A stretch of 63,892 nt of DNA, the filler included, from Kipferlia bialata (taxonomy: Eukaryota), in the NCBI GenBank assembly GCA_003568945.1. It is 6 parts of 6 records of this genome, joined end to end, with 100 filler letters (N's around TTAATTAATTAA, not from the genome) between each part and the next. Parts side by side here need not be neighbours in the genome. Positions count along the whole stretch, not along the records: positions 1 to 12,353 come from BDIP01001095.1; positions 12,454 to 24,789 come from BDIP01001096.1; positions 24,890 to 37,221 come from BDIP01001097.1; positions 37,322 to 49,650 come from BDIP01001098.1; 2 more parts are not named here. One strand, given 5' to 3'. This document shows positions 1-63,892 of the stretch, in pieces. The position numbers and the translations under genes are program-made. The notes below the pieces were generated by a model. That model searched no databases. It was given only the letters and a program-made list of their open reading frames with translations, and was not told the DNA's origin. Each line of letters opens with the position of its first letter. The first letter of the stretch is position 1.

Positions 1-389
1 AGACCCAGAGGGGGTCCAGGCAGGTGGAGATTGTAGAGAGGTATAATGATAGCCAGTCACTAGTGCACCAGTGGAAGACACACAATAAGAGATAGAGTAT
101 ATAGCATATGGTAAATACAAACATATGGCGGAAGACTACTCAAATCCAAGCACACCGATATAGATCAGCATCACCCATACACACATACAATCCCACTAGT
201 ACATGCACTCAATAGCACTGAGATATAGTATGTATACATATACAGATGGCAACGCACAGCGCTGGAAGCGAGACACGGTATACAACTATATATATGTATC
301 CACGTACTGCTCTTTCCGGCATTGTCCAGTCCAACAATCAGAACCTGGCGGTCCTTCTTGCCGGTGCAGCAACTGCAGAGGGCTCCCAT
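1..389 (-). CDS. ARF/ARL-family small GTPase, 5' part (runs off window start)
   Basis: Exon 1 at 389-308 reads MGALCSCCTGKKDRQVLIVGLDNAGKS (myristoylation Gly2, ARF-type GLDNAGK P-loop), then a GTACGT donor; a downstream LYNLHLPG segment lies at about 1-40. Confidence 0.85.
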
Positions 390-695
390 CGTCCTATTCA
401 GAGGCCAGTGGTCGGTGTGGTAAGTGTGTCTATATGTATGTGGTGTCTATGGGTGAAGAGCCTGAGATGGGCTGTGAAGGCAATCGTGTTTTTGATGTAT
501 TGAACCCTTTCTCTGCCTACACCCTTTCTTCACAAACACGATGATAGTAGAGTAGGCCTAACACAGTGTGACAACATGCAAAGCATGTCCCTTCTCAAAG
601 CTCTACTATACAGAATCTATTGCATCCACCCACTCTCCCTCTCTCTATCCCCTCAAGTAGTCATACAGTGTATCTCTCTCTCTCTCTCTCTCTCT

Positions 696-1113
696 CTAGT
701 AGTCATTGACTATCCTGAGGATGGAGGGGGTCTCGTCCTTGGCCTCCTAAGGGGTCAGCGACTAATACTTAGATATATCACAAACCCACGGTAGGAAGAT
801 TTGAGAATAGAAAGAACTGGAAGAAGAGAGAGATACATATACATTTGAAAACAGTACATACCGCCACGTATCCGAACACTCTGTCTGGCACCTCTCTCTC
901 CACTCTCTCCACTCCCTCTCTCTCTCTCTCTATATGTATATATACGTTTGTACATACCGCCACGTATCCGAACACCCTGTCTGGGACCTCTCTCTCCACC
1001 CTCTCCCTCTCTCTCTCTCTCTCTCTCCATATGACTGTAGATGTATATACATATGCTAGAACATGTACATACCGCCACGTATCCGAACACCCTGTCTGGG
1101 ACCTCTCTCTCCA

Positions 1114-1150
<37 letters not shown>

Positions 1151-3759
1151 AGTATATATACATTTGTACATACCGCCACATATCCGAACACTCTGTCTGG
1201 GACCTCCCTCTCCACTCTCTCCCTCTCTCTCTCTCTCTCTATATATATATGACTGTAGATGAATACATATACTAGAACATGTACATACCGCCACNNNNNN
1301 NNNNNNNNNNNNNNNNNNNNNNNNNNNNNNNNNNNNNNNNNNNNNNNNNNNNNNNNNNNNNNNNNNNNNNNNNNNNNNNNNNNNCTCTCTCTCTCTATAT
1401 ATATATATGACTGTAGATGAATACATATACTAGAACATGCACTCACCGCCACATATCCGAACACCCTGTCTGGGACCTCTCTCTCCACTCTCTCCCTGAC
1501 CTTCCTCTCATGCCTCTCCTCGGCACCTGGGGGTGAGAAAAGGGGGTAGAGGGAGAGAGAAGAGAACCTATGCAGAGCGAAACTGATGCATCAAGTATTG
1601 GCATATATGTCTCTATATACCTATGCTTCCCTCAGCAAATGCAGCGACAGGCCTTCTGATGCAACTAGCAACACCATCTCCTGACAATAAGGGTGTAGAG
1701 AGAGAGAGAGAGAGACTTCTGATGCAGCTGGCAACACCATCTCTTGACAATAAGGGTGTAGAGAGAGAGAGAGAGAGTCTTCTGATGCAGCTGGCAACAC
1801 CATCTCCTGACAATAAGGGTGTAGGGAGAGAATAGATACTTCTGATATATAGCGCCCAACATCCTCCTGACATTATGAATGTGAGGAGAGAAAGATAGAG
1901 AGACATACCTCCCCCGGCCTTCTTGGTAGACTTGGCCATCTCCATGGGACGCCTCACAGCAATGTCCTGGGAATAAGGGTCTAGGGGGAGAGAGAGAGTA
2001 GATACTATATGTGATGCATGACAGCAATGTCCTGATACTTAAGGGTCTAGGGAGAGAGAGTAGATACTATATGTGTCTCACAGCAATGTCCTGACACTTA
2101 AGGGTGCAGAGGGGGAGAGAGAGAGAATGAATATAAGTTGGGCGCCCCACAGCAATGTCCTGGGTGGAAGTGTCCACATACAATGAGAGATAGTATGAAG
2201 ATTCAATATTGTGTATATAAAGTATACATAGTATACATATACCTTGTCCGTGAGTCTCTCTGGCCAGGCAGGTGGATATATACAGCACATACATTCTGTC
2301 CACTACAGTATACAGATAGAAATAGGTATACATACTGCTCCATACCTTGTCCGTGAGTCTCTGTGGCCAGGCAGGTGGGGCCTCGAGGTCCTTGTACTGC
2401 TGGGGGTAAGGAATGTGAATAATATCCTTTAGGATATATGCATCTATATGTATATACATATGTATGTACATATGTATCCACGCCCACGTGTCTGATGCCA
2501 CTGTCTGGTCTCTGGTCAGAGACTATACAGACTATATATATACAATATACCTATGTATGCCTTTACTATATGTGTATATATATAAATACACACTCACCCC
2601 CATGTTTGATGCCACTGTCTGGTCCCTGGTCAGGGGCTGGGACCCAAACACACGGGACTCCTTGTCCTAGGGATTAAGGGTGTAGGGGGGAGAGAGAGAG
2701 AGAGGCAAAGCGAGAGAGAGAGATGAACAGACGGGACTGCTAGCCATTCCTAAATTGTATCATTGATAGTGATTCTGGGACAACTGCATTAGAACATGCA
2801 GTAAATCTGATTCATACCTCTCCTCCCCAGTTGTAGCAACGGTCAACGGTCTGGCCTGGGGTAAAGGGGTGTAGGTAGAGAGAGAGAGAGAGAGAGAGAG
2901 AGTATATGTACCTGGCTCCAGCAGGTGCACGTTCTGTCTCCGGATGACAGACTTGCTGTCGGGCCTGGGGGTGAGGTGCACGACAAAAGAGGCATTTAGA
3001 CAGAGATATAGACTCACATACACACACACCACAAATGTGCTACCAGACTGCTGCCACTCTCTCTCTCCATATATACATATATATACTATCCATACCTGTT
3101 CTGCTTGGGTGCTGCCAGACTGCTGCCACTCTCTCTCCCTCTCTCTCTCTATATCTAAATACATATCGATCTCTCTCTCTCTATATATATATATTAATAT
3201 ACCTGTTCTGCTTGGGTGCTGCCAGACTGCTCCCACTCTGCACAATGGCACCACTGCTCTCACCGGTCCTACTGATTAGACATATATAGATATGCATAGA
3301 GAGAAAAAGGGAGGGGGGTTGACACTACTGACTGAGTAGTACTCAGAGGTACCTATCAACAGTCTCTCCGAATATGGCGTCCCTCTTGTGAGCTGGCATG
3401 ACCTCTCCGCCCTGGGGTGAGATGGAAAAGGGGGGTAGAGAGAGAGAGACAGAGAGAGAGAGAGGGAAAGAGAAAGAGTTGGGGACTGACATGACCTCCT
3501 CCGCCCAAAGAGACATAATCGCTGTATTACGGAAGACAAAGGGTGTAGATAGAGAGAGAGAGAGAGACACTCACCCTAACTCCGAGGGAGGATGTTCCAC
3601 CGCCAACGGGGGCAGGCCTGGGGGTTAGACTCAAATATGCACACACTAACAGAGAGAGAGAGAGAGAGAGAGAGTGAGAGTCATAATAATTATCGCTACA
3701 TTCACACCCTATCTATACCTGTAGTGTGTCTCCAGGGTGCTACCCATCAGCAGCTCTGC

Positions 3760-3792
<33 letters not shown>

Positions 3793-3848
3793 AATACTAC
3801 ACAATACCTGTAGTGTGTCTCCAATGTGCTATCCATCAGCAGCTCTGC

Positions 3849-3880
<32 letters not shown>

Positions 3881-6276
3881 GTATACATATATATATACCC
3901 TATATATACCTGTAGTGTGTCTCCAGTGTGCTGTCCATCAGNNNNNNNNNNNNNNTATATATACCTGTAGTGTGTCTCCAGTGTGCTGTCCATCAGCAGC
4001 TCTGCCTCTGTCCTCTCAACAGGACGGAGGAGCTCCTGCACACCTAGTGGTTAGTACATATACATGTATATGATTATGATACTAATAGGTATAAATGCAG
4101 GTATCAGTATGTAAGTTAGTACATATATGTGACTATACATCCATATGGACTATGCACAGAGAATAATACAACAACTAACAGACTGGGAAGAGGAGCTCCT
4201 GCACACCTGGGGGTTAGTTATGATATATATGTATATATAGGTGAAAAGAAATATACTCATATATATAGCACTGTCTACATATATATAGTGCTGGCCAGAG
4301 CTCCTGCACACCTGGGGTAAACACTTTAATAGACACATATAATACAACAGAGTATGATGCATACACTAGCTCCTGCACACCTGGGGATAGTACATATATG
4401 TGACTATACATCCATATGGACTAAGCACATAGAATAATACAACAACTAATAGACTGGGCGGAAGAGCTCCTGCGCCTGGGGTTAGTACCTATATGTGACT
4501 ATATTACTACAGCACTATACCCATATATGTGCTTAACTACAAATACAAGCAGAGATGCAGGAGGAACTCCTGCACACCAAATGGTTAATACGAATACATG
4601 AAAATATATAGAGACAATAAATCAATATATATATATACACATATTCTCTCTGTAACTATGTCTGGTCTCCAAAGGTGATTTGTATTGATACATCCATAGA
4701 CTCTCGTATATACACAAACATAGTCATCTGTACCTATGTCTGGGACGATCTGGTCTTCATGTAAATACTCACACATACACACACACACACATATATATAT
4801 ATATACACATGGTCTCTTCTGTACCTATGTCTGGGACTGTCTGGTCCCCAAAGGTGACATATACACACACACACATATATATACATATATGAATATATAT
4901 ACTCTCGTATACATATACCCTCTGTACCTATGTCTGGGACGGTCTGGTCTCCAAAGGTGAGGTCTATAATTATGCTTGTGTGTGCATACATATATATATA
5001 TATAATATCTTCTGTACCTATGTCTGGGACTGTCTGGTCCCCAAAGGTGAGATCGGGGATCTTGTACCTATACCGATCAGCCCTGTTCTAGAGGGTGAGT
5101 GGTATATATGTATATATATACATATAAGAATATATACATATTAGTATATAGGTATGAGTGTGAGAGCCACGTAGTGAGTGGACCTGTCAGCCCTGTTCTA
5201 CAGGGTGAGTGGCATAAATATGGCAAGAGTGTTTGAATACTTAGAAAGAGAGATACGTATATATAGTAAGAGAGCGAGCGGCCCACATTCATATCAGCCC
5301 TGTTCTACAGGATGAGAGCAAGAAAGGATGAAGGTGAAAGGGTGAGAGAGCTAGAAAGGATGAAGGTGAAAGGGTGAGAGAGCTAGAAAGGATGAAGGTG
5401 AGAGTGGTGAGAGAGCAAGAAAGGATGAAGGTAAGAGTGGTGAGAGAGAGGGGGGGGGGATGGTTCGAGTGCATGGAAGGAGAGTGGGAGGGCGCCTATT
5501 AAGCACAGTATAACAGATGTGCATTTGTAGTGCGTGGTAGCATAATAGTAGAACAGGGTGAGGGGTCTATGGAGTGCGTAGAGAGTATAGAAGTACATAT
5601 ATATACATATATACACACCCCACACACCCTGATGTCTGCTGTGTTCCTGTTGTTCTCTCTCTCTCTCTCTCTCCATATATACACTTCACTATATACTATA
5701 CACACCCTGATGTCTGCTGTGTTCCTGTTGTCCCTGGTTGGGTCCTCTCTCTCTCTCTCTCTCTCTGTCTCAATATGTATATATACAAATAGCAGGGTGG
5801 TATATTTCGTACCCTGATGTCTGCTGTGTTCCTGTTGTCCCTGGTAGGGTCCTCTCCTAGCTGGATGTGGGACACATGCCTGTGATAAGTCATATATAGA
5901 GGCATAGAGACTGGGAGAGGTCAGTCTCAATGTGAATATAGTATAGCTGGATGTGGGACACATGCCTGGGGGTGAGACACTTAACTAATAGGGATAGAGG
6001 CATAGAGAGAGAGTGTGTGAGAGAGAGGGGTAGTCTCTTGGACATGATGTGGGACACATGCCTGGGGGTGAGACATTCAAAGAGAGGGAGAATGGAGGGA
6101 GAGGTCAATGTATAGTAGTGGTGGCCATCGCCACTTCACCGTCGTTTTCCAGAGTTTACACCCAGAGAGACAGACAGACTAAGCAGGGTAGATGCTGATG
6201 CATATTGCAATACCTGGTGTTGTAGATGCCGGACATACTGGGTATGTCTTGGAGAGAGGGAGGAGCTTGATGGCAT
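696..6276 (-). CDS. Multi-exon hypothetical protein
   Basis: Chain of short GT-AG exons, e.g. HVSHIQLGEDPTRDNRNTADIR, NRADRYRYKIPDLTFGDQTVPDIG, DKESRVFGSQPLTRDQTVASNMG, QYKDLEAPPAWPQRLTDK, AEERHERKVRERVEREVPDRVFGYVA and last exon EAKDETPSILRIVNDY-TAG (696-698); start ATG at 6276 is tentative. Confidence 0.65.
1295..1384. other. Assembly gap inside an intronic repeat array
   Basis: Run of 90 N; a second gap of 14 N lies at 3942-3955, also inside a half-exon array. Confidence 0.95.
5315..5450. repeat. Intronic minisatellite, unit about 32-33 bp, 4 copies
   Basis: Repeating GAGC(A/T)AGAAAGGATGAAGGTGA(A/G)AG(T)GGTGAGA. Confidence 0.85.
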
Positions 6277-6627
6277 TTCAACTGCACGAATCTTCAGTTG
6301 ACAAAGGGTGCAGGTGTTTTTGCCAAACAAGGGTGTATGATGAGTCAGTTTTTGCTTGACTCGGTACTGCTTTGTCTATGTCGGTACTGCCCTTAGATAT
6401 CCCGACACACGCATCAGAGATGGCATACACTGAGGCACAGGTACATAGTGAGTGTATAGGTGGTTGGAGTGGGTTTTGGCTGGTATATATTGGATATTTG
6501 GGTGAGTAATGTTTCGGTACCGATGGTCGGTACCGTTTTGATTTGAGTACAATGCAGGGCGTATTGCCACACTTTGACTTTGACAAACACTTGTGATGGA
6601 CTATCTAAGGGCAACTACAACCCAGAA

Positions 6628-6658
<31 letters not shown>

Positions 6659-6724
6659 ACCCTCCCCCACCTTCACTATCCCTACCCTCATACTGATACC
6701 AGACTCATATCCCTGTTGGTCCAG

Positions 6725-9700
6725 GGCAACAGAACCACATCACCTGGGTTTGCATACGAGTTCCTGTCATCAATCAAGGTACACCCACGTATCTTCCCTC
6801 TCTGTCTTTGGTATTCTAAGGAGGTCCATTGCTCTCTCTTTCTCTAGATATAAACCCTATACAAATTACATTCCTCTCACACTAGGACGCTCTATCCGAT
6901 GCCCTGTATCTCTTCATATGTATTCATATTACTTCTCACCTCAGGACGCTCTGTCCAATGCCGATGCCCTGTAGATAACAATTACTCTCTTTTGAGTCTC
7001 TGTGCCTCTCTCCACAGTTATGATGACGCATCTCTTCTCACCCCAGGACGCCCTGTCCAATGCCGATGCCCTGTATCTGGCCAGGGACACAGGCACAGAG
7101 GGGGAGGGAGAGACAGCAGGGGAGGCAGAGACTGAGGGAGAGGGCAAGAGAGAGAGAGAGGAGACGGAGGAGGAGAAGGCCATGGCCCATGTGAGGAAGG
7201 TATCACAGAGTGGTATATATATATGTGTGTGTGCGTGTGGGTGTCTATATTGCTACTACTACTTGTCATATATCTCTCTACCATCCCTCTCACCCCCTAG
7301 GTTGCCTCTCTGATGAGTGCTGTCGAGAGGCGTAACAGATGTCTGGCCTATCTGCAGCTGGGTGTCATAGCAGCCAATGCATACGATGGGAGGTATGGTT
7401 ATGCAATTGATGCACACCAGTGAATTTATATAGAGTAATTGATACACCCCAGTCGATATATGACCTTAATACAATGCATTCGATGGGAGGTATGAGTATT
7501 GTGATACACATATCCCTTGCTAGAGATCACATATATAGTTGTACAGTCAGTTACCATTGCCAATGCATATGATGGAGTGTGTGTATTTAGTGGTAAGCAG
7601 CGGATACGTATCCTTTGCTGAGATCACATATATAGTCGTATTGCATGTTACAATTAAAGGGCATATCCTCAGACCTAGACACACCTTTGCCGCTGAGCTT
7701 CTGCCATAAACAAATGTCACTATATTGACATCGATGCTATGATATTCTGTTTACAATTACTATTTGAGTCAATAATATTGATGTAACACATCTCACCCCA
7801 GACACCCCTTTGCGGCTGAGCTCCTGTCCCTGTCCACACACTATGTCCACATGGGGGCACTGTTCAGAGTGGACATGGGAGGTATATATAAGTGTATAAG
7901 TGTATTATTGGATATTCTATATAGTAGAGAGATAGAGAGGGGTGTATGTATACTGGTACTATATCACTATGTCCACATGGGGGCACTGTTCAGAGTGGAC
8001 ATGGGAGGTAGGGAAATGTCTATATATATGTATATACACTTGTATTGTATACAAAATATAGGACAGGGAGTGAGGGGTGTGTGTATATACTATAATACAT
8101 ATATAAATGGGGGCACTGTTCAGAGTGGATATGGGAGGTAGGGATATACATACATGTACTGTATTCCTGTGTATACGGGCACTGTTCAGAGTGGACATAG
8201 TACATATTGGTAGTATATGTATCCAGTATGTGTGTTGCTTCATATATATATGACACCCACACTCAGGCGCTGCCTCACTTACACCTGTGTACCCTAGTTG
8301 ATGTGTGTATACTAACCCCCAGGCTCTGCTTCCAAGTCTGCCCCCAAGGGCAAGGGAAAGGCAGCAGCCCCAGTGGCCACGGGGGGGACAGCCCAGGTAT
8401 GTTTTGCGCATATGTGTGTTTATACTACAAATATTTATATCGCTATTATCACTTATAGTAACTCAACATTATTAATTACACGTAGATATATTAATAATAT
8501 TTATCGACAGCTTATATAGAATAGTTTCAGTGGCTACAGGGGTGACAGCTCATGTTGAGTGCTATATATACGTGTCACCTAAAGGTGGTTGGATACCATC
8601 TTGGGTATTTTCAATTCAATCCCCCCTCCCCCCTCATGTTGACACGGCCCTTGTGTCTAGGATCTGTATATATATACATACATATATATATATATATACT
8701 CTATATCTGTATATTGTATATATATGCATCTCACCCCGTCAAGTTGACACGTTCCTGGTGTCTGTATATATGTATCTGTGTATATGTATATATACATATG
8801 TATATACACACTATATGTGTATCGTATATATATTGTATATATGCCTCACCCTATCAGGTTGACACGTCCCTTGTTTATAATAGTATATGTGTCAGTGTAT
8901 AAACACAATATGTGTATATACATATACTATATACATATTCTCACCCTATCAGGTTGACACGTCTCTAGTCCCCAGACAGATGGCTGCCCTGCTACTGGTG
9001 GGCGAGGGTTACATTGCAAAGTTCAATAGGTGGGCACTCATATATATGGTATATATGAGTACATATATCGTAAAGGTACGGTATTCAGTCATATTTCCTG
9101 ACCCCATCCTATGCTCGGCTTGTCTATATACATGATAGTTACCTATATATGGGAGATACAAATTCACGTGGTGTGGATACAACATGCCTCCATGTATACT
9201 ATAATTCACCCCAGCCTGTGCTCTGGCCTTGTCTCTACAGGTGTGCCCAGGAACAGTGCCACATACACAATGGGGCAGCAGACTAGTAGGTATAGTATAG
9301 TGGACATATATGTATATATATATATATGATGGTGTATATAGTGCCACATACACAATGGGGCAGCAGACTAGTAGGTATAGTATAGTGTATATATATGTAT
9401 ATATATATGATGGTGTATGTAGTGCCACATACACAATGGGACAGCAGACTAGTAGGTATTGAGTGTATGTATATATTCCTACCTATACAGTTATGTATAG
9501 TATCCACCCCCCGAGGGAGTTGGTCTCTGCCCTGACCTATGTATATGTAGAGTTAATTGCAATATCAGGACGATATATACATGTTTCCCAGTACAGTCTT
9601 GTGTGGTGTTGTGTGGTATCATCCTCACCCCCAGGGAGATGGTGTCTTCCCTGCATCAATATATTGATATTGATAAGGACAGTATAGGATATCTCTCTCT

Positions 9701-12253
9701 TGTTTCTCTGTGTATCATCCTCACCCCTAGGGAGATGGTGTCTGCCCTTACCACTGCCTGTACACTGCTCAACAAGTGCATGGACACAATGGAGGTACAT
9801 ACATATATATGAGTATACATGTGTATAGACTATATATATTCTAGAAGGTGTACCCTACTCAACAAGTGCATGGACACAATGGAGGTATGGGTATGAGTGT
9901 GAATACGCATTTATAGATGTGATAGTATGTACATTTGTGCAAATTCATTGTCATTTGGACATAACCATCTATATAGTACAATCCTCCCCCCCCTTCAACT
10001 ACCTCACCCTCAGACCTACCGCTCCATGCTCACCTCCACCCAGCTAGACCCTGTCTACACCCTTAATGCACTCAGACTGGCGGTGTCTGGGGCAAAGATT
10101 CTCATTACTGCACTCGACAGCCTCAGGTCAGGATGAATGTATGATTAGGATATATATATATGTATATATACATATGATGTCTACTGTGTATAGTGTTTGT
10201 ATCTCTCACTGTTAGGTGTGGCCCTGGCGAGATATCAGCATGCGTCCCTGCCTCTCTGGCAGCATGTGTGCACAGGTGTGTGGGTATAAGTACTATATTG
10301 TACATATATTCATTAATAGTATGTATATATCCCCTGCCTCTCTGGCAGCGTGTGTGCACAGGTATGTGTGTATCAATACTATTCCGATAGTTGTTTACTA
10401 TCTAATGTATTATTATATTATATGTCTGTTCGGGACAATGATCTGTATGCTATATTATGTTTGCATTCTCACCCCAGGTTCCTCCCCTTCCTGATAGGCC
10501 CTGAGTCCTATAGCGCCATGCACCTCAAGGGGGAGACAGCCGGTGTGTGAATATGTTCATTGTCCTACTTTGCCATACGCAGCATAGTCTATCCGTGTAC
10601 AGGCCCCCTCATATCATCCTACTAGATACGCCCGCATGTATACACGAACATCCCTTACCTCTAGGTGGCAAGCGTGCCCGTGCCGGTATAGAGATCAAGG
10701 GCCTGTGTGCTGCTGTGGCACTGCTAGAAGTGCAGGTATGGATGTGTGTGTGTATTTGTGGATATTCCTTACTCTGTGTATTACTGAGTTCCAAGTATTC
10801 CAAGTGTGTATACCTTATGCATTGGTGTATGTGTATGAGTTGGTATGTATCTGCCCCCCTCACTGTTAGGCCCTCGCCACTGAGGAGAGTATCACCTGCA
10901 ACCCCCTAGTCTTCAAGACAAAGAGAGAGAGGGAGGGAGAGAGAGAGAAGGAGAGAGAGGCAGAGGGGACAGGAGAGACAGCACCTGAGACAGATGCGGC
11001 AGAGGCAGAGGCAGAGGCTGTACCTGAGCCAACCCCCGGGCAGATAGCAAGAGAGGAGGCAGAGGCAGAGAGGGAGAGAGAGAGGGAGAGAGAGATCGAC
11101 AGGGAGAGAGAGTCCCTGCGCCACGTATCTGTCTCTGTCAAGGGGGGTAGCAGGGTGCTGGACACGGGCACAGAGTCAAGGTATCACTATTACTGTATAT
11201 TGAGATTGTTATATGTATGTGTGTGGTTGTATATATGTGTACATATCGTAGTAGGTGCTGGACACGAACACAGAGTCAAGGTATCACTATTACTATGTAT
11301 TTAGATTGTTATGTGTATCTGTATGAGTGTGGTGCTGGACACGGGCACAGAGTCGAGGTAATGCCACATGTGTATATAGTACATATTACATGACTGATTG
11401 AGTGTATCTGTGTGTATGTCATTTGTGAAAGGTCCACTGGATTCGAGTCTTGGTGGGTGTCATACCATGTCGTTAGTGTTATGGTAATGGTATGGAGCTG
11501 ATTCCAACACTAACCATGAGGCGTCGCCGTTGCACCTACAGATATGCTCTGTCTGACAGGGAGAGAGAGAGAGAGGCAGAGAGGGGTGTTGATACAGGAG
11601 CTGATGGTGATGACACAGACACTAAGGGTGCCGAGGACAGTGCTGCTCTGGAGGCCTTGAAGGTACAGTATTGGATCAATATACCATATATTCATGCCTA
11701 CTTCCCATAATGAACACCCTATCACTTCCCGCTATCCCTTAATTCTTGAGTCCTAATGAGTGCTCTCTTACCCTTGTTCTGACCTGCACCGGTGCAGTAT
11801 ATATGATAGCTCTCTCTCTCTCTATATATATATGGGTGTAGACACCTGTCTCTCACCCTTCAGTCCTCCCTAACCCTTGTGCTGACCTGCACCGATGCAG
11901 TGTGCACGGAGTACAGGGTCAGACTGATTGACATATCACCAGAGGCTGACACTAAGGGTATGGTGTTATATGTATATATGCATATGCAGCTATGGGCATG
12001 GTATGGGTGGGTGGGAGGGTGATAGCCGATGGCACCGTTGATGGCGTACCTTTGATATCACCTGTGATATGGTGATAGATGTACATCATGTGATATGTTC
12101 ATATATAATTGTGACCCCTCTCACTTCCAGGCATCACCCTGTACCCCAGGATGGCATCAGCCGTTGCATCCATTGTGAGGATAGGCTTCTATCTTCAGTC
12201 ACTCGCTGGCAACACGGTGGCCAGTCTGCCTGACCTGACACCCTCCCATGCAG
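6725..12253 (+). CDS. Large multi-exon hypothetical protein, partial at both ends
   Basis: In-phase GT-AG exons, e.g. DALSNADALYLARD..., VASLMSAVERRNRCLAYLQLGVIAANAYDG, HPFAAELLSLSTHYVHMGALFRVDMG, TYRSMLTSTQLDPVYTLNALRLAVSGAKILITALDSL, ITLYPRMASAVASIVRIGFYLQSLAG; no start found after the poly-C at about 6630-6660. Confidence 0.65.
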
Positions 12254-12304
12254 GTATGTTGATGCATGAACAATATCTTTCTCTCTCGTCTGGCCATGCT
12301 CCCC

Positions 12305-12353
<49 letters not shown>

Positions 12354-12453
12354 NNNNNNNNNNNNNNNNNNNNNNNNNNNNNNNNNNNNNNNNNNNNTTA
12401 ATTAATTAANNNNNNNNNNNNNNNNNNNNNNNNNNNNNNNNNNNNNNNNNNNN
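12354..12453. other. Artificial scaffold linker
   Basis: 100 bp of N + TTAATTAATTAA (stops in all six frames) + N. Confidence 0.98.
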
Positions 12454-12625
12454 AGTATATATATAGATATAGCTCTCGCTCTATCTCTCTTTTTCTCCCC
12501 CCCCCCCCCCCCCCCCCCCCCTCGTCATATTTCTCCGACTCTTGCTAACTCTCTCCCCCTCTCCCTTCCCACTTACCGTGTCTCTATGCTCACCCTCAGA
12601 CTCCCCCCTAGGCAGAGGGTACTGG

Positions 12626-12667
<42 letters not shown>

Positions 12668-12682
12668 ATTGCTCACCCTCAG

Positions 12683-13706
12683 ACTCCCCCCTAGGCAGAG
12701 GGTGCTGGCTGAACGGTGGATACTGCGGCTGAGGTACTATTCTATATACAGGCCTTATAGTTCACTCTCTCTGCTGACTTCACCGTGTGACCATGACCCA
12801 TTCTCTCTCTCTCCCTCTCTCTCTCTCCCCCTATATATCTACCTACATATTTGTGTGTGTTTCTAATAACCCCAGGGGCTATGACTTCACTGTGTCCACA
12901 TCCTCTCCTTCTCTCTCTTTCTGTCTTTATAGATATATACCATATAACCCTAGGGGCTATGACTTCACTGTGTCCCCTGTCACCAAGACCCATTCTCTCT
13001 CTCTCTCTCTGTCTCTCTCTCTCTCTCTCTATCTTTCTATAACCCCAGGGGCTATGACTTCACTGTGTCCCCTGTCACCAAAACCCATGATCTCTCTCTC
13101 TCTCTCTCCCTCTCTCTCTCTCTTTCTATCTGCCTGTATATATATAGATATATCTATCTAATAACCCCAGGGGCTATGACTTCACTGTGTCCCCAGTCAC
13201 CAAGAGACGCAGGAACAACTATGCACGGCTCCTGTTGTATCAGGCATACACTGTATTCCCCCCTCCCCCTTAGTGCATTCCTGAGTCTCTTTCCCACTGT
13301 CTAGATGCCCTCTCTGCTCTCTCTCTCTCTCTCTCTCTTACCCTAGATTGAGACCGACTCTAGACTGTCCTACCCCTTCACTGATGAGCCCATGGACAGT
13401 GTTCACATATATGTGTATATACATATACAAGTGTGAATACATATCTAATCACAGATTGAGACAGATTCAAGGCTCTCCTACCCCTTTACTGATGAGCCCA
13501 TGGACAGTGTGGACCTACCTCCCCTGTCACCAACCACACTCATGTCGGTGGCTGCACTGTCCAGTCCTCTGCGGTAAGTCATATTGTTATATTAACGTTT
13601 CTCTATCCACTTTGTTGTACACACCTTACCACAGTCTCCCTGTCCCCATCTTCTGTCCACTGTTCACATGTTTGTATATGTATATATCAGTCACTATTAT
13701 ATGTTT

Positions 13707-13741
<35 letters not shown>

Positions 13742-16700
13742 GTACCTCACCCTCCAGCCTCCCTGTCCCCACCTTCTGTCCCGTGTCACCCACATCACGC
13801 ACTCGGATAGACCCAGGTATGGGAGTAATATTATCAAATCCATATAGTACTACTCTATTATTGCGTATATCCCGCACTCTAGTATGTTCACTGTGTCCCT
13901 GTGTCTTTCGAATCTCTCTCCCTCTCTCCCCTTATCTCATATCCATCTGTTTGTAGTGCATATACACGTTGGCTATTTGCATTGTATATATCTGTATCGC
14001 TCACTCTCCAGGCAGCAGTGCATACACACGTCCCAGAGGCCCCAGGTCCAGTGGGAGGAGGAGGGAGAGAGACCTCTCACCGCCAAGGTTGGGAGACAGT
14101 ATTACGGATACATGTATTCCTTGGAAAATAGTAGTCATCCCATACGTCAGCGGAAGTTGTACTTCCCCCACCTCCTTCACGCACACACCCACATATATAG
14201 TAACATATATATTAATGACTACCAATGCTATACTATTCTATATCTTAAACCTAGCTGTGGATCAGATGGTGATGACGCCTCCCCCACCTCGTTCATGTAT
14301 ATATATATACATATACCTATACCTTATATTATATGATACGTTCACCACTATATAGTATTCCAACACTAGTTGTGGATCAGATGGCGACGATGCCTCCCCC
14401 ACCTCGTTCACACATATATATATATATGTATATCAGTATTTGTGTCATATCTAATGTATATACACAGTGTCTAATGCCAGTTGCGGCAGTGATGGTGATG
14501 ACGCCTCCCCCACCTCGTTCACCCCCAAGGAGAGGGACAGGGTGAGGGAGAGACAGAGAGAGAGAGAGGGGGAGAGGGACAGGGTGAGGGACAGGGTGAG
14601 GGAGAGGCAGAGGGTATCACACACACAAGGCAATGACTACGATAGGGGTGTAGAGGGTGAGAGAGGGGGAGAGGGAGTAGCATCTATCCACCCCCAGCCC
14701 CTGATGGATATAGTGGTGTCACCCACACACTATAGGGAGACAGGGATAGGGAGGGAGAGAGCATCACCCAGACACTACAGAAGTAGAGAGGGAGAGAGAG
14801 AGAGAGAGTATGCTGTGTCTCCCCCCCACCCATCGTATGCTGGAGTGGCCTTAGCAGCCAGGGAGAGAGAGTTGCAGAGGAAGCTAGACAAGGTATGTGC
14901 ATATAACTATTGGTATTGATGTGTAGCACTACCATTCCCCCTTACCCCCAGGCCAGGAGGAGCAAAGCCAGTATCAGTATACTATATTATACTATATTTC
15001 ACTATACCATACTATTCATAGTGTATACTGCATTACCATATTAATACCCCCTGACCCCCAGGCCAGGAGGAGCACAGCCAGTCTGAGGGACACCATAGAC
15101 ACACAGGTACTAGGCCTAGTAGTGATATCATAAGTGTTTAGTACCCATATACGCATGTGCTCGTGCCATTGACCTTCTGTCCGATTAGAGTGCCAGTCTC
15201 TCTCTCTCTCTATCTCCCCCCCAACCACCCTCTCTCTATATATATGTGTATTTACCTATAGGCCCATCGCATTGACCTCCTGTCTGGTGAGAGTGCCAGT
15301 CTCTCTTTCTCTCTATATGTATATATATATATATATGTGTGTGTGTATGTTTATATATAAGTACTAACCTCTAGGCCCGTCGTATTGACCTCCTGTCTGA
15401 TGAAAGTGCCAGACGCTCACTGCACTCACTGTCACCCACAGTCATACAGGTACGGATAAATCAAGTAGATCTCATTACATATATATTATGAGACAGAGAG
15501 GTTATGAGAGTAGTCACTATATATATTGTAAGTTCTGGCTGCCATGATATTCTATTCTCTCACTCCAGGCCCCCGATAGGACACGGGGCAGCCGCATACT
15601 GCAAGAGAGAGAGGTGGAGAGGGAGAGAGCGAGGGTGAGGGAGAGGGATGCTCCACTGACCCTAGAAGGCCTATCACCTGCGTCAGCATCACGGTACGTC
15701 AGTATTCATTTACTATTATAACATATGATTATGACAGAATTATAGTGAATAGTGTATGATATATAGTAATACATGTCTTCTTCTCATCCAGGGCCCAGTA
15801 CACCGCTGATGCACACAGAGATGCACATAGGGCAAGGGAGAGACATACAGCAAGGGAGAGAGTGGGTGGCAGTCCCAGGATGGGGTGGGATGGGGTGTCT
15901 AGGGAGAGGGAGAGTGCGGTGAGTGTGAGGAGGAGAGGGGGGGAGAGAGACAGGGATTCGGATGATGTCATCATAGACGAAGGGTTCCTGGACCAGATGA
16001 GTAGGTATAGCACTATTATTACTGTACAAATTTTGTGATAATATATTCTAATGTATTGTCTATTCATGCAGTAGTTCTTTCGTCGTGAATATTGAGATCA
16101 GACAGTAGTTGTTCCCATGGTATATCTATGTATCTAGTCTCACCCCAGATATCACCAGGAGACTCTTCGGAGAAGCCAGATTGGCACATGAGGGGTAGTG
16201 GAAGATAAGGAGAGTGTATTATAGTGTGTTTCGCGTTGTATAAGTAGTAGATCAATTGATTGTGAATAAAGGGTTCATAGTTTTTGATTCTTCTACACGC
16301 TCCACTTAGTTGGTGAGATATGTAAACCGTCCTCTCTTGCTTCCAACTCTCCCTCCTATTGGATGTCCACCCGTGGTGTATCTGCACGTCCAGCCCCCTC
16401 TACCTTCCACCGGGGGCCTGTACCCACAGGCACAGAGAGTGAGAGCGACACGCCTGTCTCCTACACACTCATGTCTGCACGCCCCTTTCCTACCCACTGT
16501 GAGGCACAGATGCTTGACTGTCCCTACCCAAAGGCCCCATCACTCTCCATACCCATCATACCCACCAGTGAGAGAGTGTTAGCAGCCCCTGCAACCGCTC
16601 TCCCTGATCTGACCCCCATAGAGCCTATCCCCTACACGGAACACAACATGTCACGAGACCCTGTCATAAGGGTACAGCAGTACCAGGTGGGTGTGGGTAG

Positions 16701-18372
16701 CAAGTATAGGACTGCTCAACTAGGTGTATTCTCTGTCTGCCGTGATATGTATTCGAGTGTACAGTGGGCCGACTCGTCACTGACGAGATGGTGACAATCC
16801 AACCTGTCTACAGTGATACTACACGCTTTGATGATTTCAAGTATATACCTCCAGTCTACTCCTTGGTGTCTCTTCTTGACTCTGCTTGGTACTTGCTATG
16901 ATTTGGCGTGACGCTGAGGTGTGTAGCGGTGCACATACTCACTAATACCGAGTCATAATTGTTAACCGAAACACCCTACTTCTTCAACCCTACAACTATC
17001 TCTGCTCACACTTAGAAATCAGAACTACTCAATATTTATGTTTATACATATAGTCTATGCTCTATAGACTCTATAGTTTAGACTCACACCCAGGCCAACA
17101 TTGACTGGTACCAGATGTGTCTAAGGGCCACCAGACAGGACATGCAGGCAGTGACCAACCCACAACAAGAGGTATATCATATACATAACAACATATACAT
17201 TCACACACCCACACCCACACATACACACACATATATATATATATTAATATATATATTAATATACACAATGTAGACAGGACATGCAGGCGTGGCACAGAGA
17301 CAGACAGAGGTATATACATACATACTATATAGTATCCATAGATTACGTACACTAAGCTCTCGTTGAGAGTGCATTTGCACACTAGCTCCTCCTACGCCTA
17401 GATTCAAACGGGTATCAATATAAGTAAGTGTGCTGTATATCAAGTGCATGTACATACTAATCTAACTGTTAGGGTGTCCTCAGTGCCAGTAGTGAGGTGG
17501 ATGCCCTCCGGTCCCAGGTGTCCGAGGCAACCAGTGAGAACACATACCTCAGGTACATTGTTCATAGTGATATATTCTTACTTATGTGCTATTACACCTA
17601 CTACATACTATCGTAGACGACCAGTGAGAACCCATACCTCAGGTATATAGATCTTGTTCTAGATGGGTAACTACGGTAGTTACTAAACACCAACAGAAGC
17701 ACTCTCCTCTGCAGTGTACTCACACAAATCCCATATATATACTTGTACCTAATACATCCCAAAACCTATCACACACCTGCTACTATTGCTACCCTCAGAA
17801 GCACTCTCCTGTCCATGCAGGATGCCTACCAGAGACATGTGGATACTGAGATCGAGAACTGCAGTGCACACTACAGGGTGAGACGGGGAATCCATATCGC
17901 AACTCTAGAACACAACCACTGTATACATGCACTATTAGAAAACGAACAAGGATACACTCCATTGGGTAACGTACACTGAAAGTGTATATATTGTAAAGAG
18001 TATGCGAATGAGGTACCTGTACTCACGGTAGATACTATGGTATACACCAATCACTAACCCCCAGGCCCAGTACCAGCGCCACATCCAGTCACTAATTACA
18101 TATACATATACATATCCATTAGCCATTCTCTATATGCATACAATATACACTGTGTACTAACCCCTTAGGCCCAGTACCAGCGCCACATCCAGTCCCTCCA
18201 GAGGATGTTACCAAGGACACCCCAAGACGCACATACATCTTACACACATCATGGGGCGTCAGTAACCACTAAGAGTCACTTCTCCCGTCCGGTCTCTAAG
18301 GGCGTCCACCGCCCTGCTGCCTCAGCTCTCACTCTCCCAAAGAGAGAGAGAGAGATTAGGCAGATGCACTGA
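12683..18372 (+). CDS. DUF4485 (CEP112 N-terminal-like) domain protein, 5' truncated
   Basis: Spliced N-terminus LPPRQRVLAERWILRL-RGYDFTVSPVTKRRRNNYARLLLYQ-IETDSRLSYPFTDEP matches the recalled DUF4485 pattern (W..+L ... RN.YA.LL ... PF...P); low-complexity middle; last exon ends ...REIRQMH-TGA at 18370-18372. Confidence 0.7.
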
Positions 18373-19179
18373 TCCAGTGAGTCTGTGCCTGAATAGCTGT
18401 GGAGAATTTCTATATCATTCTTTACCCCATTTCATTACGAGATCAATAGATGTCCCAGTGTCCACGCTTTACACTGAATCAGTGTCTGATAAATGAGTGA
18501 TACAAGTTGTGTATTCATTGGTAGAGCAGTTATCGTATAAATTTTTCAGAAAGTGGTGATTAAAGGGTCAGAATAAGGTCATCACAAGTTGTGATTCACA
18601 ACTGCTATTCAAGGTGGCTAGAAGATGCCAGCAGAGGCTCCCAAGACCTTGATACTGCCAGTTAAGATCTTAGTGAGGGAGAACCGTAGGGATAGGAAGG
18701 CGTTGGGTGTTATTGAGACTCGGTGTGAGTTCTCCGACCTGGGCCACCCTCTTTCAGCACTGTTTCAGTTAGCTGATCACTGCTCTAAGCCATTAGTCTC
18801 ACAGTGTGAGTCACACTACTATTCTCTCAGTACGACCAATTTACATAATCTATTACAGGTGACAAAACACCAATCAGGGCATATCAAACGCATACCCAAA
18901 CAAACCATAACGTGAAACAAACATATATATACAATAAGCAAACATGACAAGTTAAATATGAAGACACCCAAGAGCAGAGTAACACCAAGACAATCAATCA
19001 ATCAATCAAGGGACCTCCAAGCGTACTTCTGGTGATAGCGTGCCAAACACCGCTGACATCACTCTCTCAAACACCGCACTCTACAGTTGCAGATGAGTCC
19101 ATGGGAGATTCCTCTGGGCGCCGGCTCAAGAGTGTGTGATGGAGAGCACTCTACAGTGAGTGGTCAAAGGACTATGGGG

Positions 19180-20968
19180 CTAGGGCAACAGGCCATGCGC
19201 CTCGTTCAGCACCACCCCATGGTCTGGTACAATGCCAGCAGCCTCGGTGCCTGGGGGGTTAGATTCACATATAAACCACACATATTGTAAATATATCGTA
19301 AATATCTACATACTACTATACTCAATGACAATACCTATCACGTGCTCCTTCCAGCCCTTGACCACTGTCTGTCCTGGGACACACTCACACTCGCCAACGA
19401 CACAGGCAACCTGTAGGGTTAGATGATAGTTATCAAAGACAAATACAAAGAATAACGGGTATCTCCCTATAACAGATACACTATATGTATACTATAATAT
19501 GTATGTATACACACATACATATATATATATTAATGCAACATCTTTACATGTATGTATAACATATTACCACTACTATACCTTTGGCTCCATGCGTATCTGC
19601 CTTCTGATCTCGGCAAATCCCTCGCCATAGGCCTCGGCGTCCTGGGGGTGAGGGAGGTAGATGACCTAGTACATATTTATGACTAACATTTACATACAAA
19701 CTTATATATATGTAAATATTTACTATCTATATACCCACCTCTATGTCACAGGCCAGGGGCGTGGCCTTGACGTGCAGGGACTGCTCAAGCAGGGGGCGGG
19801 AAATGTTACGCGATATGCTCTGCCCAAAGACAAATGCCTGGGGTTAATGTATATATCAGAAAGAGAAAATAGAATATGTTCACACTCTCACTTGACACTA
19901 CAATACATTACACATATACATATAGTGTATAGTAGTATACTATATATATACCTCTGACGACTGCAGTATGTCATGCACCCTTGGGCACACTGTCACTTGA
20001 CCAAGGGGAGAGAGGGCCTCCATGCCTCTGGCCCTGGGGTGAGGGATATGTATATATACGAACTATTACATATACTTATATTCCTATTTTGAATACCATA
20101 CGATTATAGATTATACCATACGGTTACAAATGATGCATACCTAGAGGGCGCCGACCCAAACATGTCATAGGCCACTCTGATCCTGAGGGGTCAGATACGG
20201 TTTAATAGACACTGAAACACTCAGTCGTTATGTATTCTGTATTCATTAGGGAGAGAGACATACATACCTTCCCAGAACGGCAGCAAATGCAGGTCCAATG
20301 GCAACTCCACATCTGAGAGTGAGTAGGGGGACTAAGCTACACGATACGGTAACAGTACACAATGAATAAATATATGATATATTACGCGCTACATACCTGA
20401 CGTGCAGGGCCACTCCCATTGTGTCAAAGATGGACTCGGACACAGCCAGCATCTCGTGGCTGGCCTAGGGGTTAGATACTAAGGGCTAATCTAATACTAA
20501 CCACATACACATAGGTCAAATACTATACAATACGTATATATATATCTGTACCTGCACCATGTCACTGCGTCTCTGATCGATGCGACAGCACTATCACAAT
20601 GTATATGAATAATATGTATGTACATTACTATGTATATATTCATCTGCACCTGCACCATGTATGCCACTGCGTCTCTGATGGATGCAACAGTGGAGCACCT
20701 GGGAGTCAGACATCTAGTAAGTATCTAAACCCACATATGTATGCTATGCATATACATTATATAGAAAATATATAAATAGGGTACCTCAGTTCACAGGGGG
20801 TGAAGGGTCTGTAGAGCTCGTAGGCGTCACCGATGGTCTTGACCTGGTGATTAGGCATATGATACCATATTATCAATATATCTATCAGTGTATATTTATA
20901 TATAGAGAGAGAGAGAGAGAGAGATCACCGATGGTCTTGACCTAGAGGGGTGAGACATACAGTGAGAC

Positions 20969-21019
<51 letters not shown>

Positions 21020-23694
21020 GTACCTTCGCCACCCCGTATGAGGCATACTTGTCCACTATCCTGTCAAATGCAGTTACCATACACACACACACATATATAT
21101 ATATATATAGTCACAATATACCTTAGCCACCCCATATGAGGCATACTTGTCCACTATCCTGTCAAATGCAGTGAACATGACATTCAGGATCTGCACCACA
21201 GTGCTGCCATGTCTGGTGCAGTAGCTAGAGGGTTAGAAAACAAAATAATACACACATATAGTAGTGCAAAATCTATATATGCAAAAGGCAGTAGTGAGAC
21301 TGGGATGTATACGGTACATATATATATATATGATGATATACTATACATTGCAATACCTTGTGAACCCTGCGATGTCCAGCTTGGCATACACCATCAGGGG
21401 GAAGAACTCAATGTCACTGCTGGGGGTAAGATGGATAAGCAAACTATCTGAATATAGAAGAACTTGTGTAGAGACTATACATACTCAATGACACATATAC
21501 ACGATATATGTCATATAGGGGAAGAACTCAATGTTACTCCTGGGGGTAAGAAATAATAATATTGCTAACGTGTATGTATTGGTAAACATATACAATAATG
21601 GCAGACATAAGTATTCCATCAGGGGGAAGAACTCAATGTCACTCCTGGGGGTAAGAGAGTATGTACATATATATACACTATACAGATACCAAGTATGTAT
21701 AAGACATAGTAAATCGATTAGACTAGTATAAATCAATAACACATCCCTACCTCTCCATGATGCTGCACTCAGCTGGTGTGGCATACTAGTCCCTCTATAT
21801 ATCCATGTATCTATAGATATATACCTATATACATACATAGACACATATGTAATTAATCATGTATACACTATACCTCTCCATGATGCTGCACTCAGCTGGT
21901 GTCGCATACTGGCCACTCCCGTCATTGACAGTCTCTCTCTCTCCCTCGCTCTCCCCCTCGCTCTCTGCCTCTCCCTCACTCTCCTGTGGGCTGGGTGACT
22001 TAGTGGCACCGGGTAGGGATATCTGGAGACCGGGGAACGGTGGAGAGAGTGGGGGTAGAGGCGGGGAGAGAGAGAGAGAGTGGATGTCCGAGGCAGACAT
22101 CCCGCTGAAGAGGCTGCTCCTCCTCTCTCTCTCCTTCCCTCTCTCCCCTCTCTCCGTAGTATCTCCATCCTCTGACACCCTAGGAGACCCATACTCCCTC
22201 ACCCTAGGGCTGTCTGTGTCTCTCTCTCTCTCCCTCCCACTCTGCATCCTGGGGCTGTCTGTGTCTCTCTCACTAGACCTTGGGCTGTCTATGTCAGCCA
22301 TGGCACACAGGAGACTGTTGCTGTCAATGCGGCCAAACCTATGGGTGAGAATGAGCACATTCGAATGGAAAGAGGTTGGTGCACGGATGTCATACTAATA
22401 ACTACTATGTAGCAGTGTATATATGCCCATACCTCCCACTGACTGGTGTGGATGGACACCGCCTGGCACTGCTCTTGCAGCTGGACCTGGGGGTGAGTAC
22501 ACATATGTTTGTTAGCGTATATACATATTTGGTATTCATGTATATATATATGTGCGTATATCCATGTATATACGCAGACAGACTCATACCTGGCGCTCAT
22601 TGGCACCCCCTCACACTATATATATATATATGTATATGTATATGTGAATGGTTATATATATAAATGTATATTCATTTGTATATCCATGCATACCTTGCAC
22701 TCATAGGCACCCCCTCACACTCCTCGTCCCTCTCTCCCTCTCCCTCCCCCTCCCCCTTGGCCTCAGTGTCAGAGGGGCCATCATTCAGGGCGGGGTAGAA
22801 CTCTGAAAATGAGTGAAGTGTGTGTTGCGTATATGGATAGTTTCACCAGCTATACAGTGAGGATTAGAGTGTCAAGGCAGGGTAAAATATATCAAGCTCT
22901 AGTTTCTCACCTTGGAAGCACCTCATGACTCCAGTATCTGTTGTAGCTCTCTCTCTCTCTCTCTCTCCATATATATATTACTCTACTCTACATATGACTA
23001 ACTGTCTCACCTTGGAAGCACCGCATGACCCCAGTCTCAGTGGTGGGTGACTCCACATCCTTCCCATTCTCCTGAGTACCTATAGGGGTGTCACGGAGCT
23101 GAGAGACTAGGGGTAAGCTAATTAATTTAAATACAATACATATAATAATATAAATATAGATATATGGTACACGACGTAGGGTGTCACGGCGCTGAGAGAC
23201 TAGGGTAAGCTTATTATAGAGAGTGTACACGACGTATGTTGAACGTTGAACGTTGAACGGTACCTGACATTCCCATGACCTTGGCGTCGAATCTGTCGAA
23301 TATGGACATGGCTCCCCTAATGTGAGTGGGGGAGAGAGAGAGAGAGAGAGAGAGAAATGTCAGGGCCAAATATATAATCAATGTGAAAGTGTAAGAATAA
23401 ATATAATATATATTCAATTATATACCTCATAACCACTCTCTGAGTGCTCGTGAGAGACCGGAAGTCAGATGCCCTAGAGGCCTGGGGTGAGAGGTGAGGC
23501 ATGGAAATGACAGAACACACACCAATGTAGTATAGATATATATATTCTGTAATTTAGATATATATATATATATATAAATATGTATATACATAAACATCCC
23601 AACCTTGTAGTTCCTGGGCAGGAGTCCCCCCTCCTCTCGGTCTTCATACTGGGCAGCACACTCCCTGGGGTTAGGCATGAATACGATACACACA

Positions 23695-23742
<48 letters not shown>

Positions 23743-23895
23743 TATTCATATATATACTTATATTAATATAAATACCCACCTCATGCTGTTGACAAACAGG
23801 GGCAGTATCACACACCCCTCCACGGCTGGGGTCACGTGCCTCTCGTCCATCTCTCTGGGGGTGAATAAAGGGTGTATAGAGAGAGTAAAGGGTGT

Positions 23896-23930
<35 letters not shown>

Positions 23931-24722
23931 GAGAGGAAGGGAGCTACTCCATTTTGTATGTGTCGTATACATACGATATATACATGGAATGTATACAAAC
24001 CATATACACATACCTCAAGAACTTTGCTGCATTCCTAGGCATCCCATCCATCTCCATATACCCCCATAAATGATTACGATTGCGTATGTACACATACCTT
24101 AGGAACTTTGCTGCATTCCTAGGCATTGTGGCCGAGGAGAAGAGCTCACTGGTGTCTGCCATGTAGGCCTCGAGGATCCTGGGGTTACAAAGAACATAAT
24201 ACACAATGATTATAGGGGTAGATATGCAGAAAGAGAGAGAGAGAGAACAAGAAGAAGATGATGACTGGTGTCTGCCATATAGGCCTCGAGGATCCTAGAG
24301 TTAGGTCACATTTATGGATAGGGATTAGGGTGTTTACCAGAGTAGAAGAAGATGACTAAATATAGAAGTAGACAGTATATACCTGTTGAAGTATCTTCCA
24401 CTGGCCACCCTAGACACTAGGACCTTGGCAGCCACTGTCTCTGTGATGTACTGATGGCCAACAAGCACAGAGACAACCTGGGGTAAGAAGGCAATAACAG
24501 TACAATGATAATGTGAATAGTTAAATAACAGATACAGTACTTGTGGTGGTGGCCGACAAGCACAGAGACAACCTGGGGTGAGGAAACACCAGGATAATAG
24601 GAATAATAGATACATTAGTAATATACACACACATCTATATATATGACCCTACCTGCACCAGGCACTGTGATATGCTGAACAGGGTGATGGGAAGGGTGGC
24701 CAGCATCATGAAGCCACACTGT
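19180..24722 (-). CDS. Membrane-anchored class III nucleotide (adenylate-type) cyclase, 5' truncated
   Basis: Spliced motifs YAKLDIAGFTSY, ILNVMFTAFDRIVDKY, KVKTIGDAY, VRCGVAIGPAFAAVLG, RVAYDMFG..ARGME; hydrophobic upstream exons; exact stop uncertain. Confidence 0.88.
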
Positions 24723-24746
24723 CTGGGAGGGTTAGATATTAAGGGT

Positions 24747-24789
<43 letters not shown>

Positions 24790-24889
24790 NNNNNNNNNNN
24801 NNNNNNNNNNNNNNNNNNNNNNNNNNNNNNNNNTTAATTAATTAANNNNNNNNNNNNNNNNNNNNNNNNNNNNNNNNNNNNNNNNNNNN
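24790..24889. other. Artificial scaffold linker
   Basis: 100 bp of N + TTAATTAATTAA + N. Confidence 0.98.
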
Positions 24890-24939
<50 letters not shown>

Positions 24940-24942
<3 letters not shown>

Positions 24943-27900
24943 GGACTCATCGAGCTCAGACAAACGGTCGACAAGGGCCTGGGGGGGAAGAGAGGGGATA
25001 TATAGATATTAAGGTGTATGTATGAGAAAGACTAACTACAATATAACACATTGGAGAGAGACTGGGGGGGGGGGAGAGAGAGAGACAAGAGACAATAAGG
25101 GATGGATCTAGCTCTGACGACGCGGGGGTTAATCGAATACAAATATGAAGAGAGTATACACATATACGTGTAGAGATACATAGCACATATCACTCACGCT
25201 GTGTCTCTTCTCGCTGTCCCTGATCAGTGCACTCAGCATCCTGTCCAACTCGGCTAGGTCGGCACTGGGGGTTAGAAGGTTACTAAATATATGTATACAT
25301 ATACTAACACCACTCACTCTGTCCTAGTCTCAATCTCAGCCACCGCGGCCCTCCACTTGGTGTCCAGGGACTTGACCTCGGAGTGGAACCTGGGAGTAAA
25401 GGGTGCCGATATATTGTATATAATCATATTGTATTATCGCATCAACAGTGTATATGTCAGTACTGGGTATCAAGGGACTTGACCTCGGAGTGGAACTTAG
25501 CCCTAAGTATATGGATACATACACACATGTATGTATATATAGAATGTATATGTATATTGCTATCAAGGGACTTGACCTCGGGGTGGAACCTGGGATGAGG
25601 GAATAGTATTGGTGTATGTATGAATATCAAAAGAACATCTATATAATATAGATGTAGTAATATATGTGCATGGTGTGGGGTGGATATGTATATACCTCCT
25701 GAGCAGGTCCAGGCTGCTCCTCTGCTCCTCAATGACATTCAGTTAAATATATACACAGGTATAGTATATATTCTTATTTACATATATATTAGTATACCTC
25801 CTGAGCAAGTCTAGACTGCTCCTCTGCTCCTCAATGGCAGTCATTTCAATATATACACAGGTGTATATAGTATATACATATATACATATGTATAAGTATA
25901 CCTCCTGAGCAAGTCAAGACTGCTCCTCTGCTCCTCAATGGCAGCCATGACCTCGCCCCTCAGCACATCAAACCTAGGGTGATAGAGAGTACAGAGTATA
26001 TATCTCTACCATCTCTACTATTTCACATACATTTGTCTCTCACCCCTAGATATTTTCTATATGCATTGCCCTGTCCACCTGGGAGTGCATGCCACATACA
26101 TACAGATATACATATATATCTATCTACATGTATATAGGTATACATCCTCACCTCTGCATTGCCCTGTCCACCTGGGAGTGCATGCCGTCATTGGCCTGGG
26201 GTGGGTAGGTATATGTGGTACTATACACAATTACTATATGTACATTAGTCACAATCTATCACAATACACTGTGTCATGCCGTCATTGGCCTGGGGTGGGG
26301 GGTGGGGGGGGCGGGGGGATGACCCAAGACCAATGTATCATACATATATATATATATATAACAGTTACTATTCATAACTATATATCAATAAACATACATG
26401 CCGTCATTGGCCTGGGGTGGGTATGCATACGTGGTGTTCCGCATAGTAGTCTTGAGTATAGAGGAGAGAGAGCAATGACAATGTGTACCTCTCTGATAGC
26501 TGTCCTCAGTTCCAGGTCAATCTGGGCAATGCTCTCATCCACAGCCTTCCTGAGGCGTCAATGAAGAATGCCATAGAGTAAATGTATATACGCCCAGAGT
26601 GTCTGAATGTATTGAACACGTCAGTAACGAAAGTTACATACCTGATATGGTATACATTCCCTCTGATTGTGACCAGCTCTGTGTGGAGGGTGGTCAGACG
26701 CTCAGACAGGAGCTGGAGGTTGGAATTGGGAAAGACATATTGTATGCATATAGTGGAGCCTGACCTCTATCACCATTGGTAGATATATTAATGCATACAC
26801 TATTAAAATATATATAATAGTCTAACCTTCTTACTAATGACGTATACGAATATATACTGAATGTCATACTCTCCTACCTTCTTCTCCTCCCTGAGCTTGA
26901 CCTCCTCGGCCTCAATCAGACCCTTGGTGAACAGTTGGGCCTCGGTCTGCTGGTCTCTATGGGTTAGATAGTATATGTATATACAAGTATTTTTACATAT
27001 GTATAGTGATAGACTGTAGACGGGTGAACAGCTGGGCCTCGGTCCGCTGGTCCCTAAGAGCACAAAGGTATACTCAATTCAATAGAAAGACACATATATA
27101 TACAAATATTAACACATATATATGGTGTGTATGTGTCCTCTGATAATTTTGATACGTATATACTATATATCTACCTGATCAGGATGGGTGTCTCTGCCAC
27201 AAACTGGTCACACTCTCTGATGAGTGTCTGGGTCTGGTCCTCCAGGTCGGACAGGCCCTTCTCGCCACTCGCGGTGAATGCCTGATATCAGTATATATAT
27301 GAGAATACACGAAGGAATATATGTAACTATATAAGAGTACATAAATATATAGAGTCAGACAGGCCCTTCTCGCCACTTGCGGTGAAGGCCTGGATGTAAG
27401 TACCAATGGAGAAAGAGTATCTATTTGATAACAATCATAGTAGATACAACATGTTCTACTGTCCATACAGATGTACCTGGAGTTCACTCCTGTACCATGT
27501 CTGATAATGTGTATAGCACATATTCGCCATTTGATATATAGTGAGTATACTGTGTACTACTAGTCAATATGTACCTGGAGTTCACTCCTCAGAGCTGTCA
27601 CCCTGTCGTTGTTGGCAACTACATTGGCTGGGGGTGAGAAAGAGTACATTTGTTACCTATACACTAATATATATATATCTGATTTACTTATTAATTTATA
27701 TATATATAGGATAGAGACTTTGTTGTTGTTGGCAACCACATTGGCTGGGGGTGAGAATGCATAGATAATACAATATGGAATAACCCATACACTTGTCAAC
27801 AAATACTGACGAGTCCTGTCGTTGTTGGCAACCACACTGGCTGGAGGTGAGAAAGGGTAAAGTATCATACATCAACAAGTATGTATATAAACAATTATGA

Positions 27901-30900
27901 CTATAGATATACCATAGCCGCCTGTCTGGCCAGTGATACTGTATAAATACACAACATATACTAATATTTGCCTCTTATTAGCATATATCTAACCTTGAAT
28001 AGTAATCAGTGATGCCGTCTGCCTTGCCAGAGGCTGGTCCAGGTCGTTGAATGAGGCAATGGTGTGGGTAGAGACACCCACAGAGGAACGGTTCTCCTCG
28101 ACCCTGGGGGTGAGGCCCCATAAGCATGGTATACTCCAATATATATCTCTCTCTCCCTATATATGATTATTAGTCATATATAGTAGTGATAGTAACTAAA
28201 CCCCCCATCCTGTGTCTTTATGCCAGTCTTCATGTCATCCAGTGCCTCATACATATAACTACCATCCTACATATTACTATATCTCTCTATATATGTGTAT
28301 ATACTATTAGTAGCAAGTATACCTGCCGTCCAATGTCTTGATACTGGCCTTTAGGTCATCGAGTGCCTCGTACAGATCCCTATATATATATACACACATA
28401 CACAGTATGAATATATACAATACCTTCCGTCCAACGTCTTTATGCTAGCCTTCAGGTCATCCAGTGCCTCATAGAGATCACTGCTGGATGTGATGGACCC
28501 AGCCACGGTGTTGAGGTTCTTGTTGACCTTGCCCACCTCCCTGTCGACATAGCTCTGAGGTGAGATATCAGTGTCTCTGACTAATACATATATATATATA
28601 TATATGTGCATAAAATACACTCGTGTTGACCTTGCCCACCTCTCAGTCGACATAACTCTGACGGTTAGGATGGAGACAGAGAAGGTAGGTAACGTAAATG
28701 AATAGAATACTTGCACACATATACCCACTTCAGACACTTCTCCGGTTGTGTGCCTCTCAGACATATATAGTATTTAGACTCTATACATCAAATGTAAATG
28801 AACACCACACTACCTTCAGATATGTCTGTTGCTGTTTGAGCTGCCCTATGCTGCTGCCTGTCTATCTCACATATATATAATTATATATGTATATATATAT
28901 GTGTGTGTGTAATACCTTGAGATATGTCTGCTGCTGTTTCAGCTGTCCAATGCTACTGCCTGTCTCTCTGACATGTCTCTCCACATAGATCCTATTCGCC
29001 AGGGGCATGATGACACCCACAGTGTTGCCCTGATGTAAGAATATATATATATATATATACATATAGTATGAATATAGACACGTGAGTATATATGATATAT
29101 ATCCTGTTGGCCAGGAGCATGATGACACCCACAGTGTTGCCCTGATGTGAGAGAGCCATTACGGATAGAGAATGAAGTCTAGCGAAAGCACAGAGAGAGA
29201 CACTAAATCTCTAGAAGAGGGAATCATATTTACTATAGGAGCTCAGAGAGCAGAATGCTGAAGATAGAGTGGGAGGGAAGGGTGAATCCTCCAGTATCTC
29301 ATTCGTAGAATTCGGGCGAATAATATGATACAATAATGCGTAAATTCTAACTGCCATACCCTCTCTGCCTTCTTGGCATACTATACACTTATACTATGCA
29401 TATATCTGCCATACCCTCTCTGCCTTCTTGGTCAGCTGGTACTGGATGCGGTGCATGAAGTCCTGGGGTGGGTGTATACATATACATATACATATTAATA
29501 ATGTATATACAAAATGTATATTAATGCAGAAAGGGACGAGAGGAGAGACAGGAAAGGGGGGCGGTGCATGAAGTCCTGGGGTGAGTGTAAATTATACATA
29601 TATATATATAATGTATACACATTCCATATACATTAGGCGGCGAGAGTAGAGAGGTGTGGTGCATGAATTCTTGGGGTGAGTGTATAATATTTGACGAACG
29701 TGTGTTGAATACGTTGCAGAAAGGGGAAGAGAGGAGAGAGAGGAAAGGGGGGCGTAGGGAGAAGAAGGACGAGGGGAGAGATAGAAAGAGGAGGGGGGGG
29801 GGGGGGGGGGGGGAAGAGGAGGCAGGGTCAGAGGCAGACACTATGAAAAGAACTATTGCAATGGATATTGACTAACGTGTCCAGAACCACTATACCCCAT
29901 ACCTCTGCCAGTGGGGCATCGGGGTATACTACATAATGTGTATACTATATACTGTGTATACATATATATTAATACATATATAGACAGTGACCATATACAC
30001 ACCTCTGCCAGTGGGGCATCGGGGTATGCAGCATCAAGACCACCAGCAAAGGCAACCTGGAAGGTCAGTACATAGATATATAGTATATATAATATACAGA
30101 GAATATGCATATATAATGTACATATACAAACCACCGGCAAAGGCAACCTGGCATGTCAGTATACATCAGTTGTCAAAGTAGGTAGTATCCCTATCCATGT
30201 ATAGTATTAACCTATATACAAAGATAGAGATTGTATATCTACAGTGCATAACTGTCTCAGTATCTTGATGAATGGTACTGGGTACATCAGTGGCAAAATA
30301 CCCGTAGAGTTATTATCCACATATTATCCACATATATATATATATAGTATACATATATATTAACACATATTTAATGGTATACCTGTCTCTGTGTCTTTAT
30401 GTCAGGCACTGGGTGCCTCAGGGGTAGGGACAGGGTGTGGTGACCAGGGGTGGGGGGGAGGGGGAGGGACCCGTGGCCTGAGGGTCAGCAATGGATTTCA
30501 CTGAATCCACATATCATACATTACATACAGACCTATAGACACTCTAGTGCCAGGGGTACCAGTACGAGGGTCGAAATCTGTACATATATACACACATATA
30601 TATACACACATACTAACGATGGGGCTGTGCCAGGGGTGGAGAGGCATACATATATATATACATGAGTATATATATATAGTGTCAATATCCATAGCATATG
30701 TACCTATTAATGATGGCGCTGTGCCCGTGCCAGGTGTAGATAGGGCCCGGATGAACAAGGTGGGGGTCTGGAAGGGCTTGCCTAGAGTGAGGGGGAGAGA
30801 GAGAGAGAGAGAAAGTCTGGAAGGGCTTGCCGAGTGAAGGAAAGACAGACAAATACATACCTGTAGACATACATACACAAACAAGGAATGTATCAATCAT

Positions 30901-32047
30901 TTATGTACTTTACACTTACATGTATATATATATTCGATACCTGTTGCCATCATATATATATATATATTCGATACCTGTTGCAGCTGCCCCCTCAGCTGGC
31001 ACTGAGAGAGAGAGAGAGAGAGCATATGTACATATACATATATAAGTGCTGATGCATATACATATGCGATACCTGTTGCAGCTGCCCCCTCAGCTGGCAG
31101 AGAGAGAGAGAATGGCGGCAGTGGCAGTGTGAGTGCCCCCTGTCTGTGGCCAAGGTGGGTGCAGGAGGAGAAGAGGGGGTCTCTCTCTCCCTCTCCCTTG
31201 GGGTGAGTATGAATACAGTGCTACGGTAATTATAGATGCATTTGTATATATGTCTATATACACATATATACCTCTGCGTCACTCCCCCCTTGGACCGAGC
31301 ACTCCAGCACCACACCCCCGCCCCCACATGCACCGGTGGACATGGTGAGGCTGGTCAGGACAACACTGAGGGTTAGTGTGTTATGTACACAAATACAATA
31401 GTACATAGTATATGGTATATATATATATATATATACATGTACTGGTGCTGGACATGGACAGGCTGGTCAGAACAACGCTGAGGGTTAGTGTGTTATATAT
31501 ATCTATATATATATATATAGAGAGAGAGAGATGCGCAGGCTGGTCAGAACAACACTGAGGGTGAGTGTGTTATATATATACTCAAATACAATAGTATATA
31601 GTATATGGTATATATATATATATGTACTGATGGTGAGACTGGTCAGAACAACGCTAAGGGTGGGTATGAGATACATGTATCTATATATATAGAGAGAGAG
31701 GGAGGGAGATGCACAGGCTGGTCAGCACAACACTGAGGGTGAGCGAGCGTATCCGCACTCATACATATACTTATACACACAGTCATACCTGCACGTGCCG
31801 CTCTGTACAGAGGGGGCAAGGCATTAATACATTATACAATATAGTATATATAGTATATATTGTATATATTGGATATATAGTATATATAATACATATAATT
31901 AAGTATATATAGTATATAATATGATAATATGAATATACAAGTTACTCAATATACATTGACACACACACCTGCATGTACCACTCTGCACTGTGTGCACAAA
32001 GGGGGCGGTAGTATACACTGATAGATCTAGAGTATCCGTATATATGC

Positions 32048-32090
<43 letters not shown>

Positions 32091-35035
32091 GTACCTGCAT
32101 GTGCCACTCTGCACCGTGTGCACAGAGGGTACATTCACATAGAACCCCCATACAACTATATATTACTTGATACTTCAATATATAGATATATACTTGTATC
32201 CATACCTACACGTGCCGCTCTGCACTGTGTGTACAGACGGGGCAGTAGTATGTACAGTCTATCTATATTATACCATAGTACATACTTGTATACTAGTACT
32301 GTATATATACATCCCTACCTGCATGTGCCGCTCTGCACTGTGTGTACAAAGGGGGCAGGGGAGCCAGAGAGCAGGGAGCGGAGGGGGTTGGCCCTGGGTA
32401 TGATTACACAAAGAAGAGAGTAGAAATAGAGTGAGAGAGAGAGATAATTGAAGTGGCTCGGCCAGTTCTGGGACTAAACATTGTTATAGCGATACATATG
32501 ATATTATGCATACAGCGGAAGAGGAATATAGAGAGATACCTGCATACAGTGGGTGCTGGCAGTGACTGTGACAGGTGGGGGTATATTATATATAGATATA
32601 TATAGATAGATCTATAGATAGACACATGTCTACGTATACACACCTGTATACAATGGAAGAGAAAGAGAGAGAGAGAGAGAGATACCTGCACACTGTGGGT
32701 GCCGGTAGTGACTGTGGGACAGGGGGGGAGTGTATCTCCAGGGTGACACAGACAAGGCCCAGCTCAGGGACAGGGAGGGTAAACTCACAGAGACCCTATG
32801 GTTATGGGGGAGAGAGAGAGAGAGAGCTGCAGAGAGAGAGAGACTCAATATGTACCTGTGAGAGAGATGGCGTGGCCGCTGTGTACACGCACTTACATAC
32901 ACATACAGATATAGATGCATATATATACATAGACACATACCTGTGATAGGGTTGGTGTGGCCGCTGTGTACACTGCTCTACACAGAAACAGGCATATATG
33001 TATATATGTGTATATAAATGTGTATTAACATATACCTGGGTCAGAGTGGGCGTGGCCGCTGTGTACACACTGACCCTGCCAGAGGGATGGGCCTTGGCAC
33101 TGAACAGGAACCTAGTAGTTAGGGTATATAGATGTGTTGGAATATATATATGTATATAGGATGAATAGAGAGAGAGAGAGAGAGAGAGACTAGAGGGGTG
33201 GGCCTTGGCACTGAACAGGAACCTAGGAGGTTGGTATACATTGTATATAGGGAGATAGTGGGGGGGGGGGAGTGTGTGTATACCTATCCTGCGCATCGTG
33301 TGGACACAGTGACACAGCCAGGGGATGTATATACATATACATACATATCTATATCTATATGTATATATACATACCTGTCCTGAGCGTCGTGTGGACAGAG
33401 TGACACAGCCAGGGGAGGGAATGCCACGGGTATGGTGGCCAGGGGAGGGGGGGAGGCAGGGGTATGGGAACCAAGGCCACCCTCTCTCCTCTCCCGCTCT
33501 CTCTCCCTCTCCCTCTCTGCCACGGGGTCCTTGCGTCTGAAGAGACCTGGGGTCAATACATATACATGTATATATATATATAAATATATATATATATAGT
33601 CTGAAGAGACCTGGTGTCACAATAGACAGGTAGCATATCATATTTATATACTATATAGAGGAAGTCTATGTACTCCCTGCCACGGGGTCCTTGCGTCTAA
33701 ATAGGCCTCGTTATGAGTACACATACATGTATATAAACAGGTTTCGCATGTTGATGTATGGTATGTATATATCATAAAGGTACCTAATAGACTGGGAAAA
33801 GATACACTAGACTCTGGCCACCATAAGCACTATAGATAAACTATATATATACATATATATATATGGTCCTTGCGAATACCTATAAGACTAGGAAGAGATA
33901 CACTTGCCTCTCCCTCCCCGTAACCAGGGGGGCACCCTAACCAGTATAGGATACATATGGTATCTATACTATACATACCTAGCAAGCTAGGCAATGATAC
34001 ACTTGGCCTCTCCCTCCTAGTGACCAGGGGTGCACCCTTCTCTGGCTTGTCTGTGTGTACATGCACACCCCTGTCCAGCGCATCGACTGAGGGTGAGGGT
34101 GTACAGATACAGATGGTGTATACTATATTCTACCTATATACCTTGTGGTCATGTCTGCTTGGAAGACATAAACAACAAATAGTGGACAGGTATATATATA
34201 CAGATCGGGAGATAGATATATGAATACCTAAGGGTGTCCTCTCCCCTGTTCCCTTGCACCCGTGTGCACTGAGGTCTGTCTGCTCACAGGACAGGGTGCC
34301 AATGGTATCTACCTCAACCTCAACCTGGGGGTTAATGCTAGAAGACATATATGATATATCCATGAAGAGAGAGAGAGAGAGAGAGAGAGAGAGTTGGTCA
34401 CAGGACAGGGTGCCAATGGTGTCCACCTCCACTTCTACCTAGAGTCAGTGTCAATAGGTATATCATACACTAGAAGAGAGAGAGAGAGGGGGGGGAGACA
34501 AAGCAACTCTACTCTGGCTGATGAGAGAGGGAAAGAGAGAGAGATGAGAATCCAACTGTGGCTAGGGTGAGATATAGTGGGAAGCAGAGAGAGACAGGAG
34601 ACAAGAGGAGGCTACCTGAGGATAAGCACCATCATATACAGGTACATTGGAAGAAGTATCTTAAGTTAGACAAGGGTAGGTGTCAGTGGAGGTACCTACA
34701 TATATGTATTTTCATTTATGGTATAGAGAGAGGCTACCATATTGAGAGAGAGCTGAGAGAGAGAGAGAGCCCACCTCTGCCGATGCCAGGTGCACTGTGC
34801 CCACCACCCCCTCAGTCCCATCCTCAGTCCCCTCAGAGGCAGACTCACTGTACCCAGAGTCCTCACTGCTCTCAGACCCTCCCCTGGACCCTCTAGAGTG
34901 CTTAGAGTTCCTTATGTGCTCACCCCTCCCACTGTTAGTAGTGGCACTCACAGAGACACACACAGACAGGGTCACTCGGTCAAGCGCCTGGGGCGGCACA
35001 CGCACATGCCACAGCCGAGACTGGGTCACGGGCAT
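24940..35035 (-). CDS. Long multi-exon hypothetical protein with a Pro/Ser-rich middle and coiled-coil C-terminus, 3' truncated (could be two genes)
   Basis: Start MPVTQSRLWHVRVPPQALDRV at 35035; helical heptad-rich exons such as SYVDREVGKVNKNLNTVAGSITSSSDLYEALDDLKASIKTLDGR, RFDVLRGEVMAAIEEQRSSLDLLR, ADLAELDRMLSALIRDSEKRHS. Confidence 0.6.
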
Positions 35036-35680
35036 GCTCCAGAGCTAGAAGTCCCAAAAGAATACACGCTCAAGATACTAGTGCAGCTATAGAACTCGCA
35101 GGAGTAGTAAGAGAGGAGTCGCCGAAGTCATTTTCCAAAATTGGATTGAAGTAAGGGTGTAGCAACGTCTGAGAGTCAAAAACTTGCTCAATGTCAATGT
35201 AATGGATTGTCAAACCAAGGATACGCTTCTTCTGGCTAACTAGTGGTCTGTCAGCTTACTTCAGGTGTCTGTGACGGTCCTGGAACCCTATATTGAGTGA
35301 TAAAAGGCACTTGTCCTGCTCAAAAGGTGGAGTAGTGAGTGTCTACACGCATATACTCCAGGGCAAAAACACTAAGGGGGTCAGAAGCGAAGAAGAATTT
35401 ACACGTATTGACACGTTGAGTCACGTATTCCTTTCTTCTCTATAGAGGAGCTCTATCTATATCAGAAGAGCTCTGCTGGTGGGAGAGGGAGTTAGGTAAT
35501 AGTTATGTGCCAGGGCAGACTTGATGTCAGAGGAACTTCAGCCACTATGTAGAGGATCCGCGTCAATTCTCCCCCTTGTTCACTCACAAATTGTCTCCAC
35601 ATGCTTGGTTCCTCATACAGGTCTCCTTATTGCGGCAATGGCATGTCTAACCCGCTCTACCCATATTGGGATATGTATGA

Positions 35681-35725
<45 letters not shown>

Positions 35726-35745
35726 TCGTCTCTCCCTTACCTTAG

Positions 35746-37037
35746 GACCTACAAGGAGCGTGCCATTGTGTTTGTCAGGACCAAGAAGAGTGCCCACCTG
35801 CTGACAGCATTCCTGCAGGTATATAACAAATACATAGTATACCACATATATATACATAGTACTATGTATTGTTTGTTATATATATATATATGTATGTTAT
35901 ATTCTGACAGCATTCCTGCAGGTATATAATGAATACTATATACATACACTATACCATAATGAATACTATATACATACACTATACCATGTATTTCATTTAA
36001 TCCCAGGCCCTCTCTCTCTCTGTGGATGAGATGCACGGACACATTACATAATTCTTACAAGTATAGTATACATAGTATTATGTATTATTTGCTATATACA
36101 TATAAATATATGAATATTACATCTAATATCAGGCCCTCTCCCTGTCTGTTGATGAGATGCACGGACACATTGCATAATACTTATTAGTATAGTACATAGT
36201 ATTATGTATTATATGAATAATACATCTAATATCAGGCCCTGTCCCTGTCTGTGGATGAGATGCACGGAGACCTCTCCCAGGCACAGAGGCTGTCTGCACT
36301 TGATAGGTACTATTAATATAGAGAGGACATTATTATTCACACACTAGTATATCATACTTACTTATGTGAAATGGAGACCTCTCCCAGGCACAGTGCCCTT
36401 GATAGGTGAATAGTCTCTCTCTCACTCACACACACTCTCTCTCTCTCTCCCTATCTATGTCTTATACCCAGGTTTGAGGATGGCACCATCAAGGCCCTCA
36501 TCTGCACAGACCTGGCATCAAGAGGTATATTGTATGTGTATATACATATATATGTATATACATATTTTTTTATATGTTGTATGTGTATCCATTGTGTCCC
36601 CATCATATATGACACTCATCTGCACAGACCTGGCATCAAGAGGTATTGTTATAGTATATATATATATATATATATATTTATTTATACATATATATATATA
36701 TATATATATTTATATTGTATGAGTACCTATTGTGTCCTCATCATATATGGCACTCATCTGGCATCTAGAGTATATGTATACAATGCAGTGTGTGTGTAAA
36801 TGTATAATTGTCTGTTTGTCTTATATATATAGTGATATATGTATATATTGGCTCACCCAGGCATTGACGTTGCCGGTGTCGAGGCCGTGATTGAGTTTGA
36901 CAATATATATATATACTTTGTATATATACTCTCTATGTATATGGTCTCATCCCAGGTATTGACGTTGCCGGTGTCGAGGCTGTGATTGAGTTTGACATGG
37001 CTAGGACAGGGGAGGAGCACGTGCACAGGGCTGGGCG
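35746..37037 (+). CDS. DDX27: DEAD-box RNA helicase, DDX27/Drs1-like, C-terminal RecA domain only
   Basis: Spliced TYKERAIVFVRTKKSAHLL..-..EMHGDLSQAQRLSALDR-FEDGTIKALICTDLASR-GIDVAGVEAVIEFDMARTGEEHVHRAGR (motifs IV, QxxR, V, VI); subfamily assigned from recalled similarity. Confidence 0.85.
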
Positions 37038-37221
37038 GTGAGTGTATATATGTATATATAGAGAGAGAGAGAGAGAGAGATAAGGACAGGGGAGGAGCAC
37101 GTGCACAGGGCTGGACGGTTAGTATATGAATACGTATGTATATATATATATAGAGAGAGAGAGAGACAAGGACAGGGGAGGAGCACGTGCACAGGGCTGG
37201 GCGGTGAGTATTATATATATA

Positions 37222-37321
37222 NNNNNNNNNNNNNNNNNNNNNNNNNNNNNNNNNNNNNNNNNNNNTTAATTAATTAANNNNNNNNNNNNNNNNNNNNNNN
37301 NNNNNNNNNNNNNNNNNNNNN
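37222..37321. other. Artificial scaffold linker
   Basis: 100 bp of N + TTAATTAATTAA + N. Confidence 0.98.
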
Positions 37322-37505
37322 GCTCACAGAGGCACTAGTTACTAATCGAGAATGCTATTATGTATATACATTAGTACATAGTCATCCTTACCCCAGGCTG
37401 CCCAGTATGCCGCTGCCACCCATGGTATATATACATGTATATACGATATTTGTAATTATATAAGTAATACTAGTATATATCATAGTATACAGTCCTTACT
37501 CCCAG

Positions 37506-38926
37506 GCTGCCCAGTATGCCGCTGCCACCCAGGGTGCAGGGGCAGGGTATGGACAGCAGTACGCATACGCATACATGCCAGGTGGGTGTAGAGTGTACAC
37601 ATATATATATTGTAGATGCGTATGGATACCAGATGGGGATGATACCCCCTCCCCATATTTACCACCACCTTGGCTCAACTCTCTCCCCCCCCCCCCCTCT
37701 CTCTCCCTCTCACTCTAGGTGTCTCCTACCAGTCCTAATACACCATGACTGTCTTTTTTTCTCTCTCTCTATATATATATATATATGTGTGTGTCTCACT
37801 CCAGGTGTCTCCTACCAGTCCTACTACACCATGCCGGTCTCTGTCCCAGTGGCACAGTACTCCAAGAAGCTGGGGAGGAAGCTGGTCGAGTTCAAGCCAA
37901 GGTATGTATATACTTGTATATAGTCATATTCTCTCTCTCTCTATATATATATACACTCACCCCAGGGATGACGATGACAACATTGTGCCCCATGGGTTCA
38001 ACGTCAAGAGGTGGTTTGACTACCAGGTACCCTATGCCTATCATACAAGTATTATACATATTTGTGTATAGTTGTTGTATATATTTGTAGTATATGTATG
38101 TAGTTGATATAGTATCATCGTGCCCCATGGGTTCAACGTCCAGAGGTGGTTTGACTACCAGGTAAAGGGTGCATCTATTATGTGTGTAATAATAACTAAT
38201 TACTATTTAGGTATTATATAATGTCTAACCTTTAAGATTATTAAGCACGAGGAGCTGAAGAAGGACAATTCTATGATGATGTGGTGTACATTAGTTGTAG
38301 AATAATATTTATTTCTCCCCATCTCCTTCTAACCCTAGCACGAGGAGCTGAAGAAGGACAAGAAGAGTAGTATTAATATATATTTATATATATGGTATAT
38401 GTATAGTATATATATACTATATACGTGTCTAACCTTAAAGCACGAGGAGCTCAAGAAGGACAAGAAGAAGAGTATATATAGTATATACGTATAGTATATA
38501 TATATATATATATAGTGTATATATAGTCAGTACTTCTAACCCCAGCACGAGGAGCTCAAGAAGGACAAGAAGAAGGCCCCCAAGTCCAAGAACGGGTTTG
38601 GGTTCCCATTCGGCAGGGCACTCGGAAGGGTGGAGGCAAAGTGAGTATTGTCATATATATATGAACACTCTTAGTATACCCATTTCTTACGCGATAGGTA
38701 CGGAGGCACCACCACTGCCTTCTTTGCCCTGGCCAGGTGGTTCCTGATGCTCAACCTCTTCCTGTGTGCAGTGTGGATTGGACTGGTGGTACTGCCAAAC
38801 TACAGGTATACTCTCTCTCTCTCTCTCTCTCTCTGTCATGTTAATATAATAGTAAGTATGTGCAGTGTGGATTGGACTGGTGGTACTACCCAACTACAGG
38901 TATGTATATTATAGTATATTGTATAG

Positions 38927-38958
<32 letters not shown>

Positions 38959-39234
38959 TGTATATATCTCAGGTATGGTGTATTCTAGTATATATAAGAT
39001 ATATAGTGTAGCAGTGTGGACTGGTGGTGCTGCCAAAGTACAAATATACCCCCCCCCCCCTCTATACTCCTAATATCCAGCGATGCCCCCATCCCCGACT
39101 CCTACTGGACAGACTCTCTCTCTCTCTCTCTCTCTCTCTCTACACCCTTATTCCCAGCGATGCCCCCATCCCTGACTCCTACTGGACAGACTCCTCCCTC
39201 ATAGACTTTGCAACAACCCTGGTCACATGGGCAG
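37506..39234 (+). CDS. Transmembrane channel-like (TMC family) protein, N-terminal fragment
   Basis: Spliced FPFGRALGRVEAK-YGGTTTAFFALARWFLMLNLFLCAVWIGLVVLP resembles the TMC pre-TM1/TM1 signature (L..IE..FG..V.SYF.FLRWL..LN). Confidence 0.72.
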
Positions 39235-39406
39235 GTATATATATATTTTGTATATGGTATATATATATACATAAGAGAAGGGGAGAGGGAGTATATATGT
39301 AGTGTGTATATATAGTATCTATCATAGACTATGCAAAAACCCTAGTCACATGGGCAGGTATCTATGTGTAAAAACTCCTATATTGTATTGGTGTTCTCTC
39401 CTGCCA

Positions 39407-39437
<31 letters not shown>

Positions 39438-39706
39438 TTTCCCCCCCTTCCCCCCCCCCCCCCCCCCCCCCCCCCGTGTCTCTCTCGTTTAACTCGACAG
39501 CATTGTTTGACCCCTAGGCTAATGAAGAAGTATTCGTTTTGCATGTGTGTCCGTTTATGTCGTGTATCTTCTCTTCCATTCTGACCCACCACTTCTCTCT
39601 CTCTCTCTCTCTAATACTTAGGACTGTGTATACGTTCCGTCTCCTGCCTCTTCTCCTCCATCATCATCACCAACCACTTCTCTCTCTCTCTTGCTCTAAT
39701 TCTAAG

Positions 39707-42700
39707 GACTGTGTGTCCGTTCCATATCGTGCCTGTTTGCCTCTATCCTGACACACCACTCTGATATGTCTGTGGATGAGCTGCCCCTGTCTCTCTCTGT
39801 ACTCAAGGCACTCAATGGGGTGACATCCCCGGTTGACATGGCTGCACTCATACACACTGCCAGAGAGCATTACGAGGAGTCAGGTAATAGTTATATATTG
39901 TATTTTTACCTAATTCTTGTGTTGTTCCATGCTGCATACATATTGTAACATAGTCTTCTTCTCTAACCCCCAGAGAGCCATGAGAAGGAGCGCCTTCGGA
40001 ATGCCGAGCCAGACCTACCATCCATACATGCCCTGAGGACATACATACACAGGTGAGATACTTTATTAGTTTCTAACTAATCAGAATTACCATGACTCTT
40101 CCATACATGCCCTGCGGACATACATTCACAGGTGTGGTACAAACATAAACATATACTCTTCATTTACAAATTATACACATATTATGGAATATTACAGTTC
40201 TATTATTGTAATATGTGTCATCTCACACTAGGGAGAGAGAGATGGGTGGTGGGTATGGAGTAGGGATGACATCAGGGGAGAGAGAGAGAGATGATTTAGA
40301 TGAGTTTGAGACTCTGGAGCAGGAGGAGGAGAGGGAGAGGGAGAAGGAGAGAGAAGAGCATGTGCAAGAGCAACAGTCTGAGGAGGTGGGTGTCTAGAGA
40401 GGATATGATATGGGAATGCTTAAATTTCTGGACCTCTAACCCATTAGGACTCCGGTGTCATCTACAACTGCATGGCTCTGAGGCAGGGTCTGGATCTAGC
40501 TGTCAAGGGAGGACTGGAGGTAGAGGGTGAATCTTACGGTAGCAAGGGTAGCCCTAGAGGGTCTCGGGGTGTGAGGCATAGCGATGAGGGTGTCATCATG
40601 ATATCCTTGTGCGAGGTGTCTCTGCAAGAGTTGGCGATGCTCAGCGACATCATTCCTTCACTGTCCGGCAACCTCATAGGTGAGCGTATATATTACTACA
40701 TATGTGTGTGTGAGACCATGTGTTAAGTATATGTGTATGTGGAGACTAGTATGTGCCTCTTCGAATACTGGTGCTGACTCTCAGGTGTCCATATTGATGG
40801 CTCTGCCCCCCCTACGAGTGTCTTCCACTCCATCCTAGAAGAGGAGGCCAAGGGGGCAGCAAACACCCTAGGGGGTACATCACCACTGGCATCACCTGCT
40901 GCAGAGGGGGGAGTGGGACCAACGTCACCAGTCCTGTCAGATATAGGTAAAATTACCAATAGTCACATACTATACAATATACTCTATACTCTATATGATT
41001 TATATAACAATGTTGTGTGTGATATATATCATATGTCCATATTCTTTTCAGCTAACCCCAGCGCTTGGCCCCAAGGAGACACAGATTAGTATTATGATAT
41101 ATCTACCCACTTAAGAGTATTCCACTAACTATAGGCCTGGACCCCGAGGAGGCCGAGAGGGAGAAGGAGAGGGAGAGAGAGCGTGTCTCTGACTCTGACA
41201 TGCAGTATGAGCTGGTGTCTCTGTTCAGCTCTCTGGGTGCAGTCTATAGGTTCAGAGAGCTCAGCCTGCGGTCGGTCAACCTCACAGGTGAGAGAATACT
41301 TCTATTAGATCTAATGTAGGTGACTGTATATTATTAGTTAGTCAACCTCACAGGTGGGATGACTGTATACTTTACATATTTGTATACTTGACTCTGTGTT
41401 CCTCTAATAGCATTAGGTCTTGCCTGCGATGCCCTCGTGTGTCTATTAGACATGAATATACACATTATTGTAGTGACTTGTCTTATTCATTTTATTAGTA
41501 CTAGGCCTAGTATAGTATCTAATCCACAGGTCTTGCCTGTGATGCCCTTGTGTGTCTATTAGACCAGTCCACACACCTACACACCCTGGACCTCACAGGA
41601 TGTACACTGGATCAGGTTGGTTTATGTACTGTATTGACTATAGAAACAGGTGGTCATAAATGGTATATATTTTGGAGGTAGGACTCTTTCTACCCCCAGG
41701 ACGTTGCCCGTCTTATCGGCACTTCCATCTCTCTTATTCTCTGCATATATATGTATTGTATCTCCACTCCACTATGTTCTTACCCCAGGACGTAGCCCCT
41801 CTCATCGGTGCCTCCATCTCCAGTCTCAGACACCTCCGGCACCTATCATTGTACTCCCTCACACCCCTTGCCACCGTTGCAGCTGGCATGCCATCCCTGG
41901 ATGCACTGGTCAGACTGACACACATCGACATGGCATACTGCTACTCGCAGCGGTTCTTATCCATGATCATGGGGGTAGGGGCAGGTATGCGAAGATGTGT
42001 ATATGTCAAATGAATCTTTTGTTGTCTAATGGTGTATATATTCACACCAGGTGGCAGTGACTGTGACCCCGAGGTTGACATAGGCAGTGAGGTCATCACC
42101 AGTCCATACCCATGCACATCAGGTAGAGTATTGTAGGACAGTATATATATGAATTACAGACATATGGCTGTGCATATGAATTTGTGTCTCGCATACCCAT
42201 GTACATCAGGTGCGTTAGACGGGATTAATTATTACATGTATGTACTCTGGTGTCTGTAGTTGTGATGGTTTGTGTGCATGCCACTGTCTGGTATATATCT
42301 CACCCCAGGCCACTACGGTCTGCTCTCATCCCTCAGACACCTCACCACCCTCAATGTCACTGGGTGCCAACTGAGTGCTGAGAGGACAGCACACCTGCTG
42401 AAGGTAATGGATATACTCTGTATTGTGAGGGGAGAACAACAGTATACCATACGATATACAACATGAAGATGGGATAGTGATGGACAGCACACCTGCTGAA
42501 GGTAGGGCCATGACGTATTGTTGATTATCATATAACCGGCATCTAACCCCCTCAGGCCGTGACCCCCTCTGAGTACGGTGGATGTCCCATGCTGAAGGAG
42601 TTGAATGTCAGAAACAACACCTTCCACGCCTGCACTGCCTCTGCCCTCGCGTCCTGTCTCTCTCTCTCCCCATGTCTCACGAACCTTGATATATCCTGGT

Positions 42701-43014
42701 CCCACCTAGGCTCTAGGCTCTTCTGCCACCTCATTCCATACATCACAGACAGCAACCTGGTATCCTTGAACCTGACCTCCTGTGATCTAGGAGACGAGGC
42801 GTGTTTCAGGCTATTGGCGGCTCTTTCTGCATGTCCCACATTGAGAAGTCTCCTCTTAGACTATAACGGGATCACTCTGAAGGGTGCCAATAAGATGTTG
42901 AAGGAGGTGGCACCTGCCAAGCATGTGTCAGTCAGGATGATGGGTACCAACCCCATAAGATGTAGTCTGTTTGACAAGAGAACAGTCGGGAAACTGGTAA
43001 CACTAGACAAATAG
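39707..43014 (+). CDS. Leucine-rich repeat protein (RNI-like), 5' truncated
   Basis: Repeated LxxLxLxxN/CxL units: LHTLDLTGCTL, LTTLNVTGCQL, LKELNVRNNTF, LTNLDISWSHL, LVSLNLTSCDL, LRSLLLDYNGI; TAG at 43012-43014. Confidence 0.88.
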
Positions 43015-43123
43015 AATATTGATACGTCGTACACAATGTGTACTACACATGATGATGATTAGGATCTATTCTCTGTATTATTCCAAACCAATTGTTCAGA
43101 GAAAGAGTATCCCTTGAAGTGAT

Positions 43124-46100
43124 TCACTTCTCAGATGTAGTCACCAGCATCACCATACGAGTGTCACTGGATCCAAGGCGTCTGACCAAGACCTTCCCAT
43201 AACGCTGACTGTTACTCATGCAGATGAGATTAGTACTAGTAGAGGTGGCTAGAGGTAGCCTCACCTGAATCTTTCCGTCCTCTGGGTACAGACTGCATAC
43301 GGTTTGAACACAGGTACGTATCTGCTCACGGAGTGGATCGGCCATAATGGTCATCCTAACGCTCTCTGAGGGGTTAAGCAACCTAAGAAGGATAATGCAC
43401 GATGTACGTATGACATGGCGAAGACGTCAATCCATATGTGTGCTGGTATAGTAAGTACTTTCGGACTCTTATCAACGCGTGTGCATATCTGGATACAAAC
43501 ATGCCTTGTAGTCATTAATCTACTTACCAAAATAGTTCAGTTGCTGAAGGGTTGCGATAGCATGGAATACCATCCCGTCATCGTCCTTGTATCTATATAG
43601 GGCAGTTAGGAGCACATCCAATACCCCACTACGATGCAGTATATGCATGTCCTGGATACCTGTCCATTATATTCAATACTTTATACCTAGCTATCTCTTC
43701 AATTCCAGGCTAAGGACGATATATATATTACATGGCTATCGTGATAGTACTCACCGCAAGACTCCGTCACCCGTCGAAATAGAATTAGGACATGATCAGC
43801 AATTTCCTTAGCATCCGGAAACCGTTCGAATGCTGCAATCGCTTGAAGATGTCCGTTACCGGCCATGAAATATCGCCACCCTGCCATATTGGAAACGTTA
43901 CATGTAGGAGGACTATTTGATAGGATATATGTATGCGATATGAATCATATTATGGACATACGTTGCTATATTTGAACTAGATTCACCATTGAGACATATA
44001 CAGAACAGTTTCAATTATTCTCTCGATGCAGTAATGAATCATTACTAATGATATATATCTACCTTTGGAATCCCCGGGGTCTACCTCGCCGATGAGGTTT
44101 GTCATCGCGTAGGTACTTCTGCACACCACACCTTGGTCCCACGGATATGCACGTGCATGCCGCAATAAGAGGTCAATGAACCCTTCTTCTACCAACGGTT
44201 TAACCACTGATTGACCTGGGGAAGACAGGCGATATTCTTGGAAGTTATAACCTAGTTATAGCATACACGTATATATGTAACAGTAAGACAGCATACCCGC
44301 ACATGCTATGGAGCCCAGGACAAATGCACCATCGGAGGCAACACGATGACTTAAGAGACCTGGAGTTGAGAGGTGAAGTAGTAAACTTAGATCGACGTCC
44401 TCATGGATGTTACATAGAAACAATACATATCTGGTAGGTAGTGACTACGATACATAGAATAGTCCCACCTAATGTGTTGAATGCGTGTCCCACGATCAAC
44501 CTGGTCATATTCGTCTCCTTTTCCTCAATGTCAGAGCTGTAGCTATCTGTGTAAGAGCATATACATTCCATGACACCTGAAGCGTATACATATACATGCC
44601 ACACTCATTCACTGTATACTGGGTTACATATATCAAACCTTCTAGATCGTAGAACATCTCCACCATACTGGCCAATGCACTTTCGACTATGGGAACGAAG
44701 GCCTTCTCTCCACTTGGAGTGTACTGCCTCATAGCGCCCTGAACGATATTCAGGAGAAGATCAAAACCCCCAACCCTAGCAACGGGTCTGCACAGGGAAT
44801 AGTCTGGGGATTAGTCATCACAACTATGTATGTAACCATACTACATTGAATAGTTTAGTTTCTATAATTGATTGAAGTGGTGATTGATGAAAAATACGGA
44901 ATACGTACTTTCAAGCATGAGCTTCAAGAACTGTGTGGTAGTCTGGAATATCTCCAATGGGTTTCTGTAAGCACAGTACTTCCTGATGGCCTTAAGCAAG
45001 GGAGATACAACTCCCAGCTTCCAGAGGTAATCAGTGAATCCATGCTCTGGAATAGTTAGAAAACTGTCTGAATTACACATAGAGGGGCACTAAAGTCATG
45101 AAGTAGTACCTCAATATACACAGATAATCATCTACTAAATGGATCAAGAGCTCACACATGCCCAACATATATGTACTTACGATATACAAATAGTAGCAAT
45201 ATCATATGATGAATAGAGGGATATACCTGTCTCGACCATGTATTGGAGAACCTTCACTGTCCAGACAACAGTTTCGTCATATTCTGGATTGGGATTCTCT
45301 AGAGTGGCCTTGAGGATGTGGAGACCTGCGCACTTGGTACCAATGTACTCACAAGTAGGGAAATCTATCATGAGAGACAATGTAACGCAACGTACAAATT
45401 GGGCATCATTCATGTCTACAATATACTTATATATGTGCTACGATTATGATTACCTCCTTTGCAAAGATGTGCCAAAGCTACCGTCCCACCATGTAGGAAG
45501 AGAACTGGAAGCACTTTCATGAACTTTACAATAGAGTTTAGGCACTTGGCTTCCCTCAAAGCTTTCAGGACACCGTCTGCGGATGAGAGACACATAAGAA
45601 AATGGCGTATAGCACACATATAGATATATTCTATATATACTGAAGAGGAGTATGTATATATTCATAATACACACTACCTGAGCCTCTCTCTGCCAGTGTA
45701 GTGAGCGTGTACCAGATGAGATCACGCAGATGATCTGTAGCGTTCCTGTGGCTCATGACAGAAACCAGGCGAGGGATAACCTGACACTCACACATGATAG
45801 GGCAGAAGTCCTCATCTGATGTGAGACACTTCACTCCAACTAAGGAAAATTGTGTTTGTTCAACACATTGAGGAAACATAAACATTCTATCACAGCCTTA
45901 CCTTCACATAACATCATGTAGGATAAGAACGGGACGCACTCGTTGTACACCCCAATGTTATTTCTCTGAGTCAGAGGATGACTGTTCATGGCGGCGAGTG
46001 CCACCCTTGGATAAGCGTATGGTAATTGGTGGTAATAATTGTTCTGGTACAGTAGTACTATGATAGTACCCAAAGAGGTAGTGTATACTCCACTTTACAA

Positions 46101-47996
46101 CTAACCTGTGTACCCCTCTGTCTACTAGGAGATGCTTGTGACCTGATGTAAGAGGATACGGCATCAGCAAAGAAATATCCACAATAACACTATACGTAGG
46201 GAGTATGTACATAGATGGTTGAAACAATAGCACCAAAATATACATGTATAATATATCCTGTATTGTCTGTTCTACCTGCTATGGACCATGTGTTCATTAC
46301 ACGCATCACAGCTTCTGCAACCTGCTCATCGTCTTCTCCGTGATTGTCATTACACGCTAGCAGTACCTCCATGGCAACAGGGTCATACTCTGATAGTCAG
46401 CAACAGTGATATATTCATATTCATATTTCTATATATGTCTGTGGAAGTATGGGAAGGGGACTGGTAATAAGAGCCGTAGGTCATGCGACATACGAGGCAC
46501 TACCACAACCATATACATTCTAAACAATACCAAGTGATTGTGTATATGATACCATAGGAAGGCATACCACGATAAGTGAGGTCAGACTCTTATCTATATA
46601 TACTCTGACTATCAACATGTCATCACTAATATATGTATATCATCAATATTATGAGTACTACAATATACAATGTCCACAATATACCTCCATCTAGGTTGGA
46701 TCCCACCATGACGGCTGACAGACAGAGATCCTCATCTATCATATTCTCCATGATGATTCTGATGCAGAGAGGGAAGAGGCCCAGAGAGGCTAGGATACGC
46801 CGAGGTTGGAGCGCTGAAAGTGAGACGGATAAATTACCACCACCACCATAATACAATCTAAATACACAATACACCCCACCTGGACGCATCATTTCATATA
46901 TCTCGTCCAGTGCGTCTTGGAGGACAGCGGTACTGTAGCTACCCTGCAACATAGTACGGAGCCTCTCATTCTGCAGCCTGGCTATCAGAAGAACCCAAAC
47001 ACCCACATGCAATGGGAATATATGTACAATGAAAGAGTCATTGCAAATGTAAAAGGACATATAATACTCGACTGTGTACTACTGGGACATGAGGCGGATT
47101 CATATACATCTGTCTGACCTCAGATCACTCTCATGGATACGACGTATGGGACCTTCCACCTCTGTCACTGGTACTGATTCAACCTCTTCATCCTGGATAA
47201 GAGCTCAACAAGTATATGTAAAACCGCAGTACTATACCGGTCACAAGGATCAAACTATCTCGCCAACTTATCAATATATATGTGTATGTACATACTGAAG
47301 GTGAAAGTGTGTATCTTCATACCTGGCCAAGAATAGCTATCTGGCCAACTAGGTAAATATCCGGTAATTGATTGGATAGATCTACTCTGTATTCTGTATC
47401 AATACCTGTCCAAGTATAGTCCTGCATGCATCCAGAGGGCAATCTGACATACAAGTTGGACACTTAGATACAGGATTAGTCTCTGGAGTGAGACCACAAC
47501 ACATGTATGTATATGGGTATATATACTCATGGATAAGAAAGTTGGAAGCACAACTTATGGAAAGGGGGGTATATACTCACTGCTATACCTAGCGCGTTGG
47601 CGAGACATGTCCCATGGAACAGGTGTCCACAGGGGGTTATGAGGAATGGGTCTGGATATGAGTGATCAGAGCGCAGAGAGAGAGATAGAGCAAGGGTGAG
47701 TGACGGAGAGCAAGCGTGACTGTATACATCTCGTAGAGTGGTGGATAGAGAGAGAATAAACGATATGGAATACATCACCTTTGAAAGGGGGGGGGGGGGG
47801 GATTTCCTACTAGCTACAATGATGATGTTAGGGGGAAACTAGCTTTCACTAGTGTTGACTCTCTGTCTATATATGCATCTGTATATCTAACTACACATAC
47901 AATAGCTGAGGATACATAATATATATGTCAGAGCATGAGAGAAGATAATGCCCTACCTTCATTGTGGACCTTGCATATTGCACATGTCAATAGCAT
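43124..47996 (-). CDS. RING-H2 finger plus armadillo/HEAT-like repeat protein (putative E3 ligase)
   Basis: Spliced MLLTCAICKVHNE-DPFLITPCGHLFHGTCLANAL-ETNPVSKCPTC (C3H2C3), followed by ARM-like helices (CQVIPRLVSVM..LIWYTLTTLA, LGVVSPLLKAI, EEGFIDLLLRHA); TGA at 43124-43126. Confidence 0.8.
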
Positions 47997-48298
47997 AACC
48001 CAGCTGATGCAGCAGCAGATGCAGTCCGAAAGGTCTCACTGAGAGGGTTAAGTTTGATGTGATTCGATGTAGTCAACCCTTTTGTCAAAATGAACTTTTT
48101 GCTAGACGCTCTGTCTCGAGGTCTCCACTCCCTCTCTACCCAATCGAGCCTGGCTGCCTCTTACAAGTGCGAGAGACTTCTTGGGGTACTAGTATATACA
48201 AGCTGGAAACCTATAGGAGCTGTTAGTATCGCCACTGTGACCCATTGTGTCTGGGAGTAGCTTCCTAAAGCTCGAGAGAGAGAGAGAGAGAGAGAGAG

Positions 48299-48334
<36 letters not shown>

Positions 48335-48335
<1 letters not shown>

Positions 48336-48416
48336 TGGTAGGAGACCTGTCGGGATGGCTGCTCAAGAGGGACAGGATGCTGAGGCGGTGGCACATGCGC
48401 TACTTTGTACTCTCAG
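48335..48416 (+). CDS. PH-domain protein, first exon only
   Basis: MVGDLSGWLLKRDRMLRRWHMRYFVLSG (PH beta1-beta2 pattern GWL.K...W..RYFVL), then a GTGAG donor; the gene stops at the poly-G near 48490. Confidence 0.8.
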
Positions 48417-48674
48417 GTGAGGATCAGTCTATCAGTCAATGATACATTGGGTGTATATACTGACTCCCACTCTCACTCTGTATTCTTGGGGGGGGGGGGG
48501 GGGGGGAAGGAGGGGGGGGGGGGGGGGGCGACATCACAGTGAGAGACACTGGGAGAATAGCACACCAATACAGAACTCCCTAATATCCACTGTCCAATCA
48601 GCTACACAGGAGTGGGCGAGTGTATGTGGAGTATATAGTATGTATATATAGAAGTCTAATGAGATATATCGTAC

Positions 48675-48767
48675 CGTGCATGATCCCCCACATGCACTCC
48701 TGGCCAGTGACCCAAGTGCACCCTTGGTGACATTGGTCACAGACACAGACCTCAGTGCTGACAGCAT
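48675..48767 (-). CDS. First exon of a protein with a mitochondrial/MRO presequence-like N-terminus
   Basis: MLSALRSVSVTNVTKGALGSLARSACGGSCT has no acidic residues and is Ser/Leu/Arg-rich, followed by a GTACG donor. Confidence 0.45.
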
Positions 48768-49316
48768 TGGTATATATATGATAAAGAGGGAGACGTTCGG
48801 TGTCTTTGCTTGTCCGTCAGATTCGACGTTTGAGAGTTTGAGTCAAAACACCCACATATTGCAGCTACCCGCGTAATCCCAAGACACACCATTAATACTA
48901 ACTAATCTATTCACCCCCATTGCGTGTACCACTATACGACTCAGTAATCAGAGAGCCACATTGCGTGGTAAGTGTCAACGCAATGTAAGAGCCTAACTGC
49001 TACCAGCTTGATCTTAACTCTCACAGGAATACACCTCTGTCTCTCATTCCATACCCACATGAAAGGGCATTGTAAGAGAGTAATACGACAGGAGGAAGAT
49101 ACTTCCGCGTGCCTGGCAGTGACTGAGGAACATAGTGCATACTAGACTCACTCTCCCTTTCCGCCTCTCTCGATCTCCCTCTCTGCGGAGAGCACAAGCC
49201 GACGTGTCCAATTGTCTAGTGGACTCTCTCTCCCTCTCTAACCATCCACTCTATCTCTGTGGTTTCCGATCTCTCTGTCTCTCTCTCTCTCTCAATCCCC
49301 TCTCTCTCTGTGGTAC

Positions 49317-49396
49317 CTAGTCAATGTTGCTCTTGGATATCCGAGCCACCAGTCTCATGTATGTCACGGTGGACAGAGGGGACCGGAGGACAGTGA
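49317..49396 (-). CDS. Terminal exon of a hypothetical gene
   Basis: CTAACCGTAG acceptor then TVLRSPLSTVTYMRLVARISKSNID-TAG; frame supported by synonymous-only shadow copies. Confidence 0.65.
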
Positions 49397-49650
49397 CTAC
49401 GGTTAGAAGAGTTATATATATAGAAAATGTGGATATATGTCTAGATATGAGATGTATGTCACGGTGGAGAGAGGGGACCGGAGGACAGTGACTATGATCA
49501 GATAGGGTATATACAGAGTATTTAGGTAATCATATACAGATATGCAAGACACACGTATGTCACGGTGGATAGAGGAGAACGGAGGACAGTGACTAGAGTG
49601 AGAGGCGGGTGGGGGGGGGGGGGGGGGGGAAAAAAAAAAAAAAAAGAGGA

Positions 49651-49750
49651 NNNNNNNNNNNNNNNNNNNNNNNNNNNNNNNNNNNNNNNNNNNNTTAATT
49701 AATTAANNNNNNNNNNNNNNNNNNNNNNNNNNNNNNNNNNNNNNNNNNNN
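49651..49750. other. Artificial scaffold linker
   Basis: 100 bp of N + TTAATTAATTAA + N. Confidence 0.98.
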
Positions 49751-49801
<51 letters not shown>

Positions 49802-50159
49802 CTGATGCACTAGAAATTTATATCATGGCATTTGAGCACTCCACCTATGCTGGTGATACAACTATTATTACATATCAATGCCTACCCCACCTCCATCAGA
49901 GAACGAGTCAAAGTCGTCTCCGTAGTCAGACATTCAGACAGGGATCGAGGTCGCGTCCCTCGCCCTCTCTCTGAAGCAGCGTCTACCCTGCTCTCTACAG
50001 GTACTAGGATATGCCTCCAGTGGTGGTGTCCCCAGGAAGCAGGTGGAGAGTATGGCTGGCGGACATATACTGAAGAACCCAGATCTACACCCCTGTTTTT
50101 GAGTCGGTTCCAGACTCAATGGCCGCACTACGGCAGTCTTCTTTAGACAGGCCGTGTGG

Positions 50160-51580
50160 ATGTCTGACCACACCCCATGCGACGGGGCTCCATCCTCGGA
50201 GACCTCTGACTTTGATCTGAACCCTGTGTCGCCCCCAGCCGAGCCCTCCGATGCCCTGGTCGGTATGGATGTGTCTAAGGTGCCCCTCGACCCCTTGGCA
50301 CTTAGGATGCTGCACATGTCCATGAGGATAGGGAGGGTGTTCCTGGTGCTGGCATGCCTCGCATACGCCGTATGCACAGTCATAGCGATTCAGGTGAGAT
50401 GATATGATGCATCGTTGCATATATATACGGTACTCTACTCTATTTGGATTGCTTGAGTATTATTGTGGTCTCCCTCTCTCCCTAGGAGTCTGTCGTTGAC
50501 TACTGGCCAGACGATGCTCTGTCCAAGCTGGGAGTCCCCACTGATGAGCCTGCTAGCAGTGGTTGGTGAGTGTATCCACTCAGTCAATATCCTTTCCATG
50601 CACTCACTATCATCTCACGAGCAGTCCTACAGCAACTCTGACACAATTTCCTCCCCTTCTTCTATTCCTTAATGTTACCTTAATGTTAGGCTAGTGGTTT
50701 GATCTCTCTACCTCCCCCCCTCTCTCTCCCTCTCTCTCTACGTTTCACACGCTGTACTCTATCCAATACCCAGGTACAATGGCGGTATCATTGTGCTTGC
50801 TGGTGGCCTCCTCATCCACCACCTGCCAGTGTTCATGTGGATCCAGGTGCGCCCTCCCCTGCCTGCCAGACCCCCTAGGGAGAAGGCAGAGGGTGTCATG
50901 GGTATGGTCAAGGGTGTGCCAGGGTATGTGCTGCCCCACAAGGCAGAGGCTGTCATGTGGCAGATAGTGTCGTGGTGCCTGCTCCTTGACTTTGTGGGAC
51001 TCATGGGGTCTGGGTGAGTTGGCGTGCATATGTATATCCGTATATCGAATCATACCATAGGCAGTGTGCCATTGTGTACCTAACCCCAGGTTCCTCAATG
51101 ACAGCTATGGGTGGAAGCACCAGAAGAGTGTCACGGTGTCTGCTGTCGCTGCTATTCTGGCCCTCCTGCTCATGATACCCCTCACCTTGCACTCCAGGTA
51201 TCAGTATCAGTCATACTCTATATATAGTGTTGGTGTGACAAGTCTTGTGACAGAGCCTCCATATCTGATCACAGACGCACTGCCTGTTTCCCCCTGGGCA
51301 CCCTTGGGATGCTCCTCCTGCTAGAGCTGCTGGGCCCTAATAATGTGGGCCTTGTGCCCTATGCCGTGTATGAGCTGGGGGGCATAGTGGGTGGGTGGAG
51401 TGTGTGTCTTGCATGTGTATCCATATGGTATATATATTGTTTTGTAGATACACTTGACTGACGGTAGGTGCTGTTGGTGTCCAGGTGTCTGCCGGATACT
51501 GCTGTGTCGAGTACCCTAGGGGCTCTATTGATGTTGTACCCGTAGCAAGTGAGGATGTGAAGGAGGAGGTGGTTGTGTGA
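50160..51580 (+). CDS. Unknown multi-pass membrane protein, family paralog 1
   Basis: Six exons; LDPLALRMLHMSMRIGRVFLVLA, YNGGIIVLAGGLLIHH, WQIVSWCLLLDFVGLMGSGFLNDSYG; clear homology to the genes at 51974-53195 and 57325-58388. Confidence 0.8.
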
Positions 51581-51973
51581 GACACAGCAGATAGGTTCCG
51601 TTGCAATGTCAATGTCACTTGCATCATCACCTTCCAGTATAGCCGTTCTGTGAGTATTGTATTCCTTATAGCAGCGCAGAGTCCTTGGCAACCATATTTC
51701 ATGTATACTTGGTCGAATAGAGTGTGTGACATCTATGTGTGAAAGGTCCTGACACATGGAAGGGTGTATAGCCTCAGAGGGGAAGCTACGTTGGAGTGCA
51801 ACAATTCAGAGACTTCCAAAAGCAGTCTCGTTGACTCATATGCTGGTTGATGTATACACGAGAGGTACATATCGGACCTCTCGTGACAACAAGGAAGTCC
51901 ACACGCTGCTATGACTAAAGACCCACTGCCGCAATTTGCTCAGAGGCAGTGGCAGACTATAACTATACGCCTA

Positions 51974-53195
51974 TCAGGAAGACACCCCCCCACCCCTTGC
52001 CCACTCTACCGCTGAGTACCCTGCTACGTACTGTATACCGACCATGCCCACCAGACCCCACATCTCAAACACGGCATAGGGCATGACACCCAGGTGGTCA
52101 TCGCCTAGGGGGAGGCAGGTCAACATGAATACAGTCACACCAGCTGTGGCAAAAAGGGCACGGCTGGGGTGGGAGGGGATGTCGATTGATAGTGTTCTAC
52201 AATCATAGTGTCCACTTATGTATACACCCAACCCTCGGCATATACCGGAGTACAAGTAGATACAAAAGAGAGAGAGAGAGAGAGAGTCCCCACCCCGAGT
52301 GCATGTTGAGCGGGAACATGAGCAATAGGGCCAGGATGGCTAGGCCTGCGCTCTCCTTGATGACCTCTCGGTGCACCCTGGGTCAGTATGAGTATCAGTA
52401 TCATGGTACCGGTTGACACAGACTGATGCTACTGGTAGATACTGATACTGGTGCTACCTGCCAAAGGACCCATTGAGGAACCCGGATGCCATGAGTCCTG
52501 CAAAGTCAAGGAGCAGGAACCACGCCACCACCCTCCAGAGCACACTCTCGAGGGCTGGGGGTAGAACTAGGTACCGCCTCACCGCAGGAGACTGGTACCA
52601 CTTATCTCCTTGTGAGTGTATGGTGTCTGTCTTGGGCGGGAGGGGGGGCCTCAGAGTGACCCAGACCAGAAGGGGTATGTTGTGGATGAGCATACCCGCA
52701 CACACCACTATTAGAGCTCCATTATACCTGGGTCAATGCGACTAACGAAGACACTGGAAGAATGGAATAGAGTAGGGAATAGAGTGCTAGGGAGTGCATA
52801 TGCATCCACCCACCATCCGCTGCTTGCCGGCTCTTTGTAAGGGTTACCAAGGCACGACATCGCCTCTGAAGGCCAGATATCCTCGACTGAGTTCTGGGAT
52901 GAGAGGTATTCAAAACAAGAGTGTTACATCAGAAATGACTCCCCACCTGCACTCCAACCACACATCCCACAATGCACATGACAGATGCCAGCAGCAGGAA
53001 CACCCTGCCCAGCCGCATGGACACCCTCAGCATCCTGAGGACCAGGGGGTCAAGGGGGGGGAGGGATGGAGACACATCCTCAGTAAATTGGGGTAGAGCA
53101 GGGGCAGGAGGGGGGATAGGGTCTAAGGGGTAGTCAGAGCTCTCCTCTGCGGATAGAGTGACTAGATCAGAGGTGGGAGGTGCAGTGTCCACCAT
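51974..53195 (-). CDS. Unknown multi-pass membrane protein, family paralog 2
   Basis: LDPLVLRMLRVSMRLGRVFLLLA, YNGALIVVCAGMLIHN, WRVVAWFLLLDFAGLMASGFLNGSFG. Confidence 0.8.
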
Positions 53196-53263
53196 AACAC
53201 GGTGTAAGAGAGATGCTCAGGCAGGTTGGTCACTGGAATCTCTTTTGCCAAGGGGGCTAGCAC

Positions 53264-63892: not shown

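What the first reader, a model, noticed from the sequence alone, without database searches (positions are those of the whole stretch)
845..49600. Window-wide system of intronic 'shadow' half-exons flanking functional exons
Seen: in most genes on several independent scaffolds, introns hold 1-5 partial copies (about 15-60 nt) of the adjacent exon. The geometry is consistent. Copies upstream of an exon are branch point + AG + exon 5' end, and copies downstream are exon 3' end + GT donor. Each copy's free end usually runs into (TA)n/(GA)n. Differences from the real exon are mostly synonymous. Inference: this is not ordinary decayed tandem duplication. It looks like a process that repeatedly captures already-diverged, formerly coding exon ends (other alleles or haplotypes) and stacks them in introns, or else a splicing system that still uses them. 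I do not know of a description of this architecture.
Basis: partly seen in the sequence, partly recalled or inferred. Interest (0 to 1): 0.92.

Follow-up and report, generated by a model that had tools for sequence, protein, structure and literature searches.

The report
Introns archive other strains' exon ends
In the free-living protist Kipferlia bialata, about a third of the exon ends examined are repeated inside the neighbouring intron as unused half-exons that differ from the real exon, and from each other, mainly at silent codon positions, which likely means they were picked up by recombination from other, very divergent individuals and would be a genomic trace of sex in a group where sex has never been observed.

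Summary
Confirmed and strengthened. The window is six short scaffold pieces of Kipferlia bialata. In 20 gene models, 100 of 332 exon ends carry 1-5 intronic partial copies: 154 copies, all in the stated polarity, 0 in 684 controls, spaced 98±18 nt apart. Exon-versus-copy dN/dS is 0.15 and copy-versus-copy 0.08; decay after duplication cannot go below about 0.5. The few amino-acid changes look neutral. DNA contigs run straight through 12 copies at even depth, and one spliced RNA contig skips every copy of its gene. 'Usually runs into a microsatellite' is overstated (34% versus 23%). Best reading (0.68): splice-junction tandem units of about 100 nt whose exon part is loaded or refreshed from functional exons of other haplotypes by out-of-register recombination, then decays. 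The copies imply synonymous diversity near 0.2-0.35 from at least three haplotypes. No other isolate was found to test this. Nine literature searches found no description. This scan has noted single-locus look-alikes in other genomes, not a genome-wide system.

The parts
696..6236 (-). Gene G1 (15 exons, unknown protein) with 30 counted half-exon copies, including the donor array at 862-1174 where the finding starts (4 copies, 5 distinct third-position haplotypes counting the exon)
   Evidence: two N gaps fall inside arrays
6886..12253 (+). Gene G2 (15 exons) with 20 copies
12600..16000 (+). Gene G3 with 11 copies; the copies at 14255 and 14370 have Ser TCA where the exon has Ser AGT
17094..18372 (+). 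Gene G4 with 3 copies
19177..24722 (-). Gene G5 (adenylate/guanylate cyclase-like, weak Pfam PF00211 on one exon) with 12 copies
24945..29462 (-). Gene G6 (coiled-coil part of annotated protein P0002), 13 exons backed by a spliced RNA contig; 20 copies (two lie upstream of the first exon), 12 of them inside two DNA contigs
24945..24978 (-). Acceptor-type copy whose real exon lies beyond the scaffold end; it differs from the RNA's next exon at 7 of 10 codons, all synonymous (compared by eye; not among the 153 counted)
   Evidence: loose RNA end against the sequence printed
29902..35020 (-). Gene G7 (N-terminal part of P0002, weak B9-C2 match) with 22 copies, dN/dS 0.09; two four-copy arrays
35746..37204 (+). 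Gene G8 (DEAD-box helicase C-terminal part; label from recalled motifs, single exons gave no Pfam hit) with 8 copies, dN/dS 0.08
37397..39358 (+). Gene G9 with 10 copies
39541..43014 (+). Gene G10 (leucine-rich repeat protein) with 8 copies
49317..49592 (-). Last exon of gene G12 with 2 acceptor-type copies
59173..61930 (+).
44063..47651 (-). Contrast: gene G11, 0 copies at 30 exon ends (reading frame of my joined model not resolved; exon ends only)
50160..57939 (.). Contrast: six genes (G13-G18, including ALG11) with 0 copies at 47 exon ends

Best explanation
The copies are unused tandem units of about 100 nt, each made of one exon end, its splice site and part of the adjacent intron, and their exon part was likely taken from functional exons of other, highly divergent haplotypes by out-of-register recombination between homologous chromosomes. 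Shown: the geometry, the spacing, the synonymous skew between exon and copy and between copies, skipping in the mRNA of one gene, and neutral-looking amino-acid changes. Inferred step 1: a founder unit arises when a break in an intron is joined out of register (offset breaks on two chromatids, or aborted gap repair closed by polymerase-theta end joining). Only units spanning a single splice site leave the reading frame intact, which gives the polarity. Inferred step 2: introns of different haplotypes are too diverged to pair, so exon ends and their copies are the only islands of homology. A functional exon of haplotype B can pair with a copy on haplotype A, and exchange or conversion there replaces the splice-site side of the copy and its flank with B's version and can change copy number. 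Inferred step 3: each copy then decays neutrally (about 3% so far) until it is replaced or deleted. Inferred step 4: the spliceosome ignores the copies by recognising whole exons (first donor, last acceptor), perhaps backed by decay of mis-spliced RNA. The donor pool needs at least three haplotypes about 0.2-0.35 apart at synonymous sites, most simply an outcrossing, hyperdiverse population.
For: Copy-versus-copy pS 0.276, pN 0.027, dN/dS 0.079 in 55 pairs: two intronic copies differ as two working alleles would. Changes private to one copy: 54 S / 25 N, dN/dS 0.14. Not a mutation-spectrum effect: 235 synonymous against a null mean of 97 (base-matched, max 126) or 107 (trinucleotide-matched, max 135); transversions alone 90 against 42. 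Divergence does not rise with distance from the exon (pS 0.216/0.225/0.225 by rank), and arrays show 3-5 distinct haplotypes and 5 sites with two different synonymous alternatives, so the pattern is star-like. Non-synonymous changes match a random null (BLOSUM -0.49 against -0.58; 4 stops against 3.7). pS is 0.32-0.35 in the splice-site half and 0.19 in the free half, with pN flat (p about 1e-4); 150 simulations with uniform divergence never gave this (max 0.112 against 0.142), as expected of chimeric copies. 28 of 55 copy pairs share a free-end breakpoint (17% by chance), and those pairs have related free-side flanks (p 9e-7). Yet 0 of 136 splice-side flanks are as close to the real flank as a fresh duplicate would be (max score 60; 5th percentile 69 at 6% change). 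DNA contigs of 1005 and 2321 nt span 12 copies at depth 399 and 440, like neighbouring contigs, and the RNA contig skips all copies with no other letters in its listed pieces. Context from papers: fornicates lack Rad51A and NHEJ and keep two Dmc1 paralogs (PMC8516963); K. bialata has Spo11, PolQ, Msh3 and Rad10 (its supplement); crossovers in the hypervariable fungus S. commune fall preferentially in exons (PMC4209137 abstract).
Against: No donor haplotype was observed: both metagenome scans were empty, and the DNA run lists only one differing base over 4.5 kb. The implied diversity (JC dS 0.24-0.36) exceeds the 0.20 reported for S. commune (PMC4576712 abstract). Flank similarity does not correlate with synonymous distance (rho -0.07 and 0.08), although linked haplotype blocks would predict it. 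The narrow unit length (98±18 nt, equal to an ordinary intron) and the absence of copies in 8 of 20 genes are not explained. The model expects more non-synonymous decay in the free half, but pN is flat between halves (0.026 against 0.023) and raised only in the last 8 nt (0.043). RNA evidence covers one gene and is one contig. No whole genome was held, so all counts are from this window.
Confidence: 0.68

Rival explanations
1. Same capture process, but the donors are homeologs or paralogs (old polyploid or hybrid copies, or long-diverged alleles of an asexual lineage) that were later lost, so no outcrossing population is needed.
For: Explains the synonymous-only divergence and the Ser codon-family switch without record diversity in one population; the strain shows no second allele at G6.
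Against: Copies differ from each other (pS 0.276) as much as from the exon (0.217), and private changes outnumber shared ones 54 to 21, so at least three donors are needed within a short time (decay only about 3%). The G6 and ALG11 exons each found a single protein with one member and one contig (weak evidence).
Confidence: 0.1
2. Second-order selection within one chromosome lineage: unequal sister exchange or single-strand annealing now and then promotes a copy into the reading frame, so harmful amino-acid changes in copies are purged while silent ones accumulate.
For: Needs no second haplotype; the arrays clearly expand and contract (shared breakpoints); splice signals are mostly intact (74 of 85 AG, 62 of 68 GT/GC).
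Against: Surviving amino-acid changes are not conservative, and stops occur at the random rate. 3 of 5 detected indels shift the frame. Frequent sister exchange should leave many young copies with identical flanks; 0 of 136 have them. By my estimate it also needs a population size times mutation rate as large as the best explanation does.
Confidence: 0.1
3. The copies are still translated in rare isoforms through alternative, recursive or trans-splicing.
For: Splice scores of copies are close to the real sites (donors 5.96 against 6.19; acceptors 7.1 against 8.4). Assembled contigs drop rare isoforms.
Against: The RNA contig uses only the full exons across 12 introns. Copies cover a median 35% of the exon and have no second splice site. 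Use of a copy's site gives a frameshift or stop in 124 of 135 cases. No enrichment of GT starts (14 of 54 against 27 of 115) or of acceptor-like exon ends.
Confidence: 0.05
4. Assembly artefact: haplotypes of a mixed culture were concatenated.
For: Short-read draft; two N gaps lie inside arrays; the unit length is close to a common short-read length; run X1 may be the source data, so it is not independent.
Against: Contigs from a separate assembly of the run pass through 12 copies with 1 other letter at depth 399-440, equal to flanking contigs (341-454). Copies carry stops and frameshifts that living alleles would not.
Confidence: 0.03
5. Ordinary tandem duplication followed by neutral decay, with silent change in the live exon only.
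For: Gives the polarity; spacers of neighbouring units are often homologous; 31 of 153 copies are identical to the exon.
Against: Predicts a synonymous fraction of 0.38 and dN/dS of about 0.5 or more; observed 0.65 and 0.15, and 0.08 between copies. No CpG or GC asymmetry points to a hypermutable exon.
Confidence: 0.02

Closest known systems
Splice-junction minisatellite of human F7 intron 7 (37-bp VNTR with silent 5' pseudo-sites; PMC1557585, abstract read)
   Same: A tandem unit spans the exon-intron boundary; intact downstream donors stay silent and the most upstream donor is used.
   Different: One locus, and pseudo-sites identical in sequence. Here about 30% of exon ends, both donors and acceptors, units of about 100 nt, diverged at synonymous sites and in the spacer.
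Tandem exon duplication and mutually exclusive exons (Ivanov and Pervouchine 2022, PMC9013439, passages read)
   Same: Intronic sequence homologous to the neighbouring exon.
   Different: Those are whole exons, some expressed. Here never a whole exon (median 35%, max 80%), one splice site only, and skipped in the mRNA seen.
Crossing-over confined to exons in hypervariable Schizophyllum commune (PMC4209137, PMC4576712; abstracts read)
   Same: Alleles so divergent that conserved exons are where recombination can happen; synonymous diversity of 0.13-0.20.
   Different: The abstracts describe in-register crossovers and mention no intronic exon-end arrays. Diversity there is measured from isolates; here it is inferred from copies in one genome.
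Meiotic double-cut end joining and aborted gap repair between homologs in mouse (bioRxiv 10.1101/2020.06.23.168138, passages read)
   Same: Offset breaks on two chromatids can give tandem duplications, and inter-homolog joins with haplotype switches were recovered: a precedent for the founder step.
   Different: Rare events at hotspot pairs, mostly without ATM, around a kilobase; not a standing genome architecture.
Silent-cassette gene conversion (trypanosome VSG, Neisseria pilin, Borrelia vls; recalled, not checked)
   Same: Partial, unexpressed gene copies exchange sequence with the expressed copy.
   Different: Those store amino-acid diversity for one surface gene family. Here the stored diversity is silent and lies in unrelated genes, with no sign of function.

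Membership tests
Splice-junction minisatellite (F7 IVS7 type) | Repeat unit spans one exon-intron boundary, head to tail | tested here: met
   154 of 154 copies in the expected polarity, 98±18 nt period, homologous spacers in many arrays
Splice-junction minisatellite (F7 IVS7 type) | Pseudo splice sites intact but silent | tested here: met
   16 intact sites inside RNA-backed introns of G6 are skipped; 10 score at or above the real site; one gene only
Splice-junction minisatellite (F7 IVS7 type) | Units near-identical, differences neutral | tested here: not met
   dN/dS 0.08-0.15; 0 of 136 flanks near-identical
Splice-junction minisatellite (F7 IVS7 type) | Copy number varies between individuals | not testable with these tools
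   no second isolate found
Tandem duplicated / mutually exclusive exons | Copy is a whole exon with both splice sites | tested here: not met
   copy/exon length median 0.35, max 0.80; no copy anchored at both ends
Tandem duplicated / mutually exclusive exons | Copy included in mRNA | tested here: not met
   RNA contig skips all copies of G6; rare isoforms not visible in contigs
Recursive splicing (ratchet sites) | AG directly followed by GT regenerated at the intermediate site | tested here: not met
   GT start in 14 of 54 exons with copies against 27 of 115 without; acceptor-like exon ends 5 of 46 against 8 of 117
Mobile element carrying a replacement exon end (introner or endonuclease-type) | A shared element sequence at many loci | tested here: inconclusive
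   copies are locus-specific (0 of 684 cross-gene hits); spacers of different loci align at a median 0.49, but no dedicated family search was run
Unequal recombination among divergent alleles | Copies behave like independent draws from a pool of functional alleles | tested here: met
   copy-copy pS 0.276, pN 0.027; no rank order; 3-5 haplotypes per large array
Unequal recombination among divergent alleles | Chimeric copies (polarity of divergence along the copy) | tested here: met
   pS 0.32-0.35 against 0.19, beyond all 150 simulations
Unequal recombination among divergent alleles | Donor alleles exist in other individuals | not testable with these tools
   metagenome scans empty; one sample in public runs
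Unequal recombination among divergent alleles | Linked flank tracks the donor haplotype | tested here: inconclusive
   no correlation of flank score with pS; flanks are short and low in complexity

The most novel reading that the evidence does not exclude
The K. bialata genome carries a genome-wide fossil record of other individuals' alleles. Tens of thousands of intronic half-exons (extrapolated from about one copy per intron here) are continually loaded from homologous chromosomes by mismatch-tolerant recombination in a lineage without Rad51A. They record outcrossing and synonymous diversity of about 0.25-0.35, above the highest published value, in a group where sex has never been seen, and force exon-level splice-site choice in an organism with 100-nt introns.
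Probability: 0.5. Interest if true: 0.92.

Novelty: new variant of a known kind. Interest (0 to 1): 0.82.

Why it matters
[quoted passage not shown] The prediction is sharp and cheap to test: the copies' silent variants should turn up as alleles in other isolates. Whatever the origin, the architecture is large. Each copy adds about 100 nt to its intron (slope 100.6), so 153 copies account for about 15 kb of this 64-kb window, a possible contributor to a genome twice the size of Carpediemonas membranifera's (51.0 against 24.2 Mb). It is also a natural experiment in splice-site choice: a reduced spliceosome (87 of 174 proteins, PMC6679479) ignores intact, equally strong splice sites 100 nt from the real ones. 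It also warns that copies can be mistaken for exons in gene prediction, as happened in my own automatic runs.

Tried and rejected
No whole genome was held, so no genome-wide count was possible. Metagenome scans with P0002 and P0001 found no relative. No listed run is on record as RNA; X2 is a guessed RNA run that proved spliced when laid. Reads were laid on one 4.5-kb stretch only, so all other arrays lack read support. A protein search with an LRR exon found nothing. Single exons of G8 and G9 gave no Pfam hit, so those labels are recalled. Rejected: recursive splicing; CpG or base-composition bias as the source of the synonymous skew; alignment end-trimming as the source of the gradient; microsatellite microhomology as the general junction mechanism (only 13 of 153 junctions lie inside a dinucleotide-periodic run); an age order by distance from the exon. 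Flank similarity against synonymous distance gave no signal. The 17 copies without an intact AG/GT at the anchor have dN/dS 0.39; they are included in the overall figure. The reading frame of G11 was not resolved; it has no copies and enters only the count of exon ends. Look-ups of earlier findings by place, relatives and organism name returned nothing on this genome.
Full report
What the window is. It holds five scaffold pieces of about 12.3 kb in falling order of length plus the start of a sixth, joined by N spacers. A long exon matches KIPB_004914 of Kipferlia bialata at 99%, and another matches a K. bialata protein at 100%; the contig lengths given (12319 and 12332) equal two of the scaffolds. 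Introns have a branch point fused to the acceptor, 3-4 nt before the AG in most cases. I built 20 gene models with a self-trained gene finder and manual curation; 19 read as open frames. My G7 and G6 models equal the annotated protein P0002, and the G6 exon chain is backed by a spliced contig of run X2 (8 of its 13 exons are listed as pieces, the rest follow from joints and record coordinates).

The observation. An anchored scan of 332 exon ends found 154 copies at 100 ends: 85 acceptor-type upstream, 69 donor-type downstream, none in the wrong polarity, none in 684 control pairs. An unanchored scan agreed. Copies are 13-50 nt long (5th-95th percentile) and never a whole exon. Successive copies are 98±18 nt apart (148 of 153 under 150 nt), the length of an ordinary intron here (median 92-103), and each copy adds 100.6 nt to its intron. 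Twelve genes have copies; eight have none at 85 ends. Copy-free introns of affected genes are richer in AT and in microsatellites than those of unaffected genes (0.176 against 0.069), but free ends are only modestly enriched for microsatellites (34% against 23%).

Not an assembly artefact at the locus tested. On 24935-29480, contigs of DNA run X1 of 1005 and 2321 nt pass through 4 and 8 copies at depth 399 and 440, like their neighbours (341-454), with one other letter listed. Part of the longer contig fell in a skipped repeat, but its record length fits the genomic distance. X1 may be the data behind the window, so this tests the assembly and not the culture. Contigs also drop rare variants.

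Not used in the mRNA seen. The X2 contig (1993 nt) is spliced at GT-AG introns, takes the first donor and the last acceptor each time, and shows no other letters in its listed pieces. Sixteen intact copy splice sites lie inside these introns, and 10 score at least as well as the real site. Across the window, 136 of 153 copies keep AG or GT/GC, and using them would give a frameshift or a stop in 124 of 135 cases.

The synonymous signal. After dropping one copy beside an N gap, 153 copies differ from their exons at 364 of 4544 sites: 64/53/247 by codon position, 235 synonymous, dN/dS 0.148. Nulls matched for base and for trinucleotide give 97 and 107 synonymous changes, never above 135. One copy per end gives 0.136 (95% 0.11-0.17). 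If a copy decays neutrally while only the live exon is constrained, the synonymous fraction should be 0.38; it is 0.65 (p 3e-24, not corrected for shared changes). The decisive results are between copies. Private changes are 54 synonymous to 25 not, and 55 copy pairs give pS 0.276, pN 0.027, dN/dS 0.079. Two copies have Ser TCA where the exon has Ser AGT. An out-of-sample copy at 24978 differs from the RNA's next exon at 7 of 10 codons, all silent (by eye). The 89 unique amino-acid changes look random (BLOSUM -0.49 against -0.58; 4 stops against 3.7), and 3 of 5 detected deletions shift the frame. So each copy spent most of its separate history as coding sequence, and a short recent part (about 0.03 changes per site) as junk.

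Where the coding history comes from. In one chromosome lineage only one copy is translated at a time, so two copies cannot both have been constrained unless they were functional on different chromosomes (inference). Divergence does not grow with distance from the exon, private changes far outnumber shared ones, and large arrays show 3-5 haplotypes. This fits draws from a pool of at least three alleles about 0.2-0.35 apart (fourfold sites JC 0.24 overall, 0.36 in the splice-site half). Three features point to unequal exchange at the copies. Copies in an array often share a breakpoint (28 of 55 pairs against 17% expected; related free-side flanks, p 9e-7). Divergence is higher on the splice-site side (0.32-0.35 against 0.19). 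No splice-side flank is as close to the real flank as a fresh duplicate would be (0 of 136). An old unit whose splice-side part and flank have been swapped in from another haplotype gives all three. Against this: flank similarity does not track synonymous distance, pN is flat between halves, and no donor was found.

Mechanistic context from papers. Fornicates lack Rad51A and classical end joining and keep two Dmc1 paralogs; meiotic genes are conserved but sex has not been observed in metamonads (PMC8516963, sections 8 and 10 read). Its Supplementary Data 2 lists Spo11, PolQ, Msh3 and Rad10 for K. bialata (rows seen; one supplementary file was unreadable). That Dmc1 tolerates mismatches is recalled and comes from no call. 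In S. commune crossovers prefer exons and synonymous diversity reaches 0.20 (abstracts). Inter-homolog end joining and duplications at offset meiotic breaks are shown in mouse (passages; bioRxiv supplements are closed).

Comparison and novelty. The layout is that of a splice-junction minisatellite such as human F7 intron 7 (abstract), but the units are not homogeneous and the phenomenon covers 30% of exon ends. They are not duplicated or mutually exclusive exons (passages), nor recursive-splicing sites. The K. bialata genome paper has no occurrence of 'duplicat', 'heterozyg' or 'ploid' in its main text, and its overview section does not mention such copies (supplements not read). Nine searches (listings and abstract starts only) showed no description; the library lacks most subscription papers. 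Earlier notes of this scan describe single-locus look-alikes in other genomes, unchecked by me.

Verdict. The architecture is real, abundant and, as far as I could find, undescribed. Plain decay is excluded in this window. Capture from divergent haplotypes by out-of-register recombination is the best explanation (0.68), with outcrossing in a hyperdiverse population as its simplest reading. The unit length of about 100 nt, the copy-free genes and the way the spliceosome skips the decoys remain open.

Noticed in passing
window 13244 (+): A GC-AG intron is needed to keep the G3 reading frame open.
   Followed up: partly
window about 29790-30003: The RNA contig continues upstream of exon 29462 into an exon not found in the window, while annotated protein P0002 joins G7 directly to G6. 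This suggests a misjoin or collapse near the G-run, or a missing exon; P0002 may be a fusion of two genes.
   Followed up: partly
window 50160-51570 (+), 51974-53200 (-), 57349-58374 (+): An inverted pair of related membrane-protein genes and a possible third relative (similarity seen by eye); none has intronic copies.
   Followed up: no
window 55502-55999 and 56421-56907 (-): A tandem pair of small paralogous hydrophobic genes with the same intron positions; no intronic copies.
   Followed up: no
window 43100-48040 (-): Gene G11 has microsatellite-poor introns (12 nt/kb) and no copies, next to copy-rich genes on the same scaffold: copy density changes sharply between neighbouring genes.
   Followed up: partly
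window about 300-410 (-): Start of a small Arf-like GTPase gene (P-loop motif by recall, translation).
   Followed up: no
window 37506-39234 (+): G9 resembles the N-terminal part of a TMC-type channel (recalled; one exon gave no Pfam hit).
   Followed up: partly
window 5300-5430 and 35926-35990: Purely intronic short tandem repeats of about 30 nt; only 4 introns hold an exact non-exonic repeat of 22 nt or more, far fewer than exon-end copies.
   Followed up: partly
scaffold ends and 6630-6670, 35683-35722, 39407-39475, 58982-59060: Long C or G runs at many scaffold ends and inside scaffolds, likely where the short-read assembly breaks or misjoins.
   Followed up: no

What the first reader, a model, noticed from the sequence alone, without database searches (positions are those of the whole stretch)
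13347..13520. Acceptor-side shadow with 6 of 6 synonymous changes in the DUF4485 domain
The copy (CCCTAG|ATT GAG ACC GAC TCT AGA CTG TCC TAC CCC TTC ...) and the real exon at 13455 (TCACAG|ATT GAG ACA GAT TCA AGG CTC TCC TAC CCC TTT ...) both encode IETDSRLSYPFTDEPMDS. The upstream intron sequences differ but each has its own branch point and AG. This shows the same phenomenon at 3' splice sites, on the plus strand and on a different scaffold.
Basis: seen in the sequence. Interest (0 to 1): 0.75.

Follow-up and report, generated by a model that had tools for sequence, protein, structure and literature searches.

The report
Fossil allele exon edges in introns
In the free-living protist Kipferlia, about three in ten exon edges in this stretch have a near-copy parked in the neighbouring intron that differs mostly at silent positions and, where RNA could be checked, is spliced out; the copies are likely leftovers of other alleles stitched in by DNA-break repair, which would be a footprint of sex in a group where sex has not been observed.

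Summary
Real, and one case of a window-wide pattern. 13347-13402 copies the start of exon 13455-13573 of a Kipferlia bialata DUF4485 gene, with 6 of 6 silent changes in 18 codons. A spliced contig uses the downstream acceptor and removes the copy. The window holds 142 such shadow/exon pairs, at 53 of 164 acceptors and 44 of 162 donors. pN/pS is 0.15 (CI 0.11-0.20), against 0.31-0.53 for a duplicate that simply decays. Shadow AG/GT and amino-acid sites have decayed about 3-5%, silent sites differ by 22%, and the intron flanks look unrelated: the profile of two formerly functional alleles. Best reading, inferred: break repair copied about 100 nt from a diverged allele and end-joined out of register. 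The architecture is known ('mirages' of amphioxus); the density, the non-homologous flanks and this silent excess were not found in print. DNA contigs support tandem order at neighbouring shadows; this junction itself was not covered. New variant of a known kind; interest 0.6.

The parts
13171..13243 (+). upstream real exon of the DUF4485 gene
   Evidence: X2 record 8 piece 13169-13240; in P0001
13244..13454 (+). 211-nt intron with a GC donor and AG acceptor; it contains the shadow
   Evidence: joint 13240->13452 with 3 ambiguous letters, resolved to GC..AG
13337..13346 (+). shadow branch-like motif (CTTAC) and AG; 103 nt from the donor, a normal intron length; not used in the RNA contig
13347..13402 (+). 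shadow: copy of the first 56 nt of the next exon, 6 silent changes, last 23 nt identical
13403..13454 (+). second intron end (52 nt) with branch motif CTAAT at 13445-13449 and the used AG; unrelated to the intron end before the shadow
13434..13436 (+). in-frame TGA that would end translation if the shadow acceptor were used
13455..13573 (+). real exon (end of DUF4485 and beyond)
   Evidence: X2 record 8 piece 13452-13572; P0001
12876..13081 (+). three acceptor-side shadows of exon 13171 (starts 12876, 12954, 13049)
13635..13658 (+). acceptor-side shadow of exon 13758
   Evidence: skipped in X2 record 8, pieces abut at 13572/13757
14255..14411 (+). two acceptor-side shadows of exon 14481; both keep the peptide through a Ser codon switch (AGT versus TCA)
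   Evidence: joint 14085->14479
14952..14972 (+). acceptor-side shadow of exon 15062; spanned together with the real acceptor by one DNA contig with no other letters
   Evidence: X1 record 6, 14618-15186, depth 405; joint 14890->15060
15159..15305 (+). two older, decayed acceptor-side shadows of exon 15375 (one with a stop)

Best explanation
The copy at 13347-13402 is a non-coding duplicate of an exon start that sits in the intron and is spliced out, and it is likely the stranded exon edge of a once-functional, diverged allele. Shown: partial copy, own AG, silent-only differences, skipped in RNA, stop if used; the same layout recurs at about three in ten splice sites of the window. Inferred mechanism: when two diverged alleles met in one cell (a zygote or a parasexual fusion), a break just inside the exon was repaired from one end. 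The downstream end invaded the other allele in the exon and copied back about 100 nt, through that allele's acceptor into its intron. The newly made intron sequence had no match on the broken chromosome, because allele introns are too diverged to anneal, so it was end-joined (likely by polymerase theta) to the upstream end, which still carried the old acceptor and exon start. The old edge became intron and has decayed neutrally since. The mirror event gives donor-side shadows; repeated events give arrays. Selection keeps only events that leave the outer splice site working. How the spliceosome passes over the nearer AG is not settled: a weaker branch point (CTTAC against CTAAT here), exon definition, or decay of mis-spliced RNA.
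For: (1) Nearest-shadow pairs, n = 96: 148 silent and 71 replacement changes, pS 0.224, pN 0.034, ratio 0.15 (bootstrap CI 0.11-0.20); a dead duplicate of a constrained exon predicts a silent share of 0.38-0.44, observed 0.68, p < 1e-12; simulation through the same detector gives ratios 0.31-0.53. (2) Not a frame artefact: 142 of 207 differing codons keep the residue in the modelled frame, 23 of 210 and 18 of 209 in shifted frames; frame-free, 243 of 408 mismatch pairs lie a multiple of 3 apart against 129 +- 8. (3) The bias is on the shadows' own lineages: changes private to the nearest shadow are silent in 21 of 31 (neutral share 0.24). (4) Two shadows keep Ser through an AGT/TCA switch. (5) Two layers of change: silent ones are symmetric (58 strong-to-weak, 56 reverse), replacements are AT-biased (36:17), no more conservative than random (BLOSUM p = 0.33) and include stops at the random rate (3 of 71). 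(6) AG is kept in 73 of 80 and GT in 55 of 61 shadows, about 5% decay per base, while intron flanks match unrelated introns (median z 0.0, n = 94), which needs about 40% substitution plus indels; an identical duplicate aged 3-4% would give z 5.6. (7) 3 of 5 informative site pairs in arrays of 3-4 shadows show all four gametes. (8) The intron before the first shadow keeps normal length (median 114 against 102) and units peak at 80-130 nt. (9) K. bialata is listed with Spo11, Dmc1, Hap2 and PolQ and without Ku70 (PMC8516963, Supplementary Data 2 rows); failed SDSA followed by Pol theta joining makes tandem duplications in C. elegans (PMC8654963, passages).
Against: No second allele or strain was found, so allele divergence of 20% or more at silent sites is inferred, not seen (run X1 shows no other letters). 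Intron flanks are more diverged than silent sites would suggest (25% substitution with 5% indels would still give median z 2.3), so fast intron turnover has to be assumed. No microhomology signal was seen in the one form I could test (repeat running back into the exon part: 1.04 nt against 0.84 +- 0.32, n = 28). The negative link between exon and intron parts (rho -0.33) can arise from misplacing the junction. The four-gamete count is small and homoplasy could explain it. In the gene with RNA-checked frames the silent share is lower (24 of 42 by single base). Worm Pol theta duplications have a median near 1 kb, not 100 nt. This junction has no DNA contig cover. All statistics come from one 64-kb window and my own gene model.
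Confidence: 0.55

Rival explanations
1. Old mirage-type duplications (made from the sister chromatid) whose exon part and splice signal are refreshed now and then by out-of-register gene conversion from other alleles, while the intron flanks drift apart. It still needs diverged alleles to meet; only the birth of the unit differs.
For: Similarity falls off within about 20 nt of the splice site into the intron; exon-part and intron-part divergence are uncorrelated (rho -0.13, p 0.23); four-gamete patterns in arrays; mirage clusters show turnover and concerted evolution (PMC3087553, passages).
Against: Repeated conversion with the adjacent real exon, the nearest template, would pull pN/pS towards 0.5 and pS down (reasoned, not simulated). 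Farther shadows show more decay (far-only changes 23 of 46 silent against 21 of 31 near-only), as for a series of births.
Confidence: 0.2
2. Shadows are still translated at times (alternative acceptors or donors, or cassette exons in an unsampled stage), so purifying selection keeps their coding sense.
For: Low pN/pS; 70% of shadow acceptors score above 6 against 3% of decoy AGs; 17 of 53 outscore the real site, this one included (11.7 against 8.6); the unit here is 108 nt, in frame, and a GT follows the copy at 13401.
Against: The RNA contig skips the shadows in all five shadowed introns from 13244 to 15374 (three as listed joints, one as abutting pieces, one from record coordinates). Spacing mod 3 is uniform (46:50:45); 73 of 80 shadow acceptors give a stop or frameshift; the GT at 13401 scores -1.2 against a real 5th percentile of 2.2; no whole-exon copies among 141; replacements look random and AG/GT decay at the same rate.
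Confidence: 0.08
3. Clonal history only: each shadow is an identical duplicate that preserves an older version of the exon; the real exon moved on at silent sites and the shadow decayed.
For: It predicts some silent excess (share 0.37-0.50); 13 of 94 pairs do have clearly homologous intron flanks (top 5% rank); earlier scan notes read animal cases this way.
Against: Observed share 0.68 and ratio 0.15 lie outside every simulated setting; it would need real exons to change about 5-6 times faster than intron DNA; nearest-shadow-private changes should be neutral and are not (21 of 31); flanks should be about 93% identical and are not.
Confidence: 0.07
4. Assembly artefact: two haplotypes or strains laid head to tail.
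For: Short-read draft rich in simple repeats, with N gaps inside two arrays; this junction is not covered by a laid DNA contig; X1 may be the window's own source and is no independent sample.
Against: Independently built contigs of X1 span a shadow plus its real acceptor with no other letters (record 6), and a 255-nt record fits exactly between two identical 31-mers across two shadows (record 5; geometry checked). Long contigs lie at one depth (341-420) with no variant letters. The two copies here share only a 23-nt identical run, too short to mislead a 31-mer graph. Arrays hold up to five distinct versions, with decay and stops.
Confidence: 0.05

Closest known systems
Amphioxus 'mirages' (globins BflGb6 and BflGb9, Adh3, troponin C, PGBD5; PMC3087553 and PMC3902484, passages read; the original Adh3 paper not seen)
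   Same: Head-to-tail duplicates spanning an exon-intron boundary, at 5' and 3' sites, keeping AG/GT, with normal splicing; units of 60-160 nt.
   Different: BflGb6 units are 81-100% identical along the unit and were reported for a few genes; here the intron parts are mostly unrelated, about 30% of splice sites carry one, most arrays have 1-2 copies, and the exon parts show a silent excess beyond decay. The host is a metamonad protist, not an animal.
Human F7 intron 7 minisatellite (PMC1557585, abstract) and variable internal tandem repeats at exon-intron boundaries (PMC2812944, passages)
   Same: Repeat that starts across a splice site; the first donor wins and identical pseudo-sites stay silent, which would explain donor-side shadows.
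   Different: Near-identical VNTR units; scanning explains donors, not the skipping of a nearer acceptor as seen here.
Pol theta tandem duplications from failed SDSA (C. elegans helq-1, brc-1; PMC8654963, passages)
   Same: One extended break end is end-joined, duplicating the copied tract; K. bialata is listed with PolQ and without Ku70.
   Different: There the copy is expected to be identical at birth (sister template), median about 1 kb, with junction microhomology; here copies differ like alleles, units are about 100 nt, and microhomology is untested or absent.
Intron gain by tandem genomic duplication (PMC3265369, abstract)
   Same: A duplication carrying splice signals changes intron structure in one step.
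   Different: Here an existing intron is lengthened; no new intron position arises in the RNA-checked cases.

Membership tests
Mirage (exon-intron boundary tandem repeat) | Head-to-tail copy that spans an exon-intron boundary | tested here: met
Mirage (exon-intron boundary tandem repeat) | Occurs at both 5' and 3' boundaries | tested here: met
   80 acceptor-side and 62 donor-side pairs
Mirage (exon-intron boundary tandem repeat) | Copies keep AG/GT yet the mRNA is spliced normally | tested here: met
   AG 73 of 80, GT 55 of 61; RNA contig skips five acceptor-side cases; donor side not checked in RNA
Mirage (exon-intron boundary tandem repeat) | Minisatellite-like units similar along their whole length (81-100% in BflGb6) | tested here: not met
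   intron parts median z 0.0 against unrelated introns, n = 94; this pair z -2.1. Filed as a variant that looks like a mirage, not as a strict member
Mirage (exon-intron boundary tandem repeat) | Copy number varies between haplotypes | not testable with these tools
   one sample only; no second strain found
Duplicated cassette or mutually exclusive exon | Whole exon copied with both splice sites | tested here: not met
   0 of 141 whole-exon copies, median 37% of the exon; donor after this shadow scores -1.2
Duplicated cassette or mutually exclusive exon | Copy appears in RNA | tested here: inconclusive
   skipped in the one contig; contigs drop rare forms
Intron gain by tandem duplication | Duplicated signals are used to excise a new intron | tested here: not met
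   the old donor is joined to the outer acceptor
Pol theta tandem duplication after failed SDSA | Organism has PolQ and HR recombinase | tested here: met
   from a paper's table, not my search: PolQ, Dmc1, Spo11 listed, Ku70 blank
Pol theta tandem duplication after failed SDSA | Microhomology or templated insertion at the junction | tested here: inconclusive
   only the dinucleotide-repeat form testable: no excess; donor allele unknown
Pol theta tandem duplication after failed SDSA | Copies identical at birth (sister template) | tested here: not met
   silent excess and unrelated flanks
DUF4485 (PF14846) host gene | Pfam score above the gathering cut-off | tested here: met
   P0001 35.5 bits against 24, residues 4-66

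The most novel reading that the evidence does not exclude
Kipferlia introns are a fossil record of sex: each shadow is an exon edge from another, strongly diverged allele, left by one-ended inter-homolog repair closed by polymerase theta in a cell without NHEJ. One haploid-looking genome would then hold tens of thousands of dated allele samples, and its spliceosome must routinely pass over intact nearer acceptors.
Probability: 0.45. Interest if true: 0.8.

Novelty: new variant of a known kind. Interest (0 to 1): 0.6.

Why it matters
No sexual or parasexual process has been directly observed in Metamonada (PMC8516963, passage). A silent excess that a clonal lineage cannot produce would be sequence evidence of allele exchange, readable from a single genome, with estimates of silent diversity (22% or more) and event age (about 3-5% decay). 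It also shows a route of fast intron lengthening: modelled introns with shadows have a median of 278 nt against 102 without. If the window's rate held genome-wide (124,912 introns, PMC5874029), shadows would number in the tens of thousands; that is an extrapolation from one window. And they offer many natural tests of 3' splice-site choice in an organism with a reduced spliceosome (87 of 174 proteins, no snRNA candidates found; PMC6679479, passages). They also mislead gene finders: my first model took this shadow for an exon.

Tried and rejected
No whole genome is held for the window, so nothing genome-wide was run. Only two runs hold the stretch, from one sample; neither is on record as RNA, and X2 is taken as RNA from its GT..AG joints. 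No reads were laid on donor-side shadows, so their skipping rests on reading-frame continuity. 13314-13625 has no DNA contig cover: no evidence either way. Search for a second strain: the metagenome scan gave 1 locus of 295 candidates, 45% identical over 44 residues, not an allele; the protein search with the LRR exon gave 0 of 86; P0001 stands alone in its cluster. Branch-point class as the rule for acceptor choice: real stronger in 17, shadow stronger in 9, equal in 27 of 53, p = 0.17; not established, although in the five RNA-checked introns the used site is always the better class. Microhomology with simple repeats: not supported; 28 of 141 junctions abut a dinucleotide repeat against 9.5% background. 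In-frame use: 30 of 96 nearest units are in frame and 10 are open, as chance gives. cDNA-templated copying: rejected by reasoning, since shadows keep intron-side AG/GT and branch motifs. One pair beside an N gap (3964/3909) was dropped after (142 to 141 pairs; 97 to 96 sites); five model exons were dropped or trimmed by hand. Literature: searches found no description of this pattern in Kipferlia and no test of silent excess in mirages; the two Kipferlia papers hold neither 'tandem' nor 'duplicat'. One search gave nothing on decay of stop-bearing RNA in Kipferlia. Subscription journals are not covered, and one supplement of PMC8516963 (a scanned PDF) was unreadable.

Full report
Observation. 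The two stretches at 13347 and 13455 encode the same 18 residues and differ at six third positions, all silent. The match runs 56 nt and then passes into AT-rich intron sequence. Each copy has its own AG and branch-like motif; the two intron ends are unrelated (z -2.1). The window is a string of separate pieces joined by N-linkers; the finding lies in the piece 12454-24789. A protein search with the real exon returned one protein, P0001, 100% identical, named by NCBI as Kipferlia bialata. It carries DUF4485 and holds the peptide once.

Which acceptor is used. Two runs of one sample hold the stretch. A 2,297-nt contig of X2 (depth 23.5) joins 13240 to 13452, which resolves to a 211-nt GC..AG intron, 13244-13454, that contains the shadow. 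The same contig skips the shadows before exons 13758, 14481, 15062 and 15375: three of these five introns appear as listed joints, one as abutting pieces and one follows from record coordinates. Use of the shadow AG would give a stop after 29 codons. This is one contig from one sample, and contigs drop rare forms.

Is the tandem order real DNA. X1 contigs lie at depth 341-420 with no variant letters. Record 6 runs 14618-15186 without a difference across shadow 14952 and its real acceptor. Record 5 is 255 nt, exactly the span 14266-14520 between two identical 31-mers, across two shadows. This junction itself was not covered, so it is supported by analogy, and by the fact that the copies share only 23 identical bases in a row. 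X1 may be the window's source; it is an independent assembly, not an independent sample.

How common. A plain scan found 195 near-tandem pairs. I built a gene model, seeded on the RNA-checked exons; for this gene it agrees with P0001 over the exons from 12683 to 16004. Anchoring on real splice sites, without requiring AG or GT in the copy, gave 142 pairs at 53 of 164 acceptors and 44 of 162 donors; one pair beside an N gap was then dropped. Exon parts have a median of 30 nt and units 100 nt; none of 141 is a whole exon. Nine gene models with 119 introns have 0.45-1.67 shadowed sites per intron; nine others with 32 introns have none.

The silent excess. For the 96 nearest pairs pS is 0.224 and pN 0.034, ratio 0.15 (CI 0.11-0.20). 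A duplicate that dies at birth still shows some excess, because the real exon changes only silently; simulated through the same detector that gives 0.31-0.53. The observed value is well below. Shifted frames give 11% and 9% residue-keeping codons against 69%, and a frame-free test gives 243 of 408 against 129 +- 8. Changes found only in the nearest shadow are silent in 21 of 31; those only in the farthest in 23 of 46. Replacement changes look like random decay (AT-biased, not conservative, 3 stops in 71), silent ones are symmetric. Two shadows keep a serine through a switch of codon family. AG and GT are kept in about 90% of shadows, about 5% decay per base. The intron flanks match no better than unrelated introns (median z 0.0, n = 94; 13 clearly homologous), which in simulation needs about 40% substitution with indels. 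So residues and splice signals differ by 3-5%, silent sites by 22% or more, and intron bulk by far more. That is how two working alleles differ, plus a little decay. Against: in this gene alone the silent share is 24 of 42 by single base, and short diverged shadows escape detection, so pS is a lower bound.

Not current use. Spacing mod 3 is uniform, 73 of 80 shadow acceptors lead to a stop or frameshift, and no good donor follows most of them. Yet 17 of 53 shadow acceptors outscore the real one on a matrix trained here, this one included. Canonical branch motifs are rarer in shadows (YTRAY 24% against 49%), but the paired test is not significant (17:9). How the nearer AG is passed over is open.

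Mechanism, inferred. The intron up to the first shadow AG keeps normal length (median 114 against 102), so a unit of about 70 nt of intron end plus about 30 nt of exon was added. One-ended copying from a diverged allele, followed by end joining when the copied intron cannot anneal, gives this layout on either side of an exon. K. bialata is listed with Spo11, Dmc1, Hap2 and PolQ and without Ku70 (PMC8516963 Supplementary Data 2, rows seen; section 8 read), and failed SDSA closed by Pol theta makes tandem duplications in worms (PMC8654963, passages). 3 of 5 informative site pairs in larger arrays show four gametes. Weak points: no second allele was found, the one testable microhomology signal is absent, and intron turnover must be fast. 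I give 0.55 to this mechanism and about 0.75 to the broader claim that the copies come from diverged functional alleles by some form of exchange.

What is known. Tandem copies of exon-intron boundaries that leave splicing intact are the amphioxus 'mirages' (PMC3087553; PMC3902484; passages), and the human F7 minisatellite (PMC1557585, abstract). I reached the term through an earlier scan note; 30 notes in at least 6 genomes hold these words, and those shown that name a host are animals. The architecture is therefore not new. The Kipferlia case fails the minisatellite-like unit test, is far denser, and has a silent excess beyond the 'older version of the exon' reading offered in those notes. 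My paper searches found no report of it; subscription journals are not covered.

Verdict. Observation confirmed; first reading supported; new variant of a known kind. Interest 0.6; if the allele-exchange reading holds genome-wide (probability 0.45), 0.8.

Noticed in passing
window 13244-13454: RNA-supported GC-AG intron; 3 of 151 modelled introns have GC donors. The genome paper counts only GU-AG introns.
   Followed up: partly
window 43700-47620, 49830-58400, 62170-63892: Nine gene models with 32 introns have no shadow and, mostly, fewer simple repeats (period-2 share 0.31-0.41 against 0.39-0.47), while neighbours have up to 1.7 per intron. Cause unknown: expression, recombination or repeat content.
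   Followed up: partly
window 14255-14411 versus 14481: Two shadows carry TCA where the real exon has AGT, both serine: a codon-family switch that needs protein-level selection or a multi-base event.
   Followed up: yes
window 850-1450 (minus) and 31788-32318 (minus): Donor-side arrays of four shadows whose silent states are shared out of order and show four gametes.
   Followed up: partly
window 55500-56000 and 56420-56910 (minus): Two adjacent paralogous genes for small membrane proteins with matching exon layout and no shadows.
   Followed up: no
window 50486-51580 (+), 51986-52693 (-), 57325-58388 (+): Three related membrane-protein gene models in one piece (shared motifs by eye); no family search run.
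   Followed up: no
window 37322-43020 (+): One modelled gene joins an N-terminal part resembling TMC-type channels (recalled, not tested) to a leucine-rich-repeat end (LRR_6 E 3e-10); it may be two genes.
   Followed up: no
window 19050-24789 (-): Adenylate/guanylate cyclase-like gene (weak PF00211 hit on one exon, E 0.015) with 10 shadowed splice sites.
   Followed up: partly
window 5300-5440: A tandem repeat of about 32 nt inside an intron, not tied to a splice site.
   Followed up: no
window 17473-17643 (+): A donor-side shadow preceded by an AG, with a GT inside the real exon: a layout from which a new intron position could arise, as proposed for mirages. Not covered by the laid stretch.
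   Followed up: no

What the first reader, a model, noticed from the sequence alone, without database searches (positions are those of the whole stretch)
28621..29150. Adjacent shadows: one synonymous-only, one with a stop, one with a missense change
The copy at 28814-28862 differs from exon 28916-29029 at AGT/AGC, ATT/ATA, GGA/GGG, CTG/CTC, CAG/CAA and CTC/CTG (six synonymous changes in TGSSIGQLKQQQTYLK). The acceptor-side copy at about 28625-28660 reads AGT TAT GTC GAC TGA GAG, with a stop replacing Arg. The copy at about 29103-29141 has two synonymous changes and one Pro/Leu change. Inference: shadows arrive carrying coding-type divergence and then decay neutrally, which favours capture of diverged alleles over current translation.
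Basis: partly seen in the sequence, partly recalled or inferred. Interest (0 to 1): 0.7.

Follow-up and report, generated by a model that had tools for sequence, protein, structure and literature searches.

The report
Introns holding fossil pieces of alleles
In the free-living protist Kipferlia, over half of the introns examined hold short copies of the neighbouring exon's end that differ from the exon mainly at silent positions and that the one transcript checked skips; they are likely leftover pieces of other working alleles caught by misaligned recombination, which would make one genome a record of hidden diversity and sex.

Summary
Confirmed, with one correction, and far more general than three copies. 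The gene is Kipferlia bialata GIQ83564. The "synonymous-only" copy is 59 nt, with 7 silent changes plus a distal stop. A spliced contig joins first donor to last acceptor, skipping the copies. Across 9 gene models, 67 of 115 introns hold 129 such copies: 192 silent versus 80 missense/stop differences, dN/dS 0.145 (0.11-0.19). A copy dead from birth should give about 0.5 (simulated 0.38-0.53), not 1. Copy-versus-copy dN/dS is 0.17. Their splice sites differ from the real ones yet stay consensus; 93 of 112 intron flanks are unrelated. Only 9 of 112 could be translated in frame. So the copies diverged as working exon junctions elsewhere and then decayed; most likely they are pieces of diverged alleles captured by out-of-register recombination (0.6). 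No donor allele was found. Junction-spanning duplications are known (CBS 844ins68); this density and coding-type divergence were not found in 10 searches. The scan noted exon-edge echoes earlier in a sea-urchin gene.

The parts
28916..29029 (-). real exon (114 nt, phase 0) of the coiled-coil gene
   Evidence: exact match to P0001; RNA-like contig X2 record 8, letters 348-459 on 29028-28917, 0 differences
28555..28915 (-). 361-nt GT-AG intron holding one donor-side and one acceptor-side copy, removed whole
   Evidence: contig letters 459/460 join 28917 to 28555 (table 8)
28814..28872 (-). donor-side copy of the last 59 nt of exon 29029-28916, followed by its own GT; 7 silent changes + 1 stop at the far end; flank unrelated to the real intron start
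28621..28657 (-). acceptor-side copy of the first 37 nt of exon 28554-28424, behind its own branch-like motif and AG (site score 11.0 vs 11.2 bits for the real one); 1 silent codon, AGG/TGA stop, 1 missense
28424..28554 (-). real exon (131 nt)
   Evidence: contig letters 460-592
29097..29141 (-). acceptor-side copy of the first 45 nt of exon 29029-28916, with own AG (score 10.1 vs 6.1 bits for the real one); 3 silent, 1 Pro/Leu
   Evidence: DNA contig record 7
29030..29414 (-). 385-nt intron holding a 17-nt donor copy (29376-29360) and the 29141-29097 acceptor copy
   Evidence: skipping inferred from contig depth and record coordinates
29415..29462 (-). real exon (48 nt)
   Evidence: X2 depth in the last bin fits 48 nt
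28323..28381 (-). donor-side copy of exon 28554-28424: 9 silent, 1 missense in 59 nt
28214..28260 (-). older, decayed second copy of the same exon tail: 1 silent, 5 missense base changes, donor lost
25198..29462 (-). transcript-supported part of the gene (coiled-coil, function not assigned); 18 copies in its introns, 36 silent vs 18 other, dN/dS 0.16
24949..24978 (-). acceptor-side copy of an exon lying beyond the contig end: 7 silent differences in 10 codons, 0 missense, against the transcript contig's loose end
   Evidence: read by eye (table 7); assumes the loose end belongs to record 8
30003..35035 (-). upstream exons of P0001 (weak B9-C2 match), probably a separate gene; its introns carry further copies, up to four per junction
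696..5879 (-). gene model A, 21 copies kept (1 dropped beside an N gap)
7047..12253 (+). gene model B, 16 copies
12682..16004 (+). gene model C, 11 copies
17094..18372 (+). gene model D, 3 copies
19180..24722 (-). gene model E (adenylate/guanylate cyclase domain), 12 copies
35746..37038 (+). gene model F (helicase C-terminal domain), 6 copies
37506..43014 (+). gene model G (LRR C-terminus), 15 copies
59258..61930 (+). gene model I, 6 copies

Best explanation
The copies are partial exon ends with their splice site, lying in the adjacent intron and skipped by the one transcript checked, and they likely came from other working alleles by misaligned recombination. Shown: geometry (exon tail + donor after the exon, acceptor + exon head before it), skipping in one gene, dN/dS far below 0.5, splice sites diverged yet consensus, AT-biased missense decay on top. 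Inferred: in an outbreeding, highly diverse population (silent-site distance about 0.14-0.2) introns differ too much to pair, so exons and existing copies are the only homology islands; a junction-spanning duplication seeds a copy (often at a dinucleotide tract), and unequal crossover or conversion with another allele's real exon brings in or refreshes that allele's exon end, splice site and intron flank. Products that delete exon sequence would be lost; duplications survive because splicing likely takes the first donor and last acceptor (exon definition). The copy then decays neutrally. A Dmc1-only, Ku-less repair system would favour such exchanges.
For: 192 silent vs 80 other in 3912 nt, dN/dS 0.145, family bootstrap 0.107-0.189, robust to kappa 1-8 and to base- and neighbour-conditioned nulls; dead-at-birth simulation through the same detector gives 0.38-0.53; deposited-model gene alone 0.13, transcript-supported part 0.16. 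Changes private to one copy 39 silent vs 29 other; neighbouring copies vs each other 60 vs 29, dN/dS 0.17: both lineages were coding. Splice sites differ at 2.7 of 7 (donor) and 5.1 of 14 (acceptor) places but lose 0.3 and 3.1 bits where random change loses 8.1 and 12.0. Flanks beat all controls in only 19 of 112; even those 19 show 25 vs 12. Codon preference symmetric, 95 vs 89. Copies are as far from each other (pS 0.21) as from the exon (0.19), with 3 of 55 site pairs showing four gametes and two 3-state silent sites: more than two recombining donors. Missense changes crowd the far quarter (34 of 80). Fornicates lack Rad51A, have two Dmc1 paralogs, and metamonads lack Ku/DNA-PKcs (PMC8516963, passages); Dmc1 stabilises mismatched heteroduplex (PMC6719624, abstract).
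Against: No donor allele was seen: one letter differs between run X1 and the window in 25000-29500, P0001's cluster has one member, and no allelic protein or locus turned up; the isolate looks homozygous here although the genome paper calls it diploid by k-mers (PMC5874029). Silent divergence is Poisson-even across copies (dispersion 0.92; simulated exponential coalescent 1.18-2.11, fixed 0.66-0.94), which fits a fixed hybrid distance as well as a highly recombining population. Unalignable introns at only about 20% silent divergence need very fast intron turnover, not measured. Only 23 of 129 copies end at a dinucleotide repeat (background 10%). Distal missense crowding can also be alignment run-on. 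Eight of nine gene models are my own predictions. Sex has not been observed in metamonads (PMC8516963).
Confidence: 0.6

Rival explanations
1. Hybrid or allopolyploid collapse: the donors were homeologs of one or a few ancient hybridisations, and the copies are scars of homogenisation to one haplotype. The recombination mechanism is the same; the source differs.
For: Even silent divergence across copies (dispersion 0.92, inside the fixed-distance range 0.66-0.94); apparent homozygosity now.
Against: Two parents predict near-identical copies within a junction; neighbouring copies differ at pS 0.21 with private silent changes and 3-state sites. A 30-nt copy with 7 silent changes in 10 codons (24978-24949) shows a more distant class that the detector would miss.
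Confidence: 0.15
2. Reserve copies kept by swapping within one lineage: collapse or conversion between exon and copy periodically makes the copy the exon, so selection acts on it indirectly.
For: Would also keep splice sites and reading frame; direct repeats about 100 nt apart (median 103) are good substrates.
Against: My reasoning, not a call: conversion removes silent differences at least as fast as missense ones (dN/dS 0.5-1), and a collapse rate low enough to let pS reach 0.19 is too low for selection to see unless diversity is already extreme. Copy-vs-copy dN/dS 0.17 needs long simultaneous coding histories.
Confidence: 0.08
3. Hidden present function: the copies are used in minor, nested or trans-spliced products that are translated.
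For: 48 of 51 donor and 56 of 61 acceptor copies keep GT/AG and score like real sites; only 5 of 129 carry a stop; contigs drop rare isoforms.
Against: Using the copy's site gives an in-frame, stop-free insert in 9 of 112; 0 of 64 tail copies include the exon start and 0 of 65 head copies the exon end; 46 of 66 introns hold one kind only, so nested removal is not general; the transcript contig matches real exons with 0 differences.
Confidence: 0.07
4. Ordinary tandem duplications, dead from birth, with the silent excess coming from exon drift or mutation bias.
For: Geometry is that of junction-spanning tandem duplications (order upstream-tail before downstream-head in 20 of 20 introns); 27 of 129 copies are identical to the exon; 19 of 112 keep a related flank.
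Against: Predicts dN/dS about 0.5; observed 0.145, p below 1e-15 for kappa 1-8; simulation never under 0.38; context-conditioned nulls expect 112-124 silent of 272, observed 192.
Confidence: 0.05
5. Assembly artefact that lays two haplotypes in tandem.
For: Short-read draft, diploid by k-mers (PMC5874029); one probable mis-join nearby.
Against: One 2321-nt DNA contig is colinear over exons and copies at the depth of unique sequence, 0 differences; copies carry stops and decay; up to four different copies per junction.
Confidence: 0.02

Closest known systems
Human CBS c.844_845ins68 (PMC2630376, passages read)
   Same: A duplicated intron/exon junction next to the exon; splicing favours the distal site, so the upstream exon-head copy is removed and normal mRNA results.
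   Different: One polymorphic event; here 67 of 115 introns, both donor and acceptor sides, up to four copies per junction, with coding-type divergence and mostly unrelated flanks.
Intron gain by junction-spanning tandem duplication, potato RdRp (PMC4974935, abstract)
   Same: The duplication crosses an intron-exon boundary and inherits splice signals.
   Different: There a new intron is made; here the copy stays inside the old intron and no new exon appears in the transcript checked.
Junction-spanning internal tandem repeats / minisatellites in human genes (PMC2812944, search listing only; F7, IFI6 named in an earlier scan note, not checked)
   Same: Arrays of exon-edge units likely growing by unequal exchange.
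   Different: Units here are not periodic arrays of one allele: flanks are unrelated in 93 of 112 and differences are silent-biased.
Tandem exon duplication with mutually exclusive splicing (recalled)
   Same: Neighbouring exon copies that diverge at silent sites.
   Different: Copies here are always half-exons with one splice site and cannot be swapped in.
Stwintrons / nested introns (PMC8469720, search listing only)
   Same: Extra donor and acceptor sites inside an intron, donor before acceptor.
   Different: Most introns here hold one kind only (46 of 66), and the inner elements are exon-derived.

Membership tests
Junction-spanning tandem duplication (CBS 844ins68 type) | copy covers an exon-intron boundary, direct orientation, in the adjacent intron | tested here: met
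   112 of 129 reach the boundary, 104 of these keep GT/AG; 0 reverse-strand hits in 230, 9 hits in 1786 non-adjacent pairs
Junction-spanning tandem duplication (CBS 844ins68 type) | normal mRNA by use of the outer splice sites | tested here: met
   one gene only, contig level: record 8 joins 28917 to 28555, and joint 26194/26488 skips two acceptor copies
Junction-spanning tandem duplication (CBS 844ins68 type) | copy made from the resident chromosome (identical at birth, flank repeated, dN/dS 0.5 or more afterwards) | tested here: not met
   dN/dS 0.145; flank related in 19 of 112
Mutually exclusive tandem exon duplicates | whole exon with acceptor and donor | tested here: not met
   0 of 64 tail copies include the start, 0 of 65 head copies the end
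Mutually exclusive tandem exon duplicates | alternative inclusion in mRNA | tested here: inconclusive
   absent from the one contig; contigs drop rare forms
Intron gain by tandem duplication | duplication creates a new spliced intron and exon boundary | tested here: not met
   transcript contig uses only the outer sites in the stretch laid
Stwintron / nested intron | an inner donor-acceptor pair in each case | tested here: not met
   20 introns have both kinds, 46 one kind
Stwintron / nested intron | two-step excision intermediates | not testable with these tools
   needs raw reads or lariat sequencing
Introner (mobile intron) families | the same intron sequence at unrelated sites | tested here: inconclusive
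   copies match adjacent exons only within genes and repeats found are local (one search listed pairs under 1500 nt apart only); no genome-wide test
Captured allelic sequence (proposed) | copy variants present in real exons of other isolates | not testable with these tools
   no second isolate found

The most novel reading that the evidence does not exclude
Kipferlia introns are a running archive of inter-allele recombination: most junctions keep exon ends and working splice sites of several diverged alleles, caught by a Dmc1-only, Ku-less repair system and tolerated by exon-definition splicing in a half-sized spliceosome. One genome would then give silent diversity (about 0.15-0.2), purifying selection and proof of outcrossing in a group where sex has never been seen, and this process would be the main way its introns grow (median 291 nt with copies vs 106 without).
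Probability: 0.5. Interest if true: 0.87.

Novelty: new variant of a known kind. Interest (0 to 1): 0.74.

Why it matters
It would be a genome-wide mode of intron growth by capture of allelic exon junctions, not found in the library searched. [quoted passage not shown] Thousands of natural decoy splice sites, as strong as the real ones and skipped, would test how a spliceosome with 87 of 174 surveyed proteins (PMC6679479) picks the outermost sites. In practice the copies mislead gene prediction: my predictor took several as exons.

Tried and rejected
No whole genome is held for this window, so all counts are window-wide. No RNA holder listed on record; X2 is a guessed RNA run whose contig shows CT..AC joints. 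Contigs were laid on 25000-29500 only; the exon 28916-29029 itself has little X1 cover there, a hole that proves nothing. Searches for other isolates or orthologs: P0001 in metagenome contigs, 439 pattern hits, none confirmed; an LRR exon gave one unrelated 45% locus L001; 50% representatives gave P0001, a K. bialata paralog and one weak hit; shorter proteins, 0 of 2922 candidates. Microsatellite microhomology as the general seed: only 23 of 129, so a contributing factor only. Missense changes are not more conservative than random (BLOSUM -0.25 vs -0.45, SE 0.18). My first filter dropped two long copies, including 28872-28814, and was fixed. Literature: 10 searches found no description of such copies in Kipferlia; the genome paper's main text has 0 hits for 'duplicat'; supplements were not read and subscription papers are not in the library. 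Earlier scan notes on this genome: none.

Full report
Setting. The window is a set of scaffolds joined by N linkers. An exon next to the finding matches, at 100%, P0001 = Kipferlia bialata GIQ83564.1, from a 12332-nt contig, the length of window 24890-37221. An exact spliced alignment gives 25 exons on the minus strand, all introns GT-AG. Acceptors carry a C-rich motif fused to AG and donors GTATG-like motifs, close to the fused branch/acceptor of Giardia (PMC10711314, passages). The protein part around the finding is a coiled-coil of no assigned family; its only clear relative is a K. bialata paralog at 29%.

The observation. The three copies are there. 29141-29097 copies the first 45 nt of exon 29029-28916 behind its own AG: three silent changes and Pro/Leu. 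28657-28621 copies the first 37 nt of the next exon (28554-28424): one silent codon, AGG/TGA and a distal missense. Together 12 silent vs 4 other base changes (p=4e-5 vs neutral, 0.005 vs dN/dS 0.5). DNA contigs of run X1 hold the copies with 0 differences at ordinary depth, and one 2321-nt record is colinear over 26370-28574; X1 may be the assembly's source. A 1993-nt contig of run X2 (guessed RNA; CT..AC joints) matches eight listed exons with 0 differences and runs from 28917 straight to 28555, so the 361-nt intron goes out whole, first donor to last acceptor; joint 26194/26488 likewise skips two acceptor copies. Contigs cannot exclude rare use.

How general. I modelled nine genes: P0001 as deposited, eight by a small predictor trained on it and curated by hand; none has an internal stop, and Pfam supports the frame in 3 of 6 exons queried. 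Genes in 43100-59200 and after 62170 were not modelled. An ungapped, codon-blind search of each intron against its two flanking exons found 130 copies; one beside an N gap was dropped, leaving 129 (3912 nt, median 30 nt) in 67 of 115 introns. Controls: 9 hits in 1786 non-adjacent pairs, 0 in 230 reverse-strand pairs. Geometry is strict: none of 64 upstream-exon copies includes the exon start, none of 65 downstream-exon copies the exon end, and tails precede heads in 20 of 20 introns holding both (one suspect intron left out); 46 introns hold one kind. Introns with copies have median length 291 nt, those without 106.

The key test. A copy dead from birth diverges neutrally while the exon drifts at silent sites, so the null is dN/dS near 0.5; simulation through my detector gives 0.38-0.53 in 30 runs. 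Observed: 192 silent and 80 missense/stop differences, 198 of 272 at third positions, dN/dS 0.145, bootstrap over 88 junction families 0.107-0.189; 0.13-0.18 for kappa 1-8; nulls conditioned on base or neighbour expect 112-124 silent even at double weight. P0001 alone gives 0.13, the other genes 0.15, the transcript-supported part 0.16 (36 vs 18); without the far quarter of each copy 0.11. Differences private to one copy are 39 silent vs 29 other and neighbouring copies differ from each other 60 vs 29 (dN/dS 0.17), so the copy lineages themselves were coding. Two processes are visible: silent changes are symmetric in GC/AT (70 vs 77) and codon preference (95 vs 89), missense changes are AT-biased (41 vs 21). 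An independent case: the transcript's loose end beyond 25198 differs from window 24978-24949 at 7 silent places in 10 codons (by eye).

Splice sites and flanks. 48 of 51 donor and 56 of 61 acceptor copies keep GT or AG; the copy scores at least as well as the real site in 31 of 51 and 24 of 61. The sites are not just preserved duplicates: they differ from the real site at 2.7 of 7 and 5.1 of 14 places yet lose 0.3 and 3.1 bits, against 8.1 and 12.0 for random change (0 of 2000 simulations reach this). The flank beyond is related to the real intron in only 19 of 112. So each copy looks like a working junction of another lineage. Present translation does not explain it: using the copy's site gives an open in-frame insert in 9 of 112.

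Who were the donors. Copies are as far from each other (pS 0.21) as from the exon (0.19), some junctions have four distinct copies, two silent sites have three states and 3 of 55 site pairs show four gametes: more than two recombining lineages. Subtracting decay (twice pN) leaves about 0.14 silent distance at capture (my inference). Against a plain reading: divergence is Poisson-even (dispersion 0.92; a non-recombining coalescent simulates at 1.18-2.11, a fixed distance at 0.66-0.94), which needs either strong recombination or a few equally distant parents, though the detector loses short, very diverged copies. No diverged allele is present in the laid stretch (one letter) and none was found elsewhere.

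Mechanism, inferred. When allelic introns cannot pair, exchange must start in exons. A join of one allele's intron to a point inside the other allele's upstream exon yields exon + intron stub + tail copy + donor; the mirror join yields acceptor + head copy + stub + exon; joins that delete exon sequence would be lost. Once a copy exists it is a second homology island about 100 nt from the exon (median 103), so unequal crossover with another allele's exon would add or refresh copies from the junction outward, which fits missense changes crowding the far quarter (34 of 80; run-on alignment could do the same). Dinucleotide tracts abut 23 of 129 far ends (background 10%) with a small excess of microhomology (1.9 vs 0.9 nt). 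Duplication on one chromosome followed by crossover between exon and copy gives the same signature and is included. Fornicates lack Rad51A and keep two Dmc1 paralogs, and metamonads lack Ku and DNA-PKcs (PMC8516963, passages); Dmc1 stabilises mismatched heteroduplex (PMC6719624, abstract). This fits but is untested in Kipferlia. Tolerance is best explained by exon definition: a tail copy has no acceptor and a head copy no donor of its own, and the shortest exon wins; nested removal cannot serve the 46 one-kind introns; nonsense-mediated decay of mis-spliced forms is not excluded.

Known kin and novelty. Single junction-spanning duplications are known: CBS 844ins68 is skipped by use of the distal site (PMC2630376, passages), and a potato case made a new intron (PMC4974935, abstract). 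The structure and skipping match the CBS type; the origin from the resident chromosome does not. Mutually exclusive exons and stwintrons fail their tests. The genome paper (PMC5874029, passages) and ten searches gave no account of these copies; supplements were not seen. An earlier scan note reports exon-edge echoes in one sea-urchin gene and files them as known; it pointed me to CBS.

Verdict. Real, pervasive and not explained by ordinary decay. Coding-type divergence before capture is shown; diverged alleles as donors is the most likely reading (0.6), homeologs second (0.15). New variant of a known kind; interest 0.74.

Noticed in passing
window about 29790-29815 and exons 30056-30003 / 29462-29415: The transcript contig's loose end upstream of exon 29462-29415 is not the modelled exon and is absent from the window; the paralog matches only residues 451-772. 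The contig is probably mis-joined at the long G/C run and P0001 is probably a chimera of a B9-like gene and a coiled-coil gene.
   Followed up: partly
window 24949-24978 and 25198: The deposited model ends at 25198, but the transcript continues into an exon whose silent-diverged copy sits at the contig end.
   Followed up: partly
window 14255-14264 and 14371-14379 vs exon start 14481: Two acceptor copies read TCA where the exon reads AGT (a serine codon-family switch), outside the part my detector kept (seen).
   Followed up: no
window 49751-58500: GC-richer scaffold part with short introns, few (TA)n tracts and almost no copies: the trait is patchy along the genome.
   Followed up: no
window 13244: A likely GC-AG intron donor in gene model C.
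   Followed up: no
window 55589-55776 and 56430-56685: Two exon-sized repeats about 850-900 nt apart at 83-84% identity with a codon-phase bias: a possible diverged tandem gene fragment rather than a junction copy.
   Followed up: no
window 43100-47800: AT-richer stretch on the minus strand with reverse-transcriptase-like and zinc-finger-like wording by eye, possibly a decayed retroelement or divergent gene; not tested.
   Followed up: no
window 12354-12453, 24790-24889, 37222-37321, 49651-49750, 62070-62169: N linkers with a 12-nt all-frame stop spacer: neighbouring segments are separate scaffolds, not contiguous DNA.
   Followed up: yes

What the first reader, a model, noticed from the sequence alone, without database searches (positions are those of the whole stretch)
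39538..39765. Deeply diverged shadows conserved at protein level
Three versions of one exon start lie in tandem: the real LCVRSISCLFASILTHH (39707), LCIRSVSCLFSSIIITNH (about 39622, with its own CTAATACTTAG acceptor) and MCVR-(1-nt deletion)-MSCIFSSILTHH (about 39543). Many third positions differ while replacements are mostly conservative (V/I, I/V, A/S, L/I). This is ortholog-level divergence, so the intron appears to archive ancient or foreign versions of the exon.
Basis: partly seen in the sequence, partly recalled or inferred. Interest (0 to 1): 0.78.

Follow-up and report, generated by a model that had tools for sequence, protein, structure and literature searches.

The report
Introns archive diverged exon-end versions
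In the free-living protist Kipferlia, 67 of the 116 introns examined hold dead partial copies of the neighbouring exon's end that differ from it mostly at silent codon positions, so they were likely copied from other working versions of the same gene and would record genetic diversity that is otherwise not seen in this genome.

Summary
The window is Kipferlia bialata. Two dead copies of an exon start (39543, 39622) precede the spliced exon (39707); one RNA-like contig skips both. They differ at codon positions 1/2/3 by 3/0/8 and 5/0/8.

The pattern is not local. Nine gene models gave 134 such half-exon 'shadows', in 67 of 116 introns. Four-fold sites differ 23%, zero-fold sites 4.1%: ratio 5.5 (CI 4.4-7.2), against 1.6-2.3 simulated for a dead copy of the same exon. 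Shadows carry synonymous changes private to themselves, yet their stops and replacements look neutral. So they diverged while functional and died recently.

Best reading (0.6): tandem duplications templated from diverged alleles during break repair or unequal exchange at microsatellite-rich introns, from at least three versions per site. No donor allele, paralog or second haplotype was found, so the source is inferred. My literature searches found no report. The scan noted one similar single case in a sea urchin (e1-9980835, not checked here).

The parts
39543..39592 (+). Shadow S1: dead copy of the exon start, 1-nt deletion, no acceptor at the matching place, no donor
   Evidence: zero X2 depth on 39480-39598
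39593..39621 (+). Spacer 1: (TC)n run, then branch point/acceptor CTAATACTTAG (39611-39621) of S2; scores higher than the acceptor that is used (4.0 vs 2.0)
39622..39677 (+). Shadow S2: dead copy of the exon start with one extra ATC codon; no canonical GT..AG route back into the exon; read-through is out of frame (85-nt offset) and stops
39678..39706 (+). Spacer 2: (TC)n run and the acceptor CTAATTCTAAG (39696-39706) that is used; S1 and S2 end at the same exon point (CAC T into (TC)n)
39707..39883 (+). Real exon of KIPB_004911 (P0001), phase 1
   Evidence: X2 contig 8 enters at 39705-39707 and splices out at 39883; 100% match to P0001
39404..39473 (+). Poly-C tract in the same annotated intron; the join to the upstream exons across it is not verified
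   Evidence: X1 contig 1 begins inside it
37506..43014 (+). Host gene model KIPB_004911, 17 exons, LRR C-terminus; 17 shadows at score >=16
28323..28381 (-). Donor-side shadow of exon 28554-28424: 9 synonymous and 1 nonsynonymous difference in 59 nt, GT kept
   Evidence: exon frame confirmed by P0002
28814..28872 (-). Donor-side shadow of exon 29029-28916: 7 synonymous differences and 1 stop at its far edge
13347..13409 (+). Acceptor-side shadow of exon 13455-13573: 7 synonymous, 2 nonsynonymous differences
   Evidence: frame from my own gene model

Best explanation
The shadows are dead half-exon tandem duplicates, and they were likely copied from diverged, still working versions of the same gene on another chromosome (alleles from a very diverse population, or from repeated hybridisation) rather than from the exon beside them. 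SHOWN: direct repeats of [intron end + exon start] or [exon end + intron start], median 32 nt of exon, unit about 100 nt, never on the wrong side of the exon; spliced out where RNA contigs cover them; strong codon-aware synonymous excess on every branch; slight neutral decay on top. INFERRED, step 1: a break or fork collapse near a (TA)n/(TC)n intron is repaired by pairing in the exon, the only part that still aligns between diverged alleles. Copying runs past the splice site and rejoins by microhomology, leaving the old exon end as a shadow and a new exon end in use; later unequal exchange between shadow and exon adds copies with the same junction. INFERRED, step 2: only products that restore a whole exon survive, and half-exons are ignored because the first donor and the acceptor paired with a downstream donor are chosen. 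INFERRED, step 3: shadows turn over fast (about 3-4% decay) compared with the age of the alleles (about 20-25% silent divergence, about 55% at the focal trio). The Dmc1-only, NHEJ-less repair kit reported for fornicates would favour mismatch-tolerant repair from a homologue.
For: Mismatches by codon position 73/1488, 53/1496, 248/1467; four-fold 165/717 vs zero-fold 111/2682; dN/dS 0.16, 0.13 trimmed. One shadow per exon side: ratio 6.6, p 1.6e-14 against 2:1. Simulated neutral shadow plus synonymous-only exon through the same detector: 1.6-2.3 in 12 of 12 runs. The two genes matched to outside annotation give 6.4 on 53 shadows. Codon-aware, not merely 3-periodic: third-position transversions 96/1537 if synonymous, 17/1337 if not. 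In 31 trios each branch has its own synonymous changes (exon 21 syn/6 non, near shadow 26/12, far shadow 28/32); the near-shadow branch exceeds 2:1, p 1.7e-4. AG kept 57/64 and GT 56/61, while the flanks are nearly as different as unrelated introns (27-31% vs 31-33%). No drift in codon preference (107 vs 104) or four-fold base composition. Simple repeats at 46/134 breakpoints vs 17% background. 0 shadows in 13 introns of four rough models in microsatellite-poor stretches. Sister shadows share a breakpoint in 27/59 pairs vs 19%. Metamonads lack NHEJ and fornicates lost Rad51A but keep two Dmc1 (PMC8516963, passages); Dmc1 tolerates mismatches (PMC8682777, abstract).
Against: No donor was seen. 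No second haplotype at >=85% likeness appears in the rows shown for 39480-43020, and X1 depth is flat at 444 over most bins (42 pieces not shown, contigs drop variants). The genome paper reports one scaffold coverage peak, though two k-mer peaks (PMC5874029 passages), so this strain does not carry 20% silent heterozygosity everywhere. No paralog in three protein searches (length-limited). Silent divergence near 0.55 among all three focal copies is far above the mean 0.23-0.25 and needs very old alleles or introgression. The far-shadow branch alone does not exceed 2:1 (p 0.12). A uniform star model overpredicts trios with two or more changed branches (16.9 vs 11, p 0.018), so loci differ. 22 of 134 shadows are identical to the exon. 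Seven of nine gene models are my own, and models were built only in the microsatellite-rich contigs.
Confidence: 0.6

Rival explanations
1. Each shadow was once a translated alternative (mutually exclusive) exon or half-exon in this same gene and was later cut down.
For: Would give purifying selection on both copies without outside alleles. Conservative replacements at the focal trio. The sea-urchin note e1-9980835 reads its case this way (unchecked).
Against: Only 3 of 134 copies reach within 10 nt of both exon ends and none aligns to both. 117 of 134 have no exact in-frame GT..AG route into the exon, yet keep ratio 5.95; with two codons of slack 79 have none and keep 5.3; S1 and S2 have none. 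S1 and S2 end at the same point yet differ from each other 6/0/7. All 5 listed RNA joints over shadow-bearing introns remove the shadows.
Confidence: 0.12
2. Shadows are spare parts: they convert or replace the exon end often enough that selection purges amino-acid changes from them.
For: Zero-fold mismatch rises from splice site to breakpoint, 2.2, 3.5, 6.3%. Splice dinucleotides are kept.
Against: Most of that gradient goes when 5 nt are trimmed at the breakpoint (2.9, 3.0, 3.6, then 8.4% on 167 sites). By inference, exchange frequent enough to be selected would also erase the 23% silent divergence, and collapse removes the shadow whatever it carries. Stops and replacements are at neutral rates.
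Confidence: 0.08
3. Scars of one ancient two-parent hybrid or allopolyploid that collapsed to a mosaic.
For: Silent divergence is fairly even across shadows (overdispersion 1.31 on 96 shadows). A single-rate model fits better than exponential times.
Against: With two sequence classes all three branches should rarely carry synonymous changes: 7 of 31 seen, 1.0 expected, 0 of 4000 simulations reach it. No homeolog found.
Confidence: 0.08
4. An unknown process changes synonymous sites in live exons much faster than introns mutate, so shadows are frozen snapshots of one lineage.
For: Needs no outside alleles. Far shadows carry more nonsynonymous change than near ones (32 vs 12), as a time series would.
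Against: Intron flanks of the copies are more diverged than four-fold sites, not less. Both shadows of a trio have private synonymous changes in 9 of 31 cases. No codon-preference shift between exon and shadow.
Confidence: 0.06
5. Assembly artefact: haplotypes or strains of a mixed culture stitched in tandem at microsatellites.
For: Short-read assembly, breakpoints at simple repeats, N gaps inside some arrays. X1 may be the same data.
Against: One 8223-nt X1 contig spans S2 and the exon with 0 changes at the usual depth, and another spans S1 into the S2 acceptor. Shadows carry frameshifts, stops and lost splice sites (29 of 134), which live alleles would not.
Confidence: 0.04
6. Ordinary tandem duplication from the adjacent exon followed by neutral decay.
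For: Explains the anatomy and the 22 identical copies.
Against: Ceiling of about 2:1 (simulated 1.6-2.3) against 5.5 (CI 4.4-7.2); even visibly dead shadows give 4.2, p 7e-4.
Confidence: 0.02

Closest known systems
Boundary-spanning tandem repeat with silent pseudo-donors, human F7 intron 7 VNTR (PMC1557585, abstract seen)
   Same: Direct repeats that include the exon end and splice site; the first donor is used and later ones stay silent.
   Different: One locus of near-identical repeats. Here both donor and acceptor sides, 67 of 116 introns, and divergence under past protein-level selection.
Internal gene duplication / intron gain by tandem genomic duplication (PMC3443670, passages seen; Gao and Lynch 2009 seen only as a reference title)
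   Same: Short intragenic tandem duplication hidden by splicing without changing the protein.
   Different: No new intron is made and the original splice sites stay in use. Existing introns lengthen (median 107 to 279 nt). Copies are not derived by neutral decay from the neighbour.
Mutually exclusive tandem exon duplicates (recalled; SCN-alpha exon 5 listing)
   Same: Tandem exon copies with synonymous-biased divergence.
   Different: Shadows are half-exons with one splice site, are frameshifted or stopped at neutral rates, and are not in the RNA contig.
MMBIR/FoSTeS template switching and one-sided invasion (PMC4888836, passages seen; one-sided invasion only as a reference title)
   Same: Local duplication with microhomology or simple-repeat junctions after break repair.
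   Different: Here it would be fixed in the germ line at about one event per intron and templated from much more diverged alleles; the template is inferred, not seen.

Membership tests
Mutually exclusive duplicated exons | Each copy is a whole exon with acceptor and donor | tested here: not met
   S1 and S2 have no donor; 3 of 134 copies come within 10 nt of both ends, none aligns to both
Mutually exclusive duplicated exons | Copy is included in some mRNA | tested here: inconclusive
   One X2 contig skips 7 of 7 shadows (score >=16) in the laid stretch; contigs drop rare forms and X2 being RNA is a guess, though its joints are GT..AG
Mutually exclusive duplicated exons | Reading frame kept under current selection | tested here: not met
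   11 of 11 aligned indels are not multiples of 3; 5 stops in 1398 codons. The in-frame ATC of S2 lies outside the local alignment and is not counted
Intron gain by tandem genomic duplication (AGGT type) | New GT and AG inside the duplicated unit are used as splice sites | tested here: not met
   Exact route possible in 17 of 134, none at S1/S2; 9 of 9 listed joints match the annotated outer sites
Boundary-spanning tandem duplication (F7 IVS7 type) | Direct repeat that includes a splice site and the adjoining exon end | tested here: met
   125 of 134 anchored within 5 nt of the splice site; 0 wrong-side copies
Boundary-spanning tandem duplication (F7 IVS7 type) | Extra splice sites intact but silent | tested here: met
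   AG 57/64, GT 56/61 kept; the shadow site scores as high as the real one in 25/64 and 38/61; skipped in RNA contig
Boundary-spanning tandem duplication (F7 IVS7 type) | Copies diverge neutrally from the adjacent exon | tested here: not met
   Four-fold to zero-fold ratio 5.5 vs 1.6-2.3 simulated
Inter-allelic break-repair scar (MMBIR / one-sided invasion / unequal exchange) | Microhomology or simple repeat at the junction | tested here: inconclusive
   Simple repeat at 46 of 134 breakpoints vs 17% background; true microhomology lengths were not measured
Inter-allelic break-repair scar (MMBIR / one-sided invasion / unequal exchange) | The template allele exists in the species or a sister lineage | not testable with these tools
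   No second strain held: metagenome scans empty, only organism A runs listed
Inter-allelic break-repair scar (MMBIR / one-sided invasion / unequal exchange) | Repair genes fit (no NHEJ, homologue-tolerant recombinase) | not tested
   Taken from PMC8516963 passages; no whole genome held here
Introner / transposon-derived intron insert | Same element dispersed across unrelated genes | tested here: not met
   Each shadow matches its own exon; 3 hits in 500 exon-by-foreign-intron pairs at the same score

The most novel reading that the evidence does not exclude
Kipferlia introns are a genome-wide molecular archive: mismatch-tolerant, Dmc1-only break repair keeps writing exon ends from many deeply diverged lineages (silent divergence up to about 0.55) into the intron beside each exon. 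One genome would then record hidden sex or DNA exchange among highly diverged fornicate lineages, and thousands of past alleles could be read from it.
Probability: 0.3. Interest if true: 0.9.

Novelty: new variant of a known kind. Interest (0 to 1): 0.76.

Why it matters
A dead duplicate should differ from its exon at most about twice as much at silent sites as at replacement sites; here the ratio is 5-6 across a hundred loci. If allele capture is right, a single genome yields allele trees, diversity and evidence of genetic exchange for a free-living relative of Giardia, a group where sex is an open question. It would also show a route of intron growth (median 107 to 279 nt) tied to an unusual repair kit, and offers hundreds of natural tests of splice-site choice, since stronger upstream acceptors such as that of S2 are skipped. 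If allele capture is wrong, the pattern still needs a process that is not described in the papers I could search. It also warns that shadows can mislead gene finders and read mapping in this genome.

Tried and rejected
No whole genome was held, so all counts are from this window. Relatives: metagenome scans with P0001 and P0002 confirmed 0 of 115 and 0 of 439 pattern hits; protein searches returned only the window's own proteins (1 of 36, 1 of 948, 1 of 51 candidates), limited by length class, shorter proteins not searched. No RNA holder on record was listed; X2 is a guessed RNA run. RNA support exists only for 39480-43020; the donor joined to exon 39707 lies outside that stretch and was not seen. 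Recombinase triplet tolerance as the cause of the 3-periodic mismatches: rejected, because the excess follows synonymy. Mutation bias by base: rejected, every base shows 19-30% at four-fold and 2-5% at zero-fold sites. Wrong frames: mismatch pairs fall at multiples of 3 in 415 of 850 cases without using frames. Gradient along shadows: mostly an edge effect. Conservative replacement window-wide: not significant. Dropped rows: 22 of 156 hits scoring 13-15, and hits with more than 35% simple repeat. Pfam found nothing in 10 ORFs from 43127-47078. The atlas look-up of the N-terminal region did not complete. Literature: searches listed no report of this pattern (listings only); the genome paper's main text has 0 hits for 'duplicat' and 'tandem'; its supplements were not viewed; subscription papers are not covered.

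Full report
Source and gene. The window is a string of contigs joined by N linkers. The exon at 39707 is 100% identical to part of NCBI protein KIPB_004911 of Kipferlia bialata, on a 12,329-nt contig that equals window 37322-49650 in length. Mapping that protein gives 17 exons from 37506 to 43011. One contig of run X2 (RNA by guess, but with nine GT..AG joints) enters the stretch at 39705-39707, leaves at 39883, and matches the mapped exons downstream; it has no depth on 39480-39598. So the third copy is the spliced exon and the first two lie in the intron.

The observation. S1 (39543-39592) and S2 (39622-39677) are as described. Codon-position differences are 3/0/8 (E-S1), 5/0/8 (E-S2) and 6/0/7 (S1-S2), with about 0.55 synonymous differences per synonymous site in each pair. 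All nine replacements against the exon are conservative. S1 has a frameshift and no acceptor at the matching place. S2 has an acceptor that scores above the real one (4.0 vs 2.0) but no donor and no in-frame route back. Both end at the same exon base and run into (TC)n. X1 contigs carry the same sequence, though X1 may be the source data. Alone, the trio is too short to exclude a 50% third-position share.

It is not one locus. I built nine gene models (125 exons, open frames); two match outside annotation exactly (P0001, P0002), seven are mine. Aligning each exon to its two flanking introns gave 134 hits at score >=16 in 239 tests, against 3 in 500 tests on foreign introns; 67 of 116 internal introns hold one or more. 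125 are anchored at a splice site. Exon starts are copied only upstream and exon ends only downstream; 3 come near full length. Introns with shadows are 279 nt at the median, those without 107 nt. Four rough models in microsatellite-poor stretches gave 0 hits in 13 introns (one of those models has internal stops).

The anomaly. A dead copy of the neighbouring exon can differ at most about twice as fast at silent sites (both copies change) as at replacement sites (only the dead copy changes). Simulation through the same detector gave 1.6-2.3. Observed: four-fold 165/717, zero-fold 111/2682, ratio 5.5, bootstrap over 91 exon sides 4.4-7.2; 6.4 in the two annotated genes and 4.8 in the rest. The excess follows the genetic code: third-position transversions occur at 6.2% per possible change if synonymous and 1.3% if not. 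It holds for all four bases and without using frames. In 31 trios the exon branch has 21 synonymous and 6 other changes, the near shadow 26 and 12, the far shadow 28 and 32. The near-shadow branch breaks the 2:1 ceiling (p 1.7e-4); the far one does not (p 0.12). All three branches carry synonymous changes in 7 trios, against 1.0 expected from two sequence classes.

They are dead now. Stops are 5 in 1398 codons, the neutral share of nonsynonymous changes; replacements are not significantly conservative; 11 of 11 aligned indels shift the frame. Shadows with no splicing route keep the full excess. AG and GT are kept like zero-fold sites while the flanks beyond are near saturation. Codon preference has not decayed (107 vs 104). 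This is the pattern of two working copies that diverged for a long time, one of which then died a short while ago.

Mechanism. Two working copies of one exon can coexist as alternative exons, paralogs, homeologs or alleles. Alternative exons fail on anatomy. Paralogs were not found. A two-parent mosaic fails the trio test. Many alleles remain. By inference, between diverged alleles only exons still pair, so repair that starts in an exon and copies through a splice site must rejoin by microhomology in the repeat-rich intron, which leaves exactly a half-exon duplicate; simple repeats sit at 46 of 134 breakpoints against 17% background. Unequal exchange between a shadow and a homologue's exon would then add copies with one junction but different codons, as at S1/S2 (27 of 59 pairs share a breakpoint, 19% by chance). 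A simpler variant gives the same result: an identical duplicate is later separated from its exon by recombination in a diverse sexual population. PMC8516963 (passages) reports no NHEJ in metamonads and loss of Rad51A with two Dmc1 paralogs in fornicates; PMC8682777 (abstract) reports that Dmc1 tolerates mismatches. I did not test these genes here. Silence of the extra sites fits first-donor choice as in human F7 (PMC1557585, abstract) and, for acceptors, exon definition (my inference).

Against this reading. No second haplotype shows on the one stretch laid, the genome paper gives a single scaffold coverage peak, and no other strain could be found. The donor pool is therefore inferred. The needed diversity (0.2 on average, about 0.55 here) is at or above the highest values I recall for eukaryotic species (from memory, no call), so introgression from sister lineages may be required.

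Known and new. Boundary-spanning tandem duplication is known; a genome in which most introns hold such copies with a signature of past protein-level selection was not found in eight searches or in the genome paper's main text. The scan holds one similar single-locus note from a sea urchin, which I did not check. Verdict: real, general in this window, unexplained by simple duplication, best explained by capture of diverged functional alleles (0.6); new variant of a known kind; interest 0.76.

Noticed in passing
window 37506-39234 and 39404-39473: The N-terminal part of P0001 weakly matches transmembrane channel-like protein 1 (residues 70-144, E 0.031) and stops short where the poly-C tract lies; the rest is an LRR protein. 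The gene model may be a mis-join of two genes at the poly-C.
   Followed up: partly
window 39508-39542: Upstream of S1 lies an acceptor-like motif and eight open codons (LMKKYSFC) in frame with S1's MCVR; S1 may preserve a longer, older exon start.
   Followed up: no
window 49751-58900 and 62170-63892: GC-rich (53-57%), microsatellite-poor (about 1%) stretches with no shadows, beside 43-49% GC contigs with 6-9% microsatellite and many shadows: two kinds of gene region in one genome.
   Followed up: partly
window 13243-13244: My model of the gene at 12683-16191 needs a GC donor here to keep the frame open; no RNA check.
   Followed up: no
window 55589-56010 and 56430-56919: Two tandem paralogs of a small membrane protein on the minus strand, 54-83% identical per exon.
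   Followed up: no
window 50151-51414 (+) and 53122-51986 (-): Two similar membrane-protein genes in opposite orientation, from rough predictions.
   Followed up: no
window 43100-49650: About 6 kb without clear genes or Pfam hits in 10 ORFs tested, low in microsatellites; possibly a decayed mobile element.
   Followed up: partly
window 3940-5100 and 830-1450: Introns with four to five shadows of one exon end in a row, two of these arrays holding assembly N gaps.
   Followed up: partly
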